Assembly (NCBI RefSeq): GCF_026626685.1
Contig: NZ_JAPNJX010000021.1
Location: 297,329-361,328 of the forward strand
Length of the DNA stretch: 64,000 bases
Direction: 5' to 3'
Source: Nannocystis sp. SCPEA4
Lineage (GTDB): Bacteria; Myxococcota_A; Polyangia; Nannocystales; Nannocystaceae
Below are positions 1 to 64,000 of the stretch, one piece after another. The notes under the pieces are model-generated. The model did not search any database and had not been told where the DNA came from. It saw only the letters and a list, made by a program, of their open reading frames with translations. The position numbers and the translations under genes were made by a program. Positions within the stretch are counted from its first letter, which is position 1. Every line of letters begins with the position of its first letter.

Positions 1-1652
1 GCGTTGGTGAACGTCGCGCCGTCGGGGTCGATGCGGTCGCGCACCGCCAGGAATTGCTCGAGCCGGCTCGGCGCCGCGCCTGGCTTCGCGGCCAGGATCG
101 CGTGCACATACTCGTCGATGCCCGGCACGCTACCGAGGTCCTTGCCCCAATTGGGCAGGCCGCCCCACTTCTTCCACCCGAGCCCGTGCGCCTCGCTGTA
201 GAACTCGCCGTTGAAGGCGTCGTACGTTTTCGTCAGCGAGCCGTGCGAGTAGCTCAGGTACTCGAAGTAGCAGGTGTGCTGCGACGAGCCCGCCGGCGCG
301 TAGGCGGGCGACAGCGTCGCCTGGCTGTTGCGGACGAAGCGGGCGTGGGCGTTGAGGTTGATCGGGTACGGCATGTTCCCCTCGCTGCCGCTGCGCCACG
401 CCTCCATGCGGTCGACCAGCTGGTAGAACGCGGCGACGATGTCGGCGAAGCCCTGGTCGCCCTGCATCGGCATCGTGAACTCGAGGTCGAGGAAGTGCCG
501 GAAGTAGTGCTTCTGATAAAGAAACGCGTCGGGCGGGGTGAGCACGACCGGGTCGCTGAAGTGGTTCTTCCACTTCATCGTCTTCAGCGCGAAGCTCGAC
601 ATCGCCGGCACGACCTTCGGGTGGGCGTCGACGAGCGGGCCGATGGCCCCGCCCGCCAGCGCCAGCACCCCGAACACGTCATTCCACAGCTCGACGAAGC
701 CGGCGTCGGCGCTGACCGGATCGCTGGTGCGATCGAAGCACATCACCCACAGCGTGTCCTTCTCCGGCCCGGCCGGCACCGGGGTGAGCCAGTGCATCTT
801 GTAATCGTTATAGGGGAACCAGAAGATCTCGACGTAATCGTATTTCTCGAGCCACGCCTTCAGCTTCGACGGATCGGCGCGGTCGAACACGTCGGTGACC
901 GGCACGAAGTGGTTCGTGACCCGCAGGTTGAACGGCTCGGCCGGCAGCTGGAAGACGATCCGCGCCAGTACTCCGAGCGCGCCCTGATTCACCCGCACCA
1001 CGTTCATCAGCTCGGCCGCGCCGAGCCCGAGGTCCTCGAACCCCGGCGGGATCGAGTCGGCGGTGAACGACAGCACGCGGCCGTCGGGCGCCACCAGGTC
1101 GAGGCCGTACACCAGCTCGGCGATCGTCGGCTCCGACCAGCCGGTGCCGTGGCAGCCGTTGGCGACGAAGCCGCTCAGGGTGATGTCGGGCGCCGGGCCC
1201 TGGGTCGGCAGCGGCGCGCCGAGGCGCTGGGCCAGGTTGGCGAAGTCGCCCTGGCACATCCCGGCCGGCACGCCGATCCGGCGGTACTTGCGGCCATCGG
1301 CGCCGGTCACCAGCTCGTCGGTGACCTCCATGCAATTGCGACCAGCCGTGCCGAGCGTATTGCACACGCAGGCGTGCTTGTTGGCGGGAGTCAGCTTGCC
1401 GGTGTTGACCGAACAATCGGCGGTGACGATCGCATCGTTCCACGAATGGCCGCTGCCGCGGGCGCGGACCTGCCGGCGCGCGGCGTGGGCCAGGCGCACG
1501 ACCTCGCGCAGCTCGGTGAGGCAGCGCGGCTCGGCGTAGGTCGCCGGCGTGAACGTGACGGTGTCCGACCAATTGGTCTGGGGGGTGGCGCGGGTCGCCG
1601 CGACGGTGGCGTCGGCGGCCTCGATTTCGTTGCTGGTGCGATCGTCGGTCAT
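1..1652 (-). CDS. FAD-linked oxidase of the VAO/PCMH family, L-gulonolactone / D-arabinono-1,4-lactone oxidase-like (FAD_binding_4 N-domain, ALO-like C-domain). The 3' end probably runs just past the window start.
   Basis: Not in the ORF track; hand-translated from the minus strand. ATG at 1652 preceded by GGAGG (rev-comp of 1659-1663) at ~6 nt. N-term MTDDRTSNEIEAAD...; GSGHSW FAD-histidine motif; C-terminal ...LAVRDRIDPDGATFTN resembles the ALO-family tail; high GC3, non-repetitive composition. Confidence 0.7.
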   Translation of the reverse strand, partial: MTDDRTSNEIEAADATVAATRATPQTNWSDTVTFTPATYAEPRCLTELREVVRLAHAARRQVRARGSGHSWNDAIVTADCSVNTGKLTPANKHACVCNTLGTAGRNCMEVTDELVTGADGRKYRRIGVPAGMCQGDFANLAQRLGAPLPTQGPAPDITLSGFVANGCHGTGWSEPTIAELVYGLDLVAPDGRVLSFTADSIPPGFEDLGLGAAELMNVVRVNQGALGVLARIVFQLPAEPFNLRVTNHFVPVTDVFDRADPSKLKAWLEKYDYVEIFWFPYNDYKMHWLTPVPAGPEKDTLWVMCFDRTSDPVSADAGFVELWNDVFGVLALAGGAIGPLVDAHPKVVPAMSSFALKTMKWKNHFSDPVVLTPPDAFLYQKHYFRHFLDLEFTMPMQGDQGFADIVAAFYQLVDRMEAWRSGSEGNMPYPINLNAHARFVRNSQATLSPAYAPAGSSQHTCYFEYLSYSHGSLTKTYDAFNGEFYSEAHGLGWKKWGGLPNWGKDLGSVPGIDEYVHAILAAKPGAAPSRLEQFLAVRDRIDPDGATFTN

Positions 1653-1674
1653 GGCATTGCCTCCTGCGATCGCC

Positions 1675-4600
1675 TCAGAACCCCGGCCGCCAGACGGTGC
1701 GCGGTTCCGTGCTGATCGCGCGTGCCGCCAGCATGCCCGAGGTGGTGGCGGCCTCGACGCAGCCGCAATTGAGATCGGTGCGGGTCCAGTCGCCGCACAG
1801 CAGGAGGCCGCGCACCCCCGACTCGGCCTGCCCGAGCCGGAGCGCAGTCGAGCCGGGCTGGCTCAACACGTAGAGGTTCGACGGCTGGACGTCGGCGATC
1901 AAATGCTGCCAGAAAAGCCGCGCCGGCCCCTCGAGCGGCTCGCCTTCGACCACGAGGTCGTCGAGGAAGCCGGCGAAGCTGCGCGGCGTGCCCGTGCCGT
2001 TGTAGAACGCGAGATAGTTGTCGCCGAGCCACTGCTGGACCTTGACCTCCCACTGGGCCTGGATCCGCTCGGGATAGTCGGGCCCGCAGGCCGGCGGCAG
2101 CGGCGGGTGGCCGGCCACCGACGCGCCGGTGAAGTACGAGAGCAGGTGCGGCTTGACCGTCTGCCACTCCTCGTAGGCGAGCAGCGGCGTGAAATCGCCG
2201 TAGCTCGGCTCGGGCTGGGCGTAGCAGGTCAGAAGGCCGCGCTGCGCCCCGCTGAACAGCGCGCCCGCGTTCGGCTTCAGCCACAGCTGGAACGACAGCG
2301 TCTGCGTCAGCGCGATTCCGTCGATCATCCGCTTCCACCGGGGATCGGCGTCGGGCCGCGCGGGCTGGGTCAGCGGCGAGTCGATGAGCGGCAGCGCGCC
2401 GAGCGGGACGCCGAGCACCACGAGATCGAAGTCCTTGTCGTGCTCGAGCACCACCGGCTTGGCCCTGGTGTTCTCGTCCGTGCGCCAGGCGTTGAGGAAG
2501 TCGATGTCGTGGGCCTTGAACCAGTCGCCGTCGACCAATTGATCCCAGTGCGGGTCGAGCGGCCAGTCGTGCAATTCGGGCGGGTTGTTGGCGAGGTCGG
2601 GCGTGACGAGCGGTGAATAGGCGCCCGGGCCACCCTTGACCTCGGCCTGTCGTTGCAGGTGCACGCGCACGAGACGGCGCTGCTCGCCGCTGCCGTCGAG
2701 CTCGAGGCCGGTCACGGTGTGGAAGAAGTTGACCTCGGCGCCGAGCCGCTTGAGCGCCAGGTAGAGCGGCGTCATCATCGTCTGGGCGCAGCTGTACTCG
2801 AAGCGGTAGGCCGGGGCGCCGTGGTAGCCGAGGCTCTCGAGCAGGAACCACCGCGTGGCCACGCCCGCCGCCAGATGGGCCGGGCGGACGTCGGTGTCGA
2901 GCAGCGTGCAGGCGTCCTTGTGCGGGTCGGCGTTCTGGTGGGCGAACAGGGTCTCGTAGACCTGATTGATGACCTCCCACGATTCGCCGGCGGCCTCGTG
3001 CAGGCCGTTGGCCTTGAGCCACTCGCGGAAGTCGTAGCCGTCGAGCTCGGACAGGTTGCTGACCGGATGCTTGAGCAGGCCGATGAAGATGGTGAGCATC
3101 GTGTCGACGCCGGTCCACAGGAACCACAAGTACGTCGACAGCGAGGTGTCGGCGCGCACGCGGGCGGCCAGATCGTCGCGCACCTTCGTGACCTCGCCGC
3201 CGATTACCGTGTCGAGCCCGCCGAACCCGGTCTCGATCAGCTTCTCCGCCGCGCTCGTGACGAGGCCGACGATGGCGCTGCGCAGCCGGTGCAGCACCGA
3301 GGTGTGGCCCTCCATCGCGTCGGCGAGCCCGGCGTGGGCGTCGGACATGGCCTTGAAGTGATCGAGCGTGCGCCGCACCAGCGCCTCGATCGCGCCCAGC
3401 AACGCGTGCGCGCCGGTGCTCCCCCCGGTCGACGTCGACGACGCCGCGGCCGACAGGCTCGGCAGCTGGCAGTACGACCATTCGCCGTTGTGATGCACCA
3501 TCAGCCCGTTGTACTTCTCCTGGTAGAAGGCGCGCTGATACAGCGCGTCGCCGATCTCGGGCGTGGCGAAGCCGTCGTGGTAGGCGTCCTGCACCGTGGT
3601 GAAGGCGTTCTGATAGAAGCCGAGGAACGCGTGCAGGCCGTGCTCCTCGACGCGCCAGGCCTTGTCGGGGTTGCGCCACGACTGGCACTTGCCGCCCAGG
3701 CGATAGCCGGTGGTGTAGACCGACACCTCGTAGCGGTCGGTCTGGCGCGCCAGATACAGCGCGGTCGTGCAGGCCGCCGGCCCGCCGCCGAGCACCGCGA
3801 CCCTGAGCTTGCGCGTCGCCGGCGGCCGCGGATAGTCGGCCTTGGCGCACGAGCCGGGCAGCGAGATGGCCTGCGGGCAGCGGATCCGGAACGCGCCCAG
3901 CTCCGCGTCGATCAGGCTCGGCACGCGGTAGGTGCCCGGCGGGAGGCCCGGCGGGGTCAGCGAGGCGCCGATCGTGATGGTCGCGGCGAGCGGCTGAATC
4001 GTGGCACTCGGGTCGTCGGCCTGGAGGATGTTGTTGGCGGCCAGGAACGGCCCGGCGTGCGGCGAGTTGAACGAATTGGGATCGATGATGTGAAGCGCCT
4101 GCGAGATCGTCGGCTGCTCGAACAGCTGGCGGACGATCAGGAAGTTGCGCACGTCGGCCGACGACTTGGGCCCGACGCCCGGGACCTCGGTGAACTCGCC
4201 GGTCACCGCCGGCGTGCTGCCGCCCTTGGGCGTGACGGTGAACTGCACCCTCGGGGAGCCGTCGCCGACGACGTTGAGCGTCCCCATCTGCTTCTCCCAC
4301 CCGTACATGTGCACGCCGAGCTCGCACGGCAGCAGCTCGTTGAGGTAGAGCCGCGGCATGTAGATGAAGGGACCGGGATAGGCGGCCTTCGGATCGCTGA
4401 TCTGCACCCACGGGACGCCGATCAGCAGCTCCTCGTAATCCATGGTGCCGAACCACGCGCGGAAGATCTCGTGCGAGAAGAACAGATAGACCGGATGCCA
4501 GCCCGACGGCACCACCGGCTGCGGCGCCAGCTCGAGCCCGGCCGGCAGCAGCTGCCGCACCGTCTCCGCCGGCAATACGAGCACCGCGACGCGCGCGTCG

Positions 4601-4773
4601 AGGGTGCCCTGCGCTTGATAACCGCCGAGCGACTTGCCGTTCGCGTCGGTGTGGCCGAACTGCAGCGCCAGCTCGCTGGTGAGCGCCGCGGCGCGCGACT
4701 CCGGATCGGTGGTGCCGGGGGACTGAGACAGGGCAATGGCTAATTCACGGGCTCGGCTGAGGTCCTTCATCAC
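1675..4773 (-). CDS. Two-domain oxidoreductase: N-terminal ~320 aa domain of unknown function fused to a C-terminal NAD(P)/FAD-binding amine-oxidase / phytoene-desaturase-like domain.
   Basis: 1032-aa ORF; AGGAG ~8 nt upstream of ATG (MMKDLSR); Rossmann motif VAVLGGGPAACTTALYLAR...GGK; stop lies 22 bp before the start of the downstream FAD oxidase, suggesting an operon. Confidence 0.75.
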   Translation of the reverse strand: MMKDLSRARELAIALSQSPGTTDPESRAAALTSELALQFGHTDANGKSLGGYQAQGTLDARVAVLVLPAETVRQLLPAGLELAPQPVVPSGWHPVYLFFSHEIFRAWFGTMDYEELLIGVPWVQISDPKAAYPGPFIYMPRLYLNELLPCELGVHMYGWEKQMGTLNVVGDGSPRVQFTVTPKGGSTPAVTGEFTEVPGVGPKSSADVRNFLIVRQLFEQPTISQALHIIDPNSFNSPHAGPFLAANNILQADDPSATIQPLAATITIGASLTPPGLPPGTYRVPSLIDAELGAFRIRCPQAISLPGSCAKADYPRPPATRKLRVAVLGGGPAACTTALYLARQTDRYEVSVYTTGYRLGGKCQSWRNPDKAWRVEEHGLHAFLGFYQNAFTTVQDAYHDGFATPEIGDALYQRAFYQEKYNGLMVHHNGEWSYCQLPSLSAAASSTSTGGSTGAHALLGAIEALVRRTLDHFKAMSDAHAGLADAMEGHTSVLHRLRSAIVGLVTSAAEKLIETGFGGLDTVIGGEVTKVRDDLAARVRADTSLSTYLWFLWTGVDTMLTIFIGLLKHPVSNLSELDGYDFREWLKANGLHEAAGESWEVINQVYETLFAHQNADPHKDACTLLDTDVRPAHLAAGVATRWFLLESLGYHGAPAYRFEYSCAQTMMTPLYLALKRLGAEVNFFHTVTGLELDGSGEQRRLVRVHLQRQAEVKGGPGAYSPLVTPDLANNPPELHDWPLDPHWDQLVDGDWFKAHDIDFLNAWRTDENTRAKPVVLEHDKDFDLVVLGVPLGALPLIDSPLTQPARPDADPRWKRMIDGIALTQTLSFQLWLKPNAGALFSGAQRGLLTCYAQPEPSYGDFTPLLAYEEWQTVKPHLLSYFTGASVAGHPPLPPACGPDYPERIQAQWEVKVQQWLGDNYLAFYNGTGTPRSFAGFLDDLVVEGEPLEGPARLFWQHLIADVQPSNLYVLSQPGSTALRLGQAESGVRGLLLCGDWTRTDLNCGCVEAATTSGMLAARAISTEPRTVWRPGF

Positions 4774-4801
4774 GCTGCTCCTGGTTGTCGGGGGTGCTCG
4801 G

Positions 4802-7800
4802 CTATGTGCGCCGGACGAAGCCCGGCGCGACCATGTCGGTGAAGCGATCGGGGCGCGCGATCCGGCTCTCGCTCATCCACGCGTCCGCCTTCTGCTGGTG
4901 CGCGCGGCCCTCGTCGCCGCCGACGAGCGCGGCCAGGCGCCGACGCGAGGCCGCCAGGTCGGTGCCCATCGAGAGGCGCTCGAAGATGGCGACCGTGCGG
5001 CGCAACTCCGTCACTGCGAGCTCGGTCTTGCCCTCGAGCGCGGCGACGCTGGCGAGCGTGAGGTGGCCGTAGGCGTCGGACATCGGCAGCGGCACGCGGA
5101 AGTTGTGCCTGGCGGCCGCGCGCGCGATCTTGAGGAGGGGCGCCGGGTCGCTCGACTGCGCCGCCAGGGCCAGCGCGTTGGCGGCGCGCGAGCGGTGGAA
5201 CTCGGCCTTGACGAACGGCACGCGGAAGAACAGCAGCTTCTCGACCAGCGGCGAGTCGATCTCGTTCTGCTTCCACGCGCCCTCGGCGTCGCCGCGGTAG
5301 CGCAGCAGCTCGGTCTGCTTCGACGCGCAGTTGAAGAAGTGCGCCTCGAACCGCTTGGGCGCGTGGCGTCGGTAGTGCTCGAGCTGCTCGGTGGCGGCGT
5401 CGACCTGGTCCTGGGCGAGGTACACGTAATTGCCGAGCACCCCGCGCGCGAAGCCCTCGACGTACGGGTTGGGCCGCTCGGCGCACTCGCGGAGCAGGCG
5501 GAAGCCGACGTCGGAGAGCTCGCCGATCCGGCCGAGGTACATCAGCACCGTCATGCGGTGAGCGTCCATCTGGGCGATCTCGTCCATCACCCCCGTGCAC
5601 TGCTCGCGCAAGATGGCGATGCCCCGCTCGTAGTCGACCAGCGCCTGCTCGAATCGACACAGCATCTGGTGCGCGCCGGCGCGGTACTGTGCCAACATTC
5701 CGCGGACGTAGGGGCTGGCCTGGACCTCGGCCGAGGCCTCGAGGCTGTCGAAGATCGCGGTCGCCTGGGCGTCGGCGGTGCCGCCCTCCATCAGCGCGCG
5801 CACGTAGGCCTCGTAGCCGATCGCCCGCGCGGCCCGCAGCGGATCGCCGCTGTTCAGCGCCAGCCGCAGGTGACGCGCGTGGAACAGCGCCGAGGCGATG
5901 CCGTCGCTGTAGATGAGCCCGCGCGTGACCGTCCAGCAGACGTCGAGCCGCTGGGCGTCGCGCTCGGACAATTGATTGGCGCCGGCCGGCGGCAGCTCGA
6001 GCTTGCGCGCGGCCAGCAGGGCGCGCTGGCCGAGCAGCGCGACGATCGTCGATGCGGTGCCGCGGGTCAGCGACAGACCGACGCGCGGCAGCAGCTCCTC
6101 GAGCACCGCCCTGCCCTCGTCGTGATGCCCCGTCGACAAAAAGTGCGCGGCCGCCAGGCGCAACCACTCGGTCCGCTGCGCCTCGCTGGCGGCCCCGTCG
6201 CCCGCGTGCGCGGCGTCGGTGTAGACGCGGGCCGCGGCGTGCAGGCGGCCGGCGTTGGCCAACGCCTCGGCCAGGCGCGCGCGCGTGTGCGTGGCCGCGG
6301 CCGCGTCGATGCCCCCGATCGACAGCGTGGCCCGGAACAGCTCGGCGGCCTGGTCGAAGGCCAGCGCGCGCGCGGCGTCCTCGGCGGCGGCGAGGGTGAA
6401 CCGCGTGGCCCGCTCGGTGTCGTTGGCGGCGCGGAAGTGATGCGCCAGCGTGGCGGTGTCGGCCGAGCCGGAGCGCAGCAAGGCCTCGCCGATCGCCCGG
6501 TGGATCGCCGCGAGCTCGGACCCGTGCGATTCGGCGGCCTCCTGCGCCGCGGCCTCGCGCACGCGATCGTGGTAGGTCTCGAGCACGTCGTCCTGCGACG
6601 AATCGGCGATCCGGATCAGGTGCTCGGCGCGCAGTCGGGCCAGCGTGCCGCGATCGACCGGCCCGGCCCCGGCGGTGACGATGTCGACCGCGAGCGTGCG
6701 CGGCAGTCGGCCGCCGGCCACCGCGAGCACCTCGACCAGGCGCTTGGCCGACGGCGGCAGGCGCTGCAGGTGCGTGCGCAACAGGCCGTCGAGGCTGAGA
6801 CCGGCGCCGTCGAGGCCGCCGTGGGCGAGCGCGTAGCGGACCAGCTCGCCGATGAAGAACGGGCTGCCGCGAGCCTCACGAGCGACGCGCGCGGCCACCG
6901 GATCGTCGACGGGACCGCCCAGCAGACGCGCCGCGAGGGCGATCGATTGCTCCTCCGACAGCGGCCCGACCACCACGCGGCGCAGCGCCACCTGCTCGCT
7001 GGCCTCGAGGCTGCCCCACAGGTGCGCCAGCGGGGCGCGCGTGGCCTCGGTGCCCTCGCGGTGGCTGCCGAGCAGCGCGACCGGCGGCGGGTGCTTGCGC
7101 TGCAGCACCGACTCGAGCAGGAGCACGCTGTCGAGGTCGGCCCATTGCAGGTCGTCGAGCGCGAGCACCACCCGGCGGCGAATCGCTATGCGCGTGAGCA
7201 GCTCGGCCAGCGAGTCGGCGGCGCGGCGGCGGATCTCGATCGGGTCGCAGCCGTCGAGGCGTGCGTCGTCGATCGCGCGGATCGCCGGCACCGTGCGCAG
7301 CACCGGGAACAGCCGGGCCAGGGCTGCCAGATCCTCGCGCCGGCCGATCGCGGTCGCGTCGCCGGCGTCGCTGCTGCACAGGTACAGGCCGAGGGCGTCG
7401 ATCGCCGAATCGAGGGCCTTGAACGGGATCGACTCGCGCTCCGAGCAGCTGCCGGAGAACGCGACGATGCCGTCCTCGCGGCGGGCGACGTCGAGGACGT
7501 GCTCGACCAGCGTGGTCTTGCCGAAGCCCGACGGCCCGCTGACGAACACCGCGCTGGTGCGGCCGGGCTGGACGATGTGGTCGCGCAACAGCCGGGCCTC
7601 CTGCTCGCGCCCGAGCAGGCCCTGGACCGTCAGCTCGATCGCCACCAGATCGCCGCGACCCAGGCGCGTGAGCACCTCGGCGGCGGTCGGGCGATCCTCC
7701 GGCTCGCGCGCCAGCAGGTCGAGGCACAGGCGATCGAGGTGTTGCGGCACGCCGGGGCGCCGGCGCGACGGGGGCTCGGGCACCTCCATCAATTTGCGCT

Positions 7801-8740
7801 CGAACACCTCAACCAGCGGGCGGCCGGTGTGGCGCGACTCGCCGCTCAGGCACTCCCACAGCACCTCGCCGACGGCGTACCAGTCGGCGGGCGGGCCGGC
7901 GTCGTCGGAGCGGACGATCTGCTCCGGCGCCATGTAGAGCGGCGTGCCGAGCAGCGCCGCGTTCTCGCCGACGTTGTCGAACGAGGCGACCCGGCTCTCG
8001 CGCACCAGCCCGAGGTCGAGCACGACCACGCGGCCCGACGCGGTGACCATCACGTTCGACGGTTTGATGTCGCGGTGGACCAGGCCGTGGCGGTGCACGC
8101 ACGACAGCCCGCAGGCCAGGCCGACCATGCAGTCCTGCAATCGCCGCAGGCCGGCGTCGTCGAGCCCCTCGCCGTCGGGAAGCTCGTCGCGCACCGCGCT
8201 CACGAAGTGCGCGCCGCGGAGCAGCTCCATGGTGAAGAACGCCAGCCCCGCGCCGTGCTGGTCGTCGACGTGGACGAGGTCGTAGAGCGCGACGATGTTC
8301 GGGTGGACCACCGCCGACAGCGAGCGGAACTCGCGCTTGAAGCGATACAGCCGCTCGGGGCTGGTGCCGCGAATGATCTTCAGCGCCACCGTGGTGCCGT
8401 CGGGCGCGCGCGCCTCGAACACCTGGCCCATGCCGCCCATCCCGAGCGGTCGCACCAGCACGTGGCGGCCGATGTTCATCGGCATCGCCGAAGCGACGAA
8501 CACGTTGGCCGCGTCGTGCGACGCGGTGCTGTCGAGGTGCGCGGGCAGACGGGCCCGCCCGCTCGAGCCGATGCTCATGCCCGCGCTCGGCCCGTCGACC
8601 GTCTCGGAGTCGACGGTGTCGATGGTGTCGGAGTCGACGGTGGCCGCGAAGCCGAGGTCGCCGCGAGCCGCCGCGCCGCCGCGGGCGTCGCCCGCCTTGG
8701 CCTCGGGCGAGTCGCCGCCGTGGACTGCCATGCGGCCCAT
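4802..8740 (-). CDS. Ser/Thr protein kinase fused to an AAA+ (STAND-like) ATPase and a long TPR/alpha-helical C-terminus.
   Basis: Kinase subdomains: GxGxxG (LGMGGMGQV), VALK, HRDIKPSN, DLG, APE. P-loop SGPSGFGKTT. The listed ORF starts at 9178 but its N-terminal 146 aa are R/G-rich and look non-coding. I chose start M147 (8740) ahead of the kinase G-loop; M201 (8578) is an alternative. Start is uncertain. Confidence 0.7.
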   Translation of the reverse strand: MGRMAVHGGDSPEAKAGDARGGAAARGDLGFAATVDSDTIDTVDSETVDGPSAGMSIGSSGRARLPAHLDSTASHDAANVFVASAMPMNIGRHVLVRPLGMGGMGQVFEARAPDGTTVALKIIRGTSPERLYRFKREFRSLSAVVHPNIVALYDLVHVDDQHGAGLAFFTMELLRGAHFVSAVRDELPDGEGLDDAGLRRLQDCMVGLACGLSCVHRHGLVHRDIKPSNVMVTASGRVVVLDLGLVRESRVASFDNVGENAALLGTPLYMAPEQIVRSDDAGPPADWYAVGEVLWECLSGESRHTGRPLVEVFERKLMEVPEPPSRRRPGVPQHLDRLCLDLLAREPEDRPTAAEVLTRLGRGDLVAIELTVQGLLGREQEARLLRDHIVQPGRTSAVFVSGPSGFGKTTLVEHVLDVARREDGIVAFSGSCSERESIPFKALDSAIDALGLYLCSSDAGDATAIGRREDLAALARLFPVLRTVPAIRAIDDARLDGCDPIEIRRRAADSLAELLTRIAIRRRVVLALDDLQWADLDSVLLLESVLQRKHPPPVALLGSHREGTEATRAPLAHLWGSLEASEQVALRRVVVGPLSEEQSIALAARLLGGPVDDPVAARVAREARGSPFFIGELVRYALAHGGLDGAGLSLDGLLRTHLQRLPPSAKRLVEVLAVAGGRLPRTLAVDIVTAGAGPVDRGTLARLRAEHLIRIADSSQDDVLETYHDRVREAAAQEAAESHGSELAAIHRAIGEALLRSGSADTATLAHHFRAANDTERATRFTLAAAEDAARALAFDQAAELFRATLSIGGIDAAAATHTRARLAEALANAGRLHAAARVYTDAAHAGDGAASEAQRTEWLRLAAAHFLSTGHHDEGRAVLEELLPRVGLSLTRGTASTIVALLGQRALLAARKLELPPAGANQLSERDAQRLDVCWTVTRGLIYSDGIASALFHARHLRLALNSGDPLRAARAIGYEAYVRALMEGGTADAQATAIFDSLEASAEVQASPYVRGMLAQYRAGAHQMLCRFEQALVDYERGIAILREQCTGVMDEIAQMDAHRMTVLMYLGRIGELSDVGFRLLRECAERPNPYVEGFARGVLGNYVYLAQDQVDAATEQLEHYRRHAPKRFEAHFFNCASKQTELLRYRGDAEGAWKQNEIDSPLVEKLLFFRVPFVKAEFHRSRAANALALAAQSSDPAPLLKIARAAARHNFRVPLPMSDAYGHLTLASVAALEGKTELAVTELRRTVAIFERLSMGTDLAASRRRLAALVGGDEGRAHQQKADAWMSESRIARPDRFTDMVAPGFVRRT

Positions 8741-9412
8741 GCGTACCCCATGCCACCAGCCGGCGTCAACGGGACCGCTGGTGCGAATCGGTCGCTGCGA
8801 CGCGTTCCACGCAGGCGTCTGCGAGCAGGCCGAACGACGGCAGGCATCACGGCGCCGTCCGCAGGCGACGGACCACCGACGCGGGCCGCGGCGAGGCCTG
8901 GAGAAGCGCGAACTCGACGACGGTCTGCGGACGTCGCGGCGCGATCGTGCGCGCCGGTCGAGGCATCCGCCGCGCGTATCGAGGCGCGTCGGCGAATCAC
9001 CACAGCCCGCGGCGAGCGGACACCCACCATTCGGCCCTCGATAATTTCGTAATTCATCGATGGGCGCTTGACGGCCGCAGGCACCCATGATAAATCGTCC
9101 GCATGTTCCCTCGTCGTTCCGATCGGACCCTGAGTCCTCGATCCCGCAGCGGATTCGGGCGCTCGAGTTCGTCGTCACGATAGCGTGGGCGCCGCGGCGC
9201 CGTCACGCGATTGCGACGGCGTGAGCTCCAGCATCTGCGGCCGGAAGGCCGTTTCGGCCGGCGTAAGCCGCGATGGCGACCGAGCGTCGCCCTCGTGGCC
9301 GAGCGCCAGGCGACGGCGACCTGCGGGTCGTCGTCGTGCCGATGCGAGCGCACGCGATCGCGATCCCGCGATTGCGACCGGGCCCGCGCGTCCGCCCGAC
9401 ACCTACGATTCT

Positions 9413-9499
9413 GGAAGGATGGCCGAGAGGCAAGGCTCCGGGGTGCTAACCCGTGGACGGGCCTGAAAACCCGCGCGCGTTCGATCCGCGCTCCTTCCG
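9413..9499 (+). tRNA. tRNA-Ser (anticodon GCU), class II with long variable arm
   Basis: Hand-folded cloverleaf: acceptor GGAAGGA/TCCTTCC, D-arm GCC-GAGAGGCAA-GGC, anticodon loop GUGCUAA, variable stem CGGG...CCCG, T-arm CGCGC-TTCGATC-GCGCG, discriminator G, no encoded CCA. Confidence 0.8.
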
Positions 9500-9513
9500 T
9501 CGTCTTCACATTC

Positions 9514-9597
9514 GGAGCAGTCGTCCAGTGGTCCAGGACACCGGTCTGGAAAGCCGGGGGGCTCGCGCCTCCGGGGGTTCGAATCCCCCCTGCTCCG
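9514..9597 (+). tRNA. tRNA-Ser (anticodon GGA), class II
   Basis: Acceptor GGAGCAG/CTGCTCC, D-arm GTCC-AGTGGTCCA-GGAC, anticodon stem CCGGT/GCCGG with loop CUGGAAA, T-arm GGGGG-TTCGAAT-CCCCC, discriminator G. Confidence 0.85.
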
Positions 9598-9607
9598 CAC
9601 ATCTCCT

Positions 9608-9691
9608 GGGAGAGCGGCCATTTGGTTTGGCAAACGGTCCCGAAAACCGTCGCGGGTGACACCGTAGCAGGTTCGATTCCTGTCTCTTCCG
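9608..9691 (+). tRNA. tRNA-Ser (anticodon CGA), class II; position 33 is C rather than the usual U
   Basis: Acceptor GGGAGAG/CTCTTCC (one G-U pair), D-arm GCC-ATTTGGTTT-GGC, anticodon stem ACGGT/ACCGT with loop CCCGAAA, variable stem CGGTG/CACCG, T-arm GCAGG-TTCGATT-CCTGT. Confidence 0.75.
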
Positions 9692-9729
9692 TCCATTCGT
9701 CAATCGCAGCAGTGCGCCGCGCCCTGCCC

Positions 9730-10734
9730 TCACTGGCTGGCGTCGAACAGTTCCTGTACGAACGCCGGCGGCTCGGGCTCGGCGCGCCAGTCGACCTGCT
9801 TGCGCCCGCGCGTCCAGTCCCAGCGGTACAGCCACGACACCCCCGACGCGCCGGTAAAGCGGTCGGCCTCGCGGTACGCCGGGTCGGTCAACGCCTCGTC
9901 GAGGGTGATGAAGCGATAACCGCGGCGCTTGTAGATCGCCACGATGTCGTCGAAGTACTCGGCGTTGATCTCGTTGGCGTGGAGCAGCAGCACGTGGCGG
10001 ATCGGCCGGCCGAACAGCGCCGCCGTCGCCTCCTCGTGGAACTTCAGCGCCGCTTCCATCGAGGCCACGAACGCCTCGCCGACGCGGCGCATCGTCTCGC
10101 CGTCGCCGCGCGACTTCGCGTCGGTGTAGACGAAGTTGTAGAGCCAGTCCGAGTTGTCGACCGTCACCGGCGCGACCGTGTAGCCGCGCTCCGCGAGGAA
10201 GCGATCGATCTCCGCGCGGACCTCGAGCGACGTGCCCGTGTGCAGGTACGGGTGGCGGAACCAGCGCAGCCCGAGCCCGCGCGACGCGTTGAGCTCGCGG
10301 ATCTCCGGCTCGCCGCGGATCACGTCCGCCTCGTAGTCGGCCACCGGCGTCGCGTGCAGCGATGGGTGGGAGAACGTGTGGTTGCCGAGCTCCACGCCGG
10401 CCTCCGTCCACAGCCGGAGGATCCGCAGGCGCTCGGTCTTCGCCGGTCCGTCCTGCAGCTTCGCCGCGTTGACGAAGCCGACGGTCGGCACCGCGCCGTC
10501 GCGGAGGTGACCGAGCAGCGCGCGCGTCATCGCCTCGGTGCGGGCCGGCTCGAGATCACGGCCGCCGACGATCAGGTCGTCGAACGTCACGGCCACCGCC
10601 GGCGCATCGGTCGCGGCCGCCGGTGCGGGTGCAGGCGCGGGCGTGGCCGCCGGCGTGCACCCGATCACGAGGGTGAGCAGGACGGCGACACCCAGCCGGC
10701 GGCGAACATGGCCCTGGGTGGACTGCGAGAGCAT
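9730..10734 (-). CDS. Polysaccharide deacetylase (NodB-homology) lipoprotein
   Basis: Signal peptide with lipobox LVIGC; NodB-type motifs including NHTFSHP and a conserved D..D region; 334 aa with normal composition. Confidence 0.75.
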   Translation of the reverse strand: MLSQSTQGHVRRRLGVAVLLTLVIGCTPAATPAPAPAPAAATDAPAVAVTFDDLIVGGRDLEPARTEAMTRALLGHLRDGAVPTVGFVNAAKLQDGPAKTERLRILRLWTEAGVELGNHTFSHPSLHATPVADYEADVIRGEPEIRELNASRGLGLRWFRHPYLHTGTSLEVRAEIDRFLAERGYTVAPVTVDNSDWLYNFVYTDAKSRGDGETMRRVGEAFVASMEAALKFHEEATAALFGRPIRHVLLLHANEINAEYFDDIVAIYKRRGYRFITLDEALTDPAYREADRFTGASGVSWLYRWDWTRGRKQVDWRAEPEPPAFVQELFDASQ

Positions 10735-10824
10735 CGCGCGACCATATCAGGCCGGGCGTGATCGGTGGGACTCGCGGCACGCCGCGACCATGGCCGTCCG
10801 CGGACTCGGCGGTAAGAACAGGGC

Positions 10825-11874
10825 ATGTCGCCTCGCCTCCCCTCGCTCACCCTGTTCGTCCCGTGGCTCGTGTGCGCCTGTGGCGGCGACGACCACGGCG
10901 GAGCCAGCGCGAGCAGCGGCGCGGGGATCACCACCGCGCCGGCCGCGAGCGGCATCACCAGCATCGACGACCTGCTGCCGACCACCTCCACGGGCTCCGG
11001 GACCGACGGCCCCGGCACGAGCGAGGGCGACGACAGCGACGCGCTCAAGCTCGACCTCGGCGCGCAGGGCGACTTCGGCAGCCCCGTCGGCCTCGGCTGC
11101 GAGTTCATCGACGTCCTGTTCGTCGTCGACGTCTCGGCCTCGATGAGCGAGGAGAAGGCCAACCTCGACGCCAACTTCCCCAACTTCGTCGCCGTGCTCG
11201 ACGGCTACATCGCCGACCCGAGCAAGGAGGCCGTGGGCTACCGGCTCGGCGTCACCAATTCCTCGATCGTCGACAACAAGGACGGCAAGTCGACCATGGG
11301 CCTCGACGGCGCGCTGTTCGACGGCGACAACCTGTTCGACGACGACTGCGACCTCGGCGGCAGGCTGTGGATCGACGGCCCGGGGGCGAGCGTCACCAGT
11401 GCCTTCAGCTGCCTGGCGCCGGACCCCAAGTCCCCCTGTAACTTCTGCACCGACCTCGGACGCGAGCGGCCGCTCGACGCCATCGACATGTTCATCGCCA
11501 AGTCGGAGGCCGGCCAGGTCAACGCCGGCTTTTACCGCGGCGACGCCTCGCTGCTCGTGATCGTCATCCTCACCGACGAGGACGACGACGTGAACAACAC
11601 CACCACCACGCCCGCGGCCACCAAGAAGGCGCTCGACAAGTTCGCCGGCGGCGACGAGCGCTACGTCGTCGTCACCATCGCCGGCCCGCAGGCCGCCGAG
11701 TGCGACTCGGCGTTCGGCAGCGCCGCCGCGGCCCCGATCCTCCACGAGTTCACCTCGCTGATCCCCAACGGCATGATGGGCGACATCTGCCAGGGAGATC
11801 TGGCTCAGGCGCTCGACCAGGCGCTCGCGCTCATCCAGCTGTCCTGCGACGAGCTGCCGCCGCCGGTCGGCTGA
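10825..11874 (+). CDS. Secreted lipoprotein with a von Willebrand factor A-like domain
   Basis: Lipobox LVCAC; DVLFVVDVSASM (DxSxS MIDAS-like); S/T/G-rich linker; paralogous to 44563..46353. Confidence 0.7.
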   Translation: MSPRLPSLTLFVPWLVCACGGDDHGGASASSGAGITTAPAASGITSIDDLLPTTSTGSGTDGPGTSEGDDSDALKLDLGAQGDFGSPVGLGCEFIDVLFVVDVSASMSEEKANLDANFPNFVAVLDGYIADPSKEAVGYRLGVTNSSIVDNKDGKSTMGLDGALFDGDNLFDDDCDLGGRLWIDGPGASVTSAFSCLAPDPKSPCNFCTDLGRERPLDAIDMFIAKSEAGQVNAGFYRGDASLLVIVILTDEDDDVNNTTTTPAATKKALDKFAGGDERYVVVTIAGPQAAECDSAFGSAAAAPILHEFTSLIPNGMMGDICQGDLAQALDQALALIQLSCDELPPPVG

Positions 11875-12004
11875 GCCCACGACACCGAACGTCCAGGCGC
11901 GCCGGACACGCGAGTCATCGTGCCCACCGCGTCGCGGCGAATCACCAGCGCCTGCGCGCGACGCTTGCTCGCGGCCGTCCGGCCGTTCACCCTCTCCGGA
12001 CTGC

Positions 12005-15000
12005 ATGATGCCCCGTCGGCGCTCGGCCTCATGGATCGTCGCTCTCGCCCCGGTCGGCCTGTTCGTGGCCGCCTGCGGCGGCGACGAAGCGTGTGATCCG
12101 CGGGCGGGATGGTGCGGCGGCGATCCGGAGTTTCGGCTGCTTGCGACGCCGGTCGACGACGCCGTCGTCGTCGACCTCGACGGCGACGGCGAGGACGAGG
12201 CCGTCATGCTCTCAGACGGGCGGAAGCTGACCCTGGCGCACGGCGCCGAATATGACGCCTGGCGTACGAGCGTCGTACTCGGCGAGTCGCCGTTGGCGCT
12301 CGCTGCGTTGCCCGGCGAGGTGGCGGTCGGCCTCGGCAAGCCGCCGCAGCTGGCGATCTTCGCCATGGACGCCGACCATCGGCTCGTGCGGCGACGCGAC
12401 ATTCCGCTGAGCCAGCCACCGGTCCGACTCGACAGCGCCGACCTCGCCGGCGACGGCACCCCGGAGCTCCTCGTCGCGCTCCCCGACGCGAAGGCGATCG
12501 CGGTCGTCGATCCCCGCGACGGCACCGTGCGCGAGTACCCGGCCGGCGAGCAACCGATCGACCTCGAGGTCGGCGACGTCGACGGTGACGCGCACGCGGA
12601 CGTGGTCGTCGTCGACGCCGCGGGCGCGTTGCAATTGCTGCGCGGCGCGGGCGACGGGACGCTGAAACCCGCCGTCGCCCAGCTGGCGTCGGTGGGCGAG
12701 TTCTGGCTCCGGCTCGTCGATCACGACGGCGACGGGGACCTCGACGCCGTGGCCCGCCGCGCGGCTCAGGGCAGCGTGCTGGTCCACCGCAATGACGGCC
12801 ACGGCCGGTTCTCGAGCCCGATCGCCCTGCCCGTCCTCCCCGCCGCAACCCCGAGCGCGGGCCTGGTCGCAAGTCCCGCGTCGCCGAGCGGCCTGGCGAG
12901 CGTGAGCATCCCGCGCGACGATACCCTCGTCACGTGGGTCGGCAAGGGCGCGACCTGGCTCGGGCGCAACGAGCAGGAGCTGGCGGAGACGCGCTGGGTC
13001 GGCCCCGGTCCCGGTGATCAGGTGCTCGTCGGCAGCCGCAACTCTCTGGCGCGCCTGTCCTGGCGCGCCGGCTTCCGCCCGCTCGAGGTGTGGCGCAGCA
13101 CGTCGCTGAATTTCTTCGATGAGCGATCGCTGGCCACCGGTGACCTCGACAGCGATCACTTGCTCGACTTCGCCGCCACGTCCGGCAACCTCCTCCACCT
13201 GTTTCACGGCCGCGCCGACGGCGGCTTCGATCACGAGCTGCAGTACGAGCTCGACGCGCCGGCGACGGCGATGGTCATCGCCGACGTCTCGGGCGACGGG
13301 CGCGACGACATCGTCCTCGACGACGGCGACGACGTGCGCGCCCTGATCGCGGGCGAGGACGGGCAGTTCCTCGCCGGACCGCGGGTCGTGTTGGACTTCC
13401 CGGCGCGCGCGCTGGTGCCGTTGCGGACGGGCGCGGATCCGCCGGTGGCGATCGCCGTGCTGGCGACGAACGCGAACCCCGACGATGTCGAGGTGCCGGG
13501 CGCGCGGGTGCTCCGCTTCGACGACGACGGCCTCGCCACGGTCACGACGGCCATCGAGGACCTGGTCGTGGATGCCCTGGCGCCCGTCGACCTCGACGCC
13601 GACGGCGTCGACGAGCCGCTCATCCTCGGCCACCGCGACGGCGCGACGGTGCTCACGCATCTGACGCCCTCCGACGGCGGGTTCGAGCCGGATTTCGAAC
13701 ACGACCTCGCGGCCCTCGACGTCCCGGTCGCGCCGTGGCCCCGGCTCACCGCGGCCGACCTCGACGGCGACGGCGCTCTCGAGGTGTTCTTCGGCAACAG
13801 CGCGATCCGGTGGCGCATCGACGGTCTCGCCGACGGCGCGCCGGTGACGACCTTCGAGGAGCAGGAGGCCCCGACCCATCTGCACGACCTCGACGGCGAC
13901 GAGCGGCTCGACGCAGTGATGTTCGACTACAACACCATCGCGTACCAGCGCGGCCTCGGCGACGGGACCTTCGCGGCCGAGAGCGTCGAAACCCAGTCCC
14001 CGGAGGGCCTCGCGTTCGCGCTCGCGTCGCGGCCGGACGCTCAATTCGACCTCGTCGAGGTGGCACACCAGTGGGTCGCCAGCCACATCGTGCGCGACGT
14101 GATGCTGCCGGTCGCGAGCGCCGAGTGGTTCGCCTTGCATGGATTCGGCTTCGAGCTGCTCGACGTCGACCTCGACGGCGACGGAAGCGACGACGTCGCC
14201 GCCCGCGTCGCCGGCGGCGTCGTGTGGAGCTGGGGCAGCGAGACCGACCCGCTCGTCCACACCGACGGCGCCACGTTCTCCGGGTGGAGCCCCGCACTCG
14301 CCGTGGGCGACTTCGACGGCGACGGCTTCTCCGAGGTGCTCACGGCCGGCCTCGGCGACTTCATCGAGGCCTTCCGCACCAGCCCGCGGCTCACCGAGCA
14401 GCGGCTCGTCGTCCACCCACTCACGACCGAGGGGATCTGGCGCCTCGCCGTCGCCGACGTCGACGGCGACGGCCACCTCGACATCCTCGCCCTCCACATG
14501 TTGCATGTCGTCAAGCTCGACGTGGCCCGCGGCACCGCCGAGCCGTTCACCTTCGAACCGTGGCAATCGCTCGCCGAGGTGCCGCTCCGCGACCGCGCGC
14601 AGTCGTTCCAGCTCGGCGACGTCGACGACGACGGCGACCTCGATGCCGCCATCACGTTTCCGGAGAACCCTCCGGTCCTGCTGCACAGCGAAGGTTTGAA
14701 CGCGTGGACGACCGTCGACCTGCCCGGCCGGATGGCCGCGTTCGGCAAGCTCGGCCCCGACCACCGCGTCGAGCTCGTGACCCAGGACGGGGCCACCATC
14801 TACCGCCACGAGGGCGGCGACCCCGAGCGACGCGTCGCCCTCGTGACCGAGGAGGCTGCAACGCTGCTGCGGGTGGCCGATGTCGACGGCGACGAGCGCT
14901 ACGACCTGACGGTCGTCGAAAAGCAGGCGACCTTCGCGTGGCTGCTCGGTCGCGGCCCGCCCGCGCGGATCCAGCTCGCAGAGGCCCCGCTCACTGCCGT

Positions 15001-15106
15001 CGCCTACCCCGACGTCGACGGCGACGGTGCGCCCGATCTCGTCGGCCTCGCCGGCGACGGCATGCTCATACGCCGCGGTCGCCGTCCGTCACAAAATGTC
15101 CCATGA
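12005..15106 (+). CDS. FG-GAP/VCBS-repeat (integrin-alpha-like beta-propeller) lipoprotein, ~1030 aa
   Basis: Lipobox FVAAC; repeated Ca-binding DxDGDGxxD motifs (DLDGDGEDE, GDVDGDAHAD, DHDGDGDLD ...); clear paralog of 17951..21052. Confidence 0.8.
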   Translation: MMPRRRSASWIVALAPVGLFVAACGGDEACDPRAGWCGGDPEFRLLATPVDDAVVVDLDGDGEDEAVMLSDGRKLTLAHGAEYDAWRTSVVLGESPLALAALPGEVAVGLGKPPQLAIFAMDADHRLVRRRDIPLSQPPVRLDSADLAGDGTPELLVALPDAKAIAVVDPRDGTVREYPAGEQPIDLEVGDVDGDAHADVVVVDAAGALQLLRGAGDGTLKPAVAQLASVGEFWLRLVDHDGDGDLDAVARRAAQGSVLVHRNDGHGRFSSPIALPVLPAATPSAGLVASPASPSGLASVSIPRDDTLVTWVGKGATWLGRNEQELAETRWVGPGPGDQVLVGSRNSLARLSWRAGFRPLEVWRSTSLNFFDERSLATGDLDSDHLLDFAATSGNLLHLFHGRADGGFDHELQYELDAPATAMVIADVSGDGRDDIVLDDGDDVRALIAGEDGQFLAGPRVVLDFPARALVPLRTGADPPVAIAVLATNANPDDVEVPGARVLRFDDDGLATVTTAIEDLVVDALAPVDLDADGVDEPLILGHRDGATVLTHLTPSDGGFEPDFEHDLAALDVPVAPWPRLTAADLDGDGALEVFFGNSAIRWRIDGLADGAPVTTFEEQEAPTHLHDLDGDERLDAVMFDYNTIAYQRGLGDGTFAAESVETQSPEGLAFALASRPDAQFDLVEVAHQWVASHIVRDVMLPVASAEWFALHGFGFELLDVDLDGDGSDDVAARVAGGVVWSWGSETDPLVHTDGATFSGWSPALAVGDFDGDGFSEVLTAGLGDFIEAFRTSPRLTEQRLVVHPLTTEGIWRLAVADVDGDGHLDILALHMLHVVKLDVARGTAEPFTFEPWQSLAEVPLRDRAQSFQLGDVDDDGDLDAAITFPENPPVLLHSEGLNAWTTVDLPGRMAAFGKLGPDHRVELVTQDGATIYRHEGGDPERRVALVTEEAATLLRVADVDGDERYDLTVVEKQATFAWLLGRGPPARIQLAEAPLTAVAYPDVDGDGAPDLVGLAGDGMLIRRGRRPSQNVP

Positions 15107-15135
15107 GACATGTGGTCTGTCCCATGGAACATGCC
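15091..15135. repeat. 3-4 degenerate copies of the 14-bp-period element (ACAAAATGTC-ccat-GAGACATGTG-gtct-GTCCCATGGA / GGAACATGCC) at the convergent junction of FG-GAP gene 1 and the small lipoprotein gene
   Basis: Read directly; begins within the last codons of 12005..15106. Confidence 0.55.
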
Positions 15136-15172
15136 CGTGGAGACAGGCGCGGCAGCACCGGCCCGTCGCCGC

Positions 15173-15574
15173 TCACGGGCCCTTGCAGTCGGGGACGCCC
15201 TCGAACTTCATGTCGTCGGAGCCGCCGCCGCTGGCGATGAGGCGCTCGTCGGCGCTGAACGTGATGCGACTGGTCGAGCCGCCGTCGCCGGTGAGCACCA
15301 GCGCGTCGCCTTCGCGCGCCCAGCGACCGCCCTCCGTCGCGTCGAGCAAGCGATACTGGTACGAGCCGTCGGGGCACAGCGAGAGCTCGTAGTTGCCGCC
15401 GCGCCCGCCGACGGGCGCGCCGGCGTAGCGCCGGCCCGCGGACTCCAGCGGGGGCAGCCCGTCCGTCGCCGCGGGCTCGGCCGAAGGCGTGGTCGGGGAT
15501 TCGGTGCTCGGGGTCGATCCACCGCGGCATGCGGACAGGAGCAGCGCGAGGGAGAGCGTAAGACGAAGGGACAC
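15173..15574 (-). CDS. Small lipoprotein (~133 aa), function unknown
   Basis: GTG start preceded by AAGAGAGG; predicted N-terminus MSLRLTLSLALLLSAC (lipobox); the listed ORF 15173..15757 extends upstream through R-rich sequence that is unlikely to be coding. Confidence 0.55.
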   Translation of the reverse strand: MSLRLTLSLALLLSACRGGSTPSTESPTTPSAEPAATDGLPPLESAGRRYAGAPVGGRGGNYELSLCPDGSYQYRLLDATEGGRWAREGDALVLTGDGGSTSRITFSADERLIASGGGSDDMKFEGVPDCKGP

Positions 15575-15821
15575 GATGACCTCTCTTGAAAAAACCTCAT
15601 CGTGCGGCGGTCGAGGGTGCCTCGCCCATCCCGCAGATGAATCGGCGCGGCACTCTTTACCACCCCTGGTGCGGGTCGGATACCGCCGACCTCGATCTCC
15701 AGGGATCCTCGACGATCCCCTCGCCGCTCTCACCCGCGCGAGCGAACGGCGGCGCACGCGCGCATCGCATGACCGCGAGGTTCGTCAGGACAGCGGATCC
15801 GCGGGCGCTCTGATACGAACC

Positions 15822-17678
15822 TCAGCGGTGCCGGCGTCGTCGCGGCAGGGCTGCGAGCATCAGCAGCAACCAGGCCGACGTCCTGCCGTCCCGGGCCGCG
15901 CAGCCGCAGCCGTCGTCGCCGGTCGCCGGTGAACCGCCGCTCGCACCGTCGCCCGTGCTCGCGCCCGTCGAGGTCGCGCCGTCGCTCGTGCTCGTCGGGT
16001 CGGTCGCCGACGTCGTCGGCGCCTCGCCGGACTCGCCGGTGCCGCTGGCCTCGCCGGTGGTCGGCGCACACGCGGGGTCGCCCTCGCCGTCGCAGTCGTT
16101 GTCGATGCAATCGTCGGCGATCTCGATCGCGCCCGGCCAGCGCGCCGGATCGGCGTCGTCGCAATCTCCCGCGCACAGGCGGACCCCGTCGTCGTCGCCG
16201 TCGACCTCCTCCGCGGGCAGGTCGCCGTCGCAGTCGTTGTCGCGCCCGTCGCAGACCTCGGTCGCGCCGGGATGGCTCGCGGGATCAGCGTCGTCGCAAT
16301 CGTCGCCGCCGCAGGTGGCCGCGAAGTGCCCGTCGCCGTCGCCGTCGTCGCACGTGCAGTACAGCCCTGCCGCCGCGAGGCCATCGATCATGCCCCAGCC
16401 GCCGTCGTTGTCGGGCGCGTCGGGGTGCGTCGCGGTCGCGCGCAGCAGCGCCAGCATGCCGGCGGGATCGAGGTCGGGGTAGGCTTCCAGCAGCAGCGCG
16501 CCGATGCCGGCCGCCAGCGGCGTCGACAGGCTGGTGCCCTGCGCCATCTCGTACGCCACGAGGGTGCCGGTCCGCACCATCCACACGTCCTGGCCCGGGG
16601 CCACCACATCGGGCTTGATCCGCTCGTCGGCCGTCGGCCCGCGCGAGGAGAATGATGTGACCACGCCGTCGAAGTCGGTCGCCCCCACGGCGATGACGCC
16701 GTCGACGTCGGCGGGCGCGTCCAGCGTCGTCGGATCGGGCCCCTCGTTGCCCATGGCGGAGAACATGATGATCCCGTTGGCGAGCGCCACCGCGGCGGCC
16801 TGCGAGACGACCGCCGTCTTGCCGTCGAGCTGCGACTGCTCGTACCAATCGGAGTACCCGAGCGAGGCGGTGAAGATGTCGGCGCCCATGCCCTCGATCC
16901 ACTCGAGGCCGGCGACGTAGTAATCCTCCTCGTACGGCTCCTCGACGTCGATCTGCTCGGTCTTGGCCAGCAGCACCGAAACGCCGGGCGCCACGCCGGA
17001 GAAGACCTCGCCGTCGCTACCGACGATCAGCGACAATACGCCGGTGCCGTGATAGTGCTGCCCCGGACTGTCACCCTCCTGATCGGCCACGACGTCGTCG
17101 TTTTGAATGAAGTCGCGGGCCGCGATCACCTGCAGCCCGGCGAACGCCTGGTGCTCGAGCAAGAACCCCGTGTCCTGCACGCCGATGACCACGCCGGCGC
17201 CGGTCAGGCCGCACGCGTGCAGGTCCGGGACGTGCAGCGCCGACAGCTGCGGCCACGACAGGCCCTTGGCGCGCGCGGGCGTCGATTCGTCGGTCCCCAG
17301 CGGGCGGTGTTCATGGCGCCGCGTCCGCGCCACCGGCTGAACGCGCGCGACGAACGGCAGGCTGGCGATCGCGGCCCGCTGGGCGGCGTCGGCCTCGACG
17401 CTCACCGCATTGAGCCAGCGCGAGGTCGCACGGATCTGCGCGCCGGTGGCCGCGATCGATTGCACGTAGGCGGACGCCGGCGGCACGTCGCGGAGGTCGA
17501 CCCCGCGGTCGCCGCGGACCCGCACGCGCCGGCGCACGGCTCGCGGCGCGAGCTCCCGCTCCTGCCGCACGAGGGCCGCGTCGAGGTCGGCCGCCTCGAT
17601 CTTCTTGTCGGTGAAGAACACCCACGTCGGCGGCTCCACCAGACCGGTGACGATGGCTAGCGCGGCGAGCTGCAGCAC
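15822..17678 (-). CDS. Subtilisin-like serine protease (peptidase S8) with propeptide, C-terminal myxobacterial Cys-rich repeats and a MYXO-CTERM sorting tail
   Basis: Catalytic motifs: D (VQDTGF), HGTGV, GTSLSTP. Repeats CDDGDGDGHFAATCGGDDCDDADPASHPGATEVCDGRDNDCDG. Tail GCGCAARDGRTSAWLLLMLAALPRRRRHR. Start set at GTG 17678 with GGGAGAGGAG 6 nt upstream; the listed ORF start at 17978 lies in R-rich sequence. Confidence 0.8.
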   Translation of the reverse strand: MLQLAALAIVTGLVEPPTWVFFTDKKIEAADLDAALVRQERELAPRAVRRRVRVRGDRGVDLRDVPPASAYVQSIAATGAQIRATSRWLNAVSVEADAAQRAAIASLPFVARVQPVARTRRHEHRPLGTDESTPARAKGLSWPQLSALHVPDLHACGLTGAGVVIGVQDTGFLLEHQAFAGLQVIAARDFIQNDDVVADQEGDSPGQHYHGTGVLSLIVGSDGEVFSGVAPGVSVLLAKTEQIDVEEPYEEDYYVAGLEWIEGMGADIFTASLGYSDWYEQSQLDGKTAVVSQAAAVALANGIIMFSAMGNEGPDPTTLDAPADVDGVIAVGATDFDGVVTSFSSRGPTADERIKPDVVAPGQDVWMVRTGTLVAYEMAQGTSLSTPLAAGIGALLLEAYPDLDPAGMLALLRATATHPDAPDNDGGWGMIDGLAAAGLYCTCDDGDGDGHFAATCGGDDCDDADPASHPGATEVCDGRDNDCDGDLPAEEVDGDDDGVRLCAGDCDDADPARWPGAIEIADDCIDNDCDGEGDPACAPTTGEASGTGESGEAPTTSATDPTSTSDGATSTGASTGDGASGGSPATGDDGCGCAARDGRTSAWLLLMLAALPRRRRHR

Positions 17679-17805
17679 GGTCGCTCCTCTCCCTCGAGGT
17701 CGCAGTATCGCCGCGGCGCCACGCGGGCGCGGCCCGTCGCCTGCGCGAGCGGGTGAGGCATGTCTCGGCCCTCGACGCGACGGATTCATCCGCGGCCGGC
17801 CGCCA

Positions 17806-17829
17806 CCGACATGTCCTCTCGAACATGTC
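17806..17829. repeat. Two copies of the 14-bp-period element (CCGACATGTC-ctct-CGAACATGTC) in the divergent S8-protease / FG-GAP-2 intergenic region
   Basis: Read directly. Confidence 0.6.
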
Positions 17830-17950
17830 CTTCTCTCCATACCGCCGCGACGCACGGCATCGGGCCGAGACGCCGCGCTCCGCGCTGAAACCCGCGACGC
17901 GACGGCCCGCTTGCCTGCAGGCGGGCGAGCGTTCAACCTGTCCAGGCTCC

Positions 17951-20900
17951 ATGCGGCAGCGACGGCGCTCGATTCCACGCCTGGCCGGTGTCGCGGCCCT
18001 CGGGGCGTTGCTGAGCCTCGCCTGTCGCTACGAGGAGCCGTGCGGCTCGCTGGCGCCGCTGTGCGCCGACGCGGGGCGCTGGCGGACCACGGCGACGCGG
18101 GTGCACGACGCGGTGGTGCTGGACTTCGACGGTGACGGCGAGGACGAGGCCGTGGTGCTGTCGCGCAGCAGTTGGCTGCTCGCGCTCGGGTACGGCGACG
18201 GCTGGAGTTCGACGATCCACTTCGACCGCGAGCCCGTCGGCCTCGAGGCGCTCCCGGGCGAGGTCGCGGTAGCGCTGAGCGAACCGCCGCAGATCGAGGT
18301 CTTCGGCGTCGACGATCGCGGTCGACTCGCGCGGCGGCGGACCATTCCCCTGAGCGAGAGCCCGGCGGCGCTCCGCGCCTGCGACCTCGCCGGCGACGGC
18401 GAACCAGAGTTGATCGCGAGCTTGCCCGAGCGGGGCCGGCTCGCGGTCGTCGATCCGTACGCGGGCGACGTGCGCGAGTACCCGGCGGGGAGTCGACCGT
18501 CGGCGCTCGCGGTCGGCGACGTCGATGGCGACGCGCGGCCCGACGTGGTCGTCGTCGACGAGGCCGCGGGCGCGCTGCAGGTCCTCCGCGGCGCGGGCGA
18601 CGGGCGGCTGCTGCGGCCGTCGCCGAGCCCGTCGTCGCCGCAGGCGCTCTGGCTCGAGCTGGCCGATCACGACGGCGACGGCGACCTCGACGCGGTCACG
18701 CGCGACGAGACGAACGTGCGGGTCCACCACAACGACGGCGGCCGCCTGGCCAGCCCGAGCGCGCTGGCGATCGCCGGCGACCTGCCCACCGGCGCGGGCC
18801 TGGTCGTCGGTCCGGCGGCGACGAACGGCCTGACCGGCATCGGCGCCCCGGTGACGGAGAAGCTACGGACCTGGTTCGGCAAGGGCGCGGCCTTCCTCGG
18901 GCACTCCGATCGTTATCTGCGCGAGCCCGTCGAGTGGGTCGGCCCCGGCCGGGACGAACTCGTGCTGGTCGGCGGGAGCCGCTCCCTGACACGCCTCCGG
19001 TGGGGTTCCAGCGCGTCCGTGATCGAAGTCTGGAGCAGCGAGCTCGGCCCCTGGATCGGGACCGGGCCGGCGCTGGCGACGGGCGACCTCGACGGCGATC
19101 ACCTGCTCGACTTCGCCGCCACCACGGGCGACACGCTGCGCCTGTTCCGCGGCCGCGCGGACCTCGGGTTCGAGTCGATGGCGCAGTTCGAGCTCGACGA
19201 CTACGCGACCGCGGTGGCGATCGCCGACGTGACCGGCGACGGACGCCCCGAGGTCGTCGTCAACGAGCAGGCCCGGGCGCGCGTGTTCTTCCGCGACGAC
19301 GACGGCCAGTTCGGCGCGGGCCTGAGCTTCGCGCCGAGCGTCCCGCCGCAGGCGCTGGTGGCGTTGCGAACCGGTCCGGACCAGCCGGTCGTGATCGTGG
19401 CGTGGCCTCGCCCGTCGTTCGGCCTGACCGAGACGCCCGGAGCGACGTTGCTGCGCTTCGCCGGCGACTACACCGTCGCGCTCGGCGAGCTCGCCGAAGG
19501 GCTGCATGTCGATGCCCTCGTCGCGGTCGACGTCGACGAGGACGGCGTCGACGAGCCGCTGATCCTCGGGCGACGCGACGGGACCGTGGTGCTCACGCGC
19601 ATGACCCCCGCGGGCGAGGGCTTCGCGCCCGGCCCGGAGCACGATCTGGCGGCGCTGTCCGGGCTCCCGCTGGAACCGGACATCTTTGCGTTCCTGGCGG
19701 CGGCCGACCTCGACGGCGACGGTGAGCCCGAGGCGTTCATCGACGCTCCCGGCGGTCGCCTTCGCATCGAAGGGCTCGCCGACGACGCGCCGCAGGCGAC
19801 CTTCGAGGAGCAGCTGCCACCGACGGACCTGCGCGACGTGGACGGTGACGGGCAGCTCGACGCGGTGTACCTGTTCGCCCGATACTTCTATTATTATCAC
19901 GGTCACGGCGACGGGACATTCGAGACCGAACTCCGCGGTCACATGATTCGGGACAACGATGCGATCTTCGCTGCCGACCCCGCGGCGCAGTTCGACCTCC
20001 TCACGCTGAGCAATGTCGTATCCGCCTACCTCACCCGCGATACGATGAGTCTCCGCGGGGCGGGTGACACGTTCGGCTTCCCCGGGCCCGCGGCCGAGTT
20101 CGTCCGCGCGGACCTCGATCTCGACGGCCTCGACGACATCGTGACCATGAGCGCGGACGGCGGGATCGCGGCGATGTGGGGCAGCGAGACCGACCCGCTG
20201 GAGCGCGCCGAGAGCCTCGACGAGCACGGGATGGCCGTCGGCGACCTCGACGGCGACGGCCGCCCCGAGGTCCTGTGGCTCGACGGATCCGGGCTTTACG
20301 CCCAACGCGCCTTTCCTCGACGCCAGGAGCCGGAGCTCGTGCTCGACGACTCCGAGGTGGGGTGGATCGTGCGGCTGGTGATCGCGGACGTCGACGCCGA
20401 CGCGCGGGCCGACCTCGTCGCGCTGCGGGTCGACGACGACCAGATCGCGCTGGAGGTGGCCCATGGCACCGCCGAGCCGCTCCGATTCGCACCGTGGCGC
20501 ACGATCGCGACCGTGTCGGAGTACGACACCGCGGCCATGCAGATCGGCGACGCCGACGGCGACGGCAACCTCGACGTCCTCGTCGATCCCGCGACGACGC
20601 CGAGCGTCCTCGTGCGGGGCCTCGGCTCGCGCGAGTGGGCCGAACCGGAGCCGCTGCCGGGCGAACGGGCGCTGTTCAGCCGCGCCGGCGCAGATGGGCG
20701 GGTCGACCTGTTGACGCAGGACGGCGCGACAATCCATCGCCACACAGGCGGCGATCCCGGGCGCCGCAGCCCGCTCGTGACGGTCGACGCCGCCGTCCTG
20801 GTGGGCGCGGCCGATGCCGACGGCGACGGCCGCTACGACCTCGCGGTCACCGACGGGGAGCGGACGTCCGTGTGGCTGCTCGGGGACGACGGCCCCACGC

Positions 20901-21052
20901 GCGTGTCGCTCCTCGAGGCGCCGTTCGACGCCGTCGCCGTCGATTTCCCCGACCTCGACGGCGACGGCCGCCCCGATCTCGTCGCGCTCAGTTCGTTCGG
21001 GGACCTGTTCATCCGCCGCACCCGCGCGCGCGTCCCGGCACCCGCGCCCTAG
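17951..21052 (+). CDS. FG-GAP/VCBS-repeat lipoprotein, paralog of 12005..15106
   Basis: Start at ATG 17951 (MRQRRRSIPRLAGVAALGALLSLAC lipobox); ~50% identity to the first FG-GAP protein across its length with the same DxDGDG motifs; divergent from the S8 protease gene. Confidence 0.8.
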   Translation: MRQRRRSIPRLAGVAALGALLSLACRYEEPCGSLAPLCADAGRWRTTATRVHDAVVLDFDGDGEDEAVVLSRSSWLLALGYGDGWSSTIHFDREPVGLEALPGEVAVALSEPPQIEVFGVDDRGRLARRRTIPLSESPAALRACDLAGDGEPELIASLPERGRLAVVDPYAGDVREYPAGSRPSALAVGDVDGDARPDVVVVDEAAGALQVLRGAGDGRLLRPSPSPSSPQALWLELADHDGDGDLDAVTRDETNVRVHHNDGGRLASPSALAIAGDLPTGAGLVVGPAATNGLTGIGAPVTEKLRTWFGKGAAFLGHSDRYLREPVEWVGPGRDELVLVGGSRSLTRLRWGSSASVIEVWSSELGPWIGTGPALATGDLDGDHLLDFAATTGDTLRLFRGRADLGFESMAQFELDDYATAVAIADVTGDGRPEVVVNEQARARVFFRDDDGQFGAGLSFAPSVPPQALVALRTGPDQPVVIVAWPRPSFGLTETPGATLLRFAGDYTVALGELAEGLHVDALVAVDVDEDGVDEPLILGRRDGTVVLTRMTPAGEGFAPGPEHDLAALSGLPLEPDIFAFLAAADLDGDGEPEAFIDAPGGRLRIEGLADDAPQATFEEQLPPTDLRDVDGDGQLDAVYLFARYFYYYHGHGDGTFETELRGHMIRDNDAIFAADPAAQFDLLTLSNVVSAYLTRDTMSLRGAGDTFGFPGPAAEFVRADLDLDGLDDIVTMSADGGIAAMWGSETDPLERAESLDEHGMAVGDLDGDGRPEVLWLDGSGLYAQRAFPRRQEPELVLDDSEVGWIVRLVIADVDADARADLVALRVDDDQIALEVAHGTAEPLRFAPWRTIATVSEYDTAAMQIGDADGDGNLDVLVDPATTPSVLVRGLGSREWAEPEPLPGERALFSRAGADGRVDLLTQDGATIHRHTGGDPGRRSPLVTVDAAVLVGAADADGDGRYDLAVTDGERTSVWLLGDDGPTRVSLLEAPFDAVAVDFPDLDGDGRPDLVALSSFGDLFIRRTRARVPAPAP

Positions 21053-21171
21053 CGCCGCATTCGCGTCACTCGAACAGTCAGCGCATCCGAGCACGAAGTG
21101 GGCAAATACGGCGGGGGACGGCAGACCAATTCGCACGTCGGGTGGGCCCGGAGCGCGGTTATTTCCCCGTC

Positions 21172-21197
21172 ATTCACGCGTTCACGTGACGCTTCAC
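21172..21197 (+). promoter_or_regulatory. Three direct TTCACG repeats (TTCACGCG-TTCACGTG-N4-TTCACGAT) ~150 bp upstream of the Cys-rich peptide gene; candidate regulator-binding site
   Basis: Read directly from the sequence; spacings 8 and 12 bp. Confidence 0.3.
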
Positions 21198-21286
21198 GAT
21201 TTTTCGACTCGACGCAATTGATCGCGGAGCGGGCCTCACTGTCCCGGCGAGGGCGCTGATTCCAACGCCCGGTCCGAACCCTAAAT

Positions 21287-21305
21287 TCACGGCCGAGCGC
21301 CGTGA
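21287..21305 (+). promoter_or_regulatory. Perfect 7-bp inverted repeat TCACGGC-N5-GCCGTGA ~35 bp upstream of the peptide start; candidate operator
   Basis: Read directly from the sequence; shares the TCACG half-site with the upstream direct repeats. Confidence 0.3.
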
Positions 21306-21338
21306 GCAACACCGATAGATCGAGTCAAGGAGATATCC

Positions 21339-21581
21339 ATGCGTTCCATTCGTTCGTTCTCCGTCATCGCCATCGCTCTCTCGTTCGGCGCCATCGCCTT
21401 CGGGGCGCGCACCGCCCAGGCGAACATCTGCTGCAGCGCCCCGATCTGCCAGCAGGACTTCCCGCCGTCGCTGTGCGACCGCTGCACCCCGACCTGCGCC
21501 GAGGACGAGGCGCCCGCGGCCGCCGAGATCGTCTACGACGACGCCGAGCAGCTCTGCTACGTCGCCGGCGACGCCATCTGA
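21339..21581 (+). CDS. Small secreted cysteine-rich peptide/protein (80-aa precursor, ~52-aa mature form with 7 Cys)
   Basis: Excellent RBS AAGGAGA 7 nt upstream of ATG; Sec signal peptide MRSIRSFSVIAIALSFGAIAFGARTAQA|N; mature NICCSAPICQQDFPPSLCDRCTPTCAEDE...; high GC3 codon usage. Confidence 0.7.
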   Translation: MRSIRSFSVIAIALSFGAIAFGARTAQANICCSAPICQQDFPPSLCDRCTPTCAEDEAPAAAEIVYDDAEQLCYVAGDAI

Positions 21582-22335
21582 CGCTCGCACGGCCGGCGTG
21601 AGCCCCGGTGCGGCGCACCGTCCCCTCGTCCGGCCTCGCGCAGGTCCGGACGAGCCCGGACTGGTGAGACCTCCGGGGCTCTGCCGCCTCGTTCACCTGA
21701 CCCCCGGCGCGGCTCCTGCCGCCCGGGGTGTCCGCATGTCCCGCGGGACAGCCTGCGCATCCGCGGTGCACGTGCCCTGTCCTCGAGGTCACATATCATC
21801 ATTGCCTCGCGGCACGCCGCCTGGCCGGCACAGGTCGGCACGCCGATGACTCGGCCCCAGCACTCCGTCCCTGACATGACCCTTCAGACAGCTCGCCCGC
21901 TCATCCCCGCGGCCCGGCGACGCGCGCTCGCTCCAGTTCACCCGCGCACGCCACGCTCGACCTGACCCGGGGCCGCGACCGGAGCGATCCGGCAGCTCGC
22001 CGGACGCTCGTCCTGCGACACCGTGCCACCCGCGATCGGGAAGCGCCTGGGCCGCCGGCGCGCCCGGGCGAAGATGCCCTTCGGAACACGATCGTCGCAT
22101 CCGGCCCCAAAAGACAGGTTTACCGCCGGCCTGCGGGCCCCTGTCCGCCTTCATCCAGGACCGTCGGCTGCAGGCCAGATCGCCGCGGCCGGTGCGAGGG
22201 GCTTCCCCCGTGCGAACCCGCGCTCATGGATGGTTTTTCGGCTACCGAATCCGAGAGGTTCCACTCGTCGCCGATCGCGAGAAACCACCCGTCCCACGAT
22301 GCCGGATCGCCGGGGTCTTCCGCATCATCGCCGGC

Positions 22336-23820
22336 ATGACGCTGAAGATTGCAGGCAAGTGGTGGCTCGCGGTCCCGGTGGCGGTCGGGCTCGCAGGTTG
22401 CGGGGACTCCGGCAACGCGACGGGGACCGACTCCGGGACGATGACCCAGGGGACCGTGGATCCCACCCTCACGGGCACCGCCACCACGCCGACGACCAGC
22501 AACAGCGCGACCGACACGGACACCGGCGGGTCGATGTCGAACAGCGCGACGATGGCGACCACGAGCGTGCCGACGACGTCGACCACCGACGCGACGGCGA
22601 CGTTGACGGCCGGGCCGACCACCGACGCGACCACGACGACCACGAGCGACACGACCACCACCGGCACCACGACGAACACCGACACCACCGGCAACACCAC
22701 CGGCGGCGTGTGCCAGCCGGGCGACCCCGGCAACCCGGGCATGGCGGAGAAGAGCTACATCTTCATCCCCAGCCAGGACCTCGACGACGTCGCCAAGGTC
22801 AACACCCAGACCTTGATCGAGGAGGCGCGCTACAAGATCGGTCCCGGAGGCGAGAGCGCCTCGCGCACGGCGGTCAGCGCCGACGGCCGCTACGTCGTCG
22901 TCAACAACCGCCAGACCGGGCGCAGCACCATGCTCGCCGCCAACGTCGACGACTGCGTCGACACCAACGGCAACGGCATGATCGACACCTCGCAGAGCAG
23001 CGCCGACGTGCGCCCGTGGGGCCAGGACGAGTGCATCCTCTGGCAGATCCAGTGGCCCTACGGCGGCGCCTGGGACGACGGCCCGCGCGGCGTGACCTGG
23101 ACGCCCGGCACCTGGGACACCAACGTCTGCGCCTACGTCGATCCGAAGGTGTGGATCGGCTACATGGCGGCCGATCAGACCAGCGTGCACCTCGTGCGCG
23201 TGGCCGTGAACGGCACCGTCGAGGAGACCATCGCCGTGCCGGGCTGGAACGGCAGCGGCTTCGCGCCCTACGGCGCCGCGCTCGACCCCGACTTCAAGCC
23301 GTGGTTCTCGAGCCTGCGCGGCGAGTTCGTGCGCGTCAACACCGACGTGAACCCGATCACCGTCGACCGCTTCACCCCGCCGGGCAACGTGCAGTCGTAC
23401 GGCTTCACCGTCGACCCCGACGGCGACCCGTGGTTCGGCGGCAACTGCGGCCCGATCACCCGCTTCGACCCCGACACGATGCAGTTCATCGCCATCCCCG
23501 GGACCGAGGGCGGCTGCTGGCGCGGCGTCACGGCCGACAAGAACTTCACGTGGGTCGCCAACAACCAGCCGTGCGCGCTGGCCCAGGTCGATCGCACCAC
23601 CAACACCCTCGTCGCCCAGCACAACACCAACCCGTGCTCGACCGCCATCGGCCTCAGCGTCGACATCGAGGACTACGTGTGGCTCGTCGATCAGGGCGGC
23701 TGGGCGTGGAAGATCGATCCCGACAACGTCGCGGGCATGCAGCAGGTCATCGTCCCCGGCAGCCACTACGTCTACTCCGACATGACGGGCGGCCAGCTGA
23801 AGAGCGTCATCCCGATGTGA
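22336..23820 (+). CDS. Lipoprotein with a long T/S-rich linker and a C-terminal beta-rich (propeller-like) domain, function unknown
   Basis: Start at MTLKIAGKWWLAVPVAVGLAGC (lipobox); ~110-aa T/S/D/G linker; W/G-rich C-terminal domain. The listed ORF starts 48 codons upstream; that 5' extension is less plausible. Confidence 0.65.
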   Translation: MTLKIAGKWWLAVPVAVGLAGCGDSGNATGTDSGTMTQGTVDPTLTGTATTPTTSNSATDTDTGGSMSNSATMATTSVPTTSTTDATATLTAGPTTDATTTTTSDTTTTGTTTNTDTTGNTTGGVCQPGDPGNPGMAEKSYIFIPSQDLDDVAKVNTQTLIEEARYKIGPGGESASRTAVSADGRYVVVNNRQTGRSTMLAANVDDCVDTNGNGMIDTSQSSADVRPWGQDECILWQIQWPYGGAWDDGPRGVTWTPGTWDTNVCAYVDPKVWIGYMAADQTSVHLVRVAVNGTVEETIAVPGWNGSGFAPYGAALDPDFKPWFSSLRGEFVRVNTDVNPITVDRFTPPGNVQSYGFTVDPDGDPWFGGNCGPITRFDPDTMQFIAIPGTEGGCWRGVTADKNFTWVANNQPCALAQVDRTTNTLVAQHNTNPCSTAIGLSVDIEDYVWLVDQGGWAWKIDPDNVAGMQQVIVPGSHYVYSDMTGGQLKSVIPM

Positions 23821-24118
23821 TGCCGCCCCGGGGCCGCCGCCGTCGCGCGCCTCGTCCCTCCCGGACGTGCTGGCGGGGCGCGCGGCTCGGCCATGGAAAT
23901 GTTGCCAGTGCTGCACTCATTGTGAGCAGGCCTGGTCGACGCGGGCCCCGGGTCGCGCCGTCGGGAGATTCAGCACGTGGCGGTCGGGCTCGCGCTCGAT
24001 CGCTGCGTCGAGGGCCTCTCGCAGCGGTGATGCGGGCCGTCCGCCGCCGCCGCCGCGCGGAAGCGAGCGCCCACATGCGCTCACCCAACGCCGTCGCGGC
24101 GAGGCACACTGAGCCGGC

Positions 24119-27100
24119 ATGAGCGCCGGCGACTACGAGATCGCGGAGCAGCTCCACGACGGTCGGACCTCGCAGGTGTTCCGCGGGGTCCGTCGTCGCG
24201 ACGGCGCGCGCGTGATCCTCAAGGCCCTGCGGCGCGAGTACAGCGACAGCGCCGGCGCGGCGCGGCTCGAGCGGGAGGCCGAGCTGCTGCGTCGCTGCGC
24301 CGGGCCGGCGGTGCCCGAGGTGCTCGCGCTCGAGCGCTGGGACACCAGCCCCGTGTTGGTCCTGCGCGACATCGGCGGGCTCGCGCTGCACCGCTACCGC
24401 AAGGGGCGCGAGCTCTCGCTGGTGGCCCGCCTCGACCTCGCGCTGGCGGCGAGCGGCGTGCTCGCGCTGGTGCACGCCGCCGGTGTGGTCCACCGCGACA
24501 TCAAGCCGGCCAACATCATCGTCCACGGCGAGGGCGAGCGCGTGCAGCTGATCGACTTCAGCGCCGCCGCGGCCGGCGAGGGCACGCTGCAGTACATGTC
24601 GCCCGAGGCGACCGGCCGCACCGGCCGCGACGTCGACCCGCGCAGCGACTACTACGCGCTCGGCGTCACCCTCTACGAGCTGTTCACCGGGCGCCTGCCG
24701 TTCGCCAGCGACGACCCGCTCGAGCTGGTCCACGCCCACCTCGCGCGCGTGCCCGCGGCCCCGGCCGCGCTCGAACCTGTCCTCGGGGACACGCTGTCGC
24801 GGATCGTCCTGCGCCTGCTCGAGAAGAGCCCCGAGGCCCGCTACCAGAGCCTCGACGGCCTGCGCCACGACCTCGCCCGCTGCCGCGACGCGTTCGCCCG
24901 CGGCGAGGTCCCCGAATTCACGCCGGCCACGCGCGACCGTCCGCCGGGACTGCAGCTGCCGACGACCCTGTTCGGCCGCGACCGCGAGCTCGCCGAGCTC
25001 CTGTCCGTTTGGACAGGCGTACGCGCCGGCGCCCGCGCCCTCGCGCTGGTGGCCGGCCCCTCGGGCGCGGGCAAGTCGAGCATCCTGCGCGCGCTCGCCG
25101 GGGCCGTGCGCGAGGCCGGTGGCCGCTTCGTCACCGGGCGCTTCGAACAGGTCGAAAGGGTCATCCCCTACGCCGGCCTCCTGGCCGCGCTCGACCGCCT
25201 GCTGCGCCGCGCCCTCGCCGAGCCCGAGGAGCGCCTCGCCGCCACCCGCACCGCCCTGCTCGCCGCCCTCGGCGACAGCGCGGCCGGCCTCGCCGACGTC
25301 CTGCCCGCGCTCGCGCTCGTCACCGGCGTCCGCCCGCGCCCGATCGAGGCCCTGCCCGCCGAGGCCGCCGGTCGCTTCCACGCCGCCGTCACCCGCCTCG
25401 TGCGCGTGTTCGCCGGCCCCGACGCCCCGCTCGTGCTCGCCGTCGACGACCTCCAGTGGGCCGACCCCGCCAGCGTCCGCCTGCTCGACGAGCTCGCGCG
25501 CGAGCCCGGCCTCGATCACCTGCTCCTCGTCGGCTGCTACCGCGACGACGAGCTGGCCGCCGGTCACCCGCTGCGCGGGCTCGTGGCCGACCTGCGCGTC
25601 CACCTCGGCCCGCTCGCCGCCGCCGACGTCGCGCAGCTGATCGGCGAGACGCTCGCCTGGCCCGAAAGACAGGCCGAGGCCCTCGCCGCCGTCGTCGCCG
25701 CCAACACCGACAACAACCCGCTGTTCGTGCGCGCCTACCTGCGCTGGCTGTTCGACCAGGGCCTGCTCGTGTGGTCGCCCGAGCACCAGGGCTGGGCCTG
25801 GGACGCCGCCCGCACCGCCCGCGCCGCTCCCGGCGACGACATCGTCGCGCTGATGACCCGCCGCCTCGCCGCCCTCGACCCCGACGTCCGCGCCGCGCTC
25901 GAGGCCGCGGCCTGCATCGGCGCCCGCTTCGACGTCGCCCGCCTGGCCGGCCTGCTCGGCCGCGACCCGGCCGCCGTCAAGGCCGCGCTCGCACAGGCGA
26001 TCGAGCGCAACCTCGTGCTCGCCGCCGACGCCGACGTCTACGAGTTCGTCCACGACCGCGTGCAGCAGGCCGCCTACGCCGCGCTCGCGCCCGCGGAGCG
26101 CCTGCGCCTCCACCTCGCGCTGGCCCGCGGCCTGCTCCGCGACGCCGCACCACCTGTCCTCGAGGACATGCTCTTCGAGATCGTCGGCCACTACAACCTC
26201 GCCGCCGCCGGCCTCGCGGACCCCGACGAGCGCCTGCGCCTGGCCGAGCTCGACCTCGCGGCCGGCCGCAAGGCCAGGGGCGCCGCCGCCTTCGCCTCCG
26301 CGGTGCAGCTGCTGCGCCAGGGCATCGCCGCCCTGCCCGACGACGCCTGGTCGACCCACTACCCGCTGGCCTTCGCGCTGCACCGCGACTGCATGGAGTG
26401 CGAGCACTTCGCCGGCGACCCCGACGCCGCCGAGGCCCGCTTCGCCCCGCTGCTGGCCCGCGCCCGCGACGACGTCGACCGCGCCGCCGTCCACGACCTC
26501 AAGGTCGGGCTCGAGACCGACCGCGCCAACGTCCAGGCCGCGCTCGTGGCCGGCCGCGCCGGCCTCGCCCTGCTCGGCGTGCAGGTGCCCGCCAGCGCCT
26601 CGCGCCTGAGCCTCCTGCGCGAGCTGGCGACCGTCCGCTGGCTCCGCGGCCGCGCCCCGCTGCGCGACCTCGCCGACCTGCCCGAGGCCCAGGACGTCCG
26701 GATCCGCCGCTCCCTGCGGCTCCTGTGCACGATGTGCGTCTCGGCCTACTACCACCAGCCCGACCTCGCCCTGGTGTACGGCCTGCGCGCGCTGGTCCTC
26801 GCGCTGCGCCACGGCGTGATCGGCGAGTCGGCGATCGCCGTCGCCCTCTACGCCTTCATCCACGTCCACATGTTCAACGACCCCGCCGGCGGCCGGGCCC
26901 TGCAGGACGCCGCCTACGCCCTCGCCGATCGCTTCGGCGACCCGCGGATCCGCCCGCAGCTGGCCAACTACTGCGGCGTCTACGTCGACGCCTGGCTCGA
27001 GCCGCTGGCCGCCGTGGCCCCGCGGCTCGAGCGGGAGATCGATCGCGCGATCCAGATCGGCGACCCGTCGATGGCGCTCTACATCGCCGCCGGCGCGATG

Positions 27101-29155
27101 TACGGCCGCTGGCTCGGCCTCGGCGACCTCGATCAGCTGCAGGCCAGCGCCCGCGCCATGGGCTCGATCGGCGCGCGCCTGCCCGGCCTCGATCAGCGCA
27201 GCTGGCACCTGATGTTCGTGCGCACCTGCATGGCCCTGCGCGGCGAGACCGACGGCCCGACCTCGCTCTCGAGCCCCGGCTGGGACGAGGACAGCCTCGT
27301 CGACGAGCTCGGCCCGCACAGCCGCGCCCTCTCCTCGGCCTACCACCTCGTCAAGCTGGCCCTCCTCTACCACCACGGCGCCTACGACCAGGCCCGCGCG
27401 CTGTCGAAGCGAATGCGCTGGGCTCGCGCCGAGGGCACCCTCCTGCTCGTCGATCAGATCACTCTCGGGCTGCTCGCCCTCACCGGTCCCGGCGAGCCGC
27501 TGCGGCCCAAGGCCCAGCGACGCGCCCTCGCCTGGCTCGGCCACCTGCGCCGCTGGGCCGAGCTGTGCAAGGAAAACATCGAGGGCCGCCTGCTGCTCGC
27601 CGAGGCCGAGCTGGCCCGCTGCCGCGGCGACCACGACCAGGCCGCCCTGCTCTACCCGCGCGCCGTCGAGTCCGCCCGCCGCGCCGGTCACCTGCGCATC
27701 GAGGCCCTCGCGCTCGAGCGAGCCGGCCGGCACGCCCTGGCTCGCGACTTACATGTCCTTGCGACCATGTACCTCGGGGCAGCCGCGGATGGCTACGACC
27801 GCTGGGGCGCCCGCACCCTCGCCGCCCGCCTGCGCGCCGAGTTCCCCGGCCTCGCCGCCCCCGCCGCCCCCGTGGCTCCGCCGCCGCCTGGCCCGCCCAG
27901 CTCCGGCGCCGAGGCGATCGACGTCGCCGCCCTCCTGCGCAGCACGCGGGCGATCACCGGCGAGCTCGTGCTCCCGCGGCTGCTGCGCGCCCTCGTGCGC
28001 ACCGTCGTCGAGGTCGCCGGCGCCCGCCGCTGCTTCGTCCTGCTGGCCGGCGACGGCGGCCTGCAGATCGCCGCCGCCGCCGACGTCGCCGCCGACCGGC
28101 TCGACGTCTTGCAATCTCGGGCCATGTCCGAAGAGCCAGGTCTTCCGCAGTCGCTGGTCCACTTCGTCGCCCGCACCCGGCGCGACGTCGTCCTCGCCGA
28201 CGCCGCCGTCGACCACGACTTCGCCGGCGACCCCGCGCTGGCCGGCGTGCGCTCGGTCCTGTGCGCGCCGATCCTCGGCCACGGCGGGCTCGTCGGCGTC
28301 CTCTACCTCGACAACGACCTCGCCCCGCACACCTTCGGCAGCGGCCGCCTCGTGCTGCTGCGCCACCTCGCCGCCCAGATCGCCACCTCGATCGACAACG
28401 CCCGCCTCTACGAGGACCTGGCCCGCGCCCGCGACGCGGCCGTGCGCACCGACCGGCTCAAGACCCGCTTCTTGCTCAACATGAGCCACGAGCTGCGCAC
28501 CCCGCTCAACGCCGTGATCGGCTACGCCGAGCTGATCCGCGAGTCGGCGGCCGAGGGCGACCTCGCGGCGATCGACGCCGACACCGACCGGATCCGCCGC
28601 GCCGCCGTCCGCCTGGTCCGCACGCTCACCAACATCCTCGAGCTGTCGCGGCTCGAGGCCGACGACGTGGTGAAGCCCGCGCGCGTCGCCGTCGATCCGG
28701 CCGCGATCGTGCGCGAGGCGGTGGCCGCCTGCGAGGCCGAGGCGCACGCGCGCGGCGACGCGCTCGCCCTCGACCTCGACCCGACGCTCGGCGTCTGCCT
28801 GACCGATCCCGGCATGTTCGCCCACTGCGTGCAGACCCTCGTCGACAACGCGGTGCACTTCACCTCGCGCGGCCGCGTCGCCGTCCGCCTCGCCGCCGTG
28901 ATCCGGGGCGACGCGCCGTGGCTCGAGCTGCGCGTCGCCGACACCGGGGTCGGCATCGCGGCCGATGATCTGCCGCGCCTGTTCGTCGCCTTCCAGCCGC
29001 TCGACGACGCGCCCACGCGGGCCCACGAGGGCAGCGGCGTGAGCCTCGCACTCGCCCATCGGTTCGCCCGCCTCCTCGGCGGCGACATCGACGTCGCCAG
29101 CTTCCCGGGCCGCGGCTCGACCTTCGTGCTGCGTCTCCCGGCGCCGCGCGAGTGA
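24119..29155 (+). CDS. Multidomain sensor: Ser/Thr kinase - AAA+/STAND ATPase - TPR-like helical region - GAF - histidine kinase (HisKA + HATPase_c)
   Basis: Kinase motifs VILKAL, HRDIKPAN, DFS, SPE. P-loop GPSGAGKSS. GAF-like region. H-box LNMSHELRTPLNAVIGYAEL. N/G boxes ...VADTGVGI...GSGVSLALA. Continuous 1678-aa ORF. Confidence 0.8.
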   Translation: MSAGDYEIAEQLHDGRTSQVFRGVRRRDGARVILKALRREYSDSAGAARLEREAELLRRCAGPAVPEVLALERWDTSPVLVLRDIGGLALHRYRKGRELSLVARLDLALAASGVLALVHAAGVVHRDIKPANIIVHGEGERVQLIDFSAAAAGEGTLQYMSPEATGRTGRDVDPRSDYYALGVTLYELFTGRLPFASDDPLELVHAHLARVPAAPAALEPVLGDTLSRIVLRLLEKSPEARYQSLDGLRHDLARCRDAFARGEVPEFTPATRDRPPGLQLPTTLFGRDRELAELLSVWTGVRAGARALALVAGPSGAGKSSILRALAGAVREAGGRFVTGRFEQVERVIPYAGLLAALDRLLRRALAEPEERLAATRTALLAALGDSAAGLADVLPALALVTGVRPRPIEALPAEAAGRFHAAVTRLVRVFAGPDAPLVLAVDDLQWADPASVRLLDELAREPGLDHLLLVGCYRDDELAAGHPLRGLVADLRVHLGPLAAADVAQLIGETLAWPERQAEALAAVVAANTDNNPLFVRAYLRWLFDQGLLVWSPEHQGWAWDAARTARAAPGDDIVALMTRRLAALDPDVRAALEAAACIGARFDVARLAGLLGRDPAAVKAALAQAIERNLVLAADADVYEFVHDRVQQAAYAALAPAERLRLHLALARGLLRDAAPPVLEDMLFEIVGHYNLAAAGLADPDERLRLAELDLAAGRKARGAAAFASAVQLLRQGIAALPDDAWSTHYPLAFALHRDCMECEHFAGDPDAAEARFAPLLARARDDVDRAAVHDLKVGLETDRANVQAALVAGRAGLALLGVQVPASASRLSLLRELATVRWLRGRAPLRDLADLPEAQDVRIRRSLRLLCTMCVSAYYHQPDLALVYGLRALVLALRHGVIGESAIAVALYAFIHVHMFNDPAGGRALQDAAYALADRFGDPRIRPQLANYCGVYVDAWLEPLAAVAPRLEREIDRAIQIGDPSMALYIAAGAMYGRWLGLGDLDQLQASARAMGSIGARLPGLDQRSWHLMFVRTCMALRGETDGPTSLSSPGWDEDSLVDELGPHSRALSSAYHLVKLALLYHHGAYDQARALSKRMRWARAEGTLLLVDQITLGLLALTGPGEPLRPKAQRRALAWLGHLRRWAELCKENIEGRLLLAEAELARCRGDHDQAALLYPRAVESARRAGHLRIEALALERAGRHALARDLHVLATMYLGAAADGYDRWGARTLAARLRAEFPGLAAPAAPVAPPPPGPPSSGAEAIDVAALLRSTRAITGELVLPRLLRALVRTVVEVAGARRCFVLLAGDGGLQIAAAADVAADRLDVLQSRAMSEEPGLPQSLVHFVARTRRDVVLADAAVDHDFAGDPALAGVRSVLCAPILGHGGLVGVLYLDNDLAPHTFGSGRLVLLRHLAAQIATSIDNARLYEDLARARDAAVRTDRLKTRFLLNMSHELRTPLNAVIGYAELIRESAAEGDLAAIDADTDRIRRAAVRLVRTLTNILELSRLEADDVVKPARVAVDPAAIVREAVAACEAEAHARGDALALDLDPTLGVCLTDPGMFAHCVQTLVDNAVHFTSRGRVAVRLAAVIRGDAPWLELRVADTGVGIAADDLPRLFVAFQPLDDAPTRAHEGSGVSLALAHRFARLLGGDIDVASFPGRGSTFVLRLPAPRE

Positions 29156-29268
29156 TGCTCCGGCCCACGCCCTGCCACCTGTGACCCCCGACCCGCAGCG
29201 CCGGTGCGTCCGCGCCGCGGCGACGTCGCCTCGACAAGCTGCACCGCCTCCGGCATCCTCGCCCTGGC

Positions 29269-30651
29269 ATGGTCTCGCGCGGTCGCTTGCGACGTTCGGA
29301 CATCGTCGGCGACTGCCCCCACCCGCGCGGACGGGCCCGTGCTTCCGTCGTCCTCGGCCTCGCGACGCTGCTCGGCCTCGCCTGTCGCCCCGACGACCCG
29401 CCCGCCGACAAACCTGTCCCTCCGGACAGCCCCGCCTCCACCCTCACCGTCTACCGGTTCGCTCGCGTCGTCACCGCCCCGCACCAGGTCGTCGAGGGCG
29501 GCGCCGTGGTCGTCGACGGCAAGCGCTTCCACGGCGTCCTCGCGGCCGGCGAGGCCCTGCCCGCCGGGGCCGAGATCGTCGACTACACCCGCTACACCGC
29601 GATCCCCGGGCTCATCGACGCCCACACGCACATCACCTTTTGCTGGGACCCCGCGTGGGGCGAGCGGGCCCCGCACGACCCGTTCCAGATCGCCCAGTCG
29701 AAGGCGCAGCTGCAGCCGCTGGTGGCCGCCAACGCCCGCACGCTGCTGTCGCTCGGCGTCACCACCATCCGCGACCTCGGCTCCGACAACATGCTCGACC
29801 TCGAGACCGGGCGGAAGATCGAGGCCGGCGAGCTCGTCGGCCCGCGGATCTTCGGCGCCGGCGACGGCGTGTGGTCGTCCCGGCTCGCGCCCAAGGAGTC
29901 GAACCGGCCCGGCCAGGCCGACGGCCCCGAGCAGATCGCCGCCACCGTGCGCCGCGAGATCGACGCCGGCGTGCACGTCGTCAAGCTGTGGGCCTCGACC
30001 GGCAGCGACGACGACCTCACCGGCGAGCGCACCTACTCGTACGAGGAGATCAAGGCCGCCGTCGACGTCGCCCACGCGCGCGGGATCCCCGTCGCCGTCC
30101 ACGACACCCTCGGCGTCGTCACCGACGACATCGTCCGCGCCGGCGCCGACAGCGTCGAGCACCCGCGTCACCTGTCCCCCGAGACACTCGCGGCGATGCG
30201 CGAGCGCGGCGTCGCCTACGTGCCGACCATCCACCACAATCACTACTACCGCGACAACATCGAGCGCTTCGGCTTCAGCCCCGACAAGCGCGCCGCCTTC
30301 GACGCCTTCATCGCCGACAACGTCGCCACCGCTCGCGCCGCCCACGCCGCCGGCGTAGCGATCGTCATGGGCTCCGACGCCGTCTACACCGCCTTCGACC
30401 AGAGCACGCGCGAGCTCGACGTGTTCGTCCGCGACGTCGGCATGACCCCCATGGAGGCGCTCGCCACCGCCACCACCAACGCCGCCAAGCTGCTGCGCAT
30501 CGACGACCGCCTCGGCGCGATCCGGCCGGCCTACCTCGCCGACTTCGTGGTGCTCGACGGCGACCTGTCGCAGATCGATCACATCCACAACGTGGTCGCG
30601 GTGGTGAAAGAGGGCGCCGTCGTGTTCGAGAAGTCAGCGGCGAGCAATTAG
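29269..30651 (+). CDS. Amidohydrolase-family metal-dependent hydrolase lipoprotein (imidazolonepropionase / Xaa-Pro dipeptidase-like)
   Basis: Lipobox LLGLAC; GLIDAHTHI metal-binding motif; VHVVKLWAS...; GIPVAVHD; 460 aa. Confidence 0.75.
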   Translation: MVSRGRLRRSDIVGDCPHPRGRARASVVLGLATLLGLACRPDDPPADKPVPPDSPASTLTVYRFARVVTAPHQVVEGGAVVVDGKRFHGVLAAGEALPAGAEIVDYTRYTAIPGLIDAHTHITFCWDPAWGERAPHDPFQIAQSKAQLQPLVAANARTLLSLGVTTIRDLGSDNMLDLETGRKIEAGELVGPRIFGAGDGVWSSRLAPKESNRPGQADGPEQIAATVRREIDAGVHVVKLWASTGSDDDLTGERTYSYEEIKAAVDVAHARGIPVAVHDTLGVVTDDIVRAGADSVEHPRHLSPETLAAMRERGVAYVPTIHHNHYYRDNIERFGFSPDKRAAFDAFIADNVATARAAHAAGVAIVMGSDAVYTAFDQSTRELDVFVRDVGMTPMEALATATTNAAKLLRIDDRLGAIRPAYLADFVVLDGDLSQIDHIHNVVAVVKEGAVVFEKSAASN

Positions 30652-31197
30652 CGCGCGCAGCTCCTCGTCGCTCGCATCCGCGAGCGCGAGCACGGCGAGG
30701 TACGGATCGTCGCCCTGCAGCCCGAGCCAGCGCGCGAACGCCGGCTCGGTCTTGAGGCCCTCGCGCTTGTACTGCGTGATCGCGGCGATCGCTGGCGCGC
30801 CCGCCAGCGCCAGCACGCGCGCCTCGACCTGCAAGTGGCGCCACCCGTGCTGCGCCGCCACCGGCTGCGGCTGCCCGAACAGCTCGACCGCGAACTCGCC
30901 CGCGCGGAAGTTCACGACCGTCGAGGCCACCCCGCGCACCGCCACGTGCTGCAGCATGAACCCGGGCAGCGCCGCGTACGCCTCGCATGCGCGCACGAAC
31001 GCGTCCGGCTCGTGCACCTCGCACAGCACGTCGAGGTCGCTCGCCTCGGTGTGGATCGGCAGCGGCAACGTGCCCGCGAGCGCGGGATGAAACGCCACCA
31101 GGCGCTCGAAGACCGCCAACTCCTCCAGCACCGCAGCGGCCCTGCGCTGCCGCGGATCCCCGCGTCGCAACGGCTCGAGGTCGGTCCACGCGCGCAC
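30634..31197 (-). CDS. Hypothetical protein (DUF4269-like / possible nucleotidyltransferase fold)
   Basis: 187 aa with normal composition; G..LPLPIHTEASDLDVLCEV resembles a nucleotidyltransferase GS...D.D motif; 3' end overlaps the amidohydrolase gene by 18 bp (convergent). Confidence 0.5.
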   Translation of the reverse strand: MRAWTDLEPLRRGDPRQRRAAAVLEELAVFERLVAFHPALAGTLPLPIHTEASDLDVLCEVHEPDAFVRACEAYAALPGFMLQHVAVRGVASTVVNFRAGEFAVELFGQPQPVAAQHGWRHLQVEARVLALAGAPAIAAITQYKREGLKTEPAFARWLGLQGDDPYLAVLALADASDEELRALIARR

Positions 31198-31239
31198 GGT
31201 CGCGATCCTAGCCGAATCCCGGGCCAGGTTGATGGGTAC

Positions 31240-31962
31240 TCAGGATCCACCAGACGGCGGCCGGACCAGCAGCAGGATCGCGATGACGATCACGACGACG
31301 GAGACGACCCGCCCGAACGCCTTCTCCGGGATCTTGCGCAGGACGGCGATCCCGAGCGCGGTGCCGGCGACGACGCCGCCGGTGGCGCTCAACAGGAGCG
31401 GCATCGCCGGCTCGAGCGCGTGCCCGCGAATCGCGACGTACACGGGAACCCGCGCGAGGTCGATCATCACCCCCACGGCCGTGCTCGTCGCCACGAACGC
31501 GTCACGCGGCAGCCCGAAGCAGAGGAGTGCGACGGCGCGGATGCCTCCTTGCTCGCCAGCCAACCCTCCCATGAGGCCCGAGAGGGCGCCACCGATCCAC
31601 GCCTCGACCTTGCCGGGCCGCCACTTCCCTCCGACGCCCGTCAATCCCAGCACGCCGGCGAGCGCCAGAAGTACGGCGAAGATCCGCGTCACCCAGCGGC
31701 TACCGACGATGTCGCTGAGCAGCGCGCCGAGCAGCGCCGTCGCGGCGCACGCCAGTCCGAACGTCCTCAGAAGCCGCCAGTCGATCGCGCGGCGCAGCGG
31801 GATCAAGCGGAGCGCGCCACCGACGAGGTGGGGGATCGCGGCGAGCGCCACGGCGACCTTGAAGTCGACGCGCAGCGCGAGCAGCGGCACCAGCATGCTG
31901 CCGATGCCGGCGCCCGCCACCGCCGCGGTCGCGCCGGCGAGGACGGCCACGCCGGCGACCAT
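31240..31962 (-). CDS. TauE/SafE (DUF81) family sulfite/anion exporter-like membrane protein
   Basis: Hydrophobic polytopic sequence MVAGVAVLAGATAAV...; family-typical G-rich TM helices. Start chosen at ATG 31962; a GTG at 31977 overlaps the upstream stop. The listed 655-aa ORF's N-terminal two-thirds is antisense junk. Confidence 0.65.
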   Translation of the reverse strand: MVAGVAVLAGATAAVAGAGIGSMLVPLLALRVDFKVAVALAAIPHLVGGALRLIPLRRAIDWRLLRTFGLACAATALLGALLSDIVGSRWVTRIFAVLLALAGVLGLTGVGGKWRPGKVEAWIGGALSGLMGGLAGEQGGIRAVALLCFGLPRDAFVATSTAVGVMIDLARVPVYVAIRGHALEPAMPLLLSATGGVVAGTALGIAVLRKIPEKAFGRVVSVVVIVIAILLLVRPPSGGS

Positions 31963-31973
31963 GAGCTCGAAGC

Positions 31974-32681
31974 TCACGGCGTGAACCGCTCGAGGTCGTG
32001 GATCTCGAGCGCCTTCTCGAGCTCGCCGACCTCGGCGACGATCGTCTGAAAGCCGCCCCCGCCGAACAGCGCGTGCTCCTTCTCCTCGAATCGCTCGCCG
32101 AGCTCGACGAACGCCGGCCCGCGGACGAGCCCGCGAAAGGCCGGAAAGACGACGGTGTCCTCGCGCGCCGCGTGCGGTCGCATCATGCGGACGTAGCCAC
32201 GCAACGCGACCTGGAGCGGGCCTTCCGCTGCCAGCGCATCCAGGGACGGGCCCGCGCTCGCCTTCCGGATCGCGTCGGTCAGCTCCCGTCCGCGCTGATG
32301 CTGCCGGCGCAACGTCGCCACCAGCTCCTGATGTTCGCCCGCCTCCTCGAGGCGAGGAAACAGGAACTGCTCCTCGAGCTTCTCGTGGTAGTCCTCGACG
32401 AACCGGCGCATCAAGTCCGTCGCCGGATCGAGGGTGGCGAGCGGCGACACGTCGTGCGCCGCAAATCGCGCCAGCGCCGCCTCGTAGACCAACAGCAAGC
32501 GCTCGAGCACGCCGTGCTCGCGCATGAGATCCTCGGTCGGCGTCACCTCCTCCTCGGGTTCGTCTTCCTCGTCGGTCTGCATGTCCCGCTCCCTCGTGCA
32601 CCCGGTCAGCAGCCCCAGCCCGAGGCCGGCGCCGCCCAGGAGCACGTCTCGCCGACCTGTGTCGAACCTGCTCGATCGCAT
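31974..32681 (-). CDS. Hemerythrin-like (HHE cation-binding) domain lipoprotein with Tat signal
   Basis: ACAGGAGGGAG ~6 nt upstream of ATG; MRSSRFDTGRRDVLLGGAGLGLGLLTGC (twin-Arg + lipobox); H/E-rich repeats EDLMREHGVLERLL..., EDYHEKLEEQFLFPRLE..., MRPHAAREDTVVFP... Confidence 0.7.
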   Translation of the reverse strand: MRSSRFDTGRRDVLLGGAGLGLGLLTGCTRERDMQTDEEDEPEEEVTPTEDLMREHGVLERLLLVYEAALARFAAHDVSPLATLDPATDLMRRFVEDYHEKLEEQFLFPRLEEAGEHQELVATLRRQHQRGRELTDAIRKASAGPSLDALAAEGPLQVALRGYVRMMRPHAAREDTVVFPAFRGLVRGPAFVELGERFEEKEHALFGGGGFQTIVAEVGELEKALEIHDLERFTP

Positions 32682-32911
32682 GGGGTCTCCCTCCTGTCGA
32701 CACACCGCCCGGACGACCTCGCCCCGACGACAGCGCCGGTTCTGCGAGCGCGGCAAGTATTCCGCGCGATGCTCGACGAGCAAGCAAGCCCGTCCACGCT
32801 GAAGTGACGCGCTCCAAGACCTCGTGCGAGCCGACCGAGCTCGAGCATCGGTTCGACGGCGCAATGGCCACGAGGTGCGACCGAGCCCCTGCGACCGTGC
32901 GCATTCGCCAG

Positions 32912-33367
32912 TCACGGCTCGAGGACTGTCGTGAACATCGCCCCGAGCGCGAGCTGGCAGTCGGCGGTCCGCTGGTCCGCCCAGTCGCGCGCAGCCTGGA
33001 CGCATACCGGTTCGGGCCGGCCGTCTGCCTGTCTCGGGCAGCGCTCGACGGCCGCGCGGCGCTCGTGTTCGATGCTACCCAGCTCGTCGATCCGGTCGAT
33101 GCAGGCCTGGCCCTCGGGCGACAACGAGCGGCACTGGGCCATGAAACGATCGCCGGCGCGTGCGAGCATCCGGCGCAGCGCGGCCTCTTCCTGCCCGGGC
33201 AGCGCATCCTTCAGCGAGGACTCCCAAACCGTCAGCATGACATCCCGTGCGTGCGCACAACGCCGGTCGTGTTCGCTGCAGCCGAGGAGCACAAGGAGTA
33301 CGGGGGCGACGAGGCGAACACGCACGACTCGAGCGTACGCGAGGCACGGAGCGCCGCCAGCCGTCAT
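32912..33367 (-). CDS. Small Cys-containing lipoprotein, function unknown
   Basis: Lipobox VLLVLLGC; 6 Cys; normal composition; start uncertain (ATG 33367 or an internal GTG giving MRVRLVAPVLLVLLGC). Confidence 0.5.
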   Translation of the reverse strand: MTAGGAPCLAYARVVRVRLVAPVLLVLLGCSEHDRRCAHARDVMLTVWESSLKDALPGQEEAALRRMLARAGDRFMAQCRSLSPEGQACIDRIDELGSIEHERRAAVERCPRQADGRPEPVCVQAARDWADQRTADCQLALGAMFTTVLEP

Positions 33368-33395
33368 GGGGCCCTGGCTCGTGCTCGGGAGATGT

Positions 33396-33880
<485 letters not shown>

Positions 33881-33889
33881 TGATGTTGG

Positions 33890-34140
33890 CGAGCAAGTTC
33901 TCGGCGTTGACGACGGAGCTCTCGGGCGGCCTCGAGTCTGCGGTCGCGCTCGGCGAAGATGACCGTCTGCGCCCCGCGAGCTTGTCGGCCGGCGCAACGT
34001 AGCCGATGGCGCTGTGGAGGCGGCGGGCGTTGTAGTGCTCGACGAAGTCGGGTCCGGGCTCGCGCCCGGAGCACGCAGAGGGTCGGCAGGCCTCCCGCGG
34101 GGAGGCGGCCGGCACACAAGCCCTCTCGCACAGGTGCATC
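33890..34140 (-). mobile_element. C-terminal remnant of an rve-family (IS3/IS481-like) DDE transposase
   Basis: ...DFVEHYNARRLHSAIGYVAPADKLAGR matches the conserved integrase-core end motif (YN..R.HS.LGY..P); only ~80 aa survive and no upstream transposase body was found. Confidence 0.55.
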
Positions 34141-34225
34141 GGACGAGGCGACGAGCCCAGATTCGGGCATGCGGCCCCTTCTTCAGCGACCTGCTAGTCC
34201 TCACTCCGCCTGCCTGTGGATGAGA

Positions 34226-35143
34226 TCAGAAATCCCAGATGACCGGTACCCAGCGGAAGGCTTCACCTTCAATAGCCACGCGGCCGACGGAGGGGAACGG
34301 CAAGTGCGACGCCACCAGCAGGCCGCCCGTCCTGGCAAGTTCGCGGAACAAGCCGATGCGCACGCGCGCCGACTCCTCCGGGTCGTGCTCGAATCCATTG
34401 TGCCAGTCCGGGTGGTCGAACGCGACCAGGAACATGGCGTCGCCGGCGAAGGTCAGGCGCTCGCCGTCCGACGCCAGGTCAACTACGCTGTGGCCAGGGG
34501 TGTGGCCGCCGGTGAGGCGAACCACCACGCCTGGCGCCACCTCGTAGCTGTCCTGGAAAATGCACAGGCGGTCGCGGTACTCTTCCAGAAAGCGCGTGGC
34601 GGTAGTGCGCAGCACGTTCGGCACCGGCGTAGGCATGGACGTCTGGGAGAAGTCCGGCGTGCCCCAGAACTCCACTTCGGCGGCAGCCACGTGGATGCGC
34701 ACATCGGGATTGAGGCGCTGCTTCACATCGTCCACCAGCAGACCGCCCACGTGGTCCATGTGCATGTGGGTGATGATGATGTCGGTGACGGCCGCCAGGT
34801 CGATGCCGGCCGCCTTCAGGCGCTGCGGGAATTGGCCGGCGCGGGGAAAGCCAGCGTACTGGCCGCCCAGGCCCGCGTCGACCAGGATGATCTGCTCGCC
34901 GCTGCGCGCCACCATCACGTTCAGCGGCCAGTCGAACGCGTCCTGCGGCATGTACATGCGGTCCAGCCAGGCCGACAGGTCGGCCGGATCAACGTTGGTG
35001 GCCATGGTCGCGGTGGGCAGCGGCAGCACGCCGTCGCTGACGACCAGCACGTCGATCTCGCCGACCTGCAGCGCGTAGCGGGACGGAACCAGTTCGTTGA
35101 ACTGCTGGCAACCTTGGTGCGCGGTGTTATCTACTGCAAACAT
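34226..35143 (-). CDS. Metallo-beta-lactamase-fold hydrolase (possibly an N-acyl-homoserine-lactonase-like / quorum-quenching type)
   Basis: GGAGG 8 nt upstream of the second ATG (MFAVDNT...); HxHxDH motif THMHMDHVGG; downstream H and D ligands; locally lower GC and atypical codons, which together with its position next to the IS/RND remnants suggests acquisition. Confidence 0.7.
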   Translation of the reverse strand: MFAVDNTAHQGCQQFNELVPSRYALQVGEIDVLVVSDGVLPLPTATMATNVDPADLSAWLDRMYMPQDAFDWPLNVMVARSGEQIILVDAGLGGQYAGFPRAGQFPQRLKAAGIDLAAVTDIIITHMHMDHVGGLLVDDVKQRLNPDVRIHVAAAEVEFWGTPDFSQTSMPTPVPNVLRTTATRFLEEYRDRLCIFQDSYEVAPGVVVRLTGGHTPGHSVVDLASDGERLTFAGDAMFLVAFDHPDWHNGFEHDPEESARVRIGLFRELARTGGLLVASHLPFPSVGRVAIEGEAFRWVPVIWDF

Positions 35144-35550
35144 GATGAGAACCTCCATGAAAACGGCCCGCCTGGGCGGGCCAAGCCAGTCGGGCGACTG
35201 GCAGCAATTGGCTGGTCTTCATCGTAGACAGGGAGCGTACCGTGCGGTAGGCACGCCGAGGGGATCACTGTGGTGCCTGATTTGCACCAAAGGATGAGTG
35301 CGGGTGTTCCGTCTCGCTCGTCGATCCTCCGGCGTTGGTCTCCGAGGCCCCCGACCGCTTCCCCGACCTGCGCGTCGATCCCGAGGGGCCGGAGTTTATC
35401 CCGAGCCCGAACATGACGGGGGTGCGCAAGCTGCCCGATGTGGGCGATCTGCGGGTGAATGCAAGCCACCATCGGCAGCGACGACCGCGCTCGACTCGCC
35501 CGCGCCGTCCGGATCGCACGACCCAGCGTCGGCGACGCCCGGCGTCGATC

Positions 35551-36324
35551 TCAGGGCTGCGCGCCCTGATCGATCCACTGTTGCACGATCTCGCGCTCGG
35601 ACTGGCCCAGGAGGCCGCCGGGCGGCATCTTCTTGCCCTCGCCGCCGACCGATTTGTGGGTGTTGTCCATCTTGTGCCACAGATAGCTGTTGCTGGCGTC
35701 ACCCGGCTCGACGAGCTGCATCGACGGGAGTTGGTCGGAGGCCACGCCGACGAGGTTGTCGTAGGCGTCCTTGCTCGTCAGGTGCAGCTTGCCGGCGCCG
35801 TTGTTGTCCTGATGGCAGCCGCAATTGTCGGCGAGCAGCGGCCAGACATCGGCCGCGAAGCTCGGGCCTGCCTGGCCGTCGCCGGTCGTATCGCCGGTGC
35901 CCTCGGTGCCGCCGGTGCTGCTCGCGTCGGTCGTCTCGCCCGGCGCGCCGGTCGTTCCGGGCCAGGAATCACCGGTGCTGCTCGCGTCGGTCGTCTCACC
36001 CGGAGCGCCGGTCTCGCCCGGCTCGGAGGCCCCGGATTCGCCCGCGCCCTCGGTGTCGTCCGCGTCGCCGGAGGACATGTCGCCGGTGCTCGTCGTCCCC
36101 GGCGAAGTGGTGCCGGCCGCCTCGGTGGTCGAATCGGTGGACCCCCCCGAGCCGTCCGACTCGCCGCCGGCCCCGGCCGAGCCGGACGCCATCGGCGCGC
36201 TGGTGGCGATCGTGGTAGCGCACGGGCCGGCGTGAGCGTCGCTGTCGGCGTCACCACACCCGACCAGGACCAGGGCGAGGACCAATGAATGGAGCGACAA
36301 TGGACAACCGTGGGCACGATCCAT
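35551..36324 (-). CDS. Lipoprotein with S/T/G/D/E-rich repeat linker and a C-terminal PSCyt1-like (planctomycete cytochrome-c-like) domain carrying a variant C-G-C-H motif
   Basis: Lipobox LVLVGC; C-terminal NCGCH...LHLT..DAYDNLVGVAS...SYLWHKM...MPPGGLL..EREIVQQWIDQGA resembles the PSCyt1 consensus (CxxCH...MPP...L...WI..GA) but has CxCH. Confidence 0.55.
   Translation of the reverse strand: MDRAHGCPLSLHSLVLALVLVGCGDADSDAHAGPCATTIATSAPMASGSAGAGGESDGSGGSTDSTTEAAGTTSPGTTSTGDMSSGDADDTEGAGESGASEPGETGAPGETTDASSTGDSWPGTTGAPGETTDASSTGGTEGTGDTTGDGQAGPSFAADVWPLLADNCGCHQDNNGAGKLHLTSKDAYDNLVGVASDQLPSMQLVEPGDASNSYLWHKMDNTHKSVGGEGKKMPPGGLLGQSEREIVQQWIDQGAQP
35912..36030. repeat. Two tandem copies of a ~60 bp coding repeat inside the lipoprotein linker (encodes GAPGETTDASSTGDSWPGTT ...)
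   Basis: Near-identical segment ccggtgctgctcgcgtcggtcgtctc(g/a)cccgg(c/a)gcgccggtc occurs twice, 60 bp apart. Confidence 0.6.
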
Positions 36325-36607
36325 GACGCCAAGGTGCCGACAGTTCCGGCTTCGTGTCAATCTTTCTATGGACATCATGAATCATTCATCATCACGCGAT
36401 TTCACGCGTGGCGGCGGCGCCGCCGCCCACATTCGGCGAAATACGTGTATCGCGACGAAACATGACATTTCAGCGTCCTCGATCCTTCGGCCGTCCAGCT
36501 CCGTCTCACGATCGGCACGACCGGCGCGTGACCCACACCGGCAACCCGCGAGCCGAATCCGCGAACGCGGGCTCGGCCGGGCGTACCACCCCCCATTGCG
36601 ACTCGGC

Positions 36608-37285
36608 CTACACTCTGGATCGACCTCGGAGGTAGGCCGCCCTCTCCCGTCGGCCGGTGCGACTACGAGCGCCCGTACGAGCGCAGGGCGGTGATATCGC
36701 CGCTGCCAGCGCCGGCGCGCTGGCGTCGATCACCTCGCGCAGCACGGCGCTGATCGCCGCAGCCAGGCCCTCGGGGCCGCGTTCCGCCAGCGGCCGCGTC
36801 AGGTCGTACTCGTGCGACCACAGCCGCTCGTGAGTCCGCGCGTCGAGCAGCTCGAGCTCGAGTCGCAGGTGGGCGATCCACTGCGTCTTGGTGAGGTCGA
36901 CCTCCTCGATCGCCAGCACACGACCGTGCAGCTCGGCGTCGATCGACGCGTCGAACTCCCGTTCCACCCGCGCGAACCAGCCGCTCGCCGCATAGCCGTC
37001 GCGGAGCGCGTCGCTCACCAACCCCCCGGGGGGAACGACCCACTCGTGATATTCGTAGCGCTGGAGCCGATACTCGGACTCGCGATAGACGATGCGAGCA
37101 TCGTCGTACGCCCCGGCCACCCGCATGTCTCGCACCAGCAGACTCCCGCGCATCTCCGGTTCGCACGGCGACGGCTCGATGCCGGACGTGGTCGGCAACT
37201 GCACCCGATAGAGATGGGTGGTCGGCACCGTGGGCGCACACGCGAGGATGCCGGCGACCACCGCCGCCCAGATGCCGGGCCTCAT
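36608..37285 (-). CDS. PqiC/YmbA-like ABC-transport auxiliary lipoprotein (Mla/Mce operon accessory)
   Basis: ATG overlaps the MlaD stop (ATGA); MRPGIWAAVVAGILAC lipobox; position immediately after the mce-domain gene is typical. Confidence 0.6.
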   Translation of the reverse strand: MRPGIWAAVVAGILACAPTVPTTHLYRVQLPTTSGIEPSPCEPEMRGSLLVRDMRVAGAYDDARIVYRESEYRLQRYEYHEWVVPPGGLVSDALRDGYAASGWFARVEREFDASIDAELHGRVLAIEEVDLTKTQWIAHLRLELELLDARTHERLWSHEYDLTRPLAERGPEGLAAAISAVLREVIDASAPALAAAISPPCARTGARSRTGRRERAAYLRGRSRV

Positions 37286-38205
37286 GGCAGCGCACGATCC
37301 TTGGGCGGGGCCGAGCGCAGCAGCAGGCTCGGCCGCGTCCTCAACGCGCGAACGAGCGCACGGGCGTCCTGCGACACCCGCCGGATGTTGCCGATCGCCG
37401 CGCGCAGATCGTCCTCGTTGGCGTTCAAGATCGTGGTGGCCCCCACCAGCAGGCGCGAGAGCTCCAGCGAGGCGCCATCGGCGTGCTCGAGCACCGTCGA
37501 GGCTCGCGCCGCGAAGGCATCGACATCGCGGGCCAGATCGCCGAGGTGGGCGCGTCCCTCGTTCAGCGCCCGCTGAAGCTGCCTGCTGGTCGACGCGAGC
37601 GTCCTCGCCGTGCGCTCGCCATGCACGAGGAGCGCCGCCACCCGCTTCGGATCGACGGCCTCGACGATCGCGGCGACCCGCTCCGGATCGATGGCTGCGA
37701 TCACCGCCTTCGCGCCCCGGACGGTCTGCGTCGCATCGGCGACGAGGGTCGTCAGCTCCTCGCCGAGCCCGCTCGCGCGCGCCTCGAGGATCTCGAGCGG
37801 CGTCTCTCCGCGAGGGATGGTGCTGCCGGGGGCCAGCCGGCCGTCGGCGAGCGTCCCTCCCGTGATGTCGATCCCGCGCTGGCCGGTGACCCCGACCCGT
37901 TGAAAGTAGGCCCTGGAGGGCGCAGGGAGGGCGATGCTCGGGTCGATCTTCAGGTCGATCCGCACACGACCGAAATCGCTGCGATCGAGCTCGATCGCGG
38001 CCACTCTGCCGATCTTGACCCCCCGCATCGTCACGGAGGATTCGAGATCGAGGCCCAGGACCCCGCCGCTGGTGATGATGTGATACGTGTCGGCCGGCCT
38101 CCCCAGGCGCAGCCCGCCCACGAGCACGAGCGCCAGCACCAGGATCGTGACGACGCTGACCACGAAGATCCCGAGCTTGACGGCTTGAGTGCGGATCCTG
38201 GCCAT
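37282..38205 (-). CDS. mlaD: MlaD/Mce-family substrate-binding protein
   Basis: N-terminal TM helix; MCE domain ITSGGVLGLDLESSVTMRGVKIGRVAAIELD; 307 aa. Confidence 0.8.
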   Translation of the reverse strand: MARIRTQAVKLGIFVVSVVTILVLALVLVGGLRLGRPADTYHIITSGGVLGLDLESSVTMRGVKIGRVAAIELDRSDFGRVRIDLKIDPSIALPAPSRAYFQRVGVTGQRGIDITGGTLADGRLAPGSTIPRGETPLEILEARASGLGEELTTLVADATQTVRGAKAVIAAIDPERVAAIVEAVDPKRVAALLVHGERTARTLASTSRQLQRALNEGRAHLGDLARDVDAFAARASTVLEHADGASLELSRLLVGATTILNANEDDLRAAIGNIRRVSQDARALVRALRTRPSLLLRSAPPKDRALP

Positions 38206-38210
38206 CGTTT

Positions 38211-38975
38211 CTATTCCACTCCTGGGGCTTGTCGGACCGGATCGAGGCGGAACAACGCCTGCACGTGGGGGTTGTCGCTGCCCTCGAGCATCGAGGGTGC
38301 ACCGGCGGCGCAGATGCCTCCGGCGGCGATGACGACCGTGCGATCGGAGAGCGACCTGACCACCTGCATGTCGTGGGTGACCAACACCACCGTGGAGCCC
38401 TGGGCGTCGCGCAAGCGCGTGAGCTCGCGACCCAGGACCTCGGCGTTGATCGGATCGAGGCTGGCCGTTGGTTCGTCGCAGAAGATGAGCTCGGGCGCGA
38501 GGACGTTGGCGCGAGCCAGCGCGACCCGCTTGGCCTGGCCGCCCGAGATCGCCTGCGGCATTCGTTCGGCCAGCTCGTCCACCCCGAGCCGTGCCAGCTC
38601 GATGAGCGCCAGCTCGTGGATCACGTCGTCGGGCAGGTCGGTCAGCTTGCGGCCGGGAAACATGACGTTGTCGAGGACGGACATCGAGCTGAACAATGCG
38701 TCGTTCTGGAACAGCACCCCCACGCGCGACAGCACGCGCCCACGCGAGCGGGGACGCATCGCGTAGAGGTCCTGCCCGAACAGGTACACCGCGCCCGCGG
38801 CAGGCTCGAGCAGTCCCACCATCGCGCGGAGCAGCGTGGACTTGCCGCTGCCCGAGGCGCCGATGATGCTGACGATCTCGCCCGCGTCGATGCGGAGGTC
38901 GATCCCGGTCAAGACCGGCGCCTCCGCGTATCCGAGGGCCAATCCGCGCAGCTCCACGAGTCCCGACGCCGTCAT
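38211..38975 (-). CDS. mlaF: ABC transporter ATP-binding protein (MlaF-like)
   Basis: Walker A GASGSGKST, signature ISGGQAKRVALARA, Walker B LIFCDEPT, H-loop; ATG overlaps the MlaE stop (ATGA). The listed 502-aa ORF's 5' two-thirds is antisense junk. Confidence 0.8.
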   Translation of the reverse strand: MTASGLVELRGLALGYAEAPVLTGIDLRIDAGEIVSIIGASGSGKSTLLRAMVGLLEPAAGAVYLFGQDLYAMRPRSRGRVLSRVGVLFQNDALFSSMSVLDNVMFPGRKLTDLPDDVIHELALIELARLGVDELAERMPQAISGGQAKRVALARANVLAPELIFCDEPTASLDPINAEVLGRELTRLRDAQGSTVVLVTHDMQVVRSLSDRTVVIAAGGICAAGAPSMLEGSDNPHVQALFRLDPVRQAPGVE

Positions 38976-40021
38976 TGCGCGAGCGTCCATAGGGTGGTCA
39001 CGATGCTGTCGACGATCATGACGAAGAAGATGCTGGCGACCGCGGCCCGCGTGGCCGCGATCCCGATGCTGAGCGCCCCGTACCCGCTGTGGAGCCCGGT
39101 GAAGGCGCTGGCGAGCCCGATCACCCACCCGAACAGCACGGACTTGACCGTCCCGAGCCACAGGTCGGCGAGCGTCATCTCTCGCAGCATCGTCTCGAGC
39201 GCCGCCATCCAGTGCGGGTCCCGCCACACCGTCACCAACAAGCCGCCGAGGATGCCGCTGGTCGTCGCGATCAGCGACAGGGCCGGGGTGACGAGCGTGA
39301 TCGCGAACAGACGCGGGACCACCAGATGCCGGACGGGCGAGATCCCCATCACGCGCAGCACGTCGTTCTCCTGGCGCATCTCCATCGTCGACAGCTCCGC
39401 GGCGATGGCCGGGGCAGTGCGACTCGCCAGGAGGATCGCCACGATGAACGGCGCGAACCCGCGGGCCATGCCGATGCCGACGAACTCGAGCACGACCGAC
39501 TCGGTGCCGTAGTAGTGCATCTGCACCCAGGTCTGGAAGTCCAGCACCAGCCCCAGCAAGAAGCTCATCGCCACGGCGATGGGGAGCGCGTCGGCCCCCA
39601 TGAGCTCCACCTGCCCGGCGACGTCGCGCCACGAGAAGGTGCGCCTGCCCACCACGGCACCCACGGCGCCCCGCATCGCCTCGATGGTCATGTCGGCCAG
39701 CGTGACGAGGCCGTGCCACGCCGCGATCGTGAACCTGCCGACGCGCTCGAGCACGCCCGGCTCGCGCGGGAGCTCCGGTCGATTGGGCTCGGGCGTATCG
39801 GCGAGCACGCGCGCGACTTCGGGCGAAGCGCCGTGCAGTTCGACGACGATGCCGGAGCGGCTCAGCTTGCGGGATGCGGCGCGGAGCGCGGCCACGCCGG
39901 TGCTGTCGATGTCCTGGAGCGCGGACAGATCGAGACGAATGACGTCGGGACGCGTCCGTGCTGCGCTCTCGAGCTCACGCAGCAGCGAGCGGGGCCGTAT
40001 CGCATCGAGGCGCACGTCCAT
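38972..40021 (-). CDS. mlaE: MlaE-type ABC permease with an N-terminal STAS (anti-sigma-factor-antagonist-like) domain
   Basis: STAS-like N-terminus MDVRLDAIRPRSLLRELESAARTRPDVIRLDLSALQDIDSTGVAALRAASRKL...VVELHGASPEVARVL; C-terminal MlaE permease TM core; start chosen at M55 of the listed ORF (weak RBS). Confidence 0.65.
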   Translation of the reverse strand: MDVRLDAIRPRSLLRELESAARTRPDVIRLDLSALQDIDSTGVAALRAASRKLSRSGIVVELHGASPEVARVLADTPEPNRPELPREPGVLERVGRFTIAAWHGLVTLADMTIEAMRGAVGAVVGRRTFSWRDVAGQVELMGADALPIAVAMSFLLGLVLDFQTWVQMHYYGTESVVLEFVGIGMARGFAPFIVAILLASRTAPAIAAELSTMEMRQENDVLRVMGISPVRHLVVPRLFAITLVTPALSLIATTSGILGGLLVTVWRDPHWMAALETMLREMTLADLWLGTVKSVLFGWVIGLASAFTGLHSGYGALSIGIAATRAAVASIFFVMIVDSIVTTLWTLAQ

Positions 40022-40305
40022 GGCCGGCAGTCTGACAAAGAGGGCCGCCCCGACCAGCAGCCGGCCACGAAAGCAGCCACCGAGTTCGCGCGCGAGCGCC
40101 ACCCGAGGCGCCCTTCCCGCCCTTCCGCGCCGGGCCACATTCGCGGCCGCCGCCACGTCCTCGTCCCCGGAGCGCGAACGCATCAGCAGCGGATCGCCCG
40201 CTCGCTCACCTCGCGCTCCGTTGCTTTTCGCGGCGCCTCATTCGCCGGAGGCACGAAGGTCGGGACCGACGCGTTCACCTCGAACCAGCACGCACCTGCC
40301 CTCCG

Positions 40306-40659
40306 CTAGAAGAACCGGAACACGCAGCGTGTGCGTTGTGAAGCGTTCCCGTTCAATCGGTGCATCGCAGCAGCGATCGCTTCGAGCTCCGTCGCGGGCT
40401 GACCTTCGCGCTCCTGATAAACTTTGCAGACCGCGTCGAGCTCCGCTGCCCACAGCCAGGTCGCGCCGGTCCAGGCGTCCGCACCGTCGACCGAGCGCGG
40501 GGGAATCAACGCATCGCCGGGATCGTCGGAGCGGGCGCCGCTCAGCAGATCGAAGAGAGCGTAGTCCCGATCCAGGTTGATCTGAGCCCACTGCGGCCCA
40601 ACGACTCGTTGCAAGCCCAGAAGCTCGATGGTGGCGTTCGCGTCCGTCGACATGCGCCC
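40306..40659 (-). CDS. Hypothetical small protein (117 aa)
   Basis: Normal, non-R-rich composition (MSTDANATIELLGLQRVVGPQWAQINLDRDYALFDLL...). It is hidden as the C-terminal part of the long listed ORF 40306..42015 and lies 21 bp downstream of the LysR gene. Confidence 0.5.
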   Translation of the reverse strand, partial: GRMSTDANATIELLGLQRVVGPQWAQINLDRDYALFDLLSGARSDDPGDALIPPRSVDGADAWTGATWLWAAELDAVCKVYQEREGQPATELEAIAAAMHRLNGNASQRTRCVFRFF

Positions 40660-40682
40660 ATCGTAGCGAGATCCGCCGCCGC

Positions 40683-41615
40683 TCATCCGGTAGCGCGCTT
40701 GCCGAGCGCCTGCGTCACGAAGGCCACGAACGACCGCTCGAGCCGGCTCGGCACGCGGTCGAGCAGGCGCACCAGCGAGATCCGGTTGGTCAGCGCTCGC
40801 CGGCGCGTCGTGATCGCCACCAGCTCGTCGCTGGCCAGCGCGCGTGCCACCGTGTGGGCCGGCACCACCCCGAGGCCCATCCCGGCGCTCGTCGCCGCGA
40901 TCACGGCCTGCACGCTCTCGACCGCCAGGGCCGGCTCGAGCCGCGCCGGCACCCGCCCGAAGTGGTGGCGGAACCACCCGCGCACCGCCGGCGCGCTCGC
41001 GTGGTAGTCGACGAAGCGGGCCGCGGCCAGGCGGGCGAACGCGCGGCTGCCCTGCAGCAGCTCGGCCTCGACGGCCGGCGCCGCGATCAGCAGCAGCGCC
41101 TCCTCCATCACCGGCGCGACCTCGAAGCCCGCCAGCCGGGTCCCGGCCGCACCTGTCCCTTCGAACACGTCGGCGAAGCCGAGGTCGAGCCGGCCCTCCT
41201 CGAGCAGCGGCACGATCTCCGCCGGGTGGCCGAGGCGCAGCGTGAAGCGCACGCCCGGGTGCAGGCGCGCGAACGCGGCCAGCACCTCGGGCAGGCGGTG
41301 CGACCCGAACTCGACCGGCGCGCCGATCTGCAGCGTGCCGGCCAGCTCGTGGCGCGCGCGGTGGATCTGCCCGACCCGCTCCTGCAGCCCGGCGACGAAC
41401 GGCGCGACCACGGCGAACAGCGCCTCGCCGGCCGCCGTCGGCACGATCGCGCGGTGGCGGCGGACGAACAGCTGCGCGTTCAGCTCGTCCTCGAGCTTGG
41501 CCAGGCTCTGGCTCACCGCCGACTGCGTCACGTGCAGCGCCGCCGCGGCCGCGCTGACGCTGCGCGCCTCGTGGACGTGGAAGAACACCCGCAGGCGGTT
41601 GAAGTCCGGCAGCAT
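40683..41615 (-). CDS. LysR-family transcriptional regulator
   Basis: N-terminal HTH: ARSVSAAAAALHVTQSAVSQSLAKLEDELNAQLF; LysR substrate-binding domain; divergent from ahcY. Confidence 0.85.
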   Translation of the reverse strand: MLPDFNRLRVFFHVHEARSVSAAAAALHVTQSAVSQSLAKLEDELNAQLFVRRHRAIVPTAAGEALFAVVAPFVAGLQERVGQIHRARHELAGTLQIGAPVEFGSHRLPEVLAAFARLHPGVRFTLRLGHPAEIVPLLEEGRLDLGFADVFEGTGAAGTRLAGFEVAPVMEEALLLIAAPAVEAELLQGSRAFARLAAARFVDYHASAPAVRGWFRHHFGRVPARLEPALAVESVQAVIAATSAGMGLGVVPAHTVARALASDELVAITTRRRALTNRISLVRLLDRVPSRLERSFVAFVTQALGKRATG

Positions 41616-41719
41616 TACTCTGCCTTATACCATCGCTGAGAAACTCGAACGTGACTGATGCGTCGCCCGCCCGCATCTTCGTCGGCGGGAGGGCCCGCGA
41701 GGCGCGGGCGAGCCACGAC

Positions 41720-42991
41720 ATGACGACCAGGACGAACGCGACAGACATCACCGACGAGACCCTGGCCCCGCGCGGGCGCGACAAGATCGAGTGGGCCGAG
41801 CGGGCCATGCCCGTGCTGGCGGCCGTGCGCGAGCGATTCACCCGCGAGCGTCCGCTCGCCGGCGTGCGGGTGGCGGCCTGCTTGCACGTCACCGCCGAGA
41901 CCGCCGCGCTGGTGCGGACCCTCGCGGCCGGCGGCGCCGAGGTGCGGCTGTGCGCCAGCAACCCGCTCAGCACCCAGGACGACGTCGCCGCCTCGCTGGC
42001 GGTGCACGACGGCATCGGCGTGCTCGCCCGCGCCGGCGAGGACCGGGCGACCTACTTCGCCCACCTCGCGGCCGCCCTCGGCCACCGCCCGCAGCTGGCG
42101 ATGGACGACGGCGCCGACCTGGCCACGCTCGTGCACACCAGCCATGCCGCCCTCGGCGACGCGATCGTCGGCGGCACCGAGGAGACCACCACCGGCGTCA
42201 CTCGCCTGCGGTCCATGGCCCGCGAGGGCGTGCTGCGCTACCCGGTGATCGCGGTCAACGACGCCGTCACCAAGCACATGTTCGACAACCGCTACGGCAC
42301 CGGCCAGAGCACCATCGACGGCATCCTGCGGGCCACCAATCGGCTGCTCGCCGGCGCCTGCTTCGTCGTCTGCGGCTACGGCTGGTGCGGCCGCGGCCTG
42401 GCCGCGCGGGCGGCCGGCATGGGCGCGCGCGTGATCGTCACCGAGGTCGACCCGCTGCGCGCGCTCGAGGCGACGATGGACGGCTACCAGGTGCTGCCGA
42501 TCGCCCGCGCCGCCGCGCTCGGCGACGTCTTCGTCACCGTCGCCGGCAACCGCGGCGTCATCGGCGGCCCCGAGTTCGCGGTCATGAAGGACGGCGCCGT
42601 GGTCGCCAACGCCGGTCACTTCGACGTCGAGCTCGACCTCGCGGCGCTCGCCGCCCTCGCCCCGCAGCGGCGGCGGATCCGGCCCTCGCTCGACGAGTAC
42701 CGCCAGCCCGACGGCCGCCGGATCTACCTGCTCGCCGAGGGTCGCCTGGTCAACCTCGCCGCCGCCGAGGGCCACCCGGCCGCGGTCATGGACCTCAGCT
42801 TCGCCGACCAGGCGCTGGCCGCCGAGTACGTGCTCGCCTCGGCGCGCGAGCTCGCCACCGACGTCCACGCCTTGCCGCGCGCGATCGACGAGGACGTCGC
42901 GCGCCTCAAGCTGCGCGCGCTCGGGGTCGAGATCGACGTCCTCAGCGCCGACCAGCGCGACTACCTGCGCGCCTGGACGACCGGCACGTGA
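41720..42991 (+). CDS. ahcY: Adenosylhomocysteinase (S-adenosyl-L-homocysteine hydrolase)
   Basis: Conserved SAHH blocks: TAETAALVRTL, GAEVRLCASNPLSTQDDVAA, the NAD-binding GYGWCGRG region, HFDVE. Listed ORF starts at GTG 41651; ATG 41720 preferred from N-terminal conservation (start uncertain). Confidence 0.85.
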   Translation: MTTRTNATDITDETLAPRGRDKIEWAERAMPVLAAVRERFTRERPLAGVRVAACLHVTAETAALVRTLAAGGAEVRLCASNPLSTQDDVAASLAVHDGIGVLARAGEDRATYFAHLAAALGHRPQLAMDDGADLATLVHTSHAALGDAIVGGTEETTTGVTRLRSMAREGVLRYPVIAVNDAVTKHMFDNRYGTGQSTIDGILRATNRLLAGACFVVCGYGWCGRGLAARAAGMGARVIVTEVDPLRALEATMDGYQVLPIARAAALGDVFVTVAGNRGVIGGPEFAVMKDGAVVANAGHFDVELDLAALAALAPQRRRIRPSLDEYRQPDGRRIYLLAEGRLVNLAAAEGHPAAVMDLSFADQALAAEYVLASARELATDVHALPRAIDEDVARLKLRALGVEIDVLSADQRDYLRAWTTGT

Positions 42992-44041
42992 TCAGATCCA
43001 CGGCCAGTTGACGCGACAGCCGCCGCAGATCCGGTGCGAATTGCGGCGCTCGCTCAGGTGTTGCTCGCGCAGCGCCGCGTAGGCCGGGCCGCCGTAGATC
43101 TCGCGCAGCGTGTTGTCGTTGGCGTTGCCGAGGATCAGCTGGCGCAGCGCCGCGTCCTCGCAGCACGGCGCCACGCGTCCGTCGGCGTACACGTAGAGCT
43201 TGTGCCACGGCGCCGGGCACGGCATCTGCCACTGTGCGTCGTCCATCACCCGCAGGCGCCCGCGCACCGGCGCGGCCCTGTCGGTCTTCTTGAGCTCGCC
43301 GAGCCAGTCGGTGCGGTCGGCGATGCTGACGCGATCGACCCGCGACTGCCAGTAGCGCACGAACTCGGGCAGCTCGTGCACGTTCTCGGCCAGCGTCACG
43401 CACGACACCGTGACCCGCGGCACCTCGCCGCGGTGGGCCCGGCGCAGCGCGAGGAACCGCTCGATGTTGCCGTACACGCGCTCGCGCGAGAGCGGCGGCA
43501 TCACGGCCTCGTAGACCGCCTGCGACAGGCCGTTGACGCTGAAGTTGACCTCCGACCAGCCGCCGAGCTCGAGCATCGCCGCCGCCAGCTCCGGCGTCAG
43601 CATGCTCGCGTTGGAGAAGAAGTTGTACGTCATGCCGGCCGCGCGCACGTACTGCACGCGCTCGAGCCAGCGCCTGTCGACCATCGGTTCGCCGTAGATG
43701 CTGAGGCACACCGACCCGATCCCCCACTCGGCCGCCTCGTCGACCAGGCGGCGGAACAGCTCCATCGGCATCACCCCGACCATCTTGCGCTCGCTGTGGA
43801 CGCACATCGTGCAGCGCGCATTGCACGTCAGCACCGTCTCGATCCACAGCTGCGGCGGCGCCCCGGCGCGCACCGCCGCGTCGGCCGCGGTCACGCGGGT
43901 GCGGATGAAGCGGCGGAACAGCGGCGTGCGCTGCAGCGCCGGCGAGCGGTAGATCCGCTTGGCCAGCGCGACCGCGGCGGGCGAGCGCGCCACCAGCCGC
44001 CGCAGCTGCGCCAGGGACGGGCGCGGGAGCGAGAGCCTCAT
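42992..44041 (-). CDS. Radical SAM enzyme with C-terminal SPASM domain (peptide/protein-modifying maturase family)
   Basis: CxxxCxxC = CNARCTMC; SPASM Cys cluster CPAPWHKLYVYADGRVAPCCEDA...ICGGCRVN; GGAGCGGAGG ~5 nt upstream of ATG 44041; lies tail-to-tail with ahcY with no gap. Confidence 0.8.
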   Translation of the reverse strand: MRLSLPRPSLAQLRRLVARSPAAVALAKRIYRSPALQRTPLFRRFIRTRVTAADAAVRAGAPPQLWIETVLTCNARCTMCVHSERKMVGVMPMELFRRLVDEAAEWGIGSVCLSIYGEPMVDRRWLERVQYVRAAGMTYNFFSNASMLTPELAAAMLELGGWSEVNFSVNGLSQAVYEAVMPPLSRERVYGNIERFLALRRAHRGEVPRVTVSCVTLAENVHELPEFVRYWQSRVDRVSIADRTDWLGELKKTDRAAPVRGRLRVMDDAQWQMPCPAPWHKLYVYADGRVAPCCEDAALRQLILGNANDNTLREIYGGPAYAALREQHLSERRNSHRICGGCRVNWPWI

Positions 44042-44103
44042 GCCGCCTCCGCTCCGCCGGCGGGCGGCGCGACAATCGCAACACATGACCTCAAAGACAG
44101 CAT
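44038..44103 (-). other. Candidate 21-codon small ORF (MLSLRSCVAIVAPPAGGAEAA) translationally coupled to the rSAM/SPASM gene; precursor peptide or leader uORF. Tentative.
   Basis: GGAGG 5 nt upstream of its ATG; its TGA overlaps the rSAM ATG (ATGA). Caveats: rare codons for this genome (TCT, TTG, AGG, TCA, TGT, GTT, ATT), and the ATG sits inside a sequence resembling the ACATGACC-N4-AGACAGC element also seen near 21872. Confidence 0.3.
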
Positions 44104-44321
44104 ACGACCTCCGACGACCGCGCCCGCGGCTCGCAGCAAAGCCATGGTCGCGGTCCTGATCGAGACAGTGGCCGGGGTCGACGCCGTCCGTCACAGTTCG
44201 GCACAGGCGCGATGAATCACAGCACCGCCGCCGGCGTGGCCGCATGCGCCGCCATCCGTCACGCGTGCTCCGGACGTCCTCTCATTCGCCGCAGTCGACG
44301 CCGCGATCGCATCCGCGGCGT

Positions 44322-44470
44322 CGCTGCGCCGTGTGGCCGCACGCCGACCCGTCCGTCTCGCGGGCTTCGGCCGTCGTCACATTCACCAGAGGCGGCGTCA
44401 GGCCGTGTGGCCGCACGCCGCTCCGTCCGTCTCGCGCGCTCGCTGGTCGACGCGTTCGTCACGCGTCTTC
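44322..44470. repeat. Imperfect ~75 bp direct repeats (2-3 copies) in the 520 bp region upstream of the rSAM/SPASM gene
   Basis: Units share cgtgtggccgcacgccg..ccgtccgtctcgcg.gct.cg...cgtcac...ttcac; related CCGTCCGTCAC / CCATCCGTCAC motifs recur at ~44184 and ~44252. Confidence 0.45.
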
Positions 44471-44562
44471 GAATTCACGGGCGGTATGTGTACCAGTGAC
44501 CTGCGCGGACCGACGACGTCGCGGCCCACGCCGCGTCGTCGTCGGCCGCTGCGATCAGGCCT

Positions 44563-46353
44563 TCAGAGCAGCGGGCAATCGGCGGCCGGGTCGGCCGAAA
44601 GCTCGCACGTCGCCTCGACGAACACCCCTGAGTTCGGCGCTCCCGTGCGGAGGATGAAGAACTCGAGGTTGAAGCCCTCGGCGACGCACTCGGGGCTCAT
44701 GTTGTCGATCGAGCTCGGCGTCTCCCCACTGCCGTCGGTCAGCGCGACGAAGCACGACGTGGACCCGGCGGGCACCGTCCACTCGCCGCCGACCTCCATG
44801 CACGGCAGGAGCGCGGTGCGGGTCTCGTTCAGCAGATCGACCTCGAACAGCTCGCAGTTCGCCTCGAGCGTGGGCGTGTTCGGATCGACGTCGGCGACGC
44901 ACCTCGGCATGCAGGCCGGCCGGATCTGGCCGGCGATCTTCCCGGCCATGGTCGCCAGCGCCGCGTCGTAGCTGTCGTCGCAGATCGAGAACAGGTCGCG
45001 GTCCTCGCCGACCGCGAACGCCTCGGCGAACACGCGCTCGCGCACCGGCGGGATCGCGGTGAGACCGTCGGCACCGAGGCAGCCGGGGCCGATGCCGAAG
45101 TCGGTCTGGAACTGCGGATCGGGCGCGTCCTCGTACACGATCTCGGCGTCGTGCGACTCGTAGCCGACGGGCACGCCCGCGAGCATCATGACCCGCACCT
45201 CCGCGTCCGGATCGAACACCTTCTTCTCGTCCTCGATCGCCTGCACGAAGTCGATGTAGCGCGCCAGCGGCTGCAGCACCGCCTGCTCGTCGGGTACGTC
45301 GAACGAGCCGTCGATGCCGAAGTTGGCCGAGGTGCAGGTCTCGAACGTCGGCCCGGCGCCCGTGCACGCCACCCCAGCGTTCCAGCACGCCGCGCTCGTC
45401 GGCGCCGCCGCGTCCGGGTCCTCCCAGAACACCTTGTTGGTGGTGAAGATCGCGTCGTTGGCCCGCGAGCAGTCGGCCTCGTCGCTGACCACGATCACCG
45501 ACAGGCTCGCGTGCGGGCGCATGAAGCCGTGGTTGGTCGGCGACGTGTCGTCGTTCGCCCGGCTCAGCGCGAGGAACATCGACTCGAGGTGCGACTCCAT
45601 CCCGCAACCGGCGACCCCCTGCGGGATGAAGCACTGCAGCGCGTCGATCGGATCGACGCCGTCGGGCAGGTTGGACACGCTATTGATCTTCTCGACCCAA
45701 TTGCGCGGCGCGAGCGCGCCGTTCGACAGGTGCGTCTCGGTCGGCTTGATCGGCAGGTCGGCGTCGGTCAGCGCGCAGAGGTCGGTGCACGCCGACGACG
45801 CGTCCTCGCCGAGCACCTCGAACTCGCCCAGCGCCACCCGATCGATGCAGCTCGTCAGCTGCAGCCTCCCGCGCTCCGGCGTGGTGACCATCTCGTCGCA
45901 GCGCGGGTTGCCGCTGTCGGTCGTGGTGATGCCGATGCGGTAGTTGAGGCCCTCGATCCGATCGAGGAAGCTGTCCATGGCCGCCGCCAGCTTGGCCTGC
46001 CGCGTGGCCATCGACAACGAATTGTCGATCACGAACAGGATGTCGGCGTCGGCGTTGAAGGCGATCACCACCGGCTCCGTCGGCTCCGGACCGTCGGTCG
46101 GATCGCCCTCGGTGTCCGTGCTCGGCCCGTCGGTCGGATCGGCGGTGGTCGGCGGGGCCGTCGTCGTCGGCGGGTCGTTCGTGGTCGGACCGTCGGTCGC
46201 CGGGCCATCGGTGATCGTCGTGTCGTCGCCGTCGGTCTCCTCGCCGGGGTGGCGCTCGGTGCACGCGGAAGCCGCGACGATCGCCGAACACAGGCCGAGG
46301 GAGCGCATCGAGTCAAGCCAAGGAGTCGAGTTCATGGCGGAGTTATAACGCAT
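44563..46353 (-). CDS. Secreted lipoprotein with a vWA-like domain and Cys-rich C-terminal region; paralog of 10825..11874
   Basis: GGAGG 8 nt upstream of ATG 46353; signal peptide ending ...MRSLGLCSAIVAASAC (lipobox); ILFVIDNSLSMATRQ (MIDAS-like); T/P/D-rich linker. Confidence 0.7.
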   Translation of the reverse strand: MRYNSAMNSTPWLDSMRSLGLCSAIVAASACTERHPGEETDGDDTTITDGPATDGPTTNDPPTTTAPPTTADPTDGPSTDTEGDPTDGPEPTEPVVIAFNADADILFVIDNSLSMATRQAKLAAAMDSFLDRIEGLNYRIGITTTDSGNPRCDEMVTTPERGRLQLTSCIDRVALGEFEVLGEDASSACTDLCALTDADLPIKPTETHLSNGALAPRNWVEKINSVSNLPDGVDPIDALQCFIPQGVAGCGMESHLESMFLALSRANDDTSPTNHGFMRPHASLSVIVVSDEADCSRANDAIFTTNKVFWEDPDAAAPTSAACWNAGVACTGAGPTFETCTSANFGIDGSFDVPDEQAVLQPLARYIDFVQAIEDEKKVFDPDAEVRVMMLAGVPVGYESHDAEIVYEDAPDPQFQTDFGIGPGCLGADGLTAIPPVRERVFAEAFAVGEDRDLFSICDDSYDAALATMAGKIAGQIRPACMPRCVADVDPNTPTLEANCELFEVDLLNETRTALLPCMEVGGEWTVPAGSTSCFVALTDGSGETPSSIDNMSPECVAEGFNLEFFILRTGAPNSGVFVEATCELSADPAADCPLL

Positions 46354-46550
46354 GGTCGAAACCTCCGCCGCGACCACGGCCGAGTTCGTGGTTCTCTCGG
46401 AGCAGTGCCCCGTTCCGTCATGGTCGGCGCGCGTGCTCGCGGGGCGAACTCGCGCCTGGGGCCCGCCTGACCGAAAGAATACCGACATGACGTCGCATGA
46501 TTCTCAAGACATGTCCGAACGGCCACTCCGCCCCCGCCTCGAACGCGCAC

Positions 46551-47534
46551 TCACGCGACGTGGACGACGACCTTGCCGGTGGTGCTCCGCGCCGCCATCG
46601 CCTCGTGCGCCCGCGCGACCTCGGCGAGCGCGAACGTCTGCCCGATCACCGGCTCGATCCGCCCCGACGCCGCCCATTCGAGCACCTCGACGAGGGCAGC
46701 CTGTCGCTCCGCGAGCGGCAGGGTGAACGTGGCGAAGCCGACGATCGACTGGTTCTGCGCGAGCAGCCCGGTCATCTGCTCGCGGCTCCACGCGGTGTCG
46801 AACATGCAGTCGGCGCCGAACAGCACCAGCCGTCCGCGCGGCGCCAGGGCTTCCAGGCTGCGGGCCGCGATCGCCCCGCCGCCGGCCACGAACACCACGT
46901 CGGCGCCGCGCCCCTCCGTCGCCTCGCGCACCTGGGCCGGCCACGCCGGATCGGCCATGTCGACCGTCGCCGCCGCGCCGAGGCGCGTCACCAGGGCGCG
47001 CTTGTCCGCGCGGCTCGCCGCCCCGATCACCCGCCCGGCCCCGAGCGCACGCGCCAGCTGCACCAGCAGCGTCCCCACGCCGCCGGCCGCCGAGGGCACG
47101 AACACCGACTCGCCGCCGCGCAGCTGGGCGCCGAGCCGCAGCCCGAGCAGGGCCGTGGGCCCCTGCGCCGGCAGGGCCACCGCCTGCGCGAACGACAGCG
47201 CGTCGGGGATCGCCAGTACGGTCGCCGCCGGCGCGACCGCGTACTCGGCGAGGCCGCCCTGATTCGGCAGCGTGGCGACCACGCGCGTCCCGGCCGCGAG
47301 CCCGCGCACCGCCGACCCGACCGCCTCGACCACGCCCGCCGCCTCGAGCCCCGGCACGAACGGCAGCGGCGGCGCGCCCATCATGTGCCCGGCGCGCTGC
47401 CCCAGATCGGTGTAGTTGAGCCCCGCGGCGTGCACCCGCAGCAGGACCTCGTGCTCACCGGGCTGCGGCACGGCCACCTCCTCGCAGCGGAGCTCCTCGG
47501 GCCCGCCGAACCTGTGAATCCGGATCGCTCTCAT
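46551..47534 (-). CDS. NADPH:quinone oxidoreductase / zinc-type alcohol dehydrogenase-like (MDR superfamily)
   Basis: 327 aa; G-rich NAD(P) fold region GAAGGVGTLLVQLARALGA; typical Qor architecture; divergent from the AraC regulator gene. Confidence 0.8.
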   Translation of the reverse strand: MRAIRIHRFGGPEELRCEEVAVPQPGEHEVLLRVHAAGLNYTDLGQRAGHMMGAPPLPFVPGLEAAGVVEAVGSAVRGLAAGTRVVATLPNQGGLAEYAVAPAATVLAIPDALSFAQAVALPAQGPTALLGLRLGAQLRGGESVFVPSAAGGVGTLLVQLARALGAGRVIGAASRADKRALVTRLGAAATVDMADPAWPAQVREATEGRGADVVFVAGGGAIAARSLEALAPRGRLVLFGADCMFDTAWSREQMTGLLAQNQSIVGFATFTLPLAERQAALVEVLEWAASGRIEPVIGQTFALAEVARAHEAMAARSTTGKVVVHVA

Positions 47535-47602
47535 CCTCGTCCCATCTCCTGCGCGCCGACCGGCGCGCCGGGTGGTCTATAGTCCGGGACGACAGGACGA
47601 AC

Positions 47603-48574
47603 ATGCGTCAGAAATCCGAATTCATGGTTCGAGCGTCCGGCCGTCGTCCCGGGATCGACGTGCTCGCCGACGTCCTGCGCGGCGTGCGTCTGCAGAGCCG
47701 CGTGCACGCCCGCTACGAGATGACCGCACCGTGGGGCATGCGCATCGACAGTTCGCCGCACCCGCTGTTCTACGCGGTCATGCGCGGCAGCTGCCTGCTG
47801 ACGACCGACGACGCCGAGCTGGCGCTGGCCGGCGGCGACTTCGTGTTCATCCCCGCGGGCACGCGGTTCAGCCTGCGCGACCGCCGAGGCACGAAGGCGC
47901 TGCCGGTGGCCGAGGTGTACGCCACGCGGGTCCCGCTGCAGTGCGGCGGCCTCCTCCATTACGGCGGCGGCGGGGCCCCGGTCACGATCGTGGCCGGCTC
48001 GTTCGCCTTCGAGGGCGAGGCCTTGAGCCCATTGGCCGGACAGCTGCCGACCCTGCTGCACGTCAAGGCCGACGCGGCCGACTCGCCGCGCTGGCTGGAG
48101 CCGACCCTGCGCTTCGTCGCCGCCGAGATCGAGGCCAAGCAGCCCGGCCACGAGACGGTCGTCAGTCGCCTCGCCGACGTGCTGTTCGTCCAGGCGCTGC
48201 GCGCTCACATGTCCTCGGAGTCAGGCGAGAGCGGCTGGCTGCGCGCGCTCGTCGACCCGCGGATCGGCGCGGTGCTGCAGCGCGTCCACGAGAAGCCGCA
48301 GGCGCCGTGGACTCTGGCCGGCCTGGCGCGCCTGGCCGGCATGTCGCGCTCGGTGTTCGCCGAGCGCTTCAAGGCGCTGGTCGGCGACGCCCCGCTGGCC
48401 TACGTCACCCGCTGGCGCATGCACCGGGCGATGGCCCTGCTGCGCGACCGCGACGCCTCGCTGGCCGACGTCGCCCGCGCCGTCGGCTACGAGACCGACG
48501 GCGCGTTCGGCAAGGCGTTCAAGCGGCACGTGGGCGTCACCCCCGGCCAGTTCCGCCGCGACGCGCCCGCGTGA
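47603..48574 (+). CDS. AraC-family transcriptional regulator (cupin-like N-domain + HTH_18)
   Basis: C-terminal HTH ...WTLAGLARLAGMSRSVFAERFKALVGDAPLAYVTRWRMHRAMALL...ADVARAVGYETDGAFGKAFKRHVGVTP; AGGACG upstream of ATG. Confidence 0.85.
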   Translation: MRQKSEFMVRASGRRPGIDVLADVLRGVRLQSRVHARYEMTAPWGMRIDSSPHPLFYAVMRGSCLLTTDDAELALAGGDFVFIPAGTRFSLRDRRGTKALPVAEVYATRVPLQCGGLLHYGGGGAPVTIVAGSFAFEGEALSPLAGQLPTLLHVKADAADSPRWLEPTLRFVAAEIEAKQPGHETVVSRLADVLFVQALRAHMSSESGESGWLRALVDPRIGAVLQRVHEKPQAPWTLAGLARLAGMSRSVFAERFKALVGDAPLAYVTRWRMHRAMALLRDRDASLADVARAVGYETDGAFGKAFKRHVGVTPGQFRRDAPA

Positions 48575-48592
48575 ACCTCGCGTGGCGCAGGG

Positions 48593-48616
48593 AGCACATG
48601 CCCCCAGAGACATGTG
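48593..48616. repeat. Two copies of the 14-bp-period element (AGCACATGCC-ccca-GAGACATGTG) between convergent stops of the AraC regulator and the lipoprotein gene
   Basis: Read directly. Confidence 0.55.
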
Positions 48617-48634
48617 CTTCGCGCCGCCCGGCGG

Positions 48635-49780
48635 TCAGCCGACCGGCTCGGTCACCGGCCCGGCCGCGTCGCCGCAGTGCCACTGGAAGTTGTCGACCAG
48701 CACGAAGCTGTCCCAGTTGACGTCGTCGAGGTCGAAGATCGCCAGTACCAGCTCGATGGTCTCGCCGGGCGCCACGTCGGCGGTGGTCGTCAGCCACTTC
48801 GTGCCGGCGCTGTAGCGCATGCACGTGCCGGCGAACTCGGGTAGATCGCCGGCGTCGTCGTACAGCTCGAGGAACGCCGCGTTGAGCGACAGCGCCTTGC
48901 CCTGATCGTCGAACGAGATGTTGCCGGTCCAGTTGGTCGACTGCAGCCAGCCGATGAACATGTCGTTGTACGGCTGGTTCTTCCACGTCGGATACTCCTT
49001 GGTGAAGAACGCCAGATCGAAGCTGAACGACTCGGCGCCCTCGGGGACCGTCGCGGAGAAGCGCAGCTCCTGGTAGTCGTACTTGAAGCCGCTCTGCTCG
49101 AACTGGTTCTCGATCGTCTTCGAGCAGTCGCCGGTGCCGACCAGCGACGGATCGGCCAGGCAATCGCCCTGGACCGGCTGCTTGGTGATCGGCGGCGGGA
49201 ATTTGGTCGTGTCCATGCCGTCGCCGGGCTCGAACCACGAGTTGCAGTGATAGGCGACGTCGCCCTCGTCGGCCGGCACGTCGTGCATCTGCGCCAGGTC
49301 GCCCGTGCTGAGCACCAGGAAGCTGCTGCCCTCGCGCGGCGTGAACGTGGCGGCCTCGCCCCACTGCGAGATGACCCGCAGCCCGGCCGCGTTGCCGTCG
49401 AAGCCGCCGGTCACCGCGACCTCGCCGGGGCAGTTGAGGCCGATCGCCTGCAGCGGGTCGCCGTCGACCGCGTCGCAGGCGGTGTGCAGCTCGGCCGAGC
49501 ACTCCTCGCCGCCGCCGAAGTCGGGCGTGCCGACGTCGAGCAGCGGCCCGCCCGTCGACGTCGGCGCGCCGGTGCTGTCGTCGCTGGTCGTCGCGCCGGG
49601 GGGCTCGCTCGTCGTCGGCGGCCCGCCGGTCGACGGATCGGTCGTCCCCGTCGGCGGGAGCGAGGTCGCGCCCGTGACCCCCGTGGCCCCCGTATTGGTG
49701 CTCCCGCCGTCGTCTCCGCACGCGAGGAGGAGGAGCGAGGCGCACGACAGGACAGGACCCGCACAAGACAACAGCCGCAT
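48635..49780 (-). CDS. Lipoprotein with T/S/P/G-rich linker and a conserved C-terminal domain of unknown function
   Basis: Start at MRLLSCAGPVLSCASLLLLAC (lipobox); the listed ORF starts 24 codons upstream at a GTG. Confidence 0.6.
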   Translation of the reverse strand: MRLLSCAGPVLSCASLLLLACGDDGGSTNTGATGVTGATSLPPTGTTDPSTGGPPTTSEPPGATTSDDSTGAPTSTGGPLLDVGTPDFGGGEECSAELHTACDAVDGDPLQAIGLNCPGEVAVTGGFDGNAAGLRVISQWGEAATFTPREGSSFLVLSTGDLAQMHDVPADEGDVAYHCNSWFEPGDGMDTTKFPPPITKQPVQGDCLADPSLVGTGDCSKTIENQFEQSGFKYDYQELRFSATVPEGAESFSFDLAFFTKEYPTWKNQPYNDMFIGWLQSTNWTGNISFDDQGKALSLNAAFLELYDDAGDLPEFAGTCMRYSAGTKWLTTTADVAPGETIELVLAIFDLDDVNWDSFVLVDNFQWHCGDAAGPVTEPVG

Positions 49781-50118
49781 GGGTCCACACGTTATCACGC
49801 CGCGCCAGCCTACTCGCGCCGATGCGCCGCGGACGAAGATGTCCGAAGTCACTGGTTTTCCGCCGGACGGTCGTCCGAATTTCCGGCATCCGCGGTGTGC
49901 TCATTGCGAGGTCGCCGGGACCCAGCCCGACCGGAAATCATAGGAGTCGGCCCGCGGCCGATTCCTCGCACCGATTGCACCGAGGCGGCCCCCCACGCGA
50001 CGAGGCGGAGCCCGGCGTCGTCCCCCGCATCTCCGCGACGGACTCCTCGCTACCGGCAGCCTGCACGCGCGCCCGCGCGCCGCCCCGCTCGCCGCGGACC
50101 ACGGTATAGTGCCCCGGC

Positions 50119-51513
50119 GTGTCTCCCAAGCCCGCTCCTCCTCGCTGGCGCCGCCGGCTCCTCGTCGGCCTCGGCGTCGCGCTGCTGGCCGCGATCGTCT
50201 TCCTCGCCGGGTGGATCTTGCCGACGGCGACCGGCTACGTGGCCAAGAACGCCTGCTCGGCCGTGTTCGTGGCCGGCCGCGCTCCGGACCGCGTCGGCGC
50301 CGAGGACCTCGCGCCGCAATCGTACGTGTCGTTCACCGTCGACCGCGAGCAGCGACGCGTCCGCGCCAGCGTGTTCGGCCTGGCCGCGCGGACGGCCGTG
50401 TACCGCGACGGCCTCGGCTGCGCCCTGGCGATCGACGCCACCCCGGAGTCGCTGCAGGCCCAGACCCTCGCGCTGGCGCACGCGCCCGCGAGCGACGCTC
50501 CGTGGCCGGCCGGCGAGGGCGAGCGCCTGGCCGCCGATCCGCCCGGGCTCGACCGGGCCGCGCTCGACGCAGCCGTCGCCGCCGCGTTCGCCGAGCCGAA
50601 CCCCGACTCGCTCCGCCGCACCCGCGCCGTCGTCGTCGTCCACGGCGGGGCGATCGTCGCCGAGCGCTACGCCGACGGCTTCGACCGCGACACGCGGCAC
50701 CTCGGCTGGTCGATGTCGAAGAGCATCACGAGCGCGCTGGTCGGGATCCTCGTCGGCCGCGGCCTGCTGACCCGCGACGCACCCGCGCCGGTGCCCGCGT
50801 GGGCCGACGACCCGCGCCGCGCGGTCACCCTCGACCAGCTGCTGCGGATGAGCAGCGGCCTCGAGTTCGAGGAGCGCTACGGCCCGCTCGCCGACGCCAC
50901 GCACATGCTGTTCGAGGTCGACGACGCCGCCGACGTGGCCCTGGCGCGGCCGCTCGCGCACGACCCCGACACCGTGTTCTCCTACTCGAGCGGCACCACC
51001 AACATCCTCAGCTGGATCGTGCGCCGTCAGTTCCCCGAGCTCGCGGCCTACCACCGCTTCCCGCACGAGGCCCTGTTCGCGCCGCTCGGCATGCGCTCCG
51101 CCGTGTTCGAGACCGACGCCAGCGGCACCTTCCTCGGCTCCTCGTTCGTCTACGCGACCGCGCGCGACTGGGCCCGCTTCGGTCTGCTGTACCTGCGCGA
51201 CGGCGTGTGGGACGGCGCGCGGATCCTCCCGGAGGGCTGGGTCGCGTACAGCCGCACGCCGACGAAGACCGGCACCGGCGACTACGCGGCGCACTTCTGG
51301 GCCAACGCGCCCGACCCCGCCGACCCGAACAAGCGCCGCCTGCCGCACGTGCCCGCCGACGCCTACCAGGCCTCCGGCTTCCAGGGCCAGGCGGTCCTCA
51401 TCGTGCCGTCGCGCGACGCGGTGATCGTCCGCCTCGGCATGACCCACGACCGCGGGGCCTGGGACCTCGATGGCTTCGCGTCCGCGGTGCTCGCCGCGCT
51501 GCCCGCCACCTGA
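50119..51513 (+). CDS. Serine hydrolase of the beta-lactamase/esterase family (class C-like), membrane-anchored
   Basis: N-terminal TM; SxxK motif SMSKSITS; YSSGTTN (Y-x-N-like); 464 aa; GTG start with no clear SD, so start is uncertain. Confidence 0.7.
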   Translation: MSPKPAPPRWRRRLLVGLGVALLAAIVFLAGWILPTATGYVAKNACSAVFVAGRAPDRVGAEDLAPQSYVSFTVDREQRRVRASVFGLAARTAVYRDGLGCALAIDATPESLQAQTLALAHAPASDAPWPAGEGERLAADPPGLDRAALDAAVAAAFAEPNPDSLRRTRAVVVVHGGAIVAERYADGFDRDTRHLGWSMSKSITSALVGILVGRGLLTRDAPAPVPAWADDPRRAVTLDQLLRMSSGLEFEERYGPLADATHMLFEVDDAADVALARPLAHDPDTVFSYSSGTTNILSWIVRRQFPELAAYHRFPHEALFAPLGMRSAVFETDASGTFLGSSFVYATARDWARFGLLYLRDGVWDGARILPEGWVAYSRTPTKTGTGDYAAHFWANAPDPADPNKRRLPHVPADAYQASGFQGQAVLIVPSRDAVIVRLGMTHDRGAWDLDGFASAVLAALPAT

Positions 51514-51563
51514 GGCCACACGCCGGAGTTCGGCGTGGAAGCTGGTCTTTCACACCTATTCCA

Positions 51564-51629
51564 AAGGACATGATGCAGAGAACATGCCCGATCGGGCATG
51601 CCTTCCGTGACATGCCCTACGGGCCTGTC
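51564..51629. repeat. Tandem array, 5 copies, 14-bp period (10-mer core NGNACATGCC + 4-nt spacer): AGGACATGAT-gcag-AGAACATGCC-cgat-CGGGCATGCC-ttcc-GTGACATGCC-ctac-GGGCCTGTCC
   Basis: Read directly from the sequence; CATG (or one-mismatch variant) at the same phase in every unit; lies between convergent gene ends (50119..51513 + and 51808..53052 -). Confidence 0.85.
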
Positions 51630-51739
51630 CGGAGCAGCGCCACGCTCGCCTGTCCCGACGCGCCGGCGACATGCTCGTCTCGCCCTCCCGTCTGTGCCGA
51701 GCGGCCGAGCGGTCCTGCCGCCGCATCCCCGGCCTGTGG

Positions 51740-51791
51740 CGTCATGTCCTCCCGAGCATGCTCCATCAGACATGCTCTTTAAAACATGTCT
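51740..51791. repeat. Tandem array, 4 copies, same 14-bp family: CGTCATGTCC-tccc-GAGCATGCTC-catc-AGACATGCTC-ttta-AAACATGTCT
   Basis: Read directly; ~110 bp from the previous array in the same intergenic region; locally AT-rich. Confidence 0.8.
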
Positions 51792-51807
51792 ATTCAAAAA
51801 ATTCGCG

Positions 51808-53052
51808 TCACAGGTCCTCCACCGCGACGCTCGTGCACTCCGGCGGCGCCGTGATCGGATTGCAGCGGGCCGGATTGCCGTCGGGGAATTCGAGCCAGTA
51901 GGTCATCCCGTCGACGGCCGCCGGGAAGTCGTCCTTGAGCATGTGGATCCCCGCGGCCTTGGCGGCCGCCATCCGCTCCGTGCATTCGCCGTCGTCGTCG
52001 CCCGCGCCGCACACGTTGGTGGCGATCAGCATCCTCGCCGCGTGCGCCTGCGTCAGCGCCTCGGTCTCGTCGATCCCGAGCTTGGCGATCGCCGCCCACC
52101 CCGCGGTGAACTGGTTCGGCGTCGCGCGGGCGAACATCGCCCGGCCGTCCAGCGACGTGAACCCGTCGGTGTAGTTCTCCGCGTGGCCGTCCTCGACGTT
52201 GAGCAGCACCACCAGGACCTGCCCGCGCACCTGCGCCAGCGTCGGCCAGCCGTCGGCCTCGAGCGCCGCGCGCACGTTCAGGTGGTCGCCGCGCAGGTCG
52301 TCGGGCGTGAACAGCTGCTCGGGCGGCAGCGCCTCGCGGATCACGTCGTCGATCGCGTCGAGGTCGCCGGCGCCGATCGGCAGCCCGCCGGTCGAGTCCT
52401 TGATCTCGATCCACACCACGATCGGCACGTGCTCCGGGTGCGCCAGCGACCACCCGCCGATCATCCCCAGGCACCCGGACAGGGTCGAGCAGGTCGCCAC
52501 CGAGTCGATCACGGAGATGTGATAGACCTCGAACTCGCTCACGCCCCTGTGCACGTCGAGCTCGAACGCCCGCACGCCCTGCGCGTCGAGCTGCACGTCG
52601 AGCGGCGCGTGGCTGTACTCGTGGCTGGCGTCGAACGCGATCAGCGGCTCGAGGTGGTAGCTGTTGTGCGTGCCCTTGACCTGCACGTGCTGCAGCGTCA
52701 ACACGTCGTCGAGCGATCCGCCGCCGGTCGTGTCGGTGTCACCGGTCGTCGTCGATGTCGAGCTCGTCGAGCTCGTCGCCGTCGAGGTCGTCGACGTCAG
52801 CGCCTCGCTGGTCGCCGTCGCCGCCTCCGACGTCGAGGTCGTCGACGTCGTCTCCCCGCCGGAGCCCGAGCCGGACGTCGGCGTCGTGGTGGTCGGCGCG
52901 TCCGTGGTCGTCCCGGTGCCCGTGCTCGTGCCTGTGCCCGTGCTCGTGCCCGTCGCCGTCTCGCCCGTCGCGCCGCCCGGGGCTGGATCGCCGCAACCCG
53001 CCAGCCCCAGCGCTCCACACAACAACCCGCGTATCAGCCCGCTCGCGCGCAT
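51808..53052 (-). CDS. PI-PLC X-domain-like phosphodiesterase lipoprotein (Ca-dependent phosphatidylinositol-specific phospholipase C-like)
   Basis: Start MRASGLIRGLLCGALGLAGC (lipobox) with GAGGA ~8 nt upstream; long T/S/G linker; catalytic-region motif VKGTHNSYHLEPL. Confidence 0.65.
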   Translation of the reverse strand: MRASGLIRGLLCGALGLAGCGDPAPGGATGETATGTSTGTGTSTGTGTTTDAPTTTTPTSGSGSGGETTSTTSTSEAATATSEALTSTTSTATSSTSSTSTTTGDTDTTGGGSLDDVLTLQHVQVKGTHNSYHLEPLIAFDASHEYSHAPLDVQLDAQGVRAFELDVHRGVSEFEVYHISVIDSVATCSTLSGCLGMIGGWSLAHPEHVPIVVWIEIKDSTGGLPIGAGDLDAIDDVIREALPPEQLFTPDDLRGDHLNVRAALEADGWPTLAQVRGQVLVVLLNVEDGHAENYTDGFTSLDGRAMFARATPNQFTAGWAAIAKLGIDETEALTQAHAARMLIATNVCGAGDDDGECTERMAAAKAAGIHMLKDDFPAAVDGMTYWLEFPDGNPARCNPITAPPECTSVAVEDL

Positions 53053-53160
53053 GCGAGCATCCTCGCACGCCTCGAGCGCGTCTGTCACGGCCACGTGTCG
53101 GCGCACCGGTGTCGTGCGATGCTGCGTGGCCCCGGTGCGCATGATCCCGCAGCCCTTCCC

Positions 53161-53791
53161 CGTCGTCCGCGACTTCGTCCGCGACCGCGATCCGGCGTTC
53201 TACGGCCGCTACCGCCTGTGGTTCCAGCAGGTCGCGCCCTGGTTCGACGATTACCGGGCGCTGATCCCCGTGCGGCCGGGCGCGACCGCCGAGCTCGACG
53301 CCACGCTGGAGGCGCTGCCTTCCCAGAACTGGCCGTTCCAGCGCATCAACCGCGACGAGCACGCCGGCGGCTGGTCGCTCGACCGCGGCGAGCCGGGTCA
53401 GGACCTGCTGTCGCTCGAGCAGCTGTCGGACGTCTGCTACATCGACGCGCGCAACCTGCACTGGGCGCTCGATCGCCTGGCCGTGTTCCTCGTCGACGCG
53501 CACCTGTTCGTGCGCTCGACCGGCGACGGCGACGATCGCTGGCTCGACGAGTACACCCTCGCCGAGGGCTGCGCCGAGGTCCATCGCTGGCTGTGCCCCG
53601 ACCCCGAGTGGGCCGGCGTGTTCAGCGTGTACGAGTCGCTGGTGCGCGAGCGCCCCGACGACCCGCAGCTGCGCCGCTTCGTCGCCTTCGCCCACCGCGA
53701 GCGGGCCGCCGCGCTCGGCGGACCGCGCAGCCGCCAGAGCCGCGAGCACCTCGACCGCGCCCGCGAGCTCGACCCCGACGGTGCGGCGTGA
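53161..53791 (+). CDS. Hypothetical protein (210 aa)
   Basis: Normal-composition C-terminal part of listed ORF 52664..53791, starting MIPQPFPVVRDFVRDRDPAFYGRYRLWFQQ...; divergent from the PLC-like gene. Confidence 0.5.
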
Positions 53792-53794
53792 CGA

Positions 53795-53818
53795 AGGACA
53801 TGTCCGCAGGGACATCTC
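53795..53818. repeat. Two copies of the 14-bp-period element: AGGACATGTC-cgca-GGGACATCTC (contains the perfect palindrome GGACATGTCC)
   Basis: Read directly; fills the 57-bp gap between convergent stops (53791 and 53849). Confidence 0.7.
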
Positions 53819-53848
53819 CTGCCAATGGGCCCGAACCGCCGGCGCGCG

Positions 53849-54868
53849 TCAGCCCCGGCGCCCGCGCGAGCGCCAGATCACCGCGTCGACGATGTAATGA
53901 TGGAAGTTCACCGTCTGATGGCAGACCAGCACGAACGGCAGCACGTCCCACGACATGCGGCCGGTCGCCTGTCCGAGCGTGAAGTAGAACCCGGCGCCGA
54001 GCGCCAGGCACACCAGCGCGTAGCGCAGCGCCTGGTCCGGCTGGCACAGGCGTGACAGGAACGGCCGCTGCGGGTCGACGCCGCGCTCGAACCGGCGCAC
54101 GTTCATCGCCCACACGAACAGCAGGTACTGCGCGTTGTGCCAGATGTTGATGAACAGCCAGCCGGGCGTGATCTCCGGGATCGCGATGTAGCTGACCGCC
54201 GTGATCACCACGTGCGACAGCACGAACAGCGCCTGCCCGGCGCTGCGCGGTCGGCCCGATCGCAGCGACCGCAGGTGACGCAGCGTCCACGCGGCCAGCG
54301 CCGCGAGGGCCACCACCCCGGCGGCCGTCACCAGCAGCTTCGGCACCGGCGGCAGCCACAACGGCCCGCCGTAGAACAGCGCCGGTCCCTGGTGCGCGCG
54401 GTGCAGCAGGCCCCACAGCGGCCACGCGAACACCACCACGTCGCTGAGGCGATCGCCGGCCGGGTCGACGCCGGCGCTGCGGTGGTAGGCGCGGGCGATC
54501 CCGTAGCTCTGGCGGGTGTAGTGCCACGATTGCCACAAGAAATAGATGGTGTTGACCGCCAGCACGCCGCCGAGGGTCACCGCCCCGGCCGTGGCCGCGA
54601 ACACCAGCGGCGGCAGGCCGAACAGCAGGAACGCGTGGGCTCGCGCGCCGTGGCGGTCGAAGGCGATCCGCGTGAACGTCGACGCCGCGTGGGGATACGC
54701 GAGCAGCCAGAAGTCGACGGCGATCACCGCGGCGAACAGCGCCGGCGACAGGCAGGCCGCTCCGCCGAGCACCAGCGCCAGCGCCAGCACGCCGACGATC
54801 AGCGACAGATCGAAGCGCGGCCCGCGGAGCCAGTCGACCGAGCGCACCGCGTCGTCGGACCCGCGCAC
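53849..54868 (-). CDS. Polytopic integral membrane protein, unknown family (His-rich motifs HNAQY / HHYIVD suggest a membrane desaturase/hydroxylase-like di-iron fold; speculative)
   Basis: GGAGG 9 nt upstream of GTG start; ~8 hydrophobic segments; 339 aa. Confidence 0.6.
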   Translation of the reverse strand: MRGSDDAVRSVDWLRGPRFDLSLIVGVLALALVLGGAACLSPALFAAVIAVDFWLLAYPHAASTFTRIAFDRHGARAHAFLLFGLPPLVFAATAGAVTLGGVLAVNTIYFLWQSWHYTRQSYGIARAYHRSAGVDPAGDRLSDVVVFAWPLWGLLHRAHQGPALFYGGPLWLPPVPKLLVTAAGVVALAALAAWTLRHLRSLRSGRPRSAGQALFVLSHVVITAVSYIAIPEITPGWLFINIWHNAQYLLFVWAMNVRRFERGVDPQRPFLSRLCQPDQALRYALVCLALGAGFYFTLGQATGRMSWDVLPFVLVCHQTVNFHHYIVDAVIWRSRGRRG

Positions 54869-54970
54869 GGCTAGCGCCTCCGAGCCCGCGTCGGGACGGC
54901 CTGATGATCGCAGCCGCGGCCGCAGCCCTGAAGGCTCACGACGAGCACGTCTCCCCTTCGAGGTCGCGCG

Positions 54971-55276
54971 TCAGGTCGGCGGCGGCGGCAGCGGGCGCGG
55001 CTCCGGCTCCGGCTTGGTCTCGGGCTGCGGCTGCGGCTCGGGCTGCGGCTTCACGTCGGGCTTCGCGTCGGGCGGAGGCGGCGCGTACGTCGTGGTCTTC
55101 GCCGCCTCCGGCTGCTTCGGCGCGGTCTCCTTGTCGCCCGGCTTGGTCGCAGTGGCCCCGCCGGTGCAGCCGGCCAGCGCCACCGCGCCGCCCGTGAGCA
55201 GGAGCAGGACCGACGCCACCGCCCTCAGGGGGGCGCGACGCGTGGAGGATCCGGAGGAGCGCGATGCGGTCGCCAT
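54971..55276 (-). CDS. Small proline/glutamate/lysine-rich lipoprotein (101 aa)
   Basis: Lipobox ALAGC; PEPQPQPETKPEPEP low-complexity tail; paralogous in architecture to 55459..55725. Confidence 0.6.
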   Translation of the reverse strand: MATASRSSGSSTRRAPLRAVASVLLLLTGGAVALAGCTGGATATKPGDKETAPKQPEAAKTTTYAPPPPDAKPDVKPQPEPQPQPETKPEPEPRPLPPPPT

Positions 55277-55361
55277 GCCGTCACGCTAACACGCCGGCTC
55301 GCCGGCGACACGCGATCTCTCGCGCTCGCGACCGCCCCGGTCGCTCGTGAACAACTCTAAA

Positions 55362-55441
55362 CAGACATGCCCGATCGGCCATGTCCCGATCGACATGCTC
55401 CGACGAGCATGCCTTCGAGTGCATGTCCGATCGGACATGTT
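55362..55441. repeat. Tandem array, 6 copies, 14-bp period: CAGACATGCC-cgat-CGGCCATGTC-ccga-TCGACATGCT-ccga-CGAGCATGCC-ttcg-AGTGCATGTC-cgat-CGGACATGTT
   Basis: Read directly; CATG in phase in all six units; sits between the two paralogous P-rich lipoprotein genes. The ATG-containing frames across it create spurious listed ORFs (55347.., 55367.., 55381..). Confidence 0.9.
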
Positions 55442-55458
55442 CGAATGCGCGGTCCGGC

Positions 55459-55725
55459 TCAGGTCACCGGCGGCGGGTGCTCGGGCGGTGCCGGCTCGGG
55501 CGTCGGCTCGGGCTTCGGCTCCGGCGTCGGCTCGGGCTTCGGGTCGGGCGCCGGCTCGGCGATCGGCTCTTGCGCCGGCTTCGGTTCGGCCTGCTGGATC
55601 GGCTTGGACGGCGAGGTCTGGGCGCAGCTCTCGAGGCCGAGGAGCGCAGCGCCGCCGAGCAGGACCGTGACGGCGGCTGCGGCCACGCCGGAGGCGAGCC
55701 GCTGCGTGGAGGGGGGCGTGGGCAT
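55459..55725 (-). CDS. Small proline/glutamate/lysine-rich lipoprotein (88 aa)
   Basis: Signal peptide with lipobox LGLESC; tail KPEPTPEPKPEPTPEPAPPEHPPPVT. Confidence 0.6.
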   Translation of the reverse strand: MPTPPSTQRLASGVAAAAVTVLLGGAALLGLESCAQTSPSKPIQQAEPKPAQEPIAEPAPDPKPEPTPEPKPEPTPEPAPPEHPPPVT

Positions 55726-55865
55726 GGTCGCCAGGCTAACACGCCCGCGCTGGCTGGGTCGCGCGCGGCGCGGGGCGCCCTGGCCGCGCGATCCCGGCCG
55801 CTGCGCCCCGGTCCGCGGGATTGTCTCCTGTCCGGAGCCGGGCGGGCGTATAGTGTCCCGCCTCG

Positions 55866-56840
55866 ATGCTCCTGTCCGAGCTCATCCCGCGCGTCACGTC
55901 CCAGGTCCGCATGCTCGCGGCCGGACTCGCGCTCGACCCGGCGACTCTGGTGGTGCGCCACGTCGCGGGGCCCGGCGATCCCGCCACGACCTCGTTCTCG
56001 ATCGCCGACGCTCACGCCCGCTACTACCTCCAGCTGGCCGAGGACCCTGCGGGCCACGCCGCCCTGCGCCGCTGGCTCGACCTCGGCGCCCTGCTGTCGG
56101 CCCGCTACCACGCGCCGCGGATCCGCGGCTGGCTCGAGATCGTCGACACGCCGTTCGCGGGGCTCCTGTTCGAGCACCCCGACGGCCACGTCGTCGACCT
56201 GTCCCGAGTGCCAGATCTGGGTCAGGCCCTCGGCAGGTTGGTCGGGCGCCTGCACGCCGACCGCGAGCTGGCGGCGCGGCTGCCCGGACCGGCGCCGACC
56301 TGCCGCGACGCCTACCTCGCCGGCCACTGCGCCCGCGCCACCGCCACGCTGAAGGCCACGCGCGCCGCCTGTCCGCCGTTCGTCGACACCGCGACGCTGG
56401 CCTACCTCGCGGCCGAGCTCGATCGCATGACCGCCCAGGTGCGCGCCTCGACGGCCTTCGCGGCGCCCGCCGATCTGCCGATCCACGGCGACCTCCACCC
56501 GGGCCACGTGCGCCTCACCGACAAGGGCACCTTCCACGTGCTCGGCTGGGACACGCTGCGCCTCGGCGATCCGGCGCTCGACCTCGCCGCCCTGCCGCCG
56601 CGCACCGCCGTCGTCGATCCCGGCGCCGACACCATGCAGGCCACGCGGGCCATCCGCGAGCCGTGGCTGTCCGAGCGGGTCGCCCTGCTGCGGCGGGTCC
56701 TCGCGCTGGCCGAGGTCATCGATCCGCTGCACGCGTGGCTCGCGGCCGCGGCCGTGCCCGAAGGTCGCGAGCCGGGGCTGGCGCAGCTCCAGCGCGCGCA
56801 CGAGACGGCGCTGGCGGCGTACCGGCAGGACCACGCGTGA
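55866..56840 (+). CDS. Aminoglycoside-phosphotransferase-like (APH / protein-kinase-like fold) phosphotransferase
   Basis: IHGDLHPGHVRL (HGDxxxxN-type catalytic loop), LGWDTLRLGDPALDLA (DxxxE/D region); 324 aa; no clear SD. Confidence 0.65.
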   Translation: MLLSELIPRVTSQVRMLAAGLALDPATLVVRHVAGPGDPATTSFSIADAHARYYLQLAEDPAGHAALRRWLDLGALLSARYHAPRIRGWLEIVDTPFAGLLFEHPDGHVVDLSRVPDLGQALGRLVGRLHADRELAARLPGPAPTCRDAYLAGHCARATATLKATRAACPPFVDTATLAYLAAELDRMTAQVRASTAFAAPADLPIHGDLHPGHVRLTDKGTFHVLGWDTLRLGDPALDLAALPPRTAVVDPGADTMQATRAIREPWLSERVALLRRVLALAEVIDPLHAWLAAAAVPEGREPGLAQLQRAHETALAAYRQDHA

Positions 56841-57766
56841 GCCGGCCGCGCCCTGCCCCGCCCACCACCAGCGACCTGCCCGCGATCGACAGCCTGCGCT
56901 GCTTCGTCGCCGCCGCCGAGCACCTGAACTTCAGGACAGCCGCCCGCGCCCTCGCGCTGACCCCCGCGGCCGTCGGCCAGCGGATCCGCCTGCTCGAGGA
57001 GCAGCTCGGCGCGACCCTGTTCGCCCGCACCACCCGCTCGGTGCGGCTCACCGACGCCGGTCTGTCGCTGCTGCCGCGCGCGCGCGCCTGCCTCGGCGAG
57101 GCGGCCGCGTGCGTCCGCGTCGTCCGCGGCGAGGACGACCCGCCGCCGATCGAGCTGACCCTCGGCACCCGCTTCGAGCTCGGCATGTCGTGGATCGTGC
57201 CGACCCTGCCGCGCCTGGCGGCCGCGCTGCCGCGGGTCACCATGCACCTGTTCTTCGGGTCAGGTCAGGAGATCGTCGACCGCCTGCGCAGCGGCCTGGT
57301 CGACTGCGCCGTCACCTCGGCCAAGATCGACGACAACCGGCTGCTCGCCGAGCGCCTGCACGAGGAGCGCTACGCCTTCGTCGGCGCGCCCGAGCTGCTG
57401 CAGCGGACCCCGCTCGAGCGTCCCGAGGACGTACCGCGCCACGTCCTGCTCGACATCGACGCCCGCACCCCGCTGTTCGCCTACTTTCGCGGCGCGCCCG
57501 GGGCCCCGGCCCTGCCGCGGTTCGGCGGCCACCGCTGGCTCGGGCTCGGCGCCGCCGTCAAGGTCCAGGTGCTCGCCGGCGAGGGCGTCGCCGTGCTGCC
57601 GATCTACATGATCGAGGCCGAACTGCGGGCCGGTCGCCTGCGCCGGCTGTTCCCCGCGGTCGCGCCGCTCATCGACTATTTCCGCCTGCTCTACCGCGAC
57701 CACGACCCGCGTCAATCGGTGTACCGCGCGCTCGCGGCCGAGCTGGCCCAGACCCCCATCTCCTGA
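56837..57766 (+). CDS. LysR-family transcriptional regulator
   Basis: GTG start overlaps the APH stop (GTGA); HTH IDSLRCFVAAAEHLNFRTAARALALTPAAVGQRIRLLEEQLGATLF; LysR substrate-binding domain. Confidence 0.75.
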   Translation: MSRPRPAPPTTSDLPAIDSLRCFVAAAEHLNFRTAARALALTPAAVGQRIRLLEEQLGATLFARTTRSVRLTDAGLSLLPRARACLGEAAACVRVVRGEDDPPPIELTLGTRFELGMSWIVPTLPRLAAALPRVTMHLFFGSGQEIVDRLRSGLVDCAVTSAKIDDNRLLAERLHEERYAFVGAPELLQRTPLERPEDVPRHVLLDIDARTPLFAYFRGAPGAPALPRFGGHRWLGLGAAVKVQVLAGEGVAVLPIYMIEAELRAGRLRRLFPAVAPLIDYFRLLYRDHDPRQSVYRALAAELAQTPIS

Positions 57767-58530
57767 GCCGCGCGCCAGGCCGACAGCGCCGGCAGCCCCG
57801 CCGCCTGCAGGCCCGGCACGATCACCTCGTTCACGGTGGCGAAGAACAGCCGCCGCGCCGCCAGGCCGTCACACACCCCGAGCGCCTCGGCCGCGCTCGA
57901 CGGGCTCGGACGCGCCGGCAGGTGGGCCAGCTCGTGCGTCGCCAGGTCGTCGAGCGCGATCACCAGGTAGTCGGCGAGCCGCTCGCGCAGCGCCGGCGAC
58001 AGCGACGGCGCCAGGTCCTCGAGCAGCCGCCAGCCGAACCGCGCGTGCCCGACCTCGTCGGCGAGGATCTCCGCCAGCAGCCGCTGCAGCGCCGGCGGCC
58101 CGGCGGTCCGCCGCTCGGCATCGATCAGCGCCACCGCCACCGTCTCGCTCAGGCACGACACGCTGATCACGTTGCGCAGCACCGCCTCGAGCGGGTCGGC
58201 GTCCTCGTGCTCGGGCACCGGGGGCAGCGCCGGCAGCTCGATCACCGGCTCGCCGCCGAGCACCTCGACCACCGCCGCGCAGCGGTCGGCGTGCAGCCAC
58301 TCCTCCGCGACCATCGCCGCCACCCGGGCCGGGCGATCGGCGCGCACCCCGGCGCGCTCGAGCTGGCGCGCCAGCGCCGTGAACACGCGCGCCGACACGT
58401 GCTCGTTGAGCATGCGCCCGCGCCAGGTGAGGATCGCCGACGCGCGATCGAGTTCGTCGAGCTCGTCGAGCGCGCGCGGCTCGAGTCGGAGATCGGCGCG
58501 CCGCGCCGCCCCGCGCAGATCGAGGCTCAT
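57712..58530 (-). CDS. Ferritin-like (di-iron four-helix-bundle-like) domain protein
   Basis: 272 aa starting MSLDLRGAARR...; E..H motifs (NEHVSARVF, AEEWLHADR, DEVGHARF); ATG overlaps the upstream lipoprotein stop (ATGA); 3' end overlaps the LysR gene by ~55 bp (convergent). Confidence 0.5.
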   Translation of the reverse strand: MSLDLRGAARRADLRLEPRALDELDELDRASAILTWRGRMLNEHVSARVFTALARQLERAGVRADRPARVAAMVAEEWLHADRCAAVVEVLGGEPVIELPALPPVPEHEDADPLEAVLRNVISVSCLSETVAVALIDAERRTAGPPALQRLLAEILADEVGHARFGWRLLEDLAPSLSPALRERLADYLVIALDDLATHELAHLPARPSPSSAAEALGVCDGLAARRLFFATVNEVIVPGLQAAGLPALSAWRAAQEMGVWASSAASARYTD

Positions 58531-59123
58531 ACCCACCTCCCGCGGGCCGCGCGGGCCCGCTGCAGTCGCTCGCCGAGCGCGGCCGGGGGCGCCGGCGGAC
58601 CCCACGGCGTGCACTGCGGCGCCGGCAGCCACTCCTGGCGCTCGCAGCAGACCCAGTCGACCTCGCCGGTGCGCATGTCGACGCAGTCGTCGAGCTCCCC
58701 CATGGTGGTGCTGCCGGTGCCCTCGTCCGTGGTCGCGCCGGAGTCGGTCTCGCCCGTGGTCGAGGTCGAGGTCGAGGTCGTCGTCGCCAGCGTCGTCGCG
58801 TCGGTCAGCAGCGTCGCCTCGCCGCTGGTCGTCGTCGCCTCGCCGCTCGTGCTCGTGGTCGCCGTCGTCGTCGCCTCCTCCGCGCCCGTGCCGGTCAGCC
58901 CCTCGCTGCCACCCGCGCTCGAGCTCGTGGTCGCCAGCGCCGTCGTGTCCGCCGCGCTCGCGCCCGTCGAGCCGTCGCTCGCCGCGTCCGTCTCGCCCTC
59001 GTTCGGCCCCGACCCGCACGCCGCGATCAGCGTGAGCACCAGGCCGGCGCGCAGCCGCGGCCGTCCGACCAGCCCCGCAGCGGCCGCCAGTGCGCGTTCG
59101 TGATGAGATGTCTTTAAAGCCAT
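58527..59123 (-). CDS. S/T-rich lipoprotein with Cys-containing C-terminus
   Basis: GGGAGGA 9 nt upstream of ATG (MALKTSHHERALAAAAGLVGRPRLRAGLVLTLIAAC, lipobox); long T/S/G/A/E region; C-terminal DDCVDMRTGEVDWVCCERQEWLPAPQCTPWG. Confidence 0.6.
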   Translation of the reverse strand: MALKTSHHERALAAAAGLVGRPRLRAGLVLTLIAACGSGPNEGETDAASDGSTGASAADTTALATTSSSAGGSEGLTGTGAEEATTTATTSTSGEATTTSGEATLLTDATTLATTTSTSTSTTGETDSGATTDEGTGSTTMGELDDCVDMRTGEVDWVCCERQEWLPAPQCTPWGPPAPPAALGERLQRARAARGRWV

Positions 59124-59270
59124 GTCGAAGATTCCTCCCGCCTCGAACATGGCTCATCGCGCGCGTACACGGAAACGATCTTGTGTTGGCGGCGCTGTAA
59201 ACCACCGGTTTACAGCGCGCTCACGGACGGAGCCGGTGAACCCCGTGGCGCCTGAAGAGGCGTGGAATGC

Positions 59271-59987
59271 TTACTGATCCCCGTCCATCAAGAGTACGAG
59301 CGCGTTGCCCTGGATGGCGACACCGAGCCGCTCCTTCTTCTCGTCGCGGCGTGCGGTCTTCACCCACTTGCGCAGCGTCTTCAATCCTTCCCACAGCTCG
59401 TCGCGGGTCTCGGCAGCGTCGGCCTCGTCGTGTGCCAGGAGGGCGACGGGCAGTGCGTCGAGCTGCTTGCGGGTCAGTGGCTCGAGCTCGGCAGCAACGA
59501 CCTCGAGATCGTCGCCTGCGATCAGCGTCCATGCCGGCCAATCCGACCTTGGTTTGCCCTTCGCCCACGGGAACGCGAAGTTCCCGCGGGCCCATGTCTT
59601 GGCCAGCCTGCGCAGCTTCAGCGCCTTCAGCAGCGGGTTCCAGCAGCCGAACTCCGCGCCCGGTACGTGGTAGGTGAGCTCCATGACGATCTCGTCGTCC
59701 GCGGCAAGCGGCTTGGCAATGTGGTTCAGCAGCAGCTCGGTGACGCGCCCGTACGCGTAGGCATCGTCGGAATTCAGCTCGCCGCCCATGATCGCGGCCA
59801 ACGCGTCGCCAGCGATCTTCGTCCCCTCTTCTTCGCTCTCGTCGCCGAGCGTCATCACCACCTCTTCGAGACTCTCCTCGTTGGCGCGGCTCTCCAGCAC
59901 GGCTTTTGCCTCGAGCTGCTTCTTGCCGACCAGCGCTTGCAGCTTCTCGGGAGACACCTTCCATCCACGCACGAAACGGTCCGACAT
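59271..59987 (-). CDS. Hypothetical cytoplasmic protein (238 aa), K/E-rich, lower-GC gene ending in TAA
   Basis: GGAGAGGGG 4-5 nt upstream of ATG; normal composition (MSDRFVRGWKVSPEKLQALVGKKQLEAKAVLESRANEESLEE...); GC and TAA stop are atypical for this genome. Confidence 0.6.
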   Translation of the reverse strand: MSDRFVRGWKVSPEKLQALVGKKQLEAKAVLESRANEESLEEVVMTLGDESEEEGTKIAGDALAAIMGGELNSDDAYAYGRVTELLLNHIAKPLAADDEIVMELTYHVPGAEFGCWNPLLKALKLRRLAKTWARGNFAFPWAKGKPRSDWPAWTLIAGDDLEVVAAELEPLTRKQLDALPVALLAHDEADAAETRDELWEGLKTLRKWVKTARRDEKKERLGVAIQGNALVLLMDGDQ

Positions 59988-60162
59988 CGACGCGCCCCTC
60001 TCCGGCCGAGCGAACCGCGATGCTCACACGGCGCCTGCGGCGATGTCCACACGGGCCACGACTCGAGGGTGCGCAGAATCAATCGATCGCTCGTCCCCGT
60101 GACGAACGCGCAAGCGCGTCGTTGTCGCGGACCTGTCCTTTCATTTCAGCGACGATACGCCC

Positions 60163-61512
60163 TCACGGCGCGAACATCGCCAGCCACGCGTCGGGATCTT
60201 CGCCCTCGCCTGCCATCACCCCCGCCGCCACGATCCGCCCGTCGGCCAGCACCGTCACCGCGTGGCCGAGGTCGTGGCCGAACTGGCCGTCGAGGTCCTT
60301 CCCCCAGCGGAGCACCCCCTCGCCCGAGAACTTGCAGAGCCGGATGTTCGTCGCCGTCTGCCCCGGCCCGTAGCCGATCGCTATCACGTCGCCCTGGCCG
60401 TCGACCGCCACCGCGCGGCCCGCCTCGCCGACGCAGTCCTGCGTCTCCCACAGCGACGCTCCGCCCTCGGCCACGCGCCGGACGAAGAACTTGCCCTTGT
60501 AGCGCTCGCCGGTGGTCACCACGTCCGCCCCCAGCAGCGCCACCCCCGAGATCAGCCCGTCCGGCGTCTCGCCCTGCTGCCACAGCGGCTCGCCGCCGTC
60601 GGCCGGGTAGGCCAGCAGCAGCTCGTGCAACGTGTCCGTGTCGCTGGCGAAGCCGACGCGCAGGGTATCGTCGGCGGCGACCGCCACCGCCGGTCCGAAG
60701 TAGTACGTCGTCTTGTGCAGCACCGGCTCTGCGCGCGTCCACTTCACCGCTCCGTCGGGCGCGTACAGCCGCGTCCACACGCTCACTTCCCCCGGCCCCT
60801 CGCTGACCTCGCCCGTCACCACCACGTCGCCCGCCGCCGTCATCACCAGCCCGGTCGCGAAGTCGCCGCCGAACCCCGAGCTCAGCGTCTCCTCCCACAC
60901 CACCTCGCCGGCGAGATCGAGGCGTCCGACCCACAGGTCCCACGCGTCCGCGTCGGACCACGTCGACCCGGCCGCGAACACCGCGTCGTCGCGCTGCGCC
61001 ACCGCGAAGATCGCCTCCGAGGTCGCGCTGCCGTCGTAGCTGCGCTCCCAGAGCATGTTGCCGTCGAGGTCGAAGCGAACGAGCCAGCGATCGTCCTGCG
61101 TGCCGTCGGGCGACCGCTGCCCGCTGATCAGCAGCGTCCCGTCGGGCGCCGCCTCGACGTCGAGGTACACGTCGGCCCCGCGCCGCTGCGACAGGTTCTG
61201 CCACAGCAGCCGCGCCGACTCCTGACAGTCGTTGTTGCAGCCGTCGCCCTCGACCGTGTTGCCGTCGTCGCACGCCTCGCCGGCGTCGACCGTCCCGTCG
61301 CCGCACGCCGGCGCCCCGCCCGTGCTCGTCCCGCTGCTCGTCGGCGTCACGCCCGTCGGCGTCGTCGACGGCTCCGACCCGCTCGTCGTCGTCATCTCTC
61401 CGGGGCTCGTCGTCCCCGTCGTCCCGCCGGTCTCCGTCGCCTCGCCGGGCGTCGGCCCCACCGGGCACCCGGTCATCACAATCACCGCCACCAACATTTC
61501 TACCTGTCTCAT
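60163..61512 (-). CDS. Lipoprotein with myxobacterial Cys-rich repeat and PQQ-like / BamB-like beta-propeller repeats
   Basis: AGGAGA ~7 nt upstream of ATG (MRQVEMLVAVIVMTGC lipobox); ACGDGTVDAGEACDDGNTVEGDGCNNDCQ; repeated hydrophobic-W motifs (NMLWERSYDG, EVVWEETL, AVKWTRAEP, EPLWQQGE, ASLWETQD, VLRWGKDLDG). Confidence 0.7.
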   Translation of the reverse strand: MRQVEMLVAVIVMTGCPVGPTPGEATETGGTTGTTSPGEMTTTSGSEPSTTPTGVTPTSSGTSTGGAPACGDGTVDAGEACDDGNTVEGDGCNNDCQESARLLWQNLSQRRGADVYLDVEAAPDGTLLISGQRSPDGTQDDRWLVRFDLDGNMLWERSYDGSATSEAIFAVAQRDDAVFAAGSTWSDADAWDLWVGRLDLAGEVVWEETLSSGFGGDFATGLVMTAAGDVVVTGEVSEGPGEVSVWTRLYAPDGAVKWTRAEPVLHKTTYYFGPAVAVAADDTLRVGFASDTDTLHELLLAYPADGGEPLWQQGETPDGLISGVALLGADVVTTGERYKGKFFVRRVAEGGASLWETQDCVGEAGRAVAVDGQGDVIAIGYGPGQTATNIRLCKFSGEGVLRWGKDLDGQFGHDLGHAVTVLADGRIVAAGVMAGEGEDPDAWLAMFAP

Positions 61513-61592
61513 GGAACATCTCCTACGAATGTCGAACAGACCCCACCCGCGCCCGCCGAGCGGACGCACGAAAACCTGCTATCGCGCGCGAA

Positions 61593-64000
61593 CTACCGCG
61601 TCCGCGCGCTCAGCCACGCGCGCAGACCATCCCTGTCCCTTGGGACATCATCGATCCGCCCGCCCGGCTCGGCGTACAGCCCCGGCGCGTACCCGCGCCG
61701 CGGCGCCAGCAGCCCGAGCCCCAGCGGCAGCACTGCGTACTCGGGCTGCAGCACGATCGCCACGCCGAGCACCGTGTCGACGCGGATCAGCGAGCCCTCC
61801 TCGCCCTCGATCGCCAGCGTTTCGTCATCGACGAACGCCATCGCCTTCATCGGCTCGGGCACCACGACCTCGCGCCCCGGATCGTCCGGCCCGGCGACGA
61901 ACCGCACCGCCGGTCCCGGCGTGGCGATTCCCAGCACCCCGCTCGGGCTGAACGCCAGCAGCGGCACGAACGGCAGCGCCATCGGCCGCTCGCGCACCGC
62001 GCCGTCGTCGTAGAACAACAGCCCATCTTCGCTCGCCAGGATCAGCGCAGCCGCCGTCCCGTCCGGGTCGAGCGCCACCCGCGGCTTCCTCGCGCGCGCG
62101 ACCGTGTCGGCGCTCGCCAGCGCGATCGGCTCGTCGTCGCCGACGTGCAACGCGAAGCTCGTGCCGGTCTCCGTGGCGGCGATCAGATCGCCGCCGGCGT
62201 GCAGGGCCCACAGCGCTTCGACCGCGCCCGGGAGCTGCCAGCGGCGCGGCTCGGCGCCGCCGGTGAACGCCAGCACCGACCCGTCCGCCAGCCCGAGCGC
62301 GAACGTCGGCGCGCGCTCGGCCAGCGCCACCGCCGTCACTTTGGCCTCGGTCGCGATCTGCCGCGCCGTCCCGTCGGCCGCGATCAGACAGGCATCCTTC
62401 GGCAGACCTGCCGCCAGCACCCGCCCCTGCCCGTCGACCGCCAGCGGCATCGTCTGGCGGTACTTGCGGTCGAGGGCCATCGGGCAGCGGATCGGCGTCC
62501 GCGCCCCGTCGCGCGCGCGCACCCGCTCGAGCCCCGCGGGCACCGCGAGCGAGCCCACCAGCGCGTGGCTGTCGTCCGGCGCCACCACCAGCCACATGTC
62601 CTTCGAGACATCCGGCATCGCGTCCGCGGGCCACCACCACAGGTCGCGCTCGTGCGTCGCCACGAACCCGCCGTCGGCCGTGAACGCGGCCCGCCCGCGC
62701 CCGCCGACCGCGAGCGACCGCACCATCACGCCCGACGCCATCCACCACAGCGTCCAGCGGCCGTCGAAGCGGATCGCGAACCGATCGCCGCGCTCTGCCA
62801 CCACCATCCCGCCGTCGTCGCCGTGCAGCGCGTGGCGTTGCTCGTTCGATCCGTACAGGTCCCGCTCCCAGCGCGTCTCACCGGTCGCCGGGTCGAGCAG
62901 CACCAGCTGCGGCTCGATCCCGAATTGCGGCGGAAAGTTCGGCTTCGGCCGCCGCACCAGCGCCAGGTCGTCGCGCGTGAACCCCAGCAGCCCGCCGCCG
63001 AGCGGGTGCGGCGAGCGATCCGACAGGCGCATCGCCGTCTCACCGGCGACCAGGTACGACCCGCTCGGCGAGAACGCCCGCGGGATCCCCAGCTCCTGCA
63101 GCTCCACCTGCGCCTCGCCCGTCACCAGCACGGTCCGGCGTCGCGGGTTCGCCACCGCGATCGTGCGCCCGTCGGGGCTCAGCGCCGCGGTGCCGACCTG
63201 GTCGAAGGGCAAGGTGTGCGATCGGGCCGGCTGCGCCGTCAAGTCCCAGGCATACGCGGCGGGCCGCGCGGGCCCGGCCAGCAGGCGCCAGCCGAGCGCC
63301 GCCAGCGTCTCGCCGCCGCGCGACAGCTCCCAGCGGTGCGTCGCGTACCACACTCCCTGGGCGGCGGGCGTCGCCGACACGTCGATCGTCTCCGGAGGCG
63401 CGTCGCCGCGGAACACCACCCCGTGACGCGCCGAGATCGCCGCCCACACCGGAGCGTCCGCGGCCGCCACCACCCAGCCGAGCGGGCTTTGCAGGTCGAT
63501 CACCTGTTCTCCGCGACCTGTCCCCAAGTTCCACTTCCACACGGCCCCGCCGGTGTCGACGCTCACCAGCCCACCGTCGGCCAGCGGCGCCAGCCGCTCG
63601 ATCGCGTGCCCGTGCCCGCGCAGCACCCGCTCCGGCGCCCCGCGAGCCACCGCCGCCTGCGCGATCAGCCGCGTCCGCCGCAGGTCGCCGTCGTCGCGCA
63701 GATCGACCTGCGCCAGCACGCGCAGCGCCTCCGCCGGATCCTCGCCCAGCACCCCCTGCGCCTGCGCCAGCAGGGCCGCGTTGGCGCGCCGCGACGCCTC
63801 GGCCTCGGCCGCCTCCGCCCGTCCGCGCGCCGCCTCCGCCGCGAGCTGCGCCGCCTGCACCCCGCGCACGTACGCCGCCGACGCGATGGCCAGCGCAAGC
63901 ACACCCAGCGCCCCGGCGACCGCCGCCGCCCGGTGTCGGCGCAGCCACAGGCGCAGCAATTCGCCCGGCTGATAGCGGTGCGCGTCGACCAGCCGCCCGG
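61593..64000 (-). CDS. WD40 / beta-propeller repeat protein with an N-proximal TM segment; the reading frame stays open to the window end, so the 5' end is probably outside the window (possibly the C-terminal part of a larger kinase-WD40 protein)
   Basis: Listed ORF 61593..63959 starts at TTG; the frame remains open through 64000. TM-like AAVAGALGVLALAIASAAYV; WD-like repeats (GHGHAIERLAPLADGGLVSVDTGGAVWKWNL ...). Confidence 0.6.
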   Translation of the reverse strand, partial: GRLVDAHRYQPGELLRLWLRRHRAAAVAGALGVLALAIASAAYVRGVQAAQLAAEAARGRAEAAEAEASRRANAALLAQAQGVLGEDPAEALRVLAQVDLRDDGDLRRTRLIAQAAVARGAPERVLRGHGHAIERLAPLADGGLVSVDTGGAVWKWNLGTGRGEQVIDLQSPLGWVVAAADAPVWAAISARHGVVFRGDAPPETIDVSATPAAQGVWYATHRWELSRGGETLAALGWRLLAGPARPAAYAWDLTAQPARSHTLPFDQVGTAALSPDGRTIAVANPRRRTVLVTGEAQVELQELGIPRAFSPSGSYLVAGETAMRLSDRSPHPLGGGLLGFTRDDLALVRRPKPNFPPQFGIEPQLVLLDPATGETRWERDLYGSNEQRHALHGDDGGMVVAERGDRFAIRFDGRWTLWWMASGVMVRSLAVGGRGRAAFTADGGFVATHERDLWWWPADAMPDVSKDMWLVVAPDDSHALVGSLAVPAGLERVRARDGARTPIRCPMALDRKYRQTMPLAVDGQGRVLAAGLPKDACLIAADGTARQIATEAKVTAVALAERAPTFALGLADGSVLAFTGGAEPRRWQLPGAVEALWALHAGGDLIAATETGTSFALHVGDDEPIALASADTVARARKPRVALDPDGTAAALILASEDGLLFYDDGAVRERPMALPFVPLLAFSPSGVLGIATPGPAVRFVAGPDDPGREVVVPEPMKAMAFVDDETLAIEGEEGSLIRVDTVLGVAIVLQPEYAVLPLGLGLLAPRRGYAPGLYAEPGGRIDDVPRDRDGLRAWLSARTR

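Follow-up and report, generated by a model that had tools for sequence, protein, structure and literature searches.

Why does one short repeat with a 14-bp period recur at gene junctions in Nannocystis sp. SCPEA4? We addressed this question in a 64,000-nt stretch of that genome (contig NZ_JAPNJX010000021.1, positions 297,329 to 361,328; hereafter the window) and in comparisons with related genomes.

The repeat unit is a 14-bp palindrome with a single spacing

The unit of the repeat proved to be the 14-bp palindrome TGYCC-N4-GGRCA, in its extended form (C/A)TGYCC-N4-GGRCA(G/T), and not the CATG-centred decamer. Modules were found alone or as head-to-tail runs of 2-7 abutting copies; since the junction of two abutted modules, GGRCA|TGYCC, reads CATG, such runs acquire an exact 14-bp period. 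Within the window, the distance from one CATG to another was exactly 14 bp 16 times, compared with 0-3 times for each other distance below 60 and a chance expectation of ~0.7 pairs per spacing. TGYCC-N4-GGRCA occurred 9 times against 0.30 expected, while the same half-sites gave 1 against 0.39 expected at N5 and 0 against 0.32 at N3. When the spacer was varied from 0 to 12 nt over 408 kb, 122 sites were found at 4 nt and at most 4 at every other length; for the exact module form, the counts were 69 at N4 and 0-1 elsewhere. Counts of the motif were far above those in shuffled sequence. A partner half-site at N4 accompanied 80 of the 87 GGRCATGYCC decamers, lone decamers were close to chance, and lone half-sites occurred at the expected frequency without over-representation. 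In dyad symmetry and in its fixed N4 spacing, the element matches what is expected of an operator.

In-register half-sites terminated the arrays at both ends, with nothing conserved further out, and the flank profile held no GTAG- or CGTC-type terminal tag beside the hairpin. Only ~10 positions per module were conserved, the 4-nt loops being unrelated between copies. Loop identity between neighbouring units (lag 1-3) equalled that of random pairs, which indicates that the units did not arise recently by slippage or transposition. A microsatellite origin was rejected, given that the loops of adjacent units differ and that CATG-N10 matches outside Nannocystis are another kind of repeat.

The initial annotation had suggested that GGACA half-sites are used in several arrangements, among them everted palindromes of the form CTGTCC-N4-GGACAG. 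This everted form is simply one isolated module. Arrays and palindromes do belong to one family, as judged by the N4-only spacing, the in-register half-sites at array ends and a module at 21778 orthologous to an array in N. pusilla, but there is a single arrangement, TGYCC-N4-GGRCA, either alone or abutted. Codon usage, which might have accounted for the intragenic palindromes, failed to do so: they occur in each of the three frames and on either strand, and the spacings of the same codon phase (N1 and N7) gave zero sites. Nor does it explain the exclusive use of N4 across the 408 kb.

Element loci in the window

Gene context was taken from codon-bias gene calls, backed by Pfam and the public annotation of syntenic loci. 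The window contained ~10 element loci. All four convergent junctions with a gap carried the element (15107-15172, 48575-48634, 51514-51807 and 53792-53848), compared with none of the three that were gapless or overlapping. Four short copies reported previously, at 15091-15135, 17806-17829, 48593-48616 and 53795-53818, all exist and exceed chance by the 14-bp CATG count; the 14-bp period ascribed to them applies to the second, the third (in variant units) and the fourth, but not to the first, whose modules at 15095-15133 are spaced by 21 bp.

That first locus (15095..15148), at a convergent junction, consists of two one-mismatch modules, TGTCCCATGAGACA at 15097-15110 and TGTCCCATGGAACA at 15118-15131, followed by a flanking GAGACAG. 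The modules read TGTCC-CATG-AGACA (15097) and TGTCC-CATG-GAACA (15118), lie 21 bp apart and have CATG as their loops by chance, so that the locus differs from a plain 14-bp array. Its first module contains the stop codon TGA (15104-15106) of an FG-GAP gene, 12005..15106(+), in agreement with the description of one copy as beginning inside the last codons of a gene. Two good CATG units at 17805..17832, with one module, TGTCCTCTCGAACA, at 17812, occupy the gap between a subtilase gene (-) and an FG-GAP gene (+); as these genes are divergent, the locus is an exception to the 3′-end rule.

In the remaining convergent gaps, the element took several forms. Two variant units, GCACATGCCC and AGACATGTGC, lie at 48592..48619 between an AraC gene (+) and gene 48635..49780(-), and pair with each other and with their flanks over 48582-48628. 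The gap at 51514-51807, between a beta-lactamase-family gene (+) and a PI-PLC gene (-), holds two arrays of four units each, at 51564..51619, 53 nt past the stop at 51513, and at 51738..51793, with the PI-PLC stop (51808) 17 nt away. At 53794..53821, an exact module (53801-53814) has CATG on its left and CATC on its right, 3 nt past the stop at 53791; the convergent gap here is indeed 57 bp, but the element spans only ~28 bp of it and the claim that it fills the gap completely was overstated. The copy at 46491-46518, overlooked in the initial annotation together with exact modules at 24778 and 61634, is part of a locus (46491..46525) in a tandem gene context with two CATG units and a one-mismatch module, 35 nt past the stop of an ADH gene, 46551..47534(-). 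Six units at 55361..55444 lie 15 nt past the stop of a small ORF, 55459..55881(-).

The everted palindromes are likewise real, with exact 14-mers at 21737, 25002, 26155 and 29415, but had been placed 4-17 nt off. An intergenic single module at 21735..21750 contains the exact TGTCCCGCGGGACA, starting at 21737, preceded by CA so as to form one CATG junction. The site assigned to 21781 is present at 21777..21792 but imperfect (CTGTCC-TCGA-GGTCAC); its positional counterpart in N. pusilla is an orthologous array of 4-5 units (L053:3539). Three isolated exact modules, at 24778..24791, 25002..25015 (CTGTCCGTTTGGACAG) and 26155..26168, lie inside a kinase/AAA/GAF/histidine-kinase gene, 24119..29155(+), and the first two have one mismatch in N. 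pusilla. A further exact module, CTGTCCCTCCGGACAG, at 29415..29428 falls in the 5′ part of an amidohydrolase gene, 29287..30651(+), and one at 61634..61647 lies 41 nt ahead of the stop of gene 61593..63998(-). A CATG pair at 59102-59129 is a weak member, and an intragenic pair 14 bp apart at 27747..27774 is weak, doubtful and possibly due to chance.

Arrays lie just past stop codons

Arrays were located ~0-35 nt past stop codons, at a median distance of 12-17 nt. Arrays of at least four units were found at 31 convergent, 12 tandem and 2 divergent positions and 1 coding position, against an intergenic background of 57 convergent, 163 tandem and 53 divergent regions (chi-square p about 2e-14), and the preference for convergent junctions extends to seven other Nannocystis genomes. 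In tandem contexts, the median distance to the array was 17 nt from the upstream stop and 460 nt from the next start. By independent public gene calls, 12/12 arrays of L121, L122 and L125 lay downstream of a stop. Most convergent junctions with a gap carry arrays, which also occupy the ends of transcription units in tandem; in N. pusilla, some convergent gaps are without the element. Coding DNA held 1 of 50 arrays of at least four units and 32 of the 122 TGYCC-N4-GGRCA sites, with a noncoding density ~14x that of coding DNA, and isolated intragenic modules occurred in every frame at ~30x chance. A few sites lay near gene 5′ ends or within divergent regions. The genes flanking the arrays were functionally unrelated, and the location expected of a promoter or 5′ regulon was not seen (2 of 45 long arrays divergent).

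Cores are conserved while loops drift within one clade

Comparison of one orthologous junction between the window and Nannocystis sp. ILAH1 revealed identity at 24/24 CATG positions and 20/36 GGR/YCC positions, whereas only 5/24 loop positions were identical (p 7e-9). The six CATG positions of the array at 55361..55444 are kept in ILAH1, and N. pusilla has five CATG and one CATA. Across four genomes, arrays stayed at the same junctions while unit number and loops varied, and modules were also carried in local duplications of 62-97 bp. These alignments show clear purifying selection on module cores, with the loops drifting.

A scan of 185,579 species genomes placed 43 of the 120 matches listed in 7 Nannocystis genomes, and matches to the CATG-N10 pattern outside the genus were perfect microsatellites of a different kind. 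The element was absent from Enhygromyxa and the more distant relatives sampled; among the matches listed, members of the family were confined to a single Nannocystis clade. High copy number and genus or species specificity, both characteristic of REPs, were thus observed. Rfam covariance models found no element match in the window, where only two tRNAs reached gathering scores, and our search of the literature found no description of the family.

Arrays fold on both strands without strand bias

Long hairpins were predicted on both strands of the arrays, with minimum free energies of -17 to -58 kcal/mol (z about -1.5 to -6.3 for nearly all arrays). The consensus itself supplies ~90% of this folding energy, and individual modules often have mismatched stems. 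Real arrays folded slightly better than rebuilds with random spacers (-34.9 vs -32.5 kcal/mol; p 0.01), and half-site deviations within modules covaried so that base pairing was preserved (odds ratios 2.0-3.8); neither would be predicted of a pure double-stranded binding site. No sense-strand excess of G.U over C.A (21 vs 28) and no loop orientation bias were detected in small tests (n about 50-70). A stable GC-rich hairpin soon after the stop codon is a feature of terminators that the arrays share. They do not match intrinsic, Rho-independent terminators, however: the hairpin is present, but the U-rich tract is not, with a T frequency of 0.03-0.3 in the 35 nt 3′ of arrays on the sense strand and no hit at arrays in a terminator consensus scan.

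Relation to known repeats and binding sites

REPs strongly prefer convergent gaps and 3′ ends, and are imperfect palindromes of about 21-65 nt conserved along most of their length between copies (PMC1525189). The Nannocystis element shares with REP/BIME sequences that it is a short palindromic repeat, present in hundreds of species- or genus-specific copies and clustered in arrays. It differs in its unit of 14-16 bp rather than 21-65, its free loops and copies that are not near-identical, its lack of a GTAG/CGTC tag, and its occurrence within genes; its units abut in direct register with a 14-bp period, whereas REPs alternate in orientation with variable linkers. The earlier proposal of a REP-like 3′-end element therefore stands for the distribution (convergent far above tandem, and tandem far above divergent) but not for a copy-and-paste REP, given the unrelated loops, missing tag and intragenic modules. 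The context split of P. putida REPs is reportedly about 80/15/5%, and the split of arrays here (31/12/2) is close to it. Gyrase binding is among the roles proposed for REP/BIME.

MetJ metboxes, omega heptads and Fur hexamer arrays, to which small dimeric repressors bind cooperatively, comprise 2-10 short, linkerless sites, symmetric or near-symmetric, of fixed period whose occupancy follows repeat number. They lie in the promoters of a defined regulon with periods of 6-8 bp, in contrast to 14 bp and 3′ ends genome-wide in Nannocystis. The "I-shaped" terminators of GC-rich bacteria are stable hairpins without a U-tract just past stop codons, often common to convergent genes; they are not known to show sequence conservation, whereas Nannocystis keeps a specific core and rigid geometry across species. 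Neisseria DUS and Haemophilus USS are short over-represented motifs, also present in coding DNA and often forming terminator-like inverted repeats. They are asymmetric, nearly invariant and mostly single, and are not known to form phased tandem arrays, unlike the palindromic, degenerate Nannocystis module with its phased arrays.

Candidate explanations

A 14-bp module placed after stop codons and kept by selection points to an undescribed gene-boundary signal that would be read by a putative factor. We tentatively favour arrays as cooperative binding sites of a putative dimeric, sequence-specific factor marking transcription-unit boundaries. Each module would be a dyad-symmetric site for one dimer, and abutted sites would allow cooperative binding with a turn of ~120 degrees per dimer (14 bp vs 10.5 bp per turn), so that bound dimers would assemble with the DNA into a short filament at the 3′ boundary, equally active in both directions and close to REP/BIME elements in role. 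Such a filament might block or terminate read-through transcription or, alternatively, handle supercoiling accumulating between converging polymerases; the strong hairpin potential of the arrays may give a second effect at the RNA level. The rigid N4/14-bp geometry and the conservation of cores and not loops favour this reading, suggesting selection on sequence and not only on structure, as does symmetry with respect to transcription (no G.U bias, loop bias or U-tract). Intragenic modules in all frames fit binding sites better than 3′-end RNA structures. Against it count the long hairpins of all arrays (z -2.4 to -6.3), the element-free gaps in N. pusilla and the imperfect intragenic modules of that species.

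The main rival, which we consider rather unlikely, is a REP-like 3′-UTR element acting as RNA: transcripts of either strand would fold into long hairpins that block 3′-to-5′ exonucleases or, with no need of a U-tract, attenuate or terminate transcription, perhaps helped by Rho or by an RNA-binding protein reading CAUG-containing stems. E. coli REPs, whose function is still debated, are reported both to terminate transcription and to stabilise mRNA as 3′-UTR elements (doi 10.64898/2026.03.23.713779) and are enriched between convergent genes (PMC1525189). The location directly past stops, the convergent preference, the strong folds on both strands, the covariation and the slightly raised long-range complementarity all agree with an RNA role. 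Ordinary GC-rich hairpins occupy the equivalent convergent gaps of relatives lacking the element, which suggests that the arrays may simply replace them. Yet a hairpin function alone needs neither an invariant CATG beside saturated loops, nor an exact 4-nt loop, nor a zero linker; the missing strand signals, the consensus-derived fold energy and the many mismatched stems speak against it as well, and modules in coding regions would be harmful terminators. A selfish or mobile repeat, whether REP/RAYT-, REPIN- or MITE-like or the footprint of a transposase with TG...CA ends, tolerated at 3′ sites without host function, appears improbable. Restriction to one clade, high copy number, the REP-like extragenic bias, variable unit number and module-bearing duplications would suit it, and many DDE transposons have ends similar to its TG...CA termini. 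However, copies have only ~10 bases in common with unrelated loops even in neighbours, no conserved flank or GTAG-type tag was seen, orthologous cores are under purifying selection, 14-16 bp modules in all frames of genes cannot be insertions, and a loose tblastn of 492 kb with an approximate probe, a weak test, matched no RAYT-like ORF.

Molecular drive, for example a competence-preferred uptake palindrome accumulating genome-wide and best tolerated at terminators, is a very remote prospect: over-representation in coding DNA and clade specificity agree with it, and Neisseria uptake sequences are often inverted pairs in terminators, but the excess in noncoding DNA, the unremarkable frequency of lone half-sites, the palindromic and degenerate (Y/R) motif, abutting arrays of up to 6-7 units and tight post-stop placement are not what it predicts. 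We give least credence of all to a conventional transcription-factor regulon, to chance, to codon usage or to a microsatellite. The module does resemble a classical dimer operator, and a few sites near 5′ ends or in divergent regions would suit a regulon, but the low share of long arrays in divergent regions and the unrelated flanking genes do not, and the excess over shuffles and the empty N1 and N7 classes in coding DNA argue against chance and codon usage.

A bolder form of the binding-site reading, which we regard as distinctly unlikely, is that a clade-specific DNA-binding protein polymerises on the phased modules as a genome-wide, orientation-independent roadblock or insulator that would end transcription units and manage torsional stress between converging genes, with single intragenic modules as weaker pause or occupancy sites. 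If true, this would amount to a DNA-encoded system of factor-dependent termination without a described counterpart in bacteria. The marking of transcription-unit ends in GC-rich bacteria without U-tract terminators is poorly understood. The family should be easy to dissect, with its tiny rigid module, selected cores, drifting loops, variable copy number and comparable orthologous junctions; the rigid module, the contrast of core and loop and the copy-number variation make sequence separable from structure by experiment, and pull-down of a reader protein would be straightforward. The module could also find use as a small insulator part that works in both directions. In the annotation of Nannocystis, a natural-product producer, it is a practical aid that flags true stop codons and operon ends.

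The repeat unit is a 14-bp palindromic module

The arrays in this DNA are runs of abutting 14-bp palindromes, TGYCC-N4-GGRCA, in which CATG is the joint of two modules, as follows from the terminal half-sites lying in register at both array ends. Across the flanks of 63 arrays, the left side retained T (0.49), G (0.71) and then a C-rich stretch, the right side retained GG followed by C (0.76) and A (0.54), and no conservation was detected beyond these half-sites. In 408 kb, TGTCC-Nk-GGACA occurred 69 times at k=4 and 0-1 times at other small spacings, the raised counts at k=18 being a product of the 14-bp array period, and the relaxed form TGYCC-Nk-GGRCA occurred 122 times at k=4 and at most four times for any other k from 0 to 12. 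Within the window, nine TGYCC-N4-GGRCA sites were observed against 0.30 expected, with N5 and N3 at chance level.

The initial annotation had treated the everted palindrome CTGTCC-N4-GGACAG as a related form. It does exist and is part of the array family, but it is a single module standing alone. The CATG-centred decamer was rejected as the unit given the terminal half-sites on arrays, the roughly chance frequency of isolated decamers and the abundance of isolated everted modules: 80 of 87 GGRCATGYCC decamers had a partner half-site at N4, and the seven lone ones were near chance. A degenerate single module at 21777 occupies the position of a 4-5 unit array in N. pusilla. CATG spacings of 39 merely reflect Met codons in coding DNA.

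Over all arrays (269 units), the junctions ACATGC/GCATGT were favoured over the palindromic ACATGT/GCATGC (Watson-Crick 0.31 versus 0.40 expected, z -3.3); avoidance of 6-bp palindromic restriction sites is one possibility. Five isolated modules outside the window (L044:2401, L044:2813, L092:7418, L103:5869 and L029:3766) have a longer right flank in common, GGACAGGTG (GGACAGGTA in one of them), which may mark a subfamily or an additional signal. In geometry the module resembles the LexA box of the E. coli type, CTGT-N8-ACAG, and, with a different spacing, the MrpC site GTGTC-N8-GACAC; its termini resemble the TG...CA ends of transposons, and the resemblance of the decamer to the p53 half-site RRRCATGYYY is taken as coincidence.

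Arrays and single modules in the window

Two four-unit arrays, 51564-51619 and 51738-51793 (array G), occupy the convergent gap between a beta-lactamase-family gene (+) and a PI-PLC gene (-), and a six-unit array lies at 55361-55444 (array I); Tandem Repeats Finder detected this longest array alone (55364-55444). Consecutive CATGs in the window were exactly 14 bp apart 16 times, and any other distance below 60 occurred 0-3 times. The short copies noticed at 15091-15135, 17806-17829, 48593-48616 and 53795-53818 have the sequences described, nnGGRCATGYCCnn when aligned in the 14-bp register, and one at 46491-46518 had been overlooked; copies at 27747 and 59102 are doubtful. The copy at 15095-15133 is present, but is not a plain 14-bp array: it comprises two one-mismatch palindromes 21 bp apart, the loops of which both happen to be CATG. 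An Rfam scan of the window matched two adjacent tRNA genes alone (9413-9597, + strand), and no Rfam family fitted the module or the arrays.

A canonical-looking intrinsic terminator on the minus strand (51805-51830; 9-bp stem, then GAATTTTTTG) overlaps the PI-PLC stop and immediately precedes array G, so that this gene end has both kinds of signal. Beside array I, the ORFs 53849..54970(-) and 54971..55285(-) share a frame, with a single stop codon between them. Repeats of the hexamer CGGCTC (Glu-Pro on the minus strand) lie on either side of this array (54998-55073 and 55492-55580), in small ORFs that are annotated at the orthologous loci of N. pusilla and Nannocystis sp. ILAH1.

Six of the modules in the window lie close together, within 8 kb (21737-29428). 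Modules also occur inside genes, three exact ones from this cluster (24778, 25002 and 26155) falling within a single 1678-aa kinase/AAA/GAF/histidine-kinase gene. The suggestion that codon usage alone might explain the everted palindromes did not hold, as the 24 exact intragenic modules represented both strands and all three frames, and spacings of the same phase, N1 and N7, yielded zero occurrences. Of the intragenic modules, two could be compared with N. pusilla, and each had one mismatch there. In our gene calls (24 genes), roughly half of the exact modules inside genes lay within the first 20% of the gene, often in genes for secreted or periplasmic proteins; this concentration may reflect misplaced start codons or a genuine 5' bias. 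An autoregulated DNA-binding gene beside the 5'-proximal modules was discounted, the neighbours being secreted or periplasmic enzymes and kinases.

Arrays mark gene 3' ends, mostly at convergent junctions

The initial annotation had proposed a preference for convergent junctions. The window served to train a codon-bias model for gene calling, and its calls were checked against Pfam and against public gene calls at syntenic loci. Arrays of at least four units fell at 31 convergent, 12 tandem and 2 divergent regions, with 1 in coding sequence and 4 at locus edges, compared with 57 convergent, 163 tandem and 53 divergent intergenic regions in the same DNA (chi-square p 2e-14); the convergent excess persisted when measured by intergenic length (p 6e-15). 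Tandem arrays lay a median of 17 nt past the upstream stop and 460 nt ahead of the next start, and in convergent gaps the median distance from array to nearer stop was 12 nt, with several arrays overlapping the stop codon. The element was present in all four convergent junctions of the window that have a gap, and in none of the three that overlap or lack one. At three loci with independent annotation (L121, L122 and L125), 12 of 12 arrays lay downstream of a stop, and the gene upstream of the short copy at 53794..53821 is real, with 80% identity to an annotated ILAH1 gene. Taken together, the original finding proved real and stronger than first stated: one palindromic module, single or in phased arrays, labels the 3' ends of genes in one Nannocystis clade, where selection maintains it.

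Two convergent gaps in N. pusilla lack the element and contain ordinary GC-rich hairpins, as do the gaps of relatives without the family. The convergent LysR(+)/ferritin-like(-) pair overlaps and is without the element in the window (57712-57766) and in N. pusilla; in ILAH1 (L122:17878-18061) the two genes are 182 bp apart with two arrays between them, element presence varying together with gap size.

Proposed recognition of the module

We infer both a function for the module and a factor that would read it. In the favoured reading, the module would be recognised by a putative factor with dyad symmetry and a fixed geometry, in the simplest case a dimer bound to double-stranded DNA, with cooperative binding along abutting sites; the rigid geometry, the invariant CATG, the intragenic modules and the lack of an RNA signature on the sense strand all point this way. 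The main rival, a role as an RNA hairpin, is compatible with such a factor and draws on the folding of the arrays: every array forms long hairpins on both strands (z -2.4 to -6.3), departures from the half-site consensus covary in ways that maintain pairing (odds ratios 2.0, 3.8 and 2.0 at the three variable stem positions), and real arrays fold slightly better than random-spacer rebuilds (-34.9 versus -32.5 kcal/mol, p 0.01). However, about 90% of the folding energy is due to the consensus itself, and many modules have mismatched stems. Simple hairpin covariation was set aside, being modest within modules and weak for array-centred nested pairing, and no covariation was detected for self, outer or skip pairings. 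Moreover, the loop is invariably 4 nt and the linker zero, CATG is unchanged even where a compensatory change was possible, and modules are present inside genes as well. In tandem contexts, the sense strand showed no excess of G.U over C.A (21 versus 28), no loop orientation or tetraloop preference, and no U-tract.

A canonical intrinsic terminator was dismissed for want of a U-tract, and a promoter operator, an uptake sequence and a microsatellite were each ruled out as the identity of the element. The closest known kind is the REP/BIME class, for which a role in topology has been proposed. The initial suggestion of a REP-like element fits in distribution, since both share clade specificity, high copy number, clustering and a bias towards 3' ends and the junctions of convergent genes (PMC1525189), but the sequence features that define the class do not match. 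The Nannocystis unit is 14-16 bp rather than 21-65 bp, its loops are free, the array flanks lack a GTAG-type tag, units abut in direct phase, and modules also occur in coding DNA. A RAYT probe gave no match in 492 kb, which is a weak test. Termination and mRNA stabilisation have been proposed as roles of REP/BIME (doi 10.64898/2026.03.23.713779). Our search of the literature on Nannocystis repeats and the decamer found no description, returning p53 and retron-review matches alone.

Distribution and evolution of the arrays

Scanning one genome per species for four successive CATG-N10 units returned at least 120 loci. Among the matches listed, at least 43 loci belonged to seven Nannocystis genomes (pusilla, exedens, radixulma, bainbridge, punicea, sp. 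RBIL2 and one MAG), and the 77 outside Nannocystis were unrelated microsatellites, perfect repeats of 7 or 14 bp. Sequence identity between parts of the window and loci of N. exedens and N. pusilla is about 86%, and one protein encoded in the window matches a Nannocystis sp. SCPEA4 protein at 100% identity. Across 344 kb from Nannocystis loci, a CATG-CATG distance of 14 occurred 229 times, and any other distance at most 25 times. When the regions around one beta-lactamase-family gene were sampled at falling identity, arrays were present at 96%, 87% and 87%, and none at 78%, 77% (a MAG labelled Nannocystis sp.), 68% and 55% (Enhygromyxa salina). A metagenome contig (L127) with a 74% identical homologue contained two exact isolated intragenic modules (14151 and 17529) and no arrays; these small numbers hint that the single module may predate arrays.

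Orthologous arrays retain their phase and CATG joints, and all other positions drift. Between N. pusilla and RBIL2, flanks were 94-97% identical and non-core array positions about 28% diverged, with zero CATG changes, although this comparison is biased because both arrays were ascertained through their CATGs. Array I provides a fair test, since its orthologues were fetched via a neighbouring protein: identical positions relative to ILAH1 numbered 24/24 in CATG, 20/36 in GGR/YCC and 5/24 in loops (Fisher p 7e-9), and relative to N. pusilla 23/24, 29/36 and 17/24, respectively. Selection maintains both the cores and the phase. In four genomes, the beta-lactamase/PI-PLC junction carried 4+4, 2, 5 and 4 units, with units gained and lost at array ends. 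Similarity between loops of neighbouring units did not exceed that of random loops; hence arrays are not fresh products of slippage, which we rejected as their origin, and they are not pasted copies. Larger tandem duplications of 97 bp (L028:1436-1643), 93 bp (L006:3619-3851) and 62 bp (L098:3811-3910) each include a module or short array, so that arrays can multiply by segment duplication as well.

Follow-up and report, generated by a model that had tools for sequence, protein, structure and literature searches.

Analysis of a 64,000-nt stretch of DNA from Nannocystis sp. SCPEA4 (hereafter called the window) led to an undescribed family of small cysteine-rich peptides, predicted to be exported, in soil myxobacteria and acidobacteria. 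The member in the window is encoded by an 80-codon ORF, which is a genuine gene under selection at the protein level. Every source that names a member of this family describes it only as a "hypothetical protein", and nothing relevant to the family motifs or to myxobacterial Cys-rich secreted peptides was found in the searchable literature. The features of the locus are listed in Table 1.

The peptide gene and its precursor

The ORF extends from an ATG at 21339 to a TGA at 21579-21581. It has a GC3 of 0.94, and the frame plot lies at 0.9-1.0 only within the ORF; that is, codon periodicity is confined to it. The precursor starts with MRSIRSFSVIAIALSFGAIAFGARTAQA, followed by a mature part of 52 aa containing seven Cys residues, which is acidic (pI 4.05) and has a reduced average mass of 5511 Da (5.5 kDa). 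The N-terminal region has the positively charged n-region, the h-region (hydropathy maximum of 2.2 at residues 6-21) and the small residues at -3/-1 (AQA) of a Sec/signal peptidase I substrate, and neither a lipobox nor a twin-arginine motif was found in it. Cleavage is predicted from the motif to occur after AQA (residue 28). The first-pass annotation had proposed a gene for a small secreted Cys-rich peptide with a Sec-type signal here, and the ORF, the signal and the seven-Cys mature part are indeed all present, with secretion as a prediction. Scans of the gene and its region against Pfam, NCBIfam and Rfam returned nothing relevant.

Two details of the surroundings have to be narrowed. The Shine-Dalgarno sequence, once rated the best in the window, is among the best, but not uniquely so, since AAGGAG with an ATG also occurs at 46321; a strong GGAG(G) is found at the same distance from the ATG in every family locus inspected. 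The gene had also been placed in a non-coding island of about 1 kb with lower GC content. Such a dip (GC 0.60-0.65, compared with 0.72 for the window overall) is limited to about 21100-21400, whereas the 750 nt that follow the stop codon up to the next gene are GC-rich (0.72-0.76) and show no codon periodicity.

Table 1. Features of the peptide locus (positions are those of the window)
Feature	Position	Strand	Basis or remark
Three TTCACG direct repeats and the TCACGTGA palindrome (21182-21189), followed by a T5 run	21173-21204	+	
Most conserved non-coding block, CGACGCAATTGATCGC-N10-TCACTGTCCCGGCGAGGGCG	21207-21258	+	Candidate core promoter or regulator site
Conserved stem-loop (palindrome and one outer pair)	21286-21306	+	33 nt 5' of the ATG
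Shine-Dalgarno sequence, AAGGAG	21327-21332	+	6 nt 5' of the ATG
Peptide gene, 80-aa precursor	21339-21581 (stop codon included)	+	ORF list, GC3, family membership
Predicted Sec-type signal peptide	21339-21422	+	n-region MRSIR, hydrophobic core, AQA cleavage motif
Six-Cys core, NICCSAPICQQDFPPSLCDRCTPTC	21423-21497	+	CC-x4-C-x8-C-x2-C-x3-C
Acidic C-terminal extension with VYDD..LCY motif and seventh Cys (C73)	21498-21578	+	
Stem-loop CGGTGC-GGC-GCACCG	21606-21620	+	25 nt 3' of the stop codon

Long and short forms of the family

An exhaustive HMMER search with a two-sequence profile against 1.84 billion representatives (E <= 0.001) yielded 25 hits, comprising 24 small proteins of 71-121 aa and one repetitive 449-aa outlier, which was left out of the family. 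A profile search of a collection of 5.8 billion proteins resulted in about 54 clusters of such long forms, almost all of them metagenomic and none with a Pfam domain. In an alignment of 61 sequences, A26 and A28 (the AxA signal-peptidase site) and C32, C37, C46, C49, C53 and C73 are invariant, and M1, C31 and D67 are conserved in at least 90% of the sequences. The consensus order is a signal peptide, [AVL][IP]CCS..C, PP..C..C...C, an acidic linker and VYD[DE]...CY. The long forms fall into two subfamilies: the Nannocystis type (subfamily A, CCSAPxCQ...) and subfamily B (LICCS[AV]CD..P...C.HGCSPSC).

A metagenome scan seeded with subfamily A had no matches. The scan seeded with subfamily B retrieved a third, shorter form of 52-73 aa, which runs from the signal peptide through LICCSACD.NP...PC.HGCSPSC and ends with the sixth Cys, so that the mature part is 22 aa long with exactly six Cys residues. 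These short forms make up at least 225 clusters and have a nearly invariant core (LICCSAC...C.HGCSPSC); those with a named source all belong to Acidobacteriota MAGs (Thermoanaerobaculia and Pyrinomonadaceae) and are all called "hypothetical". When the Nannocystis subfamily was compared with the short form by hhalign, a probability of 97.9% and an E-value of 3.6e-13 were obtained. This profile match very strongly suggests that the six-Cys core of the window peptide is homologous to the entire mature part of the short acidobacterial forms, from which the acidic extension is missing.

No form of the family was matched by Pfam or NCBIfam, no Pfam match (DUF2282 included) was obtained among 26 family members, and a sequence-profile search of PDB gave only insignificant matches. 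Of the searches suggested at first pass, the profile-HMM search recovered a family, with no match in Pfam, NCBIfam or PDB. Searches for paralogues by tblastn and a Cys-framework regular expression in the window and the family loci found a single copy of the gene throughout, with the exception of a tandem pair in locus L028.

Selection on the peptide gene

The homologue in N. punicea has 79 aa and is 75% identical to the window protein; all seven Cys residues are kept, and the two genes differ by a one-codon in-frame indel. The 5 synonymous and 22 non-synonymous changes between them correspond to a dN/dS of 0.82 overall, 0.27 in the signal and 1.33 in the mature part, values that by themselves are ambiguous for this single pair. 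Among the three genes of subfamily A that could be compared, dN/dS is 0.79 in the mature part and 0.30 in the signal. The 14 genes of subfamily B, with a dS of about 0.6, have a dN/dS of 0.34 in the mature part and 0.42 in the signal, and the protein of this subfamily is clearly under purifying selection.

These figures bear on whether the ORF could be spurious, with a non-coding RNA or DNA element as the conserved entity. Such a reading would account for the even spread of substitutions over the three codon positions between the window and N. punicea (15/9/12), the overall dN/dS of this pair and the identity of the first 24 nt of the ORF. It is, however, at odds with the high GC3, with an indel that keeps the frame, with the invariance of the Cys residues and AxA in 61 proteins whose genomes differ widely in GC content, and with the low dN/dS of subfamily B; Rfam gave no match either. 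We consider it effectively refuted. Conservation of the nucleotides without the ORF had been named at first pass as the outcome that would speak against the gene. What was found is a conserved ORF, whose family occurs in genomes with GC contents of 0.43-0.72 and keeps its Cys residues and AxA site.

Cysteine content and predicted structure

Seven Cys residues are present in 41 of the 61 long forms, eight in 18 and eleven in two. The odd Cys count remarked on at first pass is therefore a property of the family (43/61 long forms) rather than an accident of the window gene. In the eight-Cys forms the acidic tail is longer and carries the extra Cys close to its end. On the simplest reading, the six core Cys residues would form three disulfides, and C73 would pair with the tail Cys where there is one and otherwise be free or engaged in an intermolecular bond.

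The AF2 model of the protein has a mean pLDDT of 70.7 and a pTM of 0.33, with pLDDT values of about 85 at residues 31-50, and contains a predicted beta-hairpin (64-67/72-75) in the extension. A model built from a two-sequence alignment was unusable (pLDDT 49.5). No structural neighbours of the AF2 model were found in PDB, and its fold and Cys pairing are predictions of moderate confidence.

Genomic context in Nannocystis

An identical protein (100%) is present in N. radixulma and in assembly GCA_020073745, under the name "MULTISPECIES hypothetical protein [Nannocystis]"; in a genome-collection scan with the single protein, N. radixulma was alone among the matches listed. The window is 94-97% identical to the two sister loci, except for a 3.27-kb segment (17804-21071) which carries an FG-GAP paralogue and is missing in both sister genomes. 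The upstream DNA common to these genomes consequently begins at 21071, and the upstream neighbour of the peptide gene in the sister genomes is a divergently transcribed S8 peptidase gene. The earlier description of the gene as lying between two large surface-lipoprotein genes thus fits the window, where both flanking genes have lipoprotein signals, but not the sister genomes, which lack the upstream FG-GAP gene.

In N. punicea the homologue is flanked by a gene with a metallo-beta-lactamase fold and an AraC gene on one side and by NmrA on the other. Linkage to FG-GAP/S8 genes, which the first pass had suggested looking for in other myxobacteria, is not supported, with unrelated neighbours in both N. 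punicea and the metagenomic relatives. A functional tie to the neighbouring FG-GAP, S8 and 491-aa lipoprotein genes was rejected, because this arrangement is kept only in three near-identical genomes.

Neighbouring genes across lineages and possible modification of the peptide

The neighbours differ in every lineage examined (about 20 loci). Apart from one LanC-like gene, they include no known peptide maturase. Family genes usually have 230-630 nt of non-coding DNA upstream and look monocistronic.

We considered whether the product is the precursor of a ribosomally synthesized and modified peptide (RiPP), in which enzymes from other loci would turn the Cys residues into thioethers (lanthionine-type) or heterocycles, with the Sec signal doubling as an export route. 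There is a precedent in the bufferins, periplasmic copper-binding RiPPs modified by MNIO enzymes, whose small precursors are rich in Cys, carry a true Sec signal peptide and give rise to small folded proteins in the periplasm, and which have also been reported in Myxococcota and Acidobacteriota (PMC11626156). The window peptide resembles them in combining a Sec signal with a small Cys-rich product. However, what defines bufferins is their precursors (DUF2282 or BUF_6/12Cys) and the MNIO (DUF692) and DUF2063 genes next to them, and neither MNIO nor DUF2063 was detected by Pfam within +/-10 kb in the sister genomes and N. punicea, or at other family loci. More broadly, no gene for MNIO/DUF692, DUF2063, YcaO, LanB, LanM or a dedicated radical-SAM maturase adjoins any of the about 20 loci, and the DUF2282 and NCBIfam RiPP models are unmatched.

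With lanthipeptide precursors the family shares small size and richness in Cys and Ser, and a LanC-like gene (PF05147) lies on the same strand 48 nt downstream in L005/L006. This single lineage is the only one with such a neighbour, which is absent from the window and the other loci; moreover, the LanC-like protein has neither a signal peptide nor a dehydratase partner. Unlike lanthipeptides, the family has no dehydratase (none of LanB, LanM, LanKC and LanL was found near the window gene), and its N-terminal region is a Sec signal rather than a lanthipeptide leader. No thioether-forming enzymes are encoded near the peptide gene in the window. The extreme conservation of the core motifs, with Ser adjoining Cys (CCS, CSPSC), and the odd Cys count as the family norm would suit a modified peptide, yet given the enzymes missing from these neighbourhoods we judge a RiPP precursor quite unlikely.

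Thiol-disulfide oxidoreductases recur as neighbours in part of the family: DsbA near the gene in L009-L011 and redoxin/TlpA-like genes in L050, L058 and L061/L062 (one with a SCO1/SenC-type match). CutC lies directly upstream of the gene in L008. A thioredoxin-like match at L052 remained below threshold (19.5 bits, with a Pfam cutoff of 26.6). The Dsb, TlpA and CutC neighbours fit oxidative folding of the peptide and are still compatible with a redox or metal role. The latter would make the peptide a periplasmic buffer of metal (e.g. Cu(I) or Zn) or redox state, with the Cys residues, and the His of subfamily B and subfamily C, as ligands or as a redox set. Besides the redoxin/TlpA-like and CutC genes, this is suggested by the invariant His-Gly-Cys-Ser-Pro-Ser-Cys of the short form with its very low sequence drift, by the strongly acidic product and by the MopE-type Cu-binding match of the neighbouring S8 peptidase. 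On the other hand, the Nannocystis subfamily has no His, the neighbours vary from locus to locus without sharing an operon with the peptide gene, and no metal-responsive regulator or site was recognised. In addition, thiols exported to the oxidising periplasm are normally disulfide-bonded. We regard such a buffer as unlikely. The near-invariant core of the short form would fit a metal site, or a recognition motif for a modifying enzyme encoded elsewhere, just as well as it fits a disulfide knot.

The DNA upstream and downstream of the gene

The upstream features reported at first pass, TTCACG direct repeats and a TCACGGC-N5-GCCGTGA palindrome, are both present. Copies of TTCACG on the + strand start at 21173, 21181, 21193 and 21286; given that there are only 13 such copies in the 64-kb window, four within 119 nt are far above chance. 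The palindrome (21287-21305) is the sole exact match in the window, which holds no second site within one mismatch. When the upstream DNA of the window was aligned with that of two other diverged subfamily-A loci, in N. punicea and the metagenomic L013, stretches of very different conservation became apparent.

The most conserved of them, at 21207-21258, has a three-way identity of 67-92%, compared with 0-40% in most of the flanks. Its pattern was found among 64 fetched loci only upstream of subfamily-A genes and was absent from viral contigs. A sigma-70 promoter scan gave 0 hits. The degree of conservation suggests that this block is probably a promoter, and our guess would be an alternative-sigma (ECF-like) promoter composed of GCAATT, 16 nt and TCACTG.

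The palindrome itself forms part of a second conserved element. The stretch at 21286-21306 folds with -11.9 kcal/mol (z -3.34; 0/200 shuffles as stable), and 95% of the cells of the stem are paired across five sequences. Three one-sided changes in the stem (A-U to G.U, C-G to U.G and C-G to U.G) preserve pairing only in RNA of the + strand. Two of the five sequences cannot form the outermost pair of the 7-bp repeat, and the 6-bp dyad core is conserved. With so few sequences, the shuffle control was not significant, so a hairpin in the 5'-UTR, rather than a protein-binding palindrome, is favoured but not proven. The 186-nt leader as a whole folds no better than shuffled sequences (z -1.1 and -0.3), and we rejected the idea of a riboswitch or a large structured leader. 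There is no Rfam match in the region.

The stretch with the TTCACG repeats has only 17-42% identity across the window, N. punicea and L013; of it, only the T-rich run is kept. Its fold is weak (-6.5 kcal/mol, z +0.35), although 21185-21208 appears terminator-like in a pattern scan; in the sister genomes no co-directional gene lies upstream of this position. The repeats and the palindrome had been interpreted at first pass as a multi-site operator, bound by one DNA-binding regulator. In favour of this are the clustering of the repeats, the uniqueness of the longer palindrome in the window, the fact that TCACGTGA is itself a perfect 8-bp palindrome, and the retention of the repeats in both sister genomes, at an overall identity of 94-97%. 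Nevertheless, the repeats are not conserved in N. punicea and L013, two loci that share the gene together with its promoter block and hairpin. The changes in the palindrome are of the kind that + strand RNA tolerates as G.U pairs, its outermost pair is not always kept, and the window offers no second site within one mismatch. The operator interpretation is not supported, and we hold it to be very unlikely.

Downstream of the gene, the stem-loop at 21606-21620 could possibly mark the transcript end. Its fold equals that of shuffled sequences (z +0.18). The sister genomes retain the stem, with a loop that varies, and N. punicea has an unrelated, longer hairpin in this place.

Comparison with known peptides and proposed mode of action

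In architecture, the E. coli heat-stable enterotoxin STa (Pfam Enterotoxin_ST) is, by analogy, the closest known system. STa is made as a pre-(pro-)peptide with a Sec signal from a stand-alone gene, and its bioactive part is a C-terminal segment of about 18 aa with six Cys residues, which form three disulfides in the periplasm. The short acidobacterial forms likewise consist of a signal and a 22-aa six-Cys peptide that ends at the last Cys. The two differ in Cys spacing (CC-x2/4-C-x8-C-x2/3-C-x3-C in the family), in the additional 27-aa acidic extension with a seventh Cys in the window protein, and in their hosts, which are soil myxobacteria and acidobacteria for the family but enteric pathogens for STa. 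No match to Enterotoxin_ST was obtained in the Pfam scans at E <= 1.

A further resemblance concerns the N-terminal CCS-x-P-x-C ... C motif of the family, which is similar to the alpha-conotoxin framework (MII, GCCSNPVCHLEHSNLC); alpha-conotoxin MII (2ajw) was also the third-ranked match of the PDB profile search, at a non-significant E-value of 1.5. Subfamily A recalls conotoxin genes in its conserved signal and more variable mature part. However, alpha-conotoxins have four Cys residues, whereas the family is bacterial and has six to seven, and no family member had a Pfam conotoxin match; we treat this resemblance as a lead only. Based on the comparison with STa, bufferins and conotoxins, the gene is therefore filed under none of these. 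It belongs to a new family within the Sec-exported disulfide-rich mini-proteins.

As neighbours vary and no peptide-modifying enzyme recurs, we propose that the product is a mini-protein with three disulfides, encoded on its own, strongly translated and exported by the Sec pathway. Transcription would start from the gene's own conserved promoter block, giving an mRNA leader with the putative 5'-UTR hairpin. The pre-peptide would then be exported by the Sec pathway and cut by signal peptidase I at the predicted site, after which the six N-terminal Cys residues may form three disulfides in the periplasm and close a compact knot, presumably the ancestral functional module of the family. To this knot the Nannocystis-type extension would add the short predicted beta-hairpin and the seventh Cys, either free or disulfide-bonded to another molecule; where relatives have a longer tail, this Cys is probably paired with the eighth. 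The peptide is suggested to act outside the cytoplasm through binding, as a ligand or inhibitor; an enzyme or a natural product carrying many modifications seems less likely. Taking the steps of export and knot formation into account, we lean towards a disulfide-knotted extracellular or periplasmic binder, and rank this function above a metal or redox buffer and the latter above a RiPP precursor.

Animals, plants and fungi rely heavily on small, secreted, disulfide-rich peptides as hormones, toxins and inhibitors, and to our knowledge very few bacterial families of this kind have been described. A bolder reading, which we offer only tentatively, is that the present family represents a new widespread class of Sec-exported triple-disulfide mini-peptides, i.e. 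ST-/conotoxin-like ligands that might serve as extracellular signals, toxins or inhibitors. It is conceivable, with the same reserve, that Acidobacteriota would use the 22-aa form and Myxococcota the 52-aa form, whose acidic extension carries a seventh Cys that would be reactive or dimerising.

Hundreds of members, from two soil phyla that are both abundant, make up this widespread and so far undescribed family. It is well suited to experiments: the peptides are only 22-52 aa long, short enough for synthesis or periplasmic expression, so that their disulfides could be mapped, and their metal binding and bioactivity tested, directly. Even if their function should turn out to be mundane, such as that of a structural or redox accessory, a defined family and a corrected regulatory reading of the upstream repeats would stand.

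Local context of the peptide gene

Comparison with the two genomes encoding an identical peptide (N. radixulma and GCA_020073745) revealed that a 3.27-kb segment upstream of the peptide gene is missing in both. This segment (17804-21071) holds an FG-GAP lipoprotein ORF and shares ~72% identity with a portion of the locus's other FG-GAP gene, which marks the ORF as a paralogue that was inserted between the genes for the S8 peptidase and the peptide. The GC-rich DNA downstream of the peptide gene is kept in both genomes apart from a break at ~21637-21701. Neither codon periodicity nor an Rfam match was found in this stretch, which contains a 10-nt exact direct repeat (CGGCACGCCG, at 21810 and 21836). 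Within the peptide itself, CCSAPIC...C resembles the CCSxPxC framework of alpha-conotoxin, and alpha-conotoxin MII ranks third among PDB matches of the family profile with a non-significant E of 1.5.

Features in the window and in metagenomic loci (L) carrying relatives of the peptide gene
Feature	Coordinates	Details
FG-GAP lipoprotein ORF	within window 17804-21071	1099 codons
Conotoxin-like CCSAPIC...C	window 21429-21476	
GC-rich stretch	window 21640-22300	~700 nt; GC 0.72-0.76; between peptide gene and next lipoprotein gene
Short-form genes (examples)	L029:3956-4141; L031:3980-4150	
Short-form tandem duplicate	L028:1342-1788	copies ~390 nt apart
Recurring short-form neighbour set	L050:4201-7346; L061/L062:6252-9182; L058:4775-5986; L052:4192-4776	strand opposite short-form gene
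LanC-like gene (PF05147)	L005:8285-9460; L006:3516-4691	391 aa; same strand as subfamily-B peptide gene
Subfamily-B upstream regions	L005:7830-7960; L009:5930-6105	

Short forms and subfamily B

Short forms lacking the C-terminal extension (52-73 aa, in L027-L059; at least 225 clusters, the named ones from Acidobacteriota: Thermoanaerobaculia, Pyrinomonadaceae) consist of a signal peptide and a 22-aa six-Cys peptide, LICCSACD.NP...PC.HGCSPSC, directly followed by the stop codon. Each locus has one gene copy except L028 and L036, where it is tandemly duplicated; the second copy in L028 ends in the variant CRHGCLGC. Glyoxalase, redoxin/TlpA-like thiol-disulfide oxidoreductase and flavin amine oxidase genes recur beside short-form genes.

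The neighbours of subfamily B (long forms with a LICCS[AV]CD core) include DsbA and NUDIX in L009-L011 and, in one lineage only (L005/L006), a LanC-like gene 48 nt 3' of the peptide gene, whose product has no signal peptide. The upstream regions in L005 and L009 share the motif (C)CCGCATCTATC, present in two copies in L005 and as the variant CCTGCATCTATC in L009, and in both GTTCAA-N6-8-TATC-N-GGAGGGATCGATG lies directly 5' of the start codon. Judged from sequence, these motifs represent a candidate regulatory signature of subfamily B, unlike that of the Nannocystis subfamily.

What the first reader, a model, noticed from the sequence alone, without database searches (positions are those of the whole stretch)
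42992..44470. Radical-SAM/SPASM maturase with a translationally coupled 21-codon ORF and an upstream repeat-rich 500-bp leader
rSAM/SPASM enzymes typically modify ribosomal peptides (sactipeptides, ranthipeptides, PQQ/mycofactocin-type crosslinks) or mature proteins. Immediately upstream on the same strand there is a 21-codon ORF (MLSLRSCVAIVAPPAGGAEAA) with GGAGG 5 nt before its ATG, and its stop overlaps the maturase start as ATGA. That arrangement is classic for a precursor-enzyme pair or a regulatory leader peptide. The ORF uses codons that are rare for this genome, which fits a stalling leader or recently acquired DNA but also fits non-coding sequence. Its ATG lies in a motif (ACATGACC-N4-AGACAGC) that recurs near 21872. 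The 44.1-44.5 kb region upstream carries imperfect ~75-bp direct repeats and has no convincing ORF. The maturase lies tail-to-tail, with no gap, against adenosylhomocysteinase.
Basis: partly seen in the sequence, partly recalled or inferred. Interest (0 to 1): 0.6.

Follow-up and report, generated by a model that had tools for sequence, protein, structure and literature searches.

The report
Sugar-type radical SAM enzyme, regulatory leader
This is an uncharacterised radical-SAM enzyme most like the sugar-modifying enzyme BtrN, preceded in Nannocystis by a conserved regulatory leader; the 21-codon reading frame is probably a by-product of a genus-wide DNA repeat, not a peptide the enzyme modifies.

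Summary
The gene at 42992-44041 (-) encodes a 349-aa radical SAM protein. It has only a truncated, one-cluster "Twitch" form of the SPASM domain. Its closest solved relative by sequence and by fold is BtrN, a small-molecule (aminocyclitol) dehydrogenase. It has no RRE-like peptide-binding domain. Related genes sit next to a GT2 glycosyltransferase or inside sugar and glycan clusters.

The 21-codon ORF with an ATGA overlap is kept in the six cultured Nannocystis species and one near-identical metagenome contig. Its only conserved residues are forced by two units of a genus-wide 14-nt CATG repeat and by the enzyme's own Shine-Dalgarno site. Between close strains it changes faster than silent sites in the enzyme gene, mostly by amino-acid replacements. 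Orthologues 81-83% identical, and all more distant ones, lack it. A precursor-maturase pair is therefore not supported.

The leader is functional:
- It carries 3-4 copies of a fixed bipartite box, GACGGACG-N11-GGCCAC. The nearest copy always lies about 150 nt before the start codon.
- It carries a 40-nt RNA hairpin supported by compensatory base changes, directly 5' of a conserved GGAGG.

A translated regulatory uORF cannot be excluded. Adjacency to ahcY is not conserved. This is an ordinary-to-moderately interesting new member of a known enzyme kind.

The parts
42992..44041 (-). Radical SAM enzyme, 349 aa. It has CxxxCxxC at C73/C77/C80, a four-helix basic N-terminal extension, and a C-terminal Twitch-type (truncated SPASM) domain with C275, C293, C294, C339 and C342.
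   Evidence: Pfam and NCBIfam; GC3 frame; homologue lengths and alignment; BtrN is the best PDB match by sequence and by fold.
44038..44103 (-). 21-codon ORF (MLSLRSCVAIVAPPAGGAEAA) whose stop overlaps the enzyme's ATG as ATGA. It is probably incidental, or at most a regulatory uORF.
   Evidence: Sequence. It is kept in frame in 8 Nannocystis leaders, but the peptide is not conserved. It is absent from other orthologues.
44083..44103 (-). Two units of the genus-wide CATG repeat (consensus GGRCATGYCC plus 4 nt, 14-nt period; here the ATGs are 17 nt apart). They supply the sORF's ATG and its Ser, Cys and Ile codons.
44108..44112 (-). GGAGG conserved in all Nannocystis leaders, 4-10 nt upstream of the sORF ATG (Shine-Dalgarno-like).
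   Evidence: Alignments.
44116..44155 (-). Conserved 40-nt RNA hairpin in the 5' leader.
   Evidence: All 7 orthologous segments fold to the same architecture. The apical 5-bp stem has 30/30 standard pairs in 6 distinct sequences. Three pairs show compensatory double changes. G.U pairs work only on the sense strand.
44156..44194 (-). Proximal box GTGACGGACG-N11-GGCCAC plus the conserved extension TG(T/C)NNCGATCA. This is the proposed activator site and core promoter.
   Evidence: The position is fixed at -148 to -151 from the ATG in all species. The conserved extension is seen. The promoter role is inferred.
44236..44262 (-). Box copy C (GTGACGGATG-N11-GGCCAC).
44333..44359 (-). Box copy B (GAGACGGACG-N11-GGCCAC).
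44407..44433 (-). Box copy A (GAGACGGACG-N11-GGCCAC).
44510..44545 (-). 16-bp GC-rich hairpin just after the stop of the upstream gene. It is a likely terminator that separates the two transcription units.
   Evidence: I1, 94% complementary. Comparable hairpins occur in L001, L002, L003 and L005.
44563..46488 (-). Upstream 641-aa protein with a weak VWA/MIDAS match. It is syntenic with the enzyme only within Nannocystis.
41651..42991 (+). Adenosylhomocysteinase (ahcY), convergent with the enzyme gene. The tight adjacency is lineage-specific.

Best explanation
The gene encodes a BtrN-like radical SAM enzyme. It has one radical SAM [4Fe-4S] site plus a single auxiliary cluster in a Twitch domain. 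It most likely abstracts hydrogen from a sugar, nucleotide-sugar or glycan-type small molecule, not from a ribosomal peptide.

In the cultured Nannocystis species the gene is its own transcription unit, driven from a roughly 500-bp control region. I read that region as follows:
- Three or four copies of a bipartite box (GACGGACG-N11-GGCCAC) are binding sites for a dedicated regulator. This is inferred.
- The proximal box overlaps the core promoter. This is inferred.
- The transcript starts with, or near, a conserved 40-nt hairpin. The hairpin is shown by covariation; the start site is inferred.
- The hairpin is followed by GGAGG, two units of a genus-wide CATG repeat, and the enzyme's own Shine-Dalgarno site and ATG.

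The 21-codon ORF arises because the CATG repeat supplies an ATG and GC-rich DNA rarely contains stop codons. Its peptide is not the enzyme's substrate. At most, its translation tunes initiation at the overlapping enzyme start codon.
For: Enzyme class:
- CxxxCxxC is invariant.
- The C-terminal part has C-X12-G-X4-C and a final CxxC but no CX2CX5CX3C.
- A profile search of the PDB gives BtrN at E 1e-17 over both the core and the auxiliary domain, with all four BtrN cluster ligands aligned. BlsE comes next.
- The AF2 model has pLDDT 88. Foldseek ranks BtrN first at E 4e-12, TM 0.75 normalised to BtrN's length (0.55 to the query's).
- No NCBIfam family reaches its cut-off.

Genomic context:
- A GT2 glycosyltransferase lies directly downstream in L006, L007, L008, L018 and L042/43, and about 1.4 kb upstream on the opposite strand in L009.
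- A methyltransferase lies downstream in L002, L005 and L010.
- 30%-identical homologues lie in a C. jejuni pseudaminic-acid/phosphonate island and in a Magnetospirillum NDP-sugar cluster.

The sORF is not a substrate:
- The only conserved residues, M-S-x3-C-x2-I, are encoded by TCT, TGT and ATT inside the repeat. The C-terminal E-x-R-S is the enzyme's Shine-Dalgarno site.
- Between the window and L001, 4 of 63 nt differ and all four are replacements, against dS 0.027 for the enzyme gene.
- L169 adds 2 replacements and 1 silent change.
- The ORF is absent from L167, L168, L170, L042, L044 and L046.
- At least six ORFs of 20 aa or more lie on the same strand of this non-coding stretch.

The leader is functional:
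- The boxes occur 3-4 times per species, with a single further pattern match (L003 12025) in the flanking Nannocystis DNA. Their half-site spacing and proximal position are fixed.
- The hairpin shows covariation.
Against: - No substrate, transcription start site or regulator has been identified.
- Gene context is not conserved across the whole family, so the sugar assignment rests on analogy and on three independent contexts.
- SuiB, SkfB and PqqE, which are peptide-modifying, are also good fold matches.
- The sORF frame is preserved through two indels of 3 and 6 nt, and it has a good GGAGG plus an AU-rich spacer in five species. This is more than a purely accidental ORF would predict.
- The box matches no promoter or transcription-factor consensus that I could name, and it could be an RNA motif instead.
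- The N. bainbridge orthologue has lost two of the three radical SAM cysteines yet keeps the leader.
Confidence: 0.6

Rival explanations
1. The small ORF is a genuine translated regulatory uORF. Ribosomes load at the conserved GGAGG after the hairpin, read 18-21 codons that include conserved rare A/T-ending codons, and terminate on the ATGA. Enzyme synthesis would then depend on, or be throttled by, uORF translation through translational coupling.
For: - The ORF, its ATGA overlap and an upstream GGAGG 4-10 nt from the ATG are present in all eight Nannocystis leaders.
- The distance from the repeat to the ATGA differs only by 0, 3 or 6 nt.
- The hairpin covariation shows the region is in the RNA.
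- In some species a local stem abuts the enzyme's AUG.
Against: - The enzyme has its own conserved Shine-Dalgarno site.
- The peptide evolves at or above the neutral rate.
- The conserved rare codons are explained by a DNA repeat that is found in all kinds of intergenic regions.
- The stem at the AUG is not consistently predicted.
- In the window the GGAGG-ATG spacing is only 4 nt.
- Close orthologues work without it.
Confidence: 0.25
2. The sORF is a RiPP precursor (with a single conserved Cys) and the enzyme is its maturase.
For: - The arrangement is adjacent, co-directional and overlapping.
- One Cys is conserved at position 6-8 in all versions.
- Twitch and SPASM enzymes such as SkfB and SuiB are among the fold matches.
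Against: - There is no RRE and no PqqD hit.
- The peptide is 18-21 aa with no conserved core. The conserved Cys codon is part of the CATG repeat.
- All four differences between near-identical strains are replacements.
- Orthologues at 81-83% identity, and all others, lack it.
- About 1,428 family representatives (E below 1e-30) exist across many phyla, in varied contexts.
Confidence: 0.03
3. The boxes act at the RNA level. A long 5' UTR of about 400 nt would carry 3-4 repeated protein-binding motifs (for example ANGGA-type sites as used by CsrA-like regulators), rather than DNA operator or activator sites.
For: - Each box contains ACGGA(C/U)G.
- All copies are on the sense strand.
- The sense strand folds somewhat better than shuffled sequence (z = -2.2), whereas the antisense strand does not (z = -0.6).
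- The hairpin shows that at least the proximal leader is RNA.
Against: - The second half-site GGCCAC at a fixed 11-nt distance is not explained by a GGA-loop motif.
- No covariation or conserved structure is seen around the boxes, and the inter-box spacers are free in sequence and length.
- A terminator-like hairpin and no recognisable promoter lie upstream of the boxes.
- There is no Rfam match.
Confidence: 0.15
4. The enzyme is an anaerobic sulfatase-maturating-type or other protein-modifying radical SAM enzyme whose substrate is encoded elsewhere.
For: - The Pfam SPASM hit.
- One distant homologue is named AslB by its source.
- An FGE-sulfatase-like gene lies two genes upstream in L002-L005 and L010.
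Against: - anSME needs two auxiliary clusters (7-8 Cys), and only the Twitch subset is present.
- No anSME family appears among the best 25 of 30 NCBIfam hits shown.
- The FGE-like gene is absent from the window and from L001.
- BtrN ranks above all protein-modifying enzymes.
Confidence: 0.05

Closest known systems
BtrN (2-deoxy-scyllo-inosamine dehydrogenase, butirosin pathway; PDB 4M7T), the founding Twitch-domain radical SAM enzyme
   Same: - Partial-barrel radical SAM core plus a short C-terminal auxiliary-cluster domain.
- The motifs C-X12-G-X4-C and CxxC align to the four BtrN auxiliary-cluster cysteines, including the P-C-x-E-D motif.
- It is the best fold match.
   Different: - Only about 16% identity.
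- About 100 aa longer, with a basic four-helix N-terminal extension that BtrN lacks.
- An extra conserved Cys (C294).
- No aminoglycoside cluster nearby, and the substrate is unknown.
SPASM-domain RiPP maturases (AlbA, SkfB, SuiB, PqqE) and anSME
   Same: Same superfamily and the same beginning of the auxiliary domain. The Pfam SPASM model hits at 49.7 bits, and these enzymes are significant fold matches.
   Different: - No second auxiliary-cluster motif (CX2CX5CX3C).
- No RRE/PqqD-like domain.
- No conserved precursor peptide.
Sugar-modifying Twitch/SPASM-like radical SAM enzymes BlsE and DesII
   Same: They are hits in sequence (BlsE) and in fold. Relatives of the window enzyme sit in nucleotide-sugar and glycan clusters or next to a GT2.
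   Different: Identity is low, the reaction cannot be inferred, and the window itself has no sugar genes nearby.
Translationally coupled upstream ORFs / leader peptides with ATGA overlap
   Same: The layout is Shine-Dalgarno site, short ORF, then a stop overlapping the next start. Rare codons are present. The arrangement is kept in one genus.
   Different: - No conserved peptide or regulatory codon run.
- No terminator/antiterminator alternative.
- The downstream gene has its own Shine-Dalgarno site.
- The conserved nucleotides are explained by a dispersed DNA repeat.
REP/BIME-type dispersed intergenic palindromes, and tandem operator arrays such as MetJ met-boxes
   Same: The CATG units are short palindromes (GGRCATGYCC). 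They are confined to non-coding DNA, occur in arrays of 2-6, and are found between convergent, divergent and tandem genes.
   Different: They have a strict 14-nt period and are restricted to one genus. No associated transposase or binding protein is known. I found no description in the searchable literature.

Membership tests
Radical SAM superfamily | CxxxCxxC motif that binds the SAM-cleaving [4Fe-4S] cluster, within a partial TIM barrel. | tested here: met
   C73-x3-C77-x2-C80 is invariant or nearly invariant in 28 of 29 family members. Pfam PF04055 scores 54.5 bits. The model shows a beta/alpha core.
SPASM domain (two auxiliary clusters) | Seven-Cys pattern CX9-15GX4C ... CX2CX5CX3C ... C. 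| tested here: not met
   Only C275-X12-G-X4-C293(C294) and C339-X2-C342 are present. The protein ends 7 residues after C342, so there is no CX5CX3C. The Pfam SPASM model still matches because Twitch is a truncated SPASM.
Twitch-domain radical SAM enzymes (BtrN type) | A single auxiliary cluster ligated by CX9-15GX4C plus a distal CxxC, in a short C-terminal beta-hairpin/helix domain. | tested here: met
   All four BtrN ligand positions align. BtrN is the top PDB hit by sequence and by fold. Cluster content itself cannot be tested with these tools.
Twitch-domain radical SAM enzymes (BtrN type) | Small-molecule (non-peptide) substrate. | not testable with these tools
   Support is indirect only: a GT2 partner, and glycan or NDP-sugar clusters around 30% homologues.
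RiPP maturase with cognate precursor | RRE (PqqD-like winged helix) or another leader-binding domain. | tested here: not met
   No PqqD hit at E of 0.01 or below. N-terminal residues 10-58 are four helices with no strands.
RiPP maturase with cognate precursor | A conserved precursor peptide encoded next to orthologous enzymes. | tested here: not met
   The ORF is present only in syntenic Nannocystis leaders and its sequence is not conserved. It is absent from L167, L168, L170, L042, L044 and L046.
Anaerobic sulfatase-maturating enzyme (anSME) | Two auxiliary clusters and a match to the anSME equivalog model. | tested here: not met
   No anSME model appears among the best 25 of 30 NCBIfam hits shown, and all hits shown are far below their cut-offs. 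The Cys count is too low.
Regulatory leader peptide / attenuator | A translated short ORF whose translation changes downstream expression, with a conserved peptide, conserved codons or an alternative RNA structure. | tested here: inconclusive
   The frame, the GGAGG and the ATGA overlap are conserved. The peptide is not conserved, and no consistent alternative structure is found. Translation cannot be tested here.
Structured cis-regulatory RNA (Rfam families) | A match to a curated covariance model. | tested here: not met
   No hit at gathering score in the window, and only chance-level hits in 43950-44650. The hairpin at 44116-44155 is nevertheless supported by covariation.

The most novel reading that the evidence does not exclude
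The leader could be a previously undescribed control module for a widespread uncharacterised family of BtrN-like enzymes. In this reading an array of bipartite boxes recruits a dedicated regulator. A covarying 5' hairpin plus a translated rare-codon uORF, built from units of the genus-wide CATG repeat, would gate translation of the enzyme through the ATGA overlap. The CATG repeat itself would then be a new kind of genus-specific regulatory or REP-like element that has been co-opted here.
Probability: 0.2. Interest if true: 0.5.

Novelty: new member of a known kind. Interest (0 to 1): 0.35.

Why it matters
- It removes a false lead. A short ORF overlapping a radical SAM/SPASM gene looks like a RiPP pair, but here it is produced by a dispersed repeat in GC-rich DNA. 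Genome-mining pipelines would make the same mistake.
- It flags a large family with no known function: about 1,428 representatives at 50% identity with E below 1e-30. These are BtrN-like one-auxiliary-cluster enzymes with a basic helical N-terminus, and their contexts point to glycan or nucleotide-sugar chemistry.
- It defines a tractable regulatory region (boxes, hairpin, uORF) in Nannocystis.
- It exposes a striking 14-nt periodic CATG repeat that fills intergenic DNA of this genus and appears to be undescribed.

Tried and rejected
- Tandem Repeats Finder on the leader found nothing because the repeats are dispersed boxes.
- Rfam gave no relevant hit, at gathering score or at permissive thresholds.
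- The sigma-70 promoter scan found none. The only terminator-like site lies inside the upstream gene.
- I checked sigma-54 and ECF consensus sequences by eye against the boxes and found no fit.
- RNAalifold on MAFFT alignments missed the hairpin because the arms were misaligned by one column. Folding each sequence on its own revealed it.
- A covariance model built from two sequences was too sequence-specific. At E of 10 or below it returned 197 mostly spurious hits, so alignment A5 was not used.
- A second hairpin sequestering the enzyme's start codon was considered. It is not predicted consistently across species, so it is not claimed.
- An N-terminally extended enzyme starting at 44245 or 44086 is rejected. 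The frame is closed by stops in L001, L005 and L010, and homologues start at the ATGA.
- A functional link to ahcY is rejected, because 1-4.5 kb of other genes intervene in four species and ahcY is absent within 10 kb in L004.
- Conserved partners in the Rhodospirillales clade were sought and none were found.
- Literature searches for Nannocystis radical SAM enzymes, for the repeats and for the Campylobacter homologue found nothing relevant.
Full report
**1. What is there**

The window is about 72% G+C, and real genes have GC3 of 0.88-0.99. The GC3 signal for the minus-strand frame of the radical SAM gene runs from about 43000 to about 44000. No frame signal exists between 44050 and 44560.

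Pfam finds Radical_SAM and SPASM. The 35 word-indexed homologues are 292-379 aa (most 340-372), and the closest 29 of them align from the ATG at 44041. The ORF that is open to 44245 is closed by stop codons in orthologous loci. The gene is therefore 42992-44041 and encodes 349 aa.

The best matches are Nannocystis. Locus L001 (N. radixulma) is 98.6% identical in protein.

- The 21-codon ORF and its ATGA overlap are exactly as described.
- GGAGG at 44112-44108 is present; the spacer to the ATG is 4 nt, not 5.
- The recurrence of the motif at 21874-21892 is exact.
- The zero-gap convergent ahcY is confirmed.

**2. The enzyme**

The family alignment shows the following:
- CxxxCxxC at C73, C77 and C80.
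- A C-terminal C275-X12-G-X4-C293-C294.
- A final C339-X2-C342, after which the protein ends 7 residues later.

This is the Twitch subset of the SPASM motif. The CX2CX5CX3C part that binds a second auxiliary cluster is missing. No NCBIfam family comes near its cut-off.

A profile search of all PDB sequences puts BtrN first, at E 1e-17. Both the core and the auxiliary domain match, the four BtrN ligand cysteines align, and the P-C-x-E-D motif is shared. BlsE comes next.

An AlphaFold model has pLDDT 88 and pTM 0.88. Foldseek finds BtrN as the best structure, at E 4e-12, TM 0.75 normalised to BtrN's length (0.55 to the query's). SuiB, BlsE, SkfB, PqqE, DesII and EpeE follow.

The first 60 residues form four basic helices with no beta strands. 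This is unlike an RRE.

An exhaustive profile search finds 1,428 representative proteins at E of 1e-30 or below. Most are 320-350 aa and many cover the N-terminal helices. This is a large, unnamed family.

**3. Genomic context of relatives**

Within cultured Nannocystis (L001-L005, L010) the order is VWA-like gene, then a 330-500-bp gap (about 1.4 kb in L004), then the enzyme. ahcY placement varies:
- It is flush against the enzyme only in the N. radixulma lineage (window, L001, L169).
- It lies 1-4.5 kb away in L002, L003, L005 and L010.
- It is absent within 10 kb in L004.

In L002, L005 and L010 a Methyltransf_24 gene follows the enzyme.

In the sister Nannocystaceae lineage (58-63% identity) a GT2 glycosyltransferase is nearby. 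It follows directly in L006, L007, L008, L018 and L042/43. In L009 it lies about 1.4 kb upstream on the opposite strand.

Orthologues in Rhodospirillales and in an unassigned metagenome contig (L046) have unrelated neighbours.

Homologues at about 30% identity lie in two sugar-related settings:
- A C. jejuni island with PseI, PseD, PEP mutase, phosphonopyruvate decarboxylase and a CDP-alcohol transferase.
- A Magnetospirillum cluster with an NDP-sugar 4,6-dehydratase, a 3,5-epimerase, a nucleotidyltransferase-phosphatase, a GHMP kinase and a B12-radical SAM enzyme.

These are three independent links to glycan or nucleotide-sugar chemistry. Together with the BtrN, BlsE and DesII resemblance, they make a carbohydrate-type small-molecule substrate the best guess. 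This is inference, not demonstration.

**4. The small ORF**

An ORF ending in ATGA is present in all Nannocystis leaders that share the synteny:

| Locus | Peptide |
|---|---|
| window | MLSLRSCVAIVAPPAGGAEAA |
| L001 | MLSFRSCVVIVAPPAGGAEGP |
| L169 | MLSLRSCVVIVAPPAGGAEAP |
| L002 | MSHETCGRIRDRSEETRS |
| L003 | MSHETCGRIRGRSEEARS |
| L004 | MMSQETCVCIHRGRGQEVRS |
| L005 | MSQGTCKRIRGLCEEARS |
| L010 | MEMSRGPCDDIRRGGAEVRS |

Three lines of evidence argue against a functional peptide.

(a) The only conserved residues are M-S-x3-C-x2-I. They are encoded by TCT, TGT and ATT, which are A/T-ending codons in a genome with about 97% GC3. These codons lie inside a DNA motif that recurs throughout the genus (section 5). 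The conserved C-terminal E-x-R-S is simply the enzyme's Shine-Dalgarno sequence read in another frame.

(b) Between the window and L001 the enzyme gene has dN 0.008 and dS 0.027. The sORF differs at 4 of 63 nt, and all four differences are replacements. L169 adds two replacements and one silent change.

(c) Orthologues as close as those of the cultured species lack the ORF, the palindrome and the boxes. These are L167 (81%), L168 (83%) and L170 (83%), which have only 75-140 nt of upstream DNA. The same is true of L042, L044 and L046.

ORFs of 20 aa or more are also common in this non-coding stretch: six lie on the same strand.

Some evidence points the other way:
- The distance from the repeat to the ATGA differs only by 0, 3 or 6 nt.
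- GGAGG lies 4-10 nt before the ATG in every species, often with a U-rich spacer.

Translation as a regulatory uORF therefore remains possible, at roughly one chance in four. A substrate role is very unlikely.

**5. The motif that holds the ATG is a genus-wide repeat**

The pattern TGTCT-N5-GNCATGT occurs 6 times in the window, against 0 expected. A looser pattern gives 72 strand-hits in 190 kb of Nannocystis DNA, almost all where coding signal is low.

Distances between consecutive CATG sites peak sharply at 14 nt: 61 cases, against 8 or fewer for any other distance. The unit consensus is GGRCATGYCC plus 4 nt. The periodicity is present in every Nannocystis locus and absent from other Nannocystaceae.

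Arrays lie in every kind of intergenic region:
- Between convergent genes: 15096-15145, 48596-48612, 51569-51788.
- Between divergent genes: 55366-55439.
- Between tandem genes: 46486-46513.

The element is therefore neither specific to this enzyme nor promoter-specific. So is its inverted partner at 21777, and a further copy at 21736-21750.

**6. The leader**

Four copies of GACGGACG-N11-GGCCAC lie at 44168-44433. All are on the sense strand, and the half-site spacing is constant. A decayed fifth copy (GTGACGAACG) lies near 44452-44461.

Every Nannocystis species has 3-4 copies. The proximal one is always 148-151 nt from the ATG and is followed by conserved TGCAACGATCA (TGTCTCGATCA in the window). 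Spacers between boxes vary freely in sequence and in length, from 48 to 97 nt.

The box pattern matches only once more in the flanking Nannocystis DNA sampled (L003 12025). It is absent from other Nannocystaceae loci.

Between the proximal box and GGAGG lies a 40-nt segment at 44116-44155. In all seven sequences it folds on its own into the same three-part hairpin. Its five apical pairs are standard in 30 of 30 cells of the six distinct sequences:
- Pair 3 is C-G, U.G or U-A.
- Pair 4 is U-A or C-G.
- Pair 5 is U.G, C-G, U-A or G-C.

Only 55 of 20,000 column shuffles reach this value. The same helix read on the antisense strand has 25 of 30 standard pairs. One caveat applies: I chose the 3' arm as the best complement. 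It does coincide with the independently predicted MFE helices and with the homologous alignment columns.

This hairpin shows that the proximal leader functions as sense-strand RNA. A GC-rich hairpin after the upstream gene's stop (44510-44545, with counterparts elsewhere) suggests a separate transcription unit.

My reading has three parts:
- The boxes are protein-binding sites.
- The proximal box overlaps an activator-dependent promoter, with TG-n-AACGAT as a possible extended -10.
- The transcript begins at or near the hairpin.

This reading is inferred. No known promoter consensus fits, and an RNA-level role for the boxes is a live rival.

**7. Verdict**

The precursor-maturase interpretation is not supported. 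What is present is an uncharacterised BtrN-like Twitch radical SAM enzyme, probably acting on a sugar-type small molecule. A genus-specific, evidently functional 5' control region precedes it. The small ORF is most likely a by-product of a dispersed CATG repeat, and possibly a regulatory uORF.

Novelty: a new member of a known enzyme kind, with an undescribed leader. Interest is modest. The CATG-14 repeat may be the more unusual discovery, but it lies outside the finding.

Noticed in passing
window 55366-55439, 51569-51614, 51743-51788, 46486-46513, 15096-15145, 48596-48612, 21736-21890, 59109-59125; also L002 4120-4170, L010 40-135, 1530-1600 and 7700-7790: A genus-wide intergenic repeat forms arrays of 2-6 units of the 10-bp palindrome GGRCATGYCC with a strict 14-nt period. 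CATG-to-CATG distance is 14 nt in 61 cases, against 8 or fewer for any other distance. It is present in all Nannocystis loci and absent from other Nannocystaceae. It occurs in convergent, divergent and tandem intergenic regions. I found no description of it in the searchable literature.
   Followed up: partly
window 21580-22340: A long (about 750 bp) non-coding region carries an inverted pair of the CATG-type motif about 97 nt apart (21777-21794 and 21874-21892), plus a further copy at 21736-21750. No ORF with coding-like GC3 is present. Its function is unknown.
   Followed up: partly
L010 10121-10300 (N. bainbridge orthologue, P0007): The radical SAM motif is destroyed by clustered in-frame substitutions and a 6-nt deletion (TCNARCSMCVHSERK becomes SLGKGRGARCDPS, losing two of three Cys). 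Flanking DNA is nearly identical to other species, and the leader, boxes, hairpin and sORF are intact. This is either a pseudo-enzyme, a recent inactivation or an assembly artefact.
   Followed up: partly
L023 7508-13786 (Campylobacter jejuni GB55): A 30%-identical Twitch radical SAM homologue sits in a flagellin-glycosylation island. Its neighbours include PseI, PseD, a methyltransferase, a CDP-alcohol phosphatidyltransferase-like gene, a cytidylyltransferase-PEP mutase fusion, phosphonopyruvate decarboxylase and an APS-kinase-like gene. This suggests a phosphonate-decorated nonulosonic acid pathway that includes a radical SAM step.
   Followed up: no
L033 8383-14659 (Magnetospirillum sp. SS-4): A homologue lies between a B12-binding radical SAM enzyme and an NDP-sugar 4,6-dehydratase. 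A 3,5-epimerase, a nucleotidyltransferase-HAD phosphatase and a GHMP kinase are also present. This looks like a heptose or deoxysugar tailoring cluster with two radical SAM enzymes.
   Followed up: no
window 40683-41615 (-) and 41651-42991 (+): A LysR-family regulator is divergent from ahcY with a 35-nt gap. The pair is conserved in L002, L003, L005 and L010. The LysR protein is probably the ahcY regulator and is unrelated to the radical SAM gene.
   Followed up: no
window 42992-44245 (-): The enzyme's reading frame is open 204 nt upstream of the true start, giving a 417-aa ORF. Automatic annotation could easily call an N-terminally extended protein that swallows the sORF and the hairpin. Orthologues have stop codons in this extension.
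   Followed up: yes
L002 6939-7634 and equivalents in L003, L004, L005, L010: An FGE-sulfatase-like (formylglycine-generating-enzyme fold) gene and a 388-aa choice-of-anchor-L protein precede the VWA-like gene in most Nannocystis species. The FGE-like gene is missing from the window and from L001.
   Followed up: no
window 15082-15091: A lone GTGACGGACGG half-box, identical to the proximal box of the leader, lies directly beside a CATG array between convergent genes. It has no GGCCAC half-site. Its significance is unknown.
   Followed up: no
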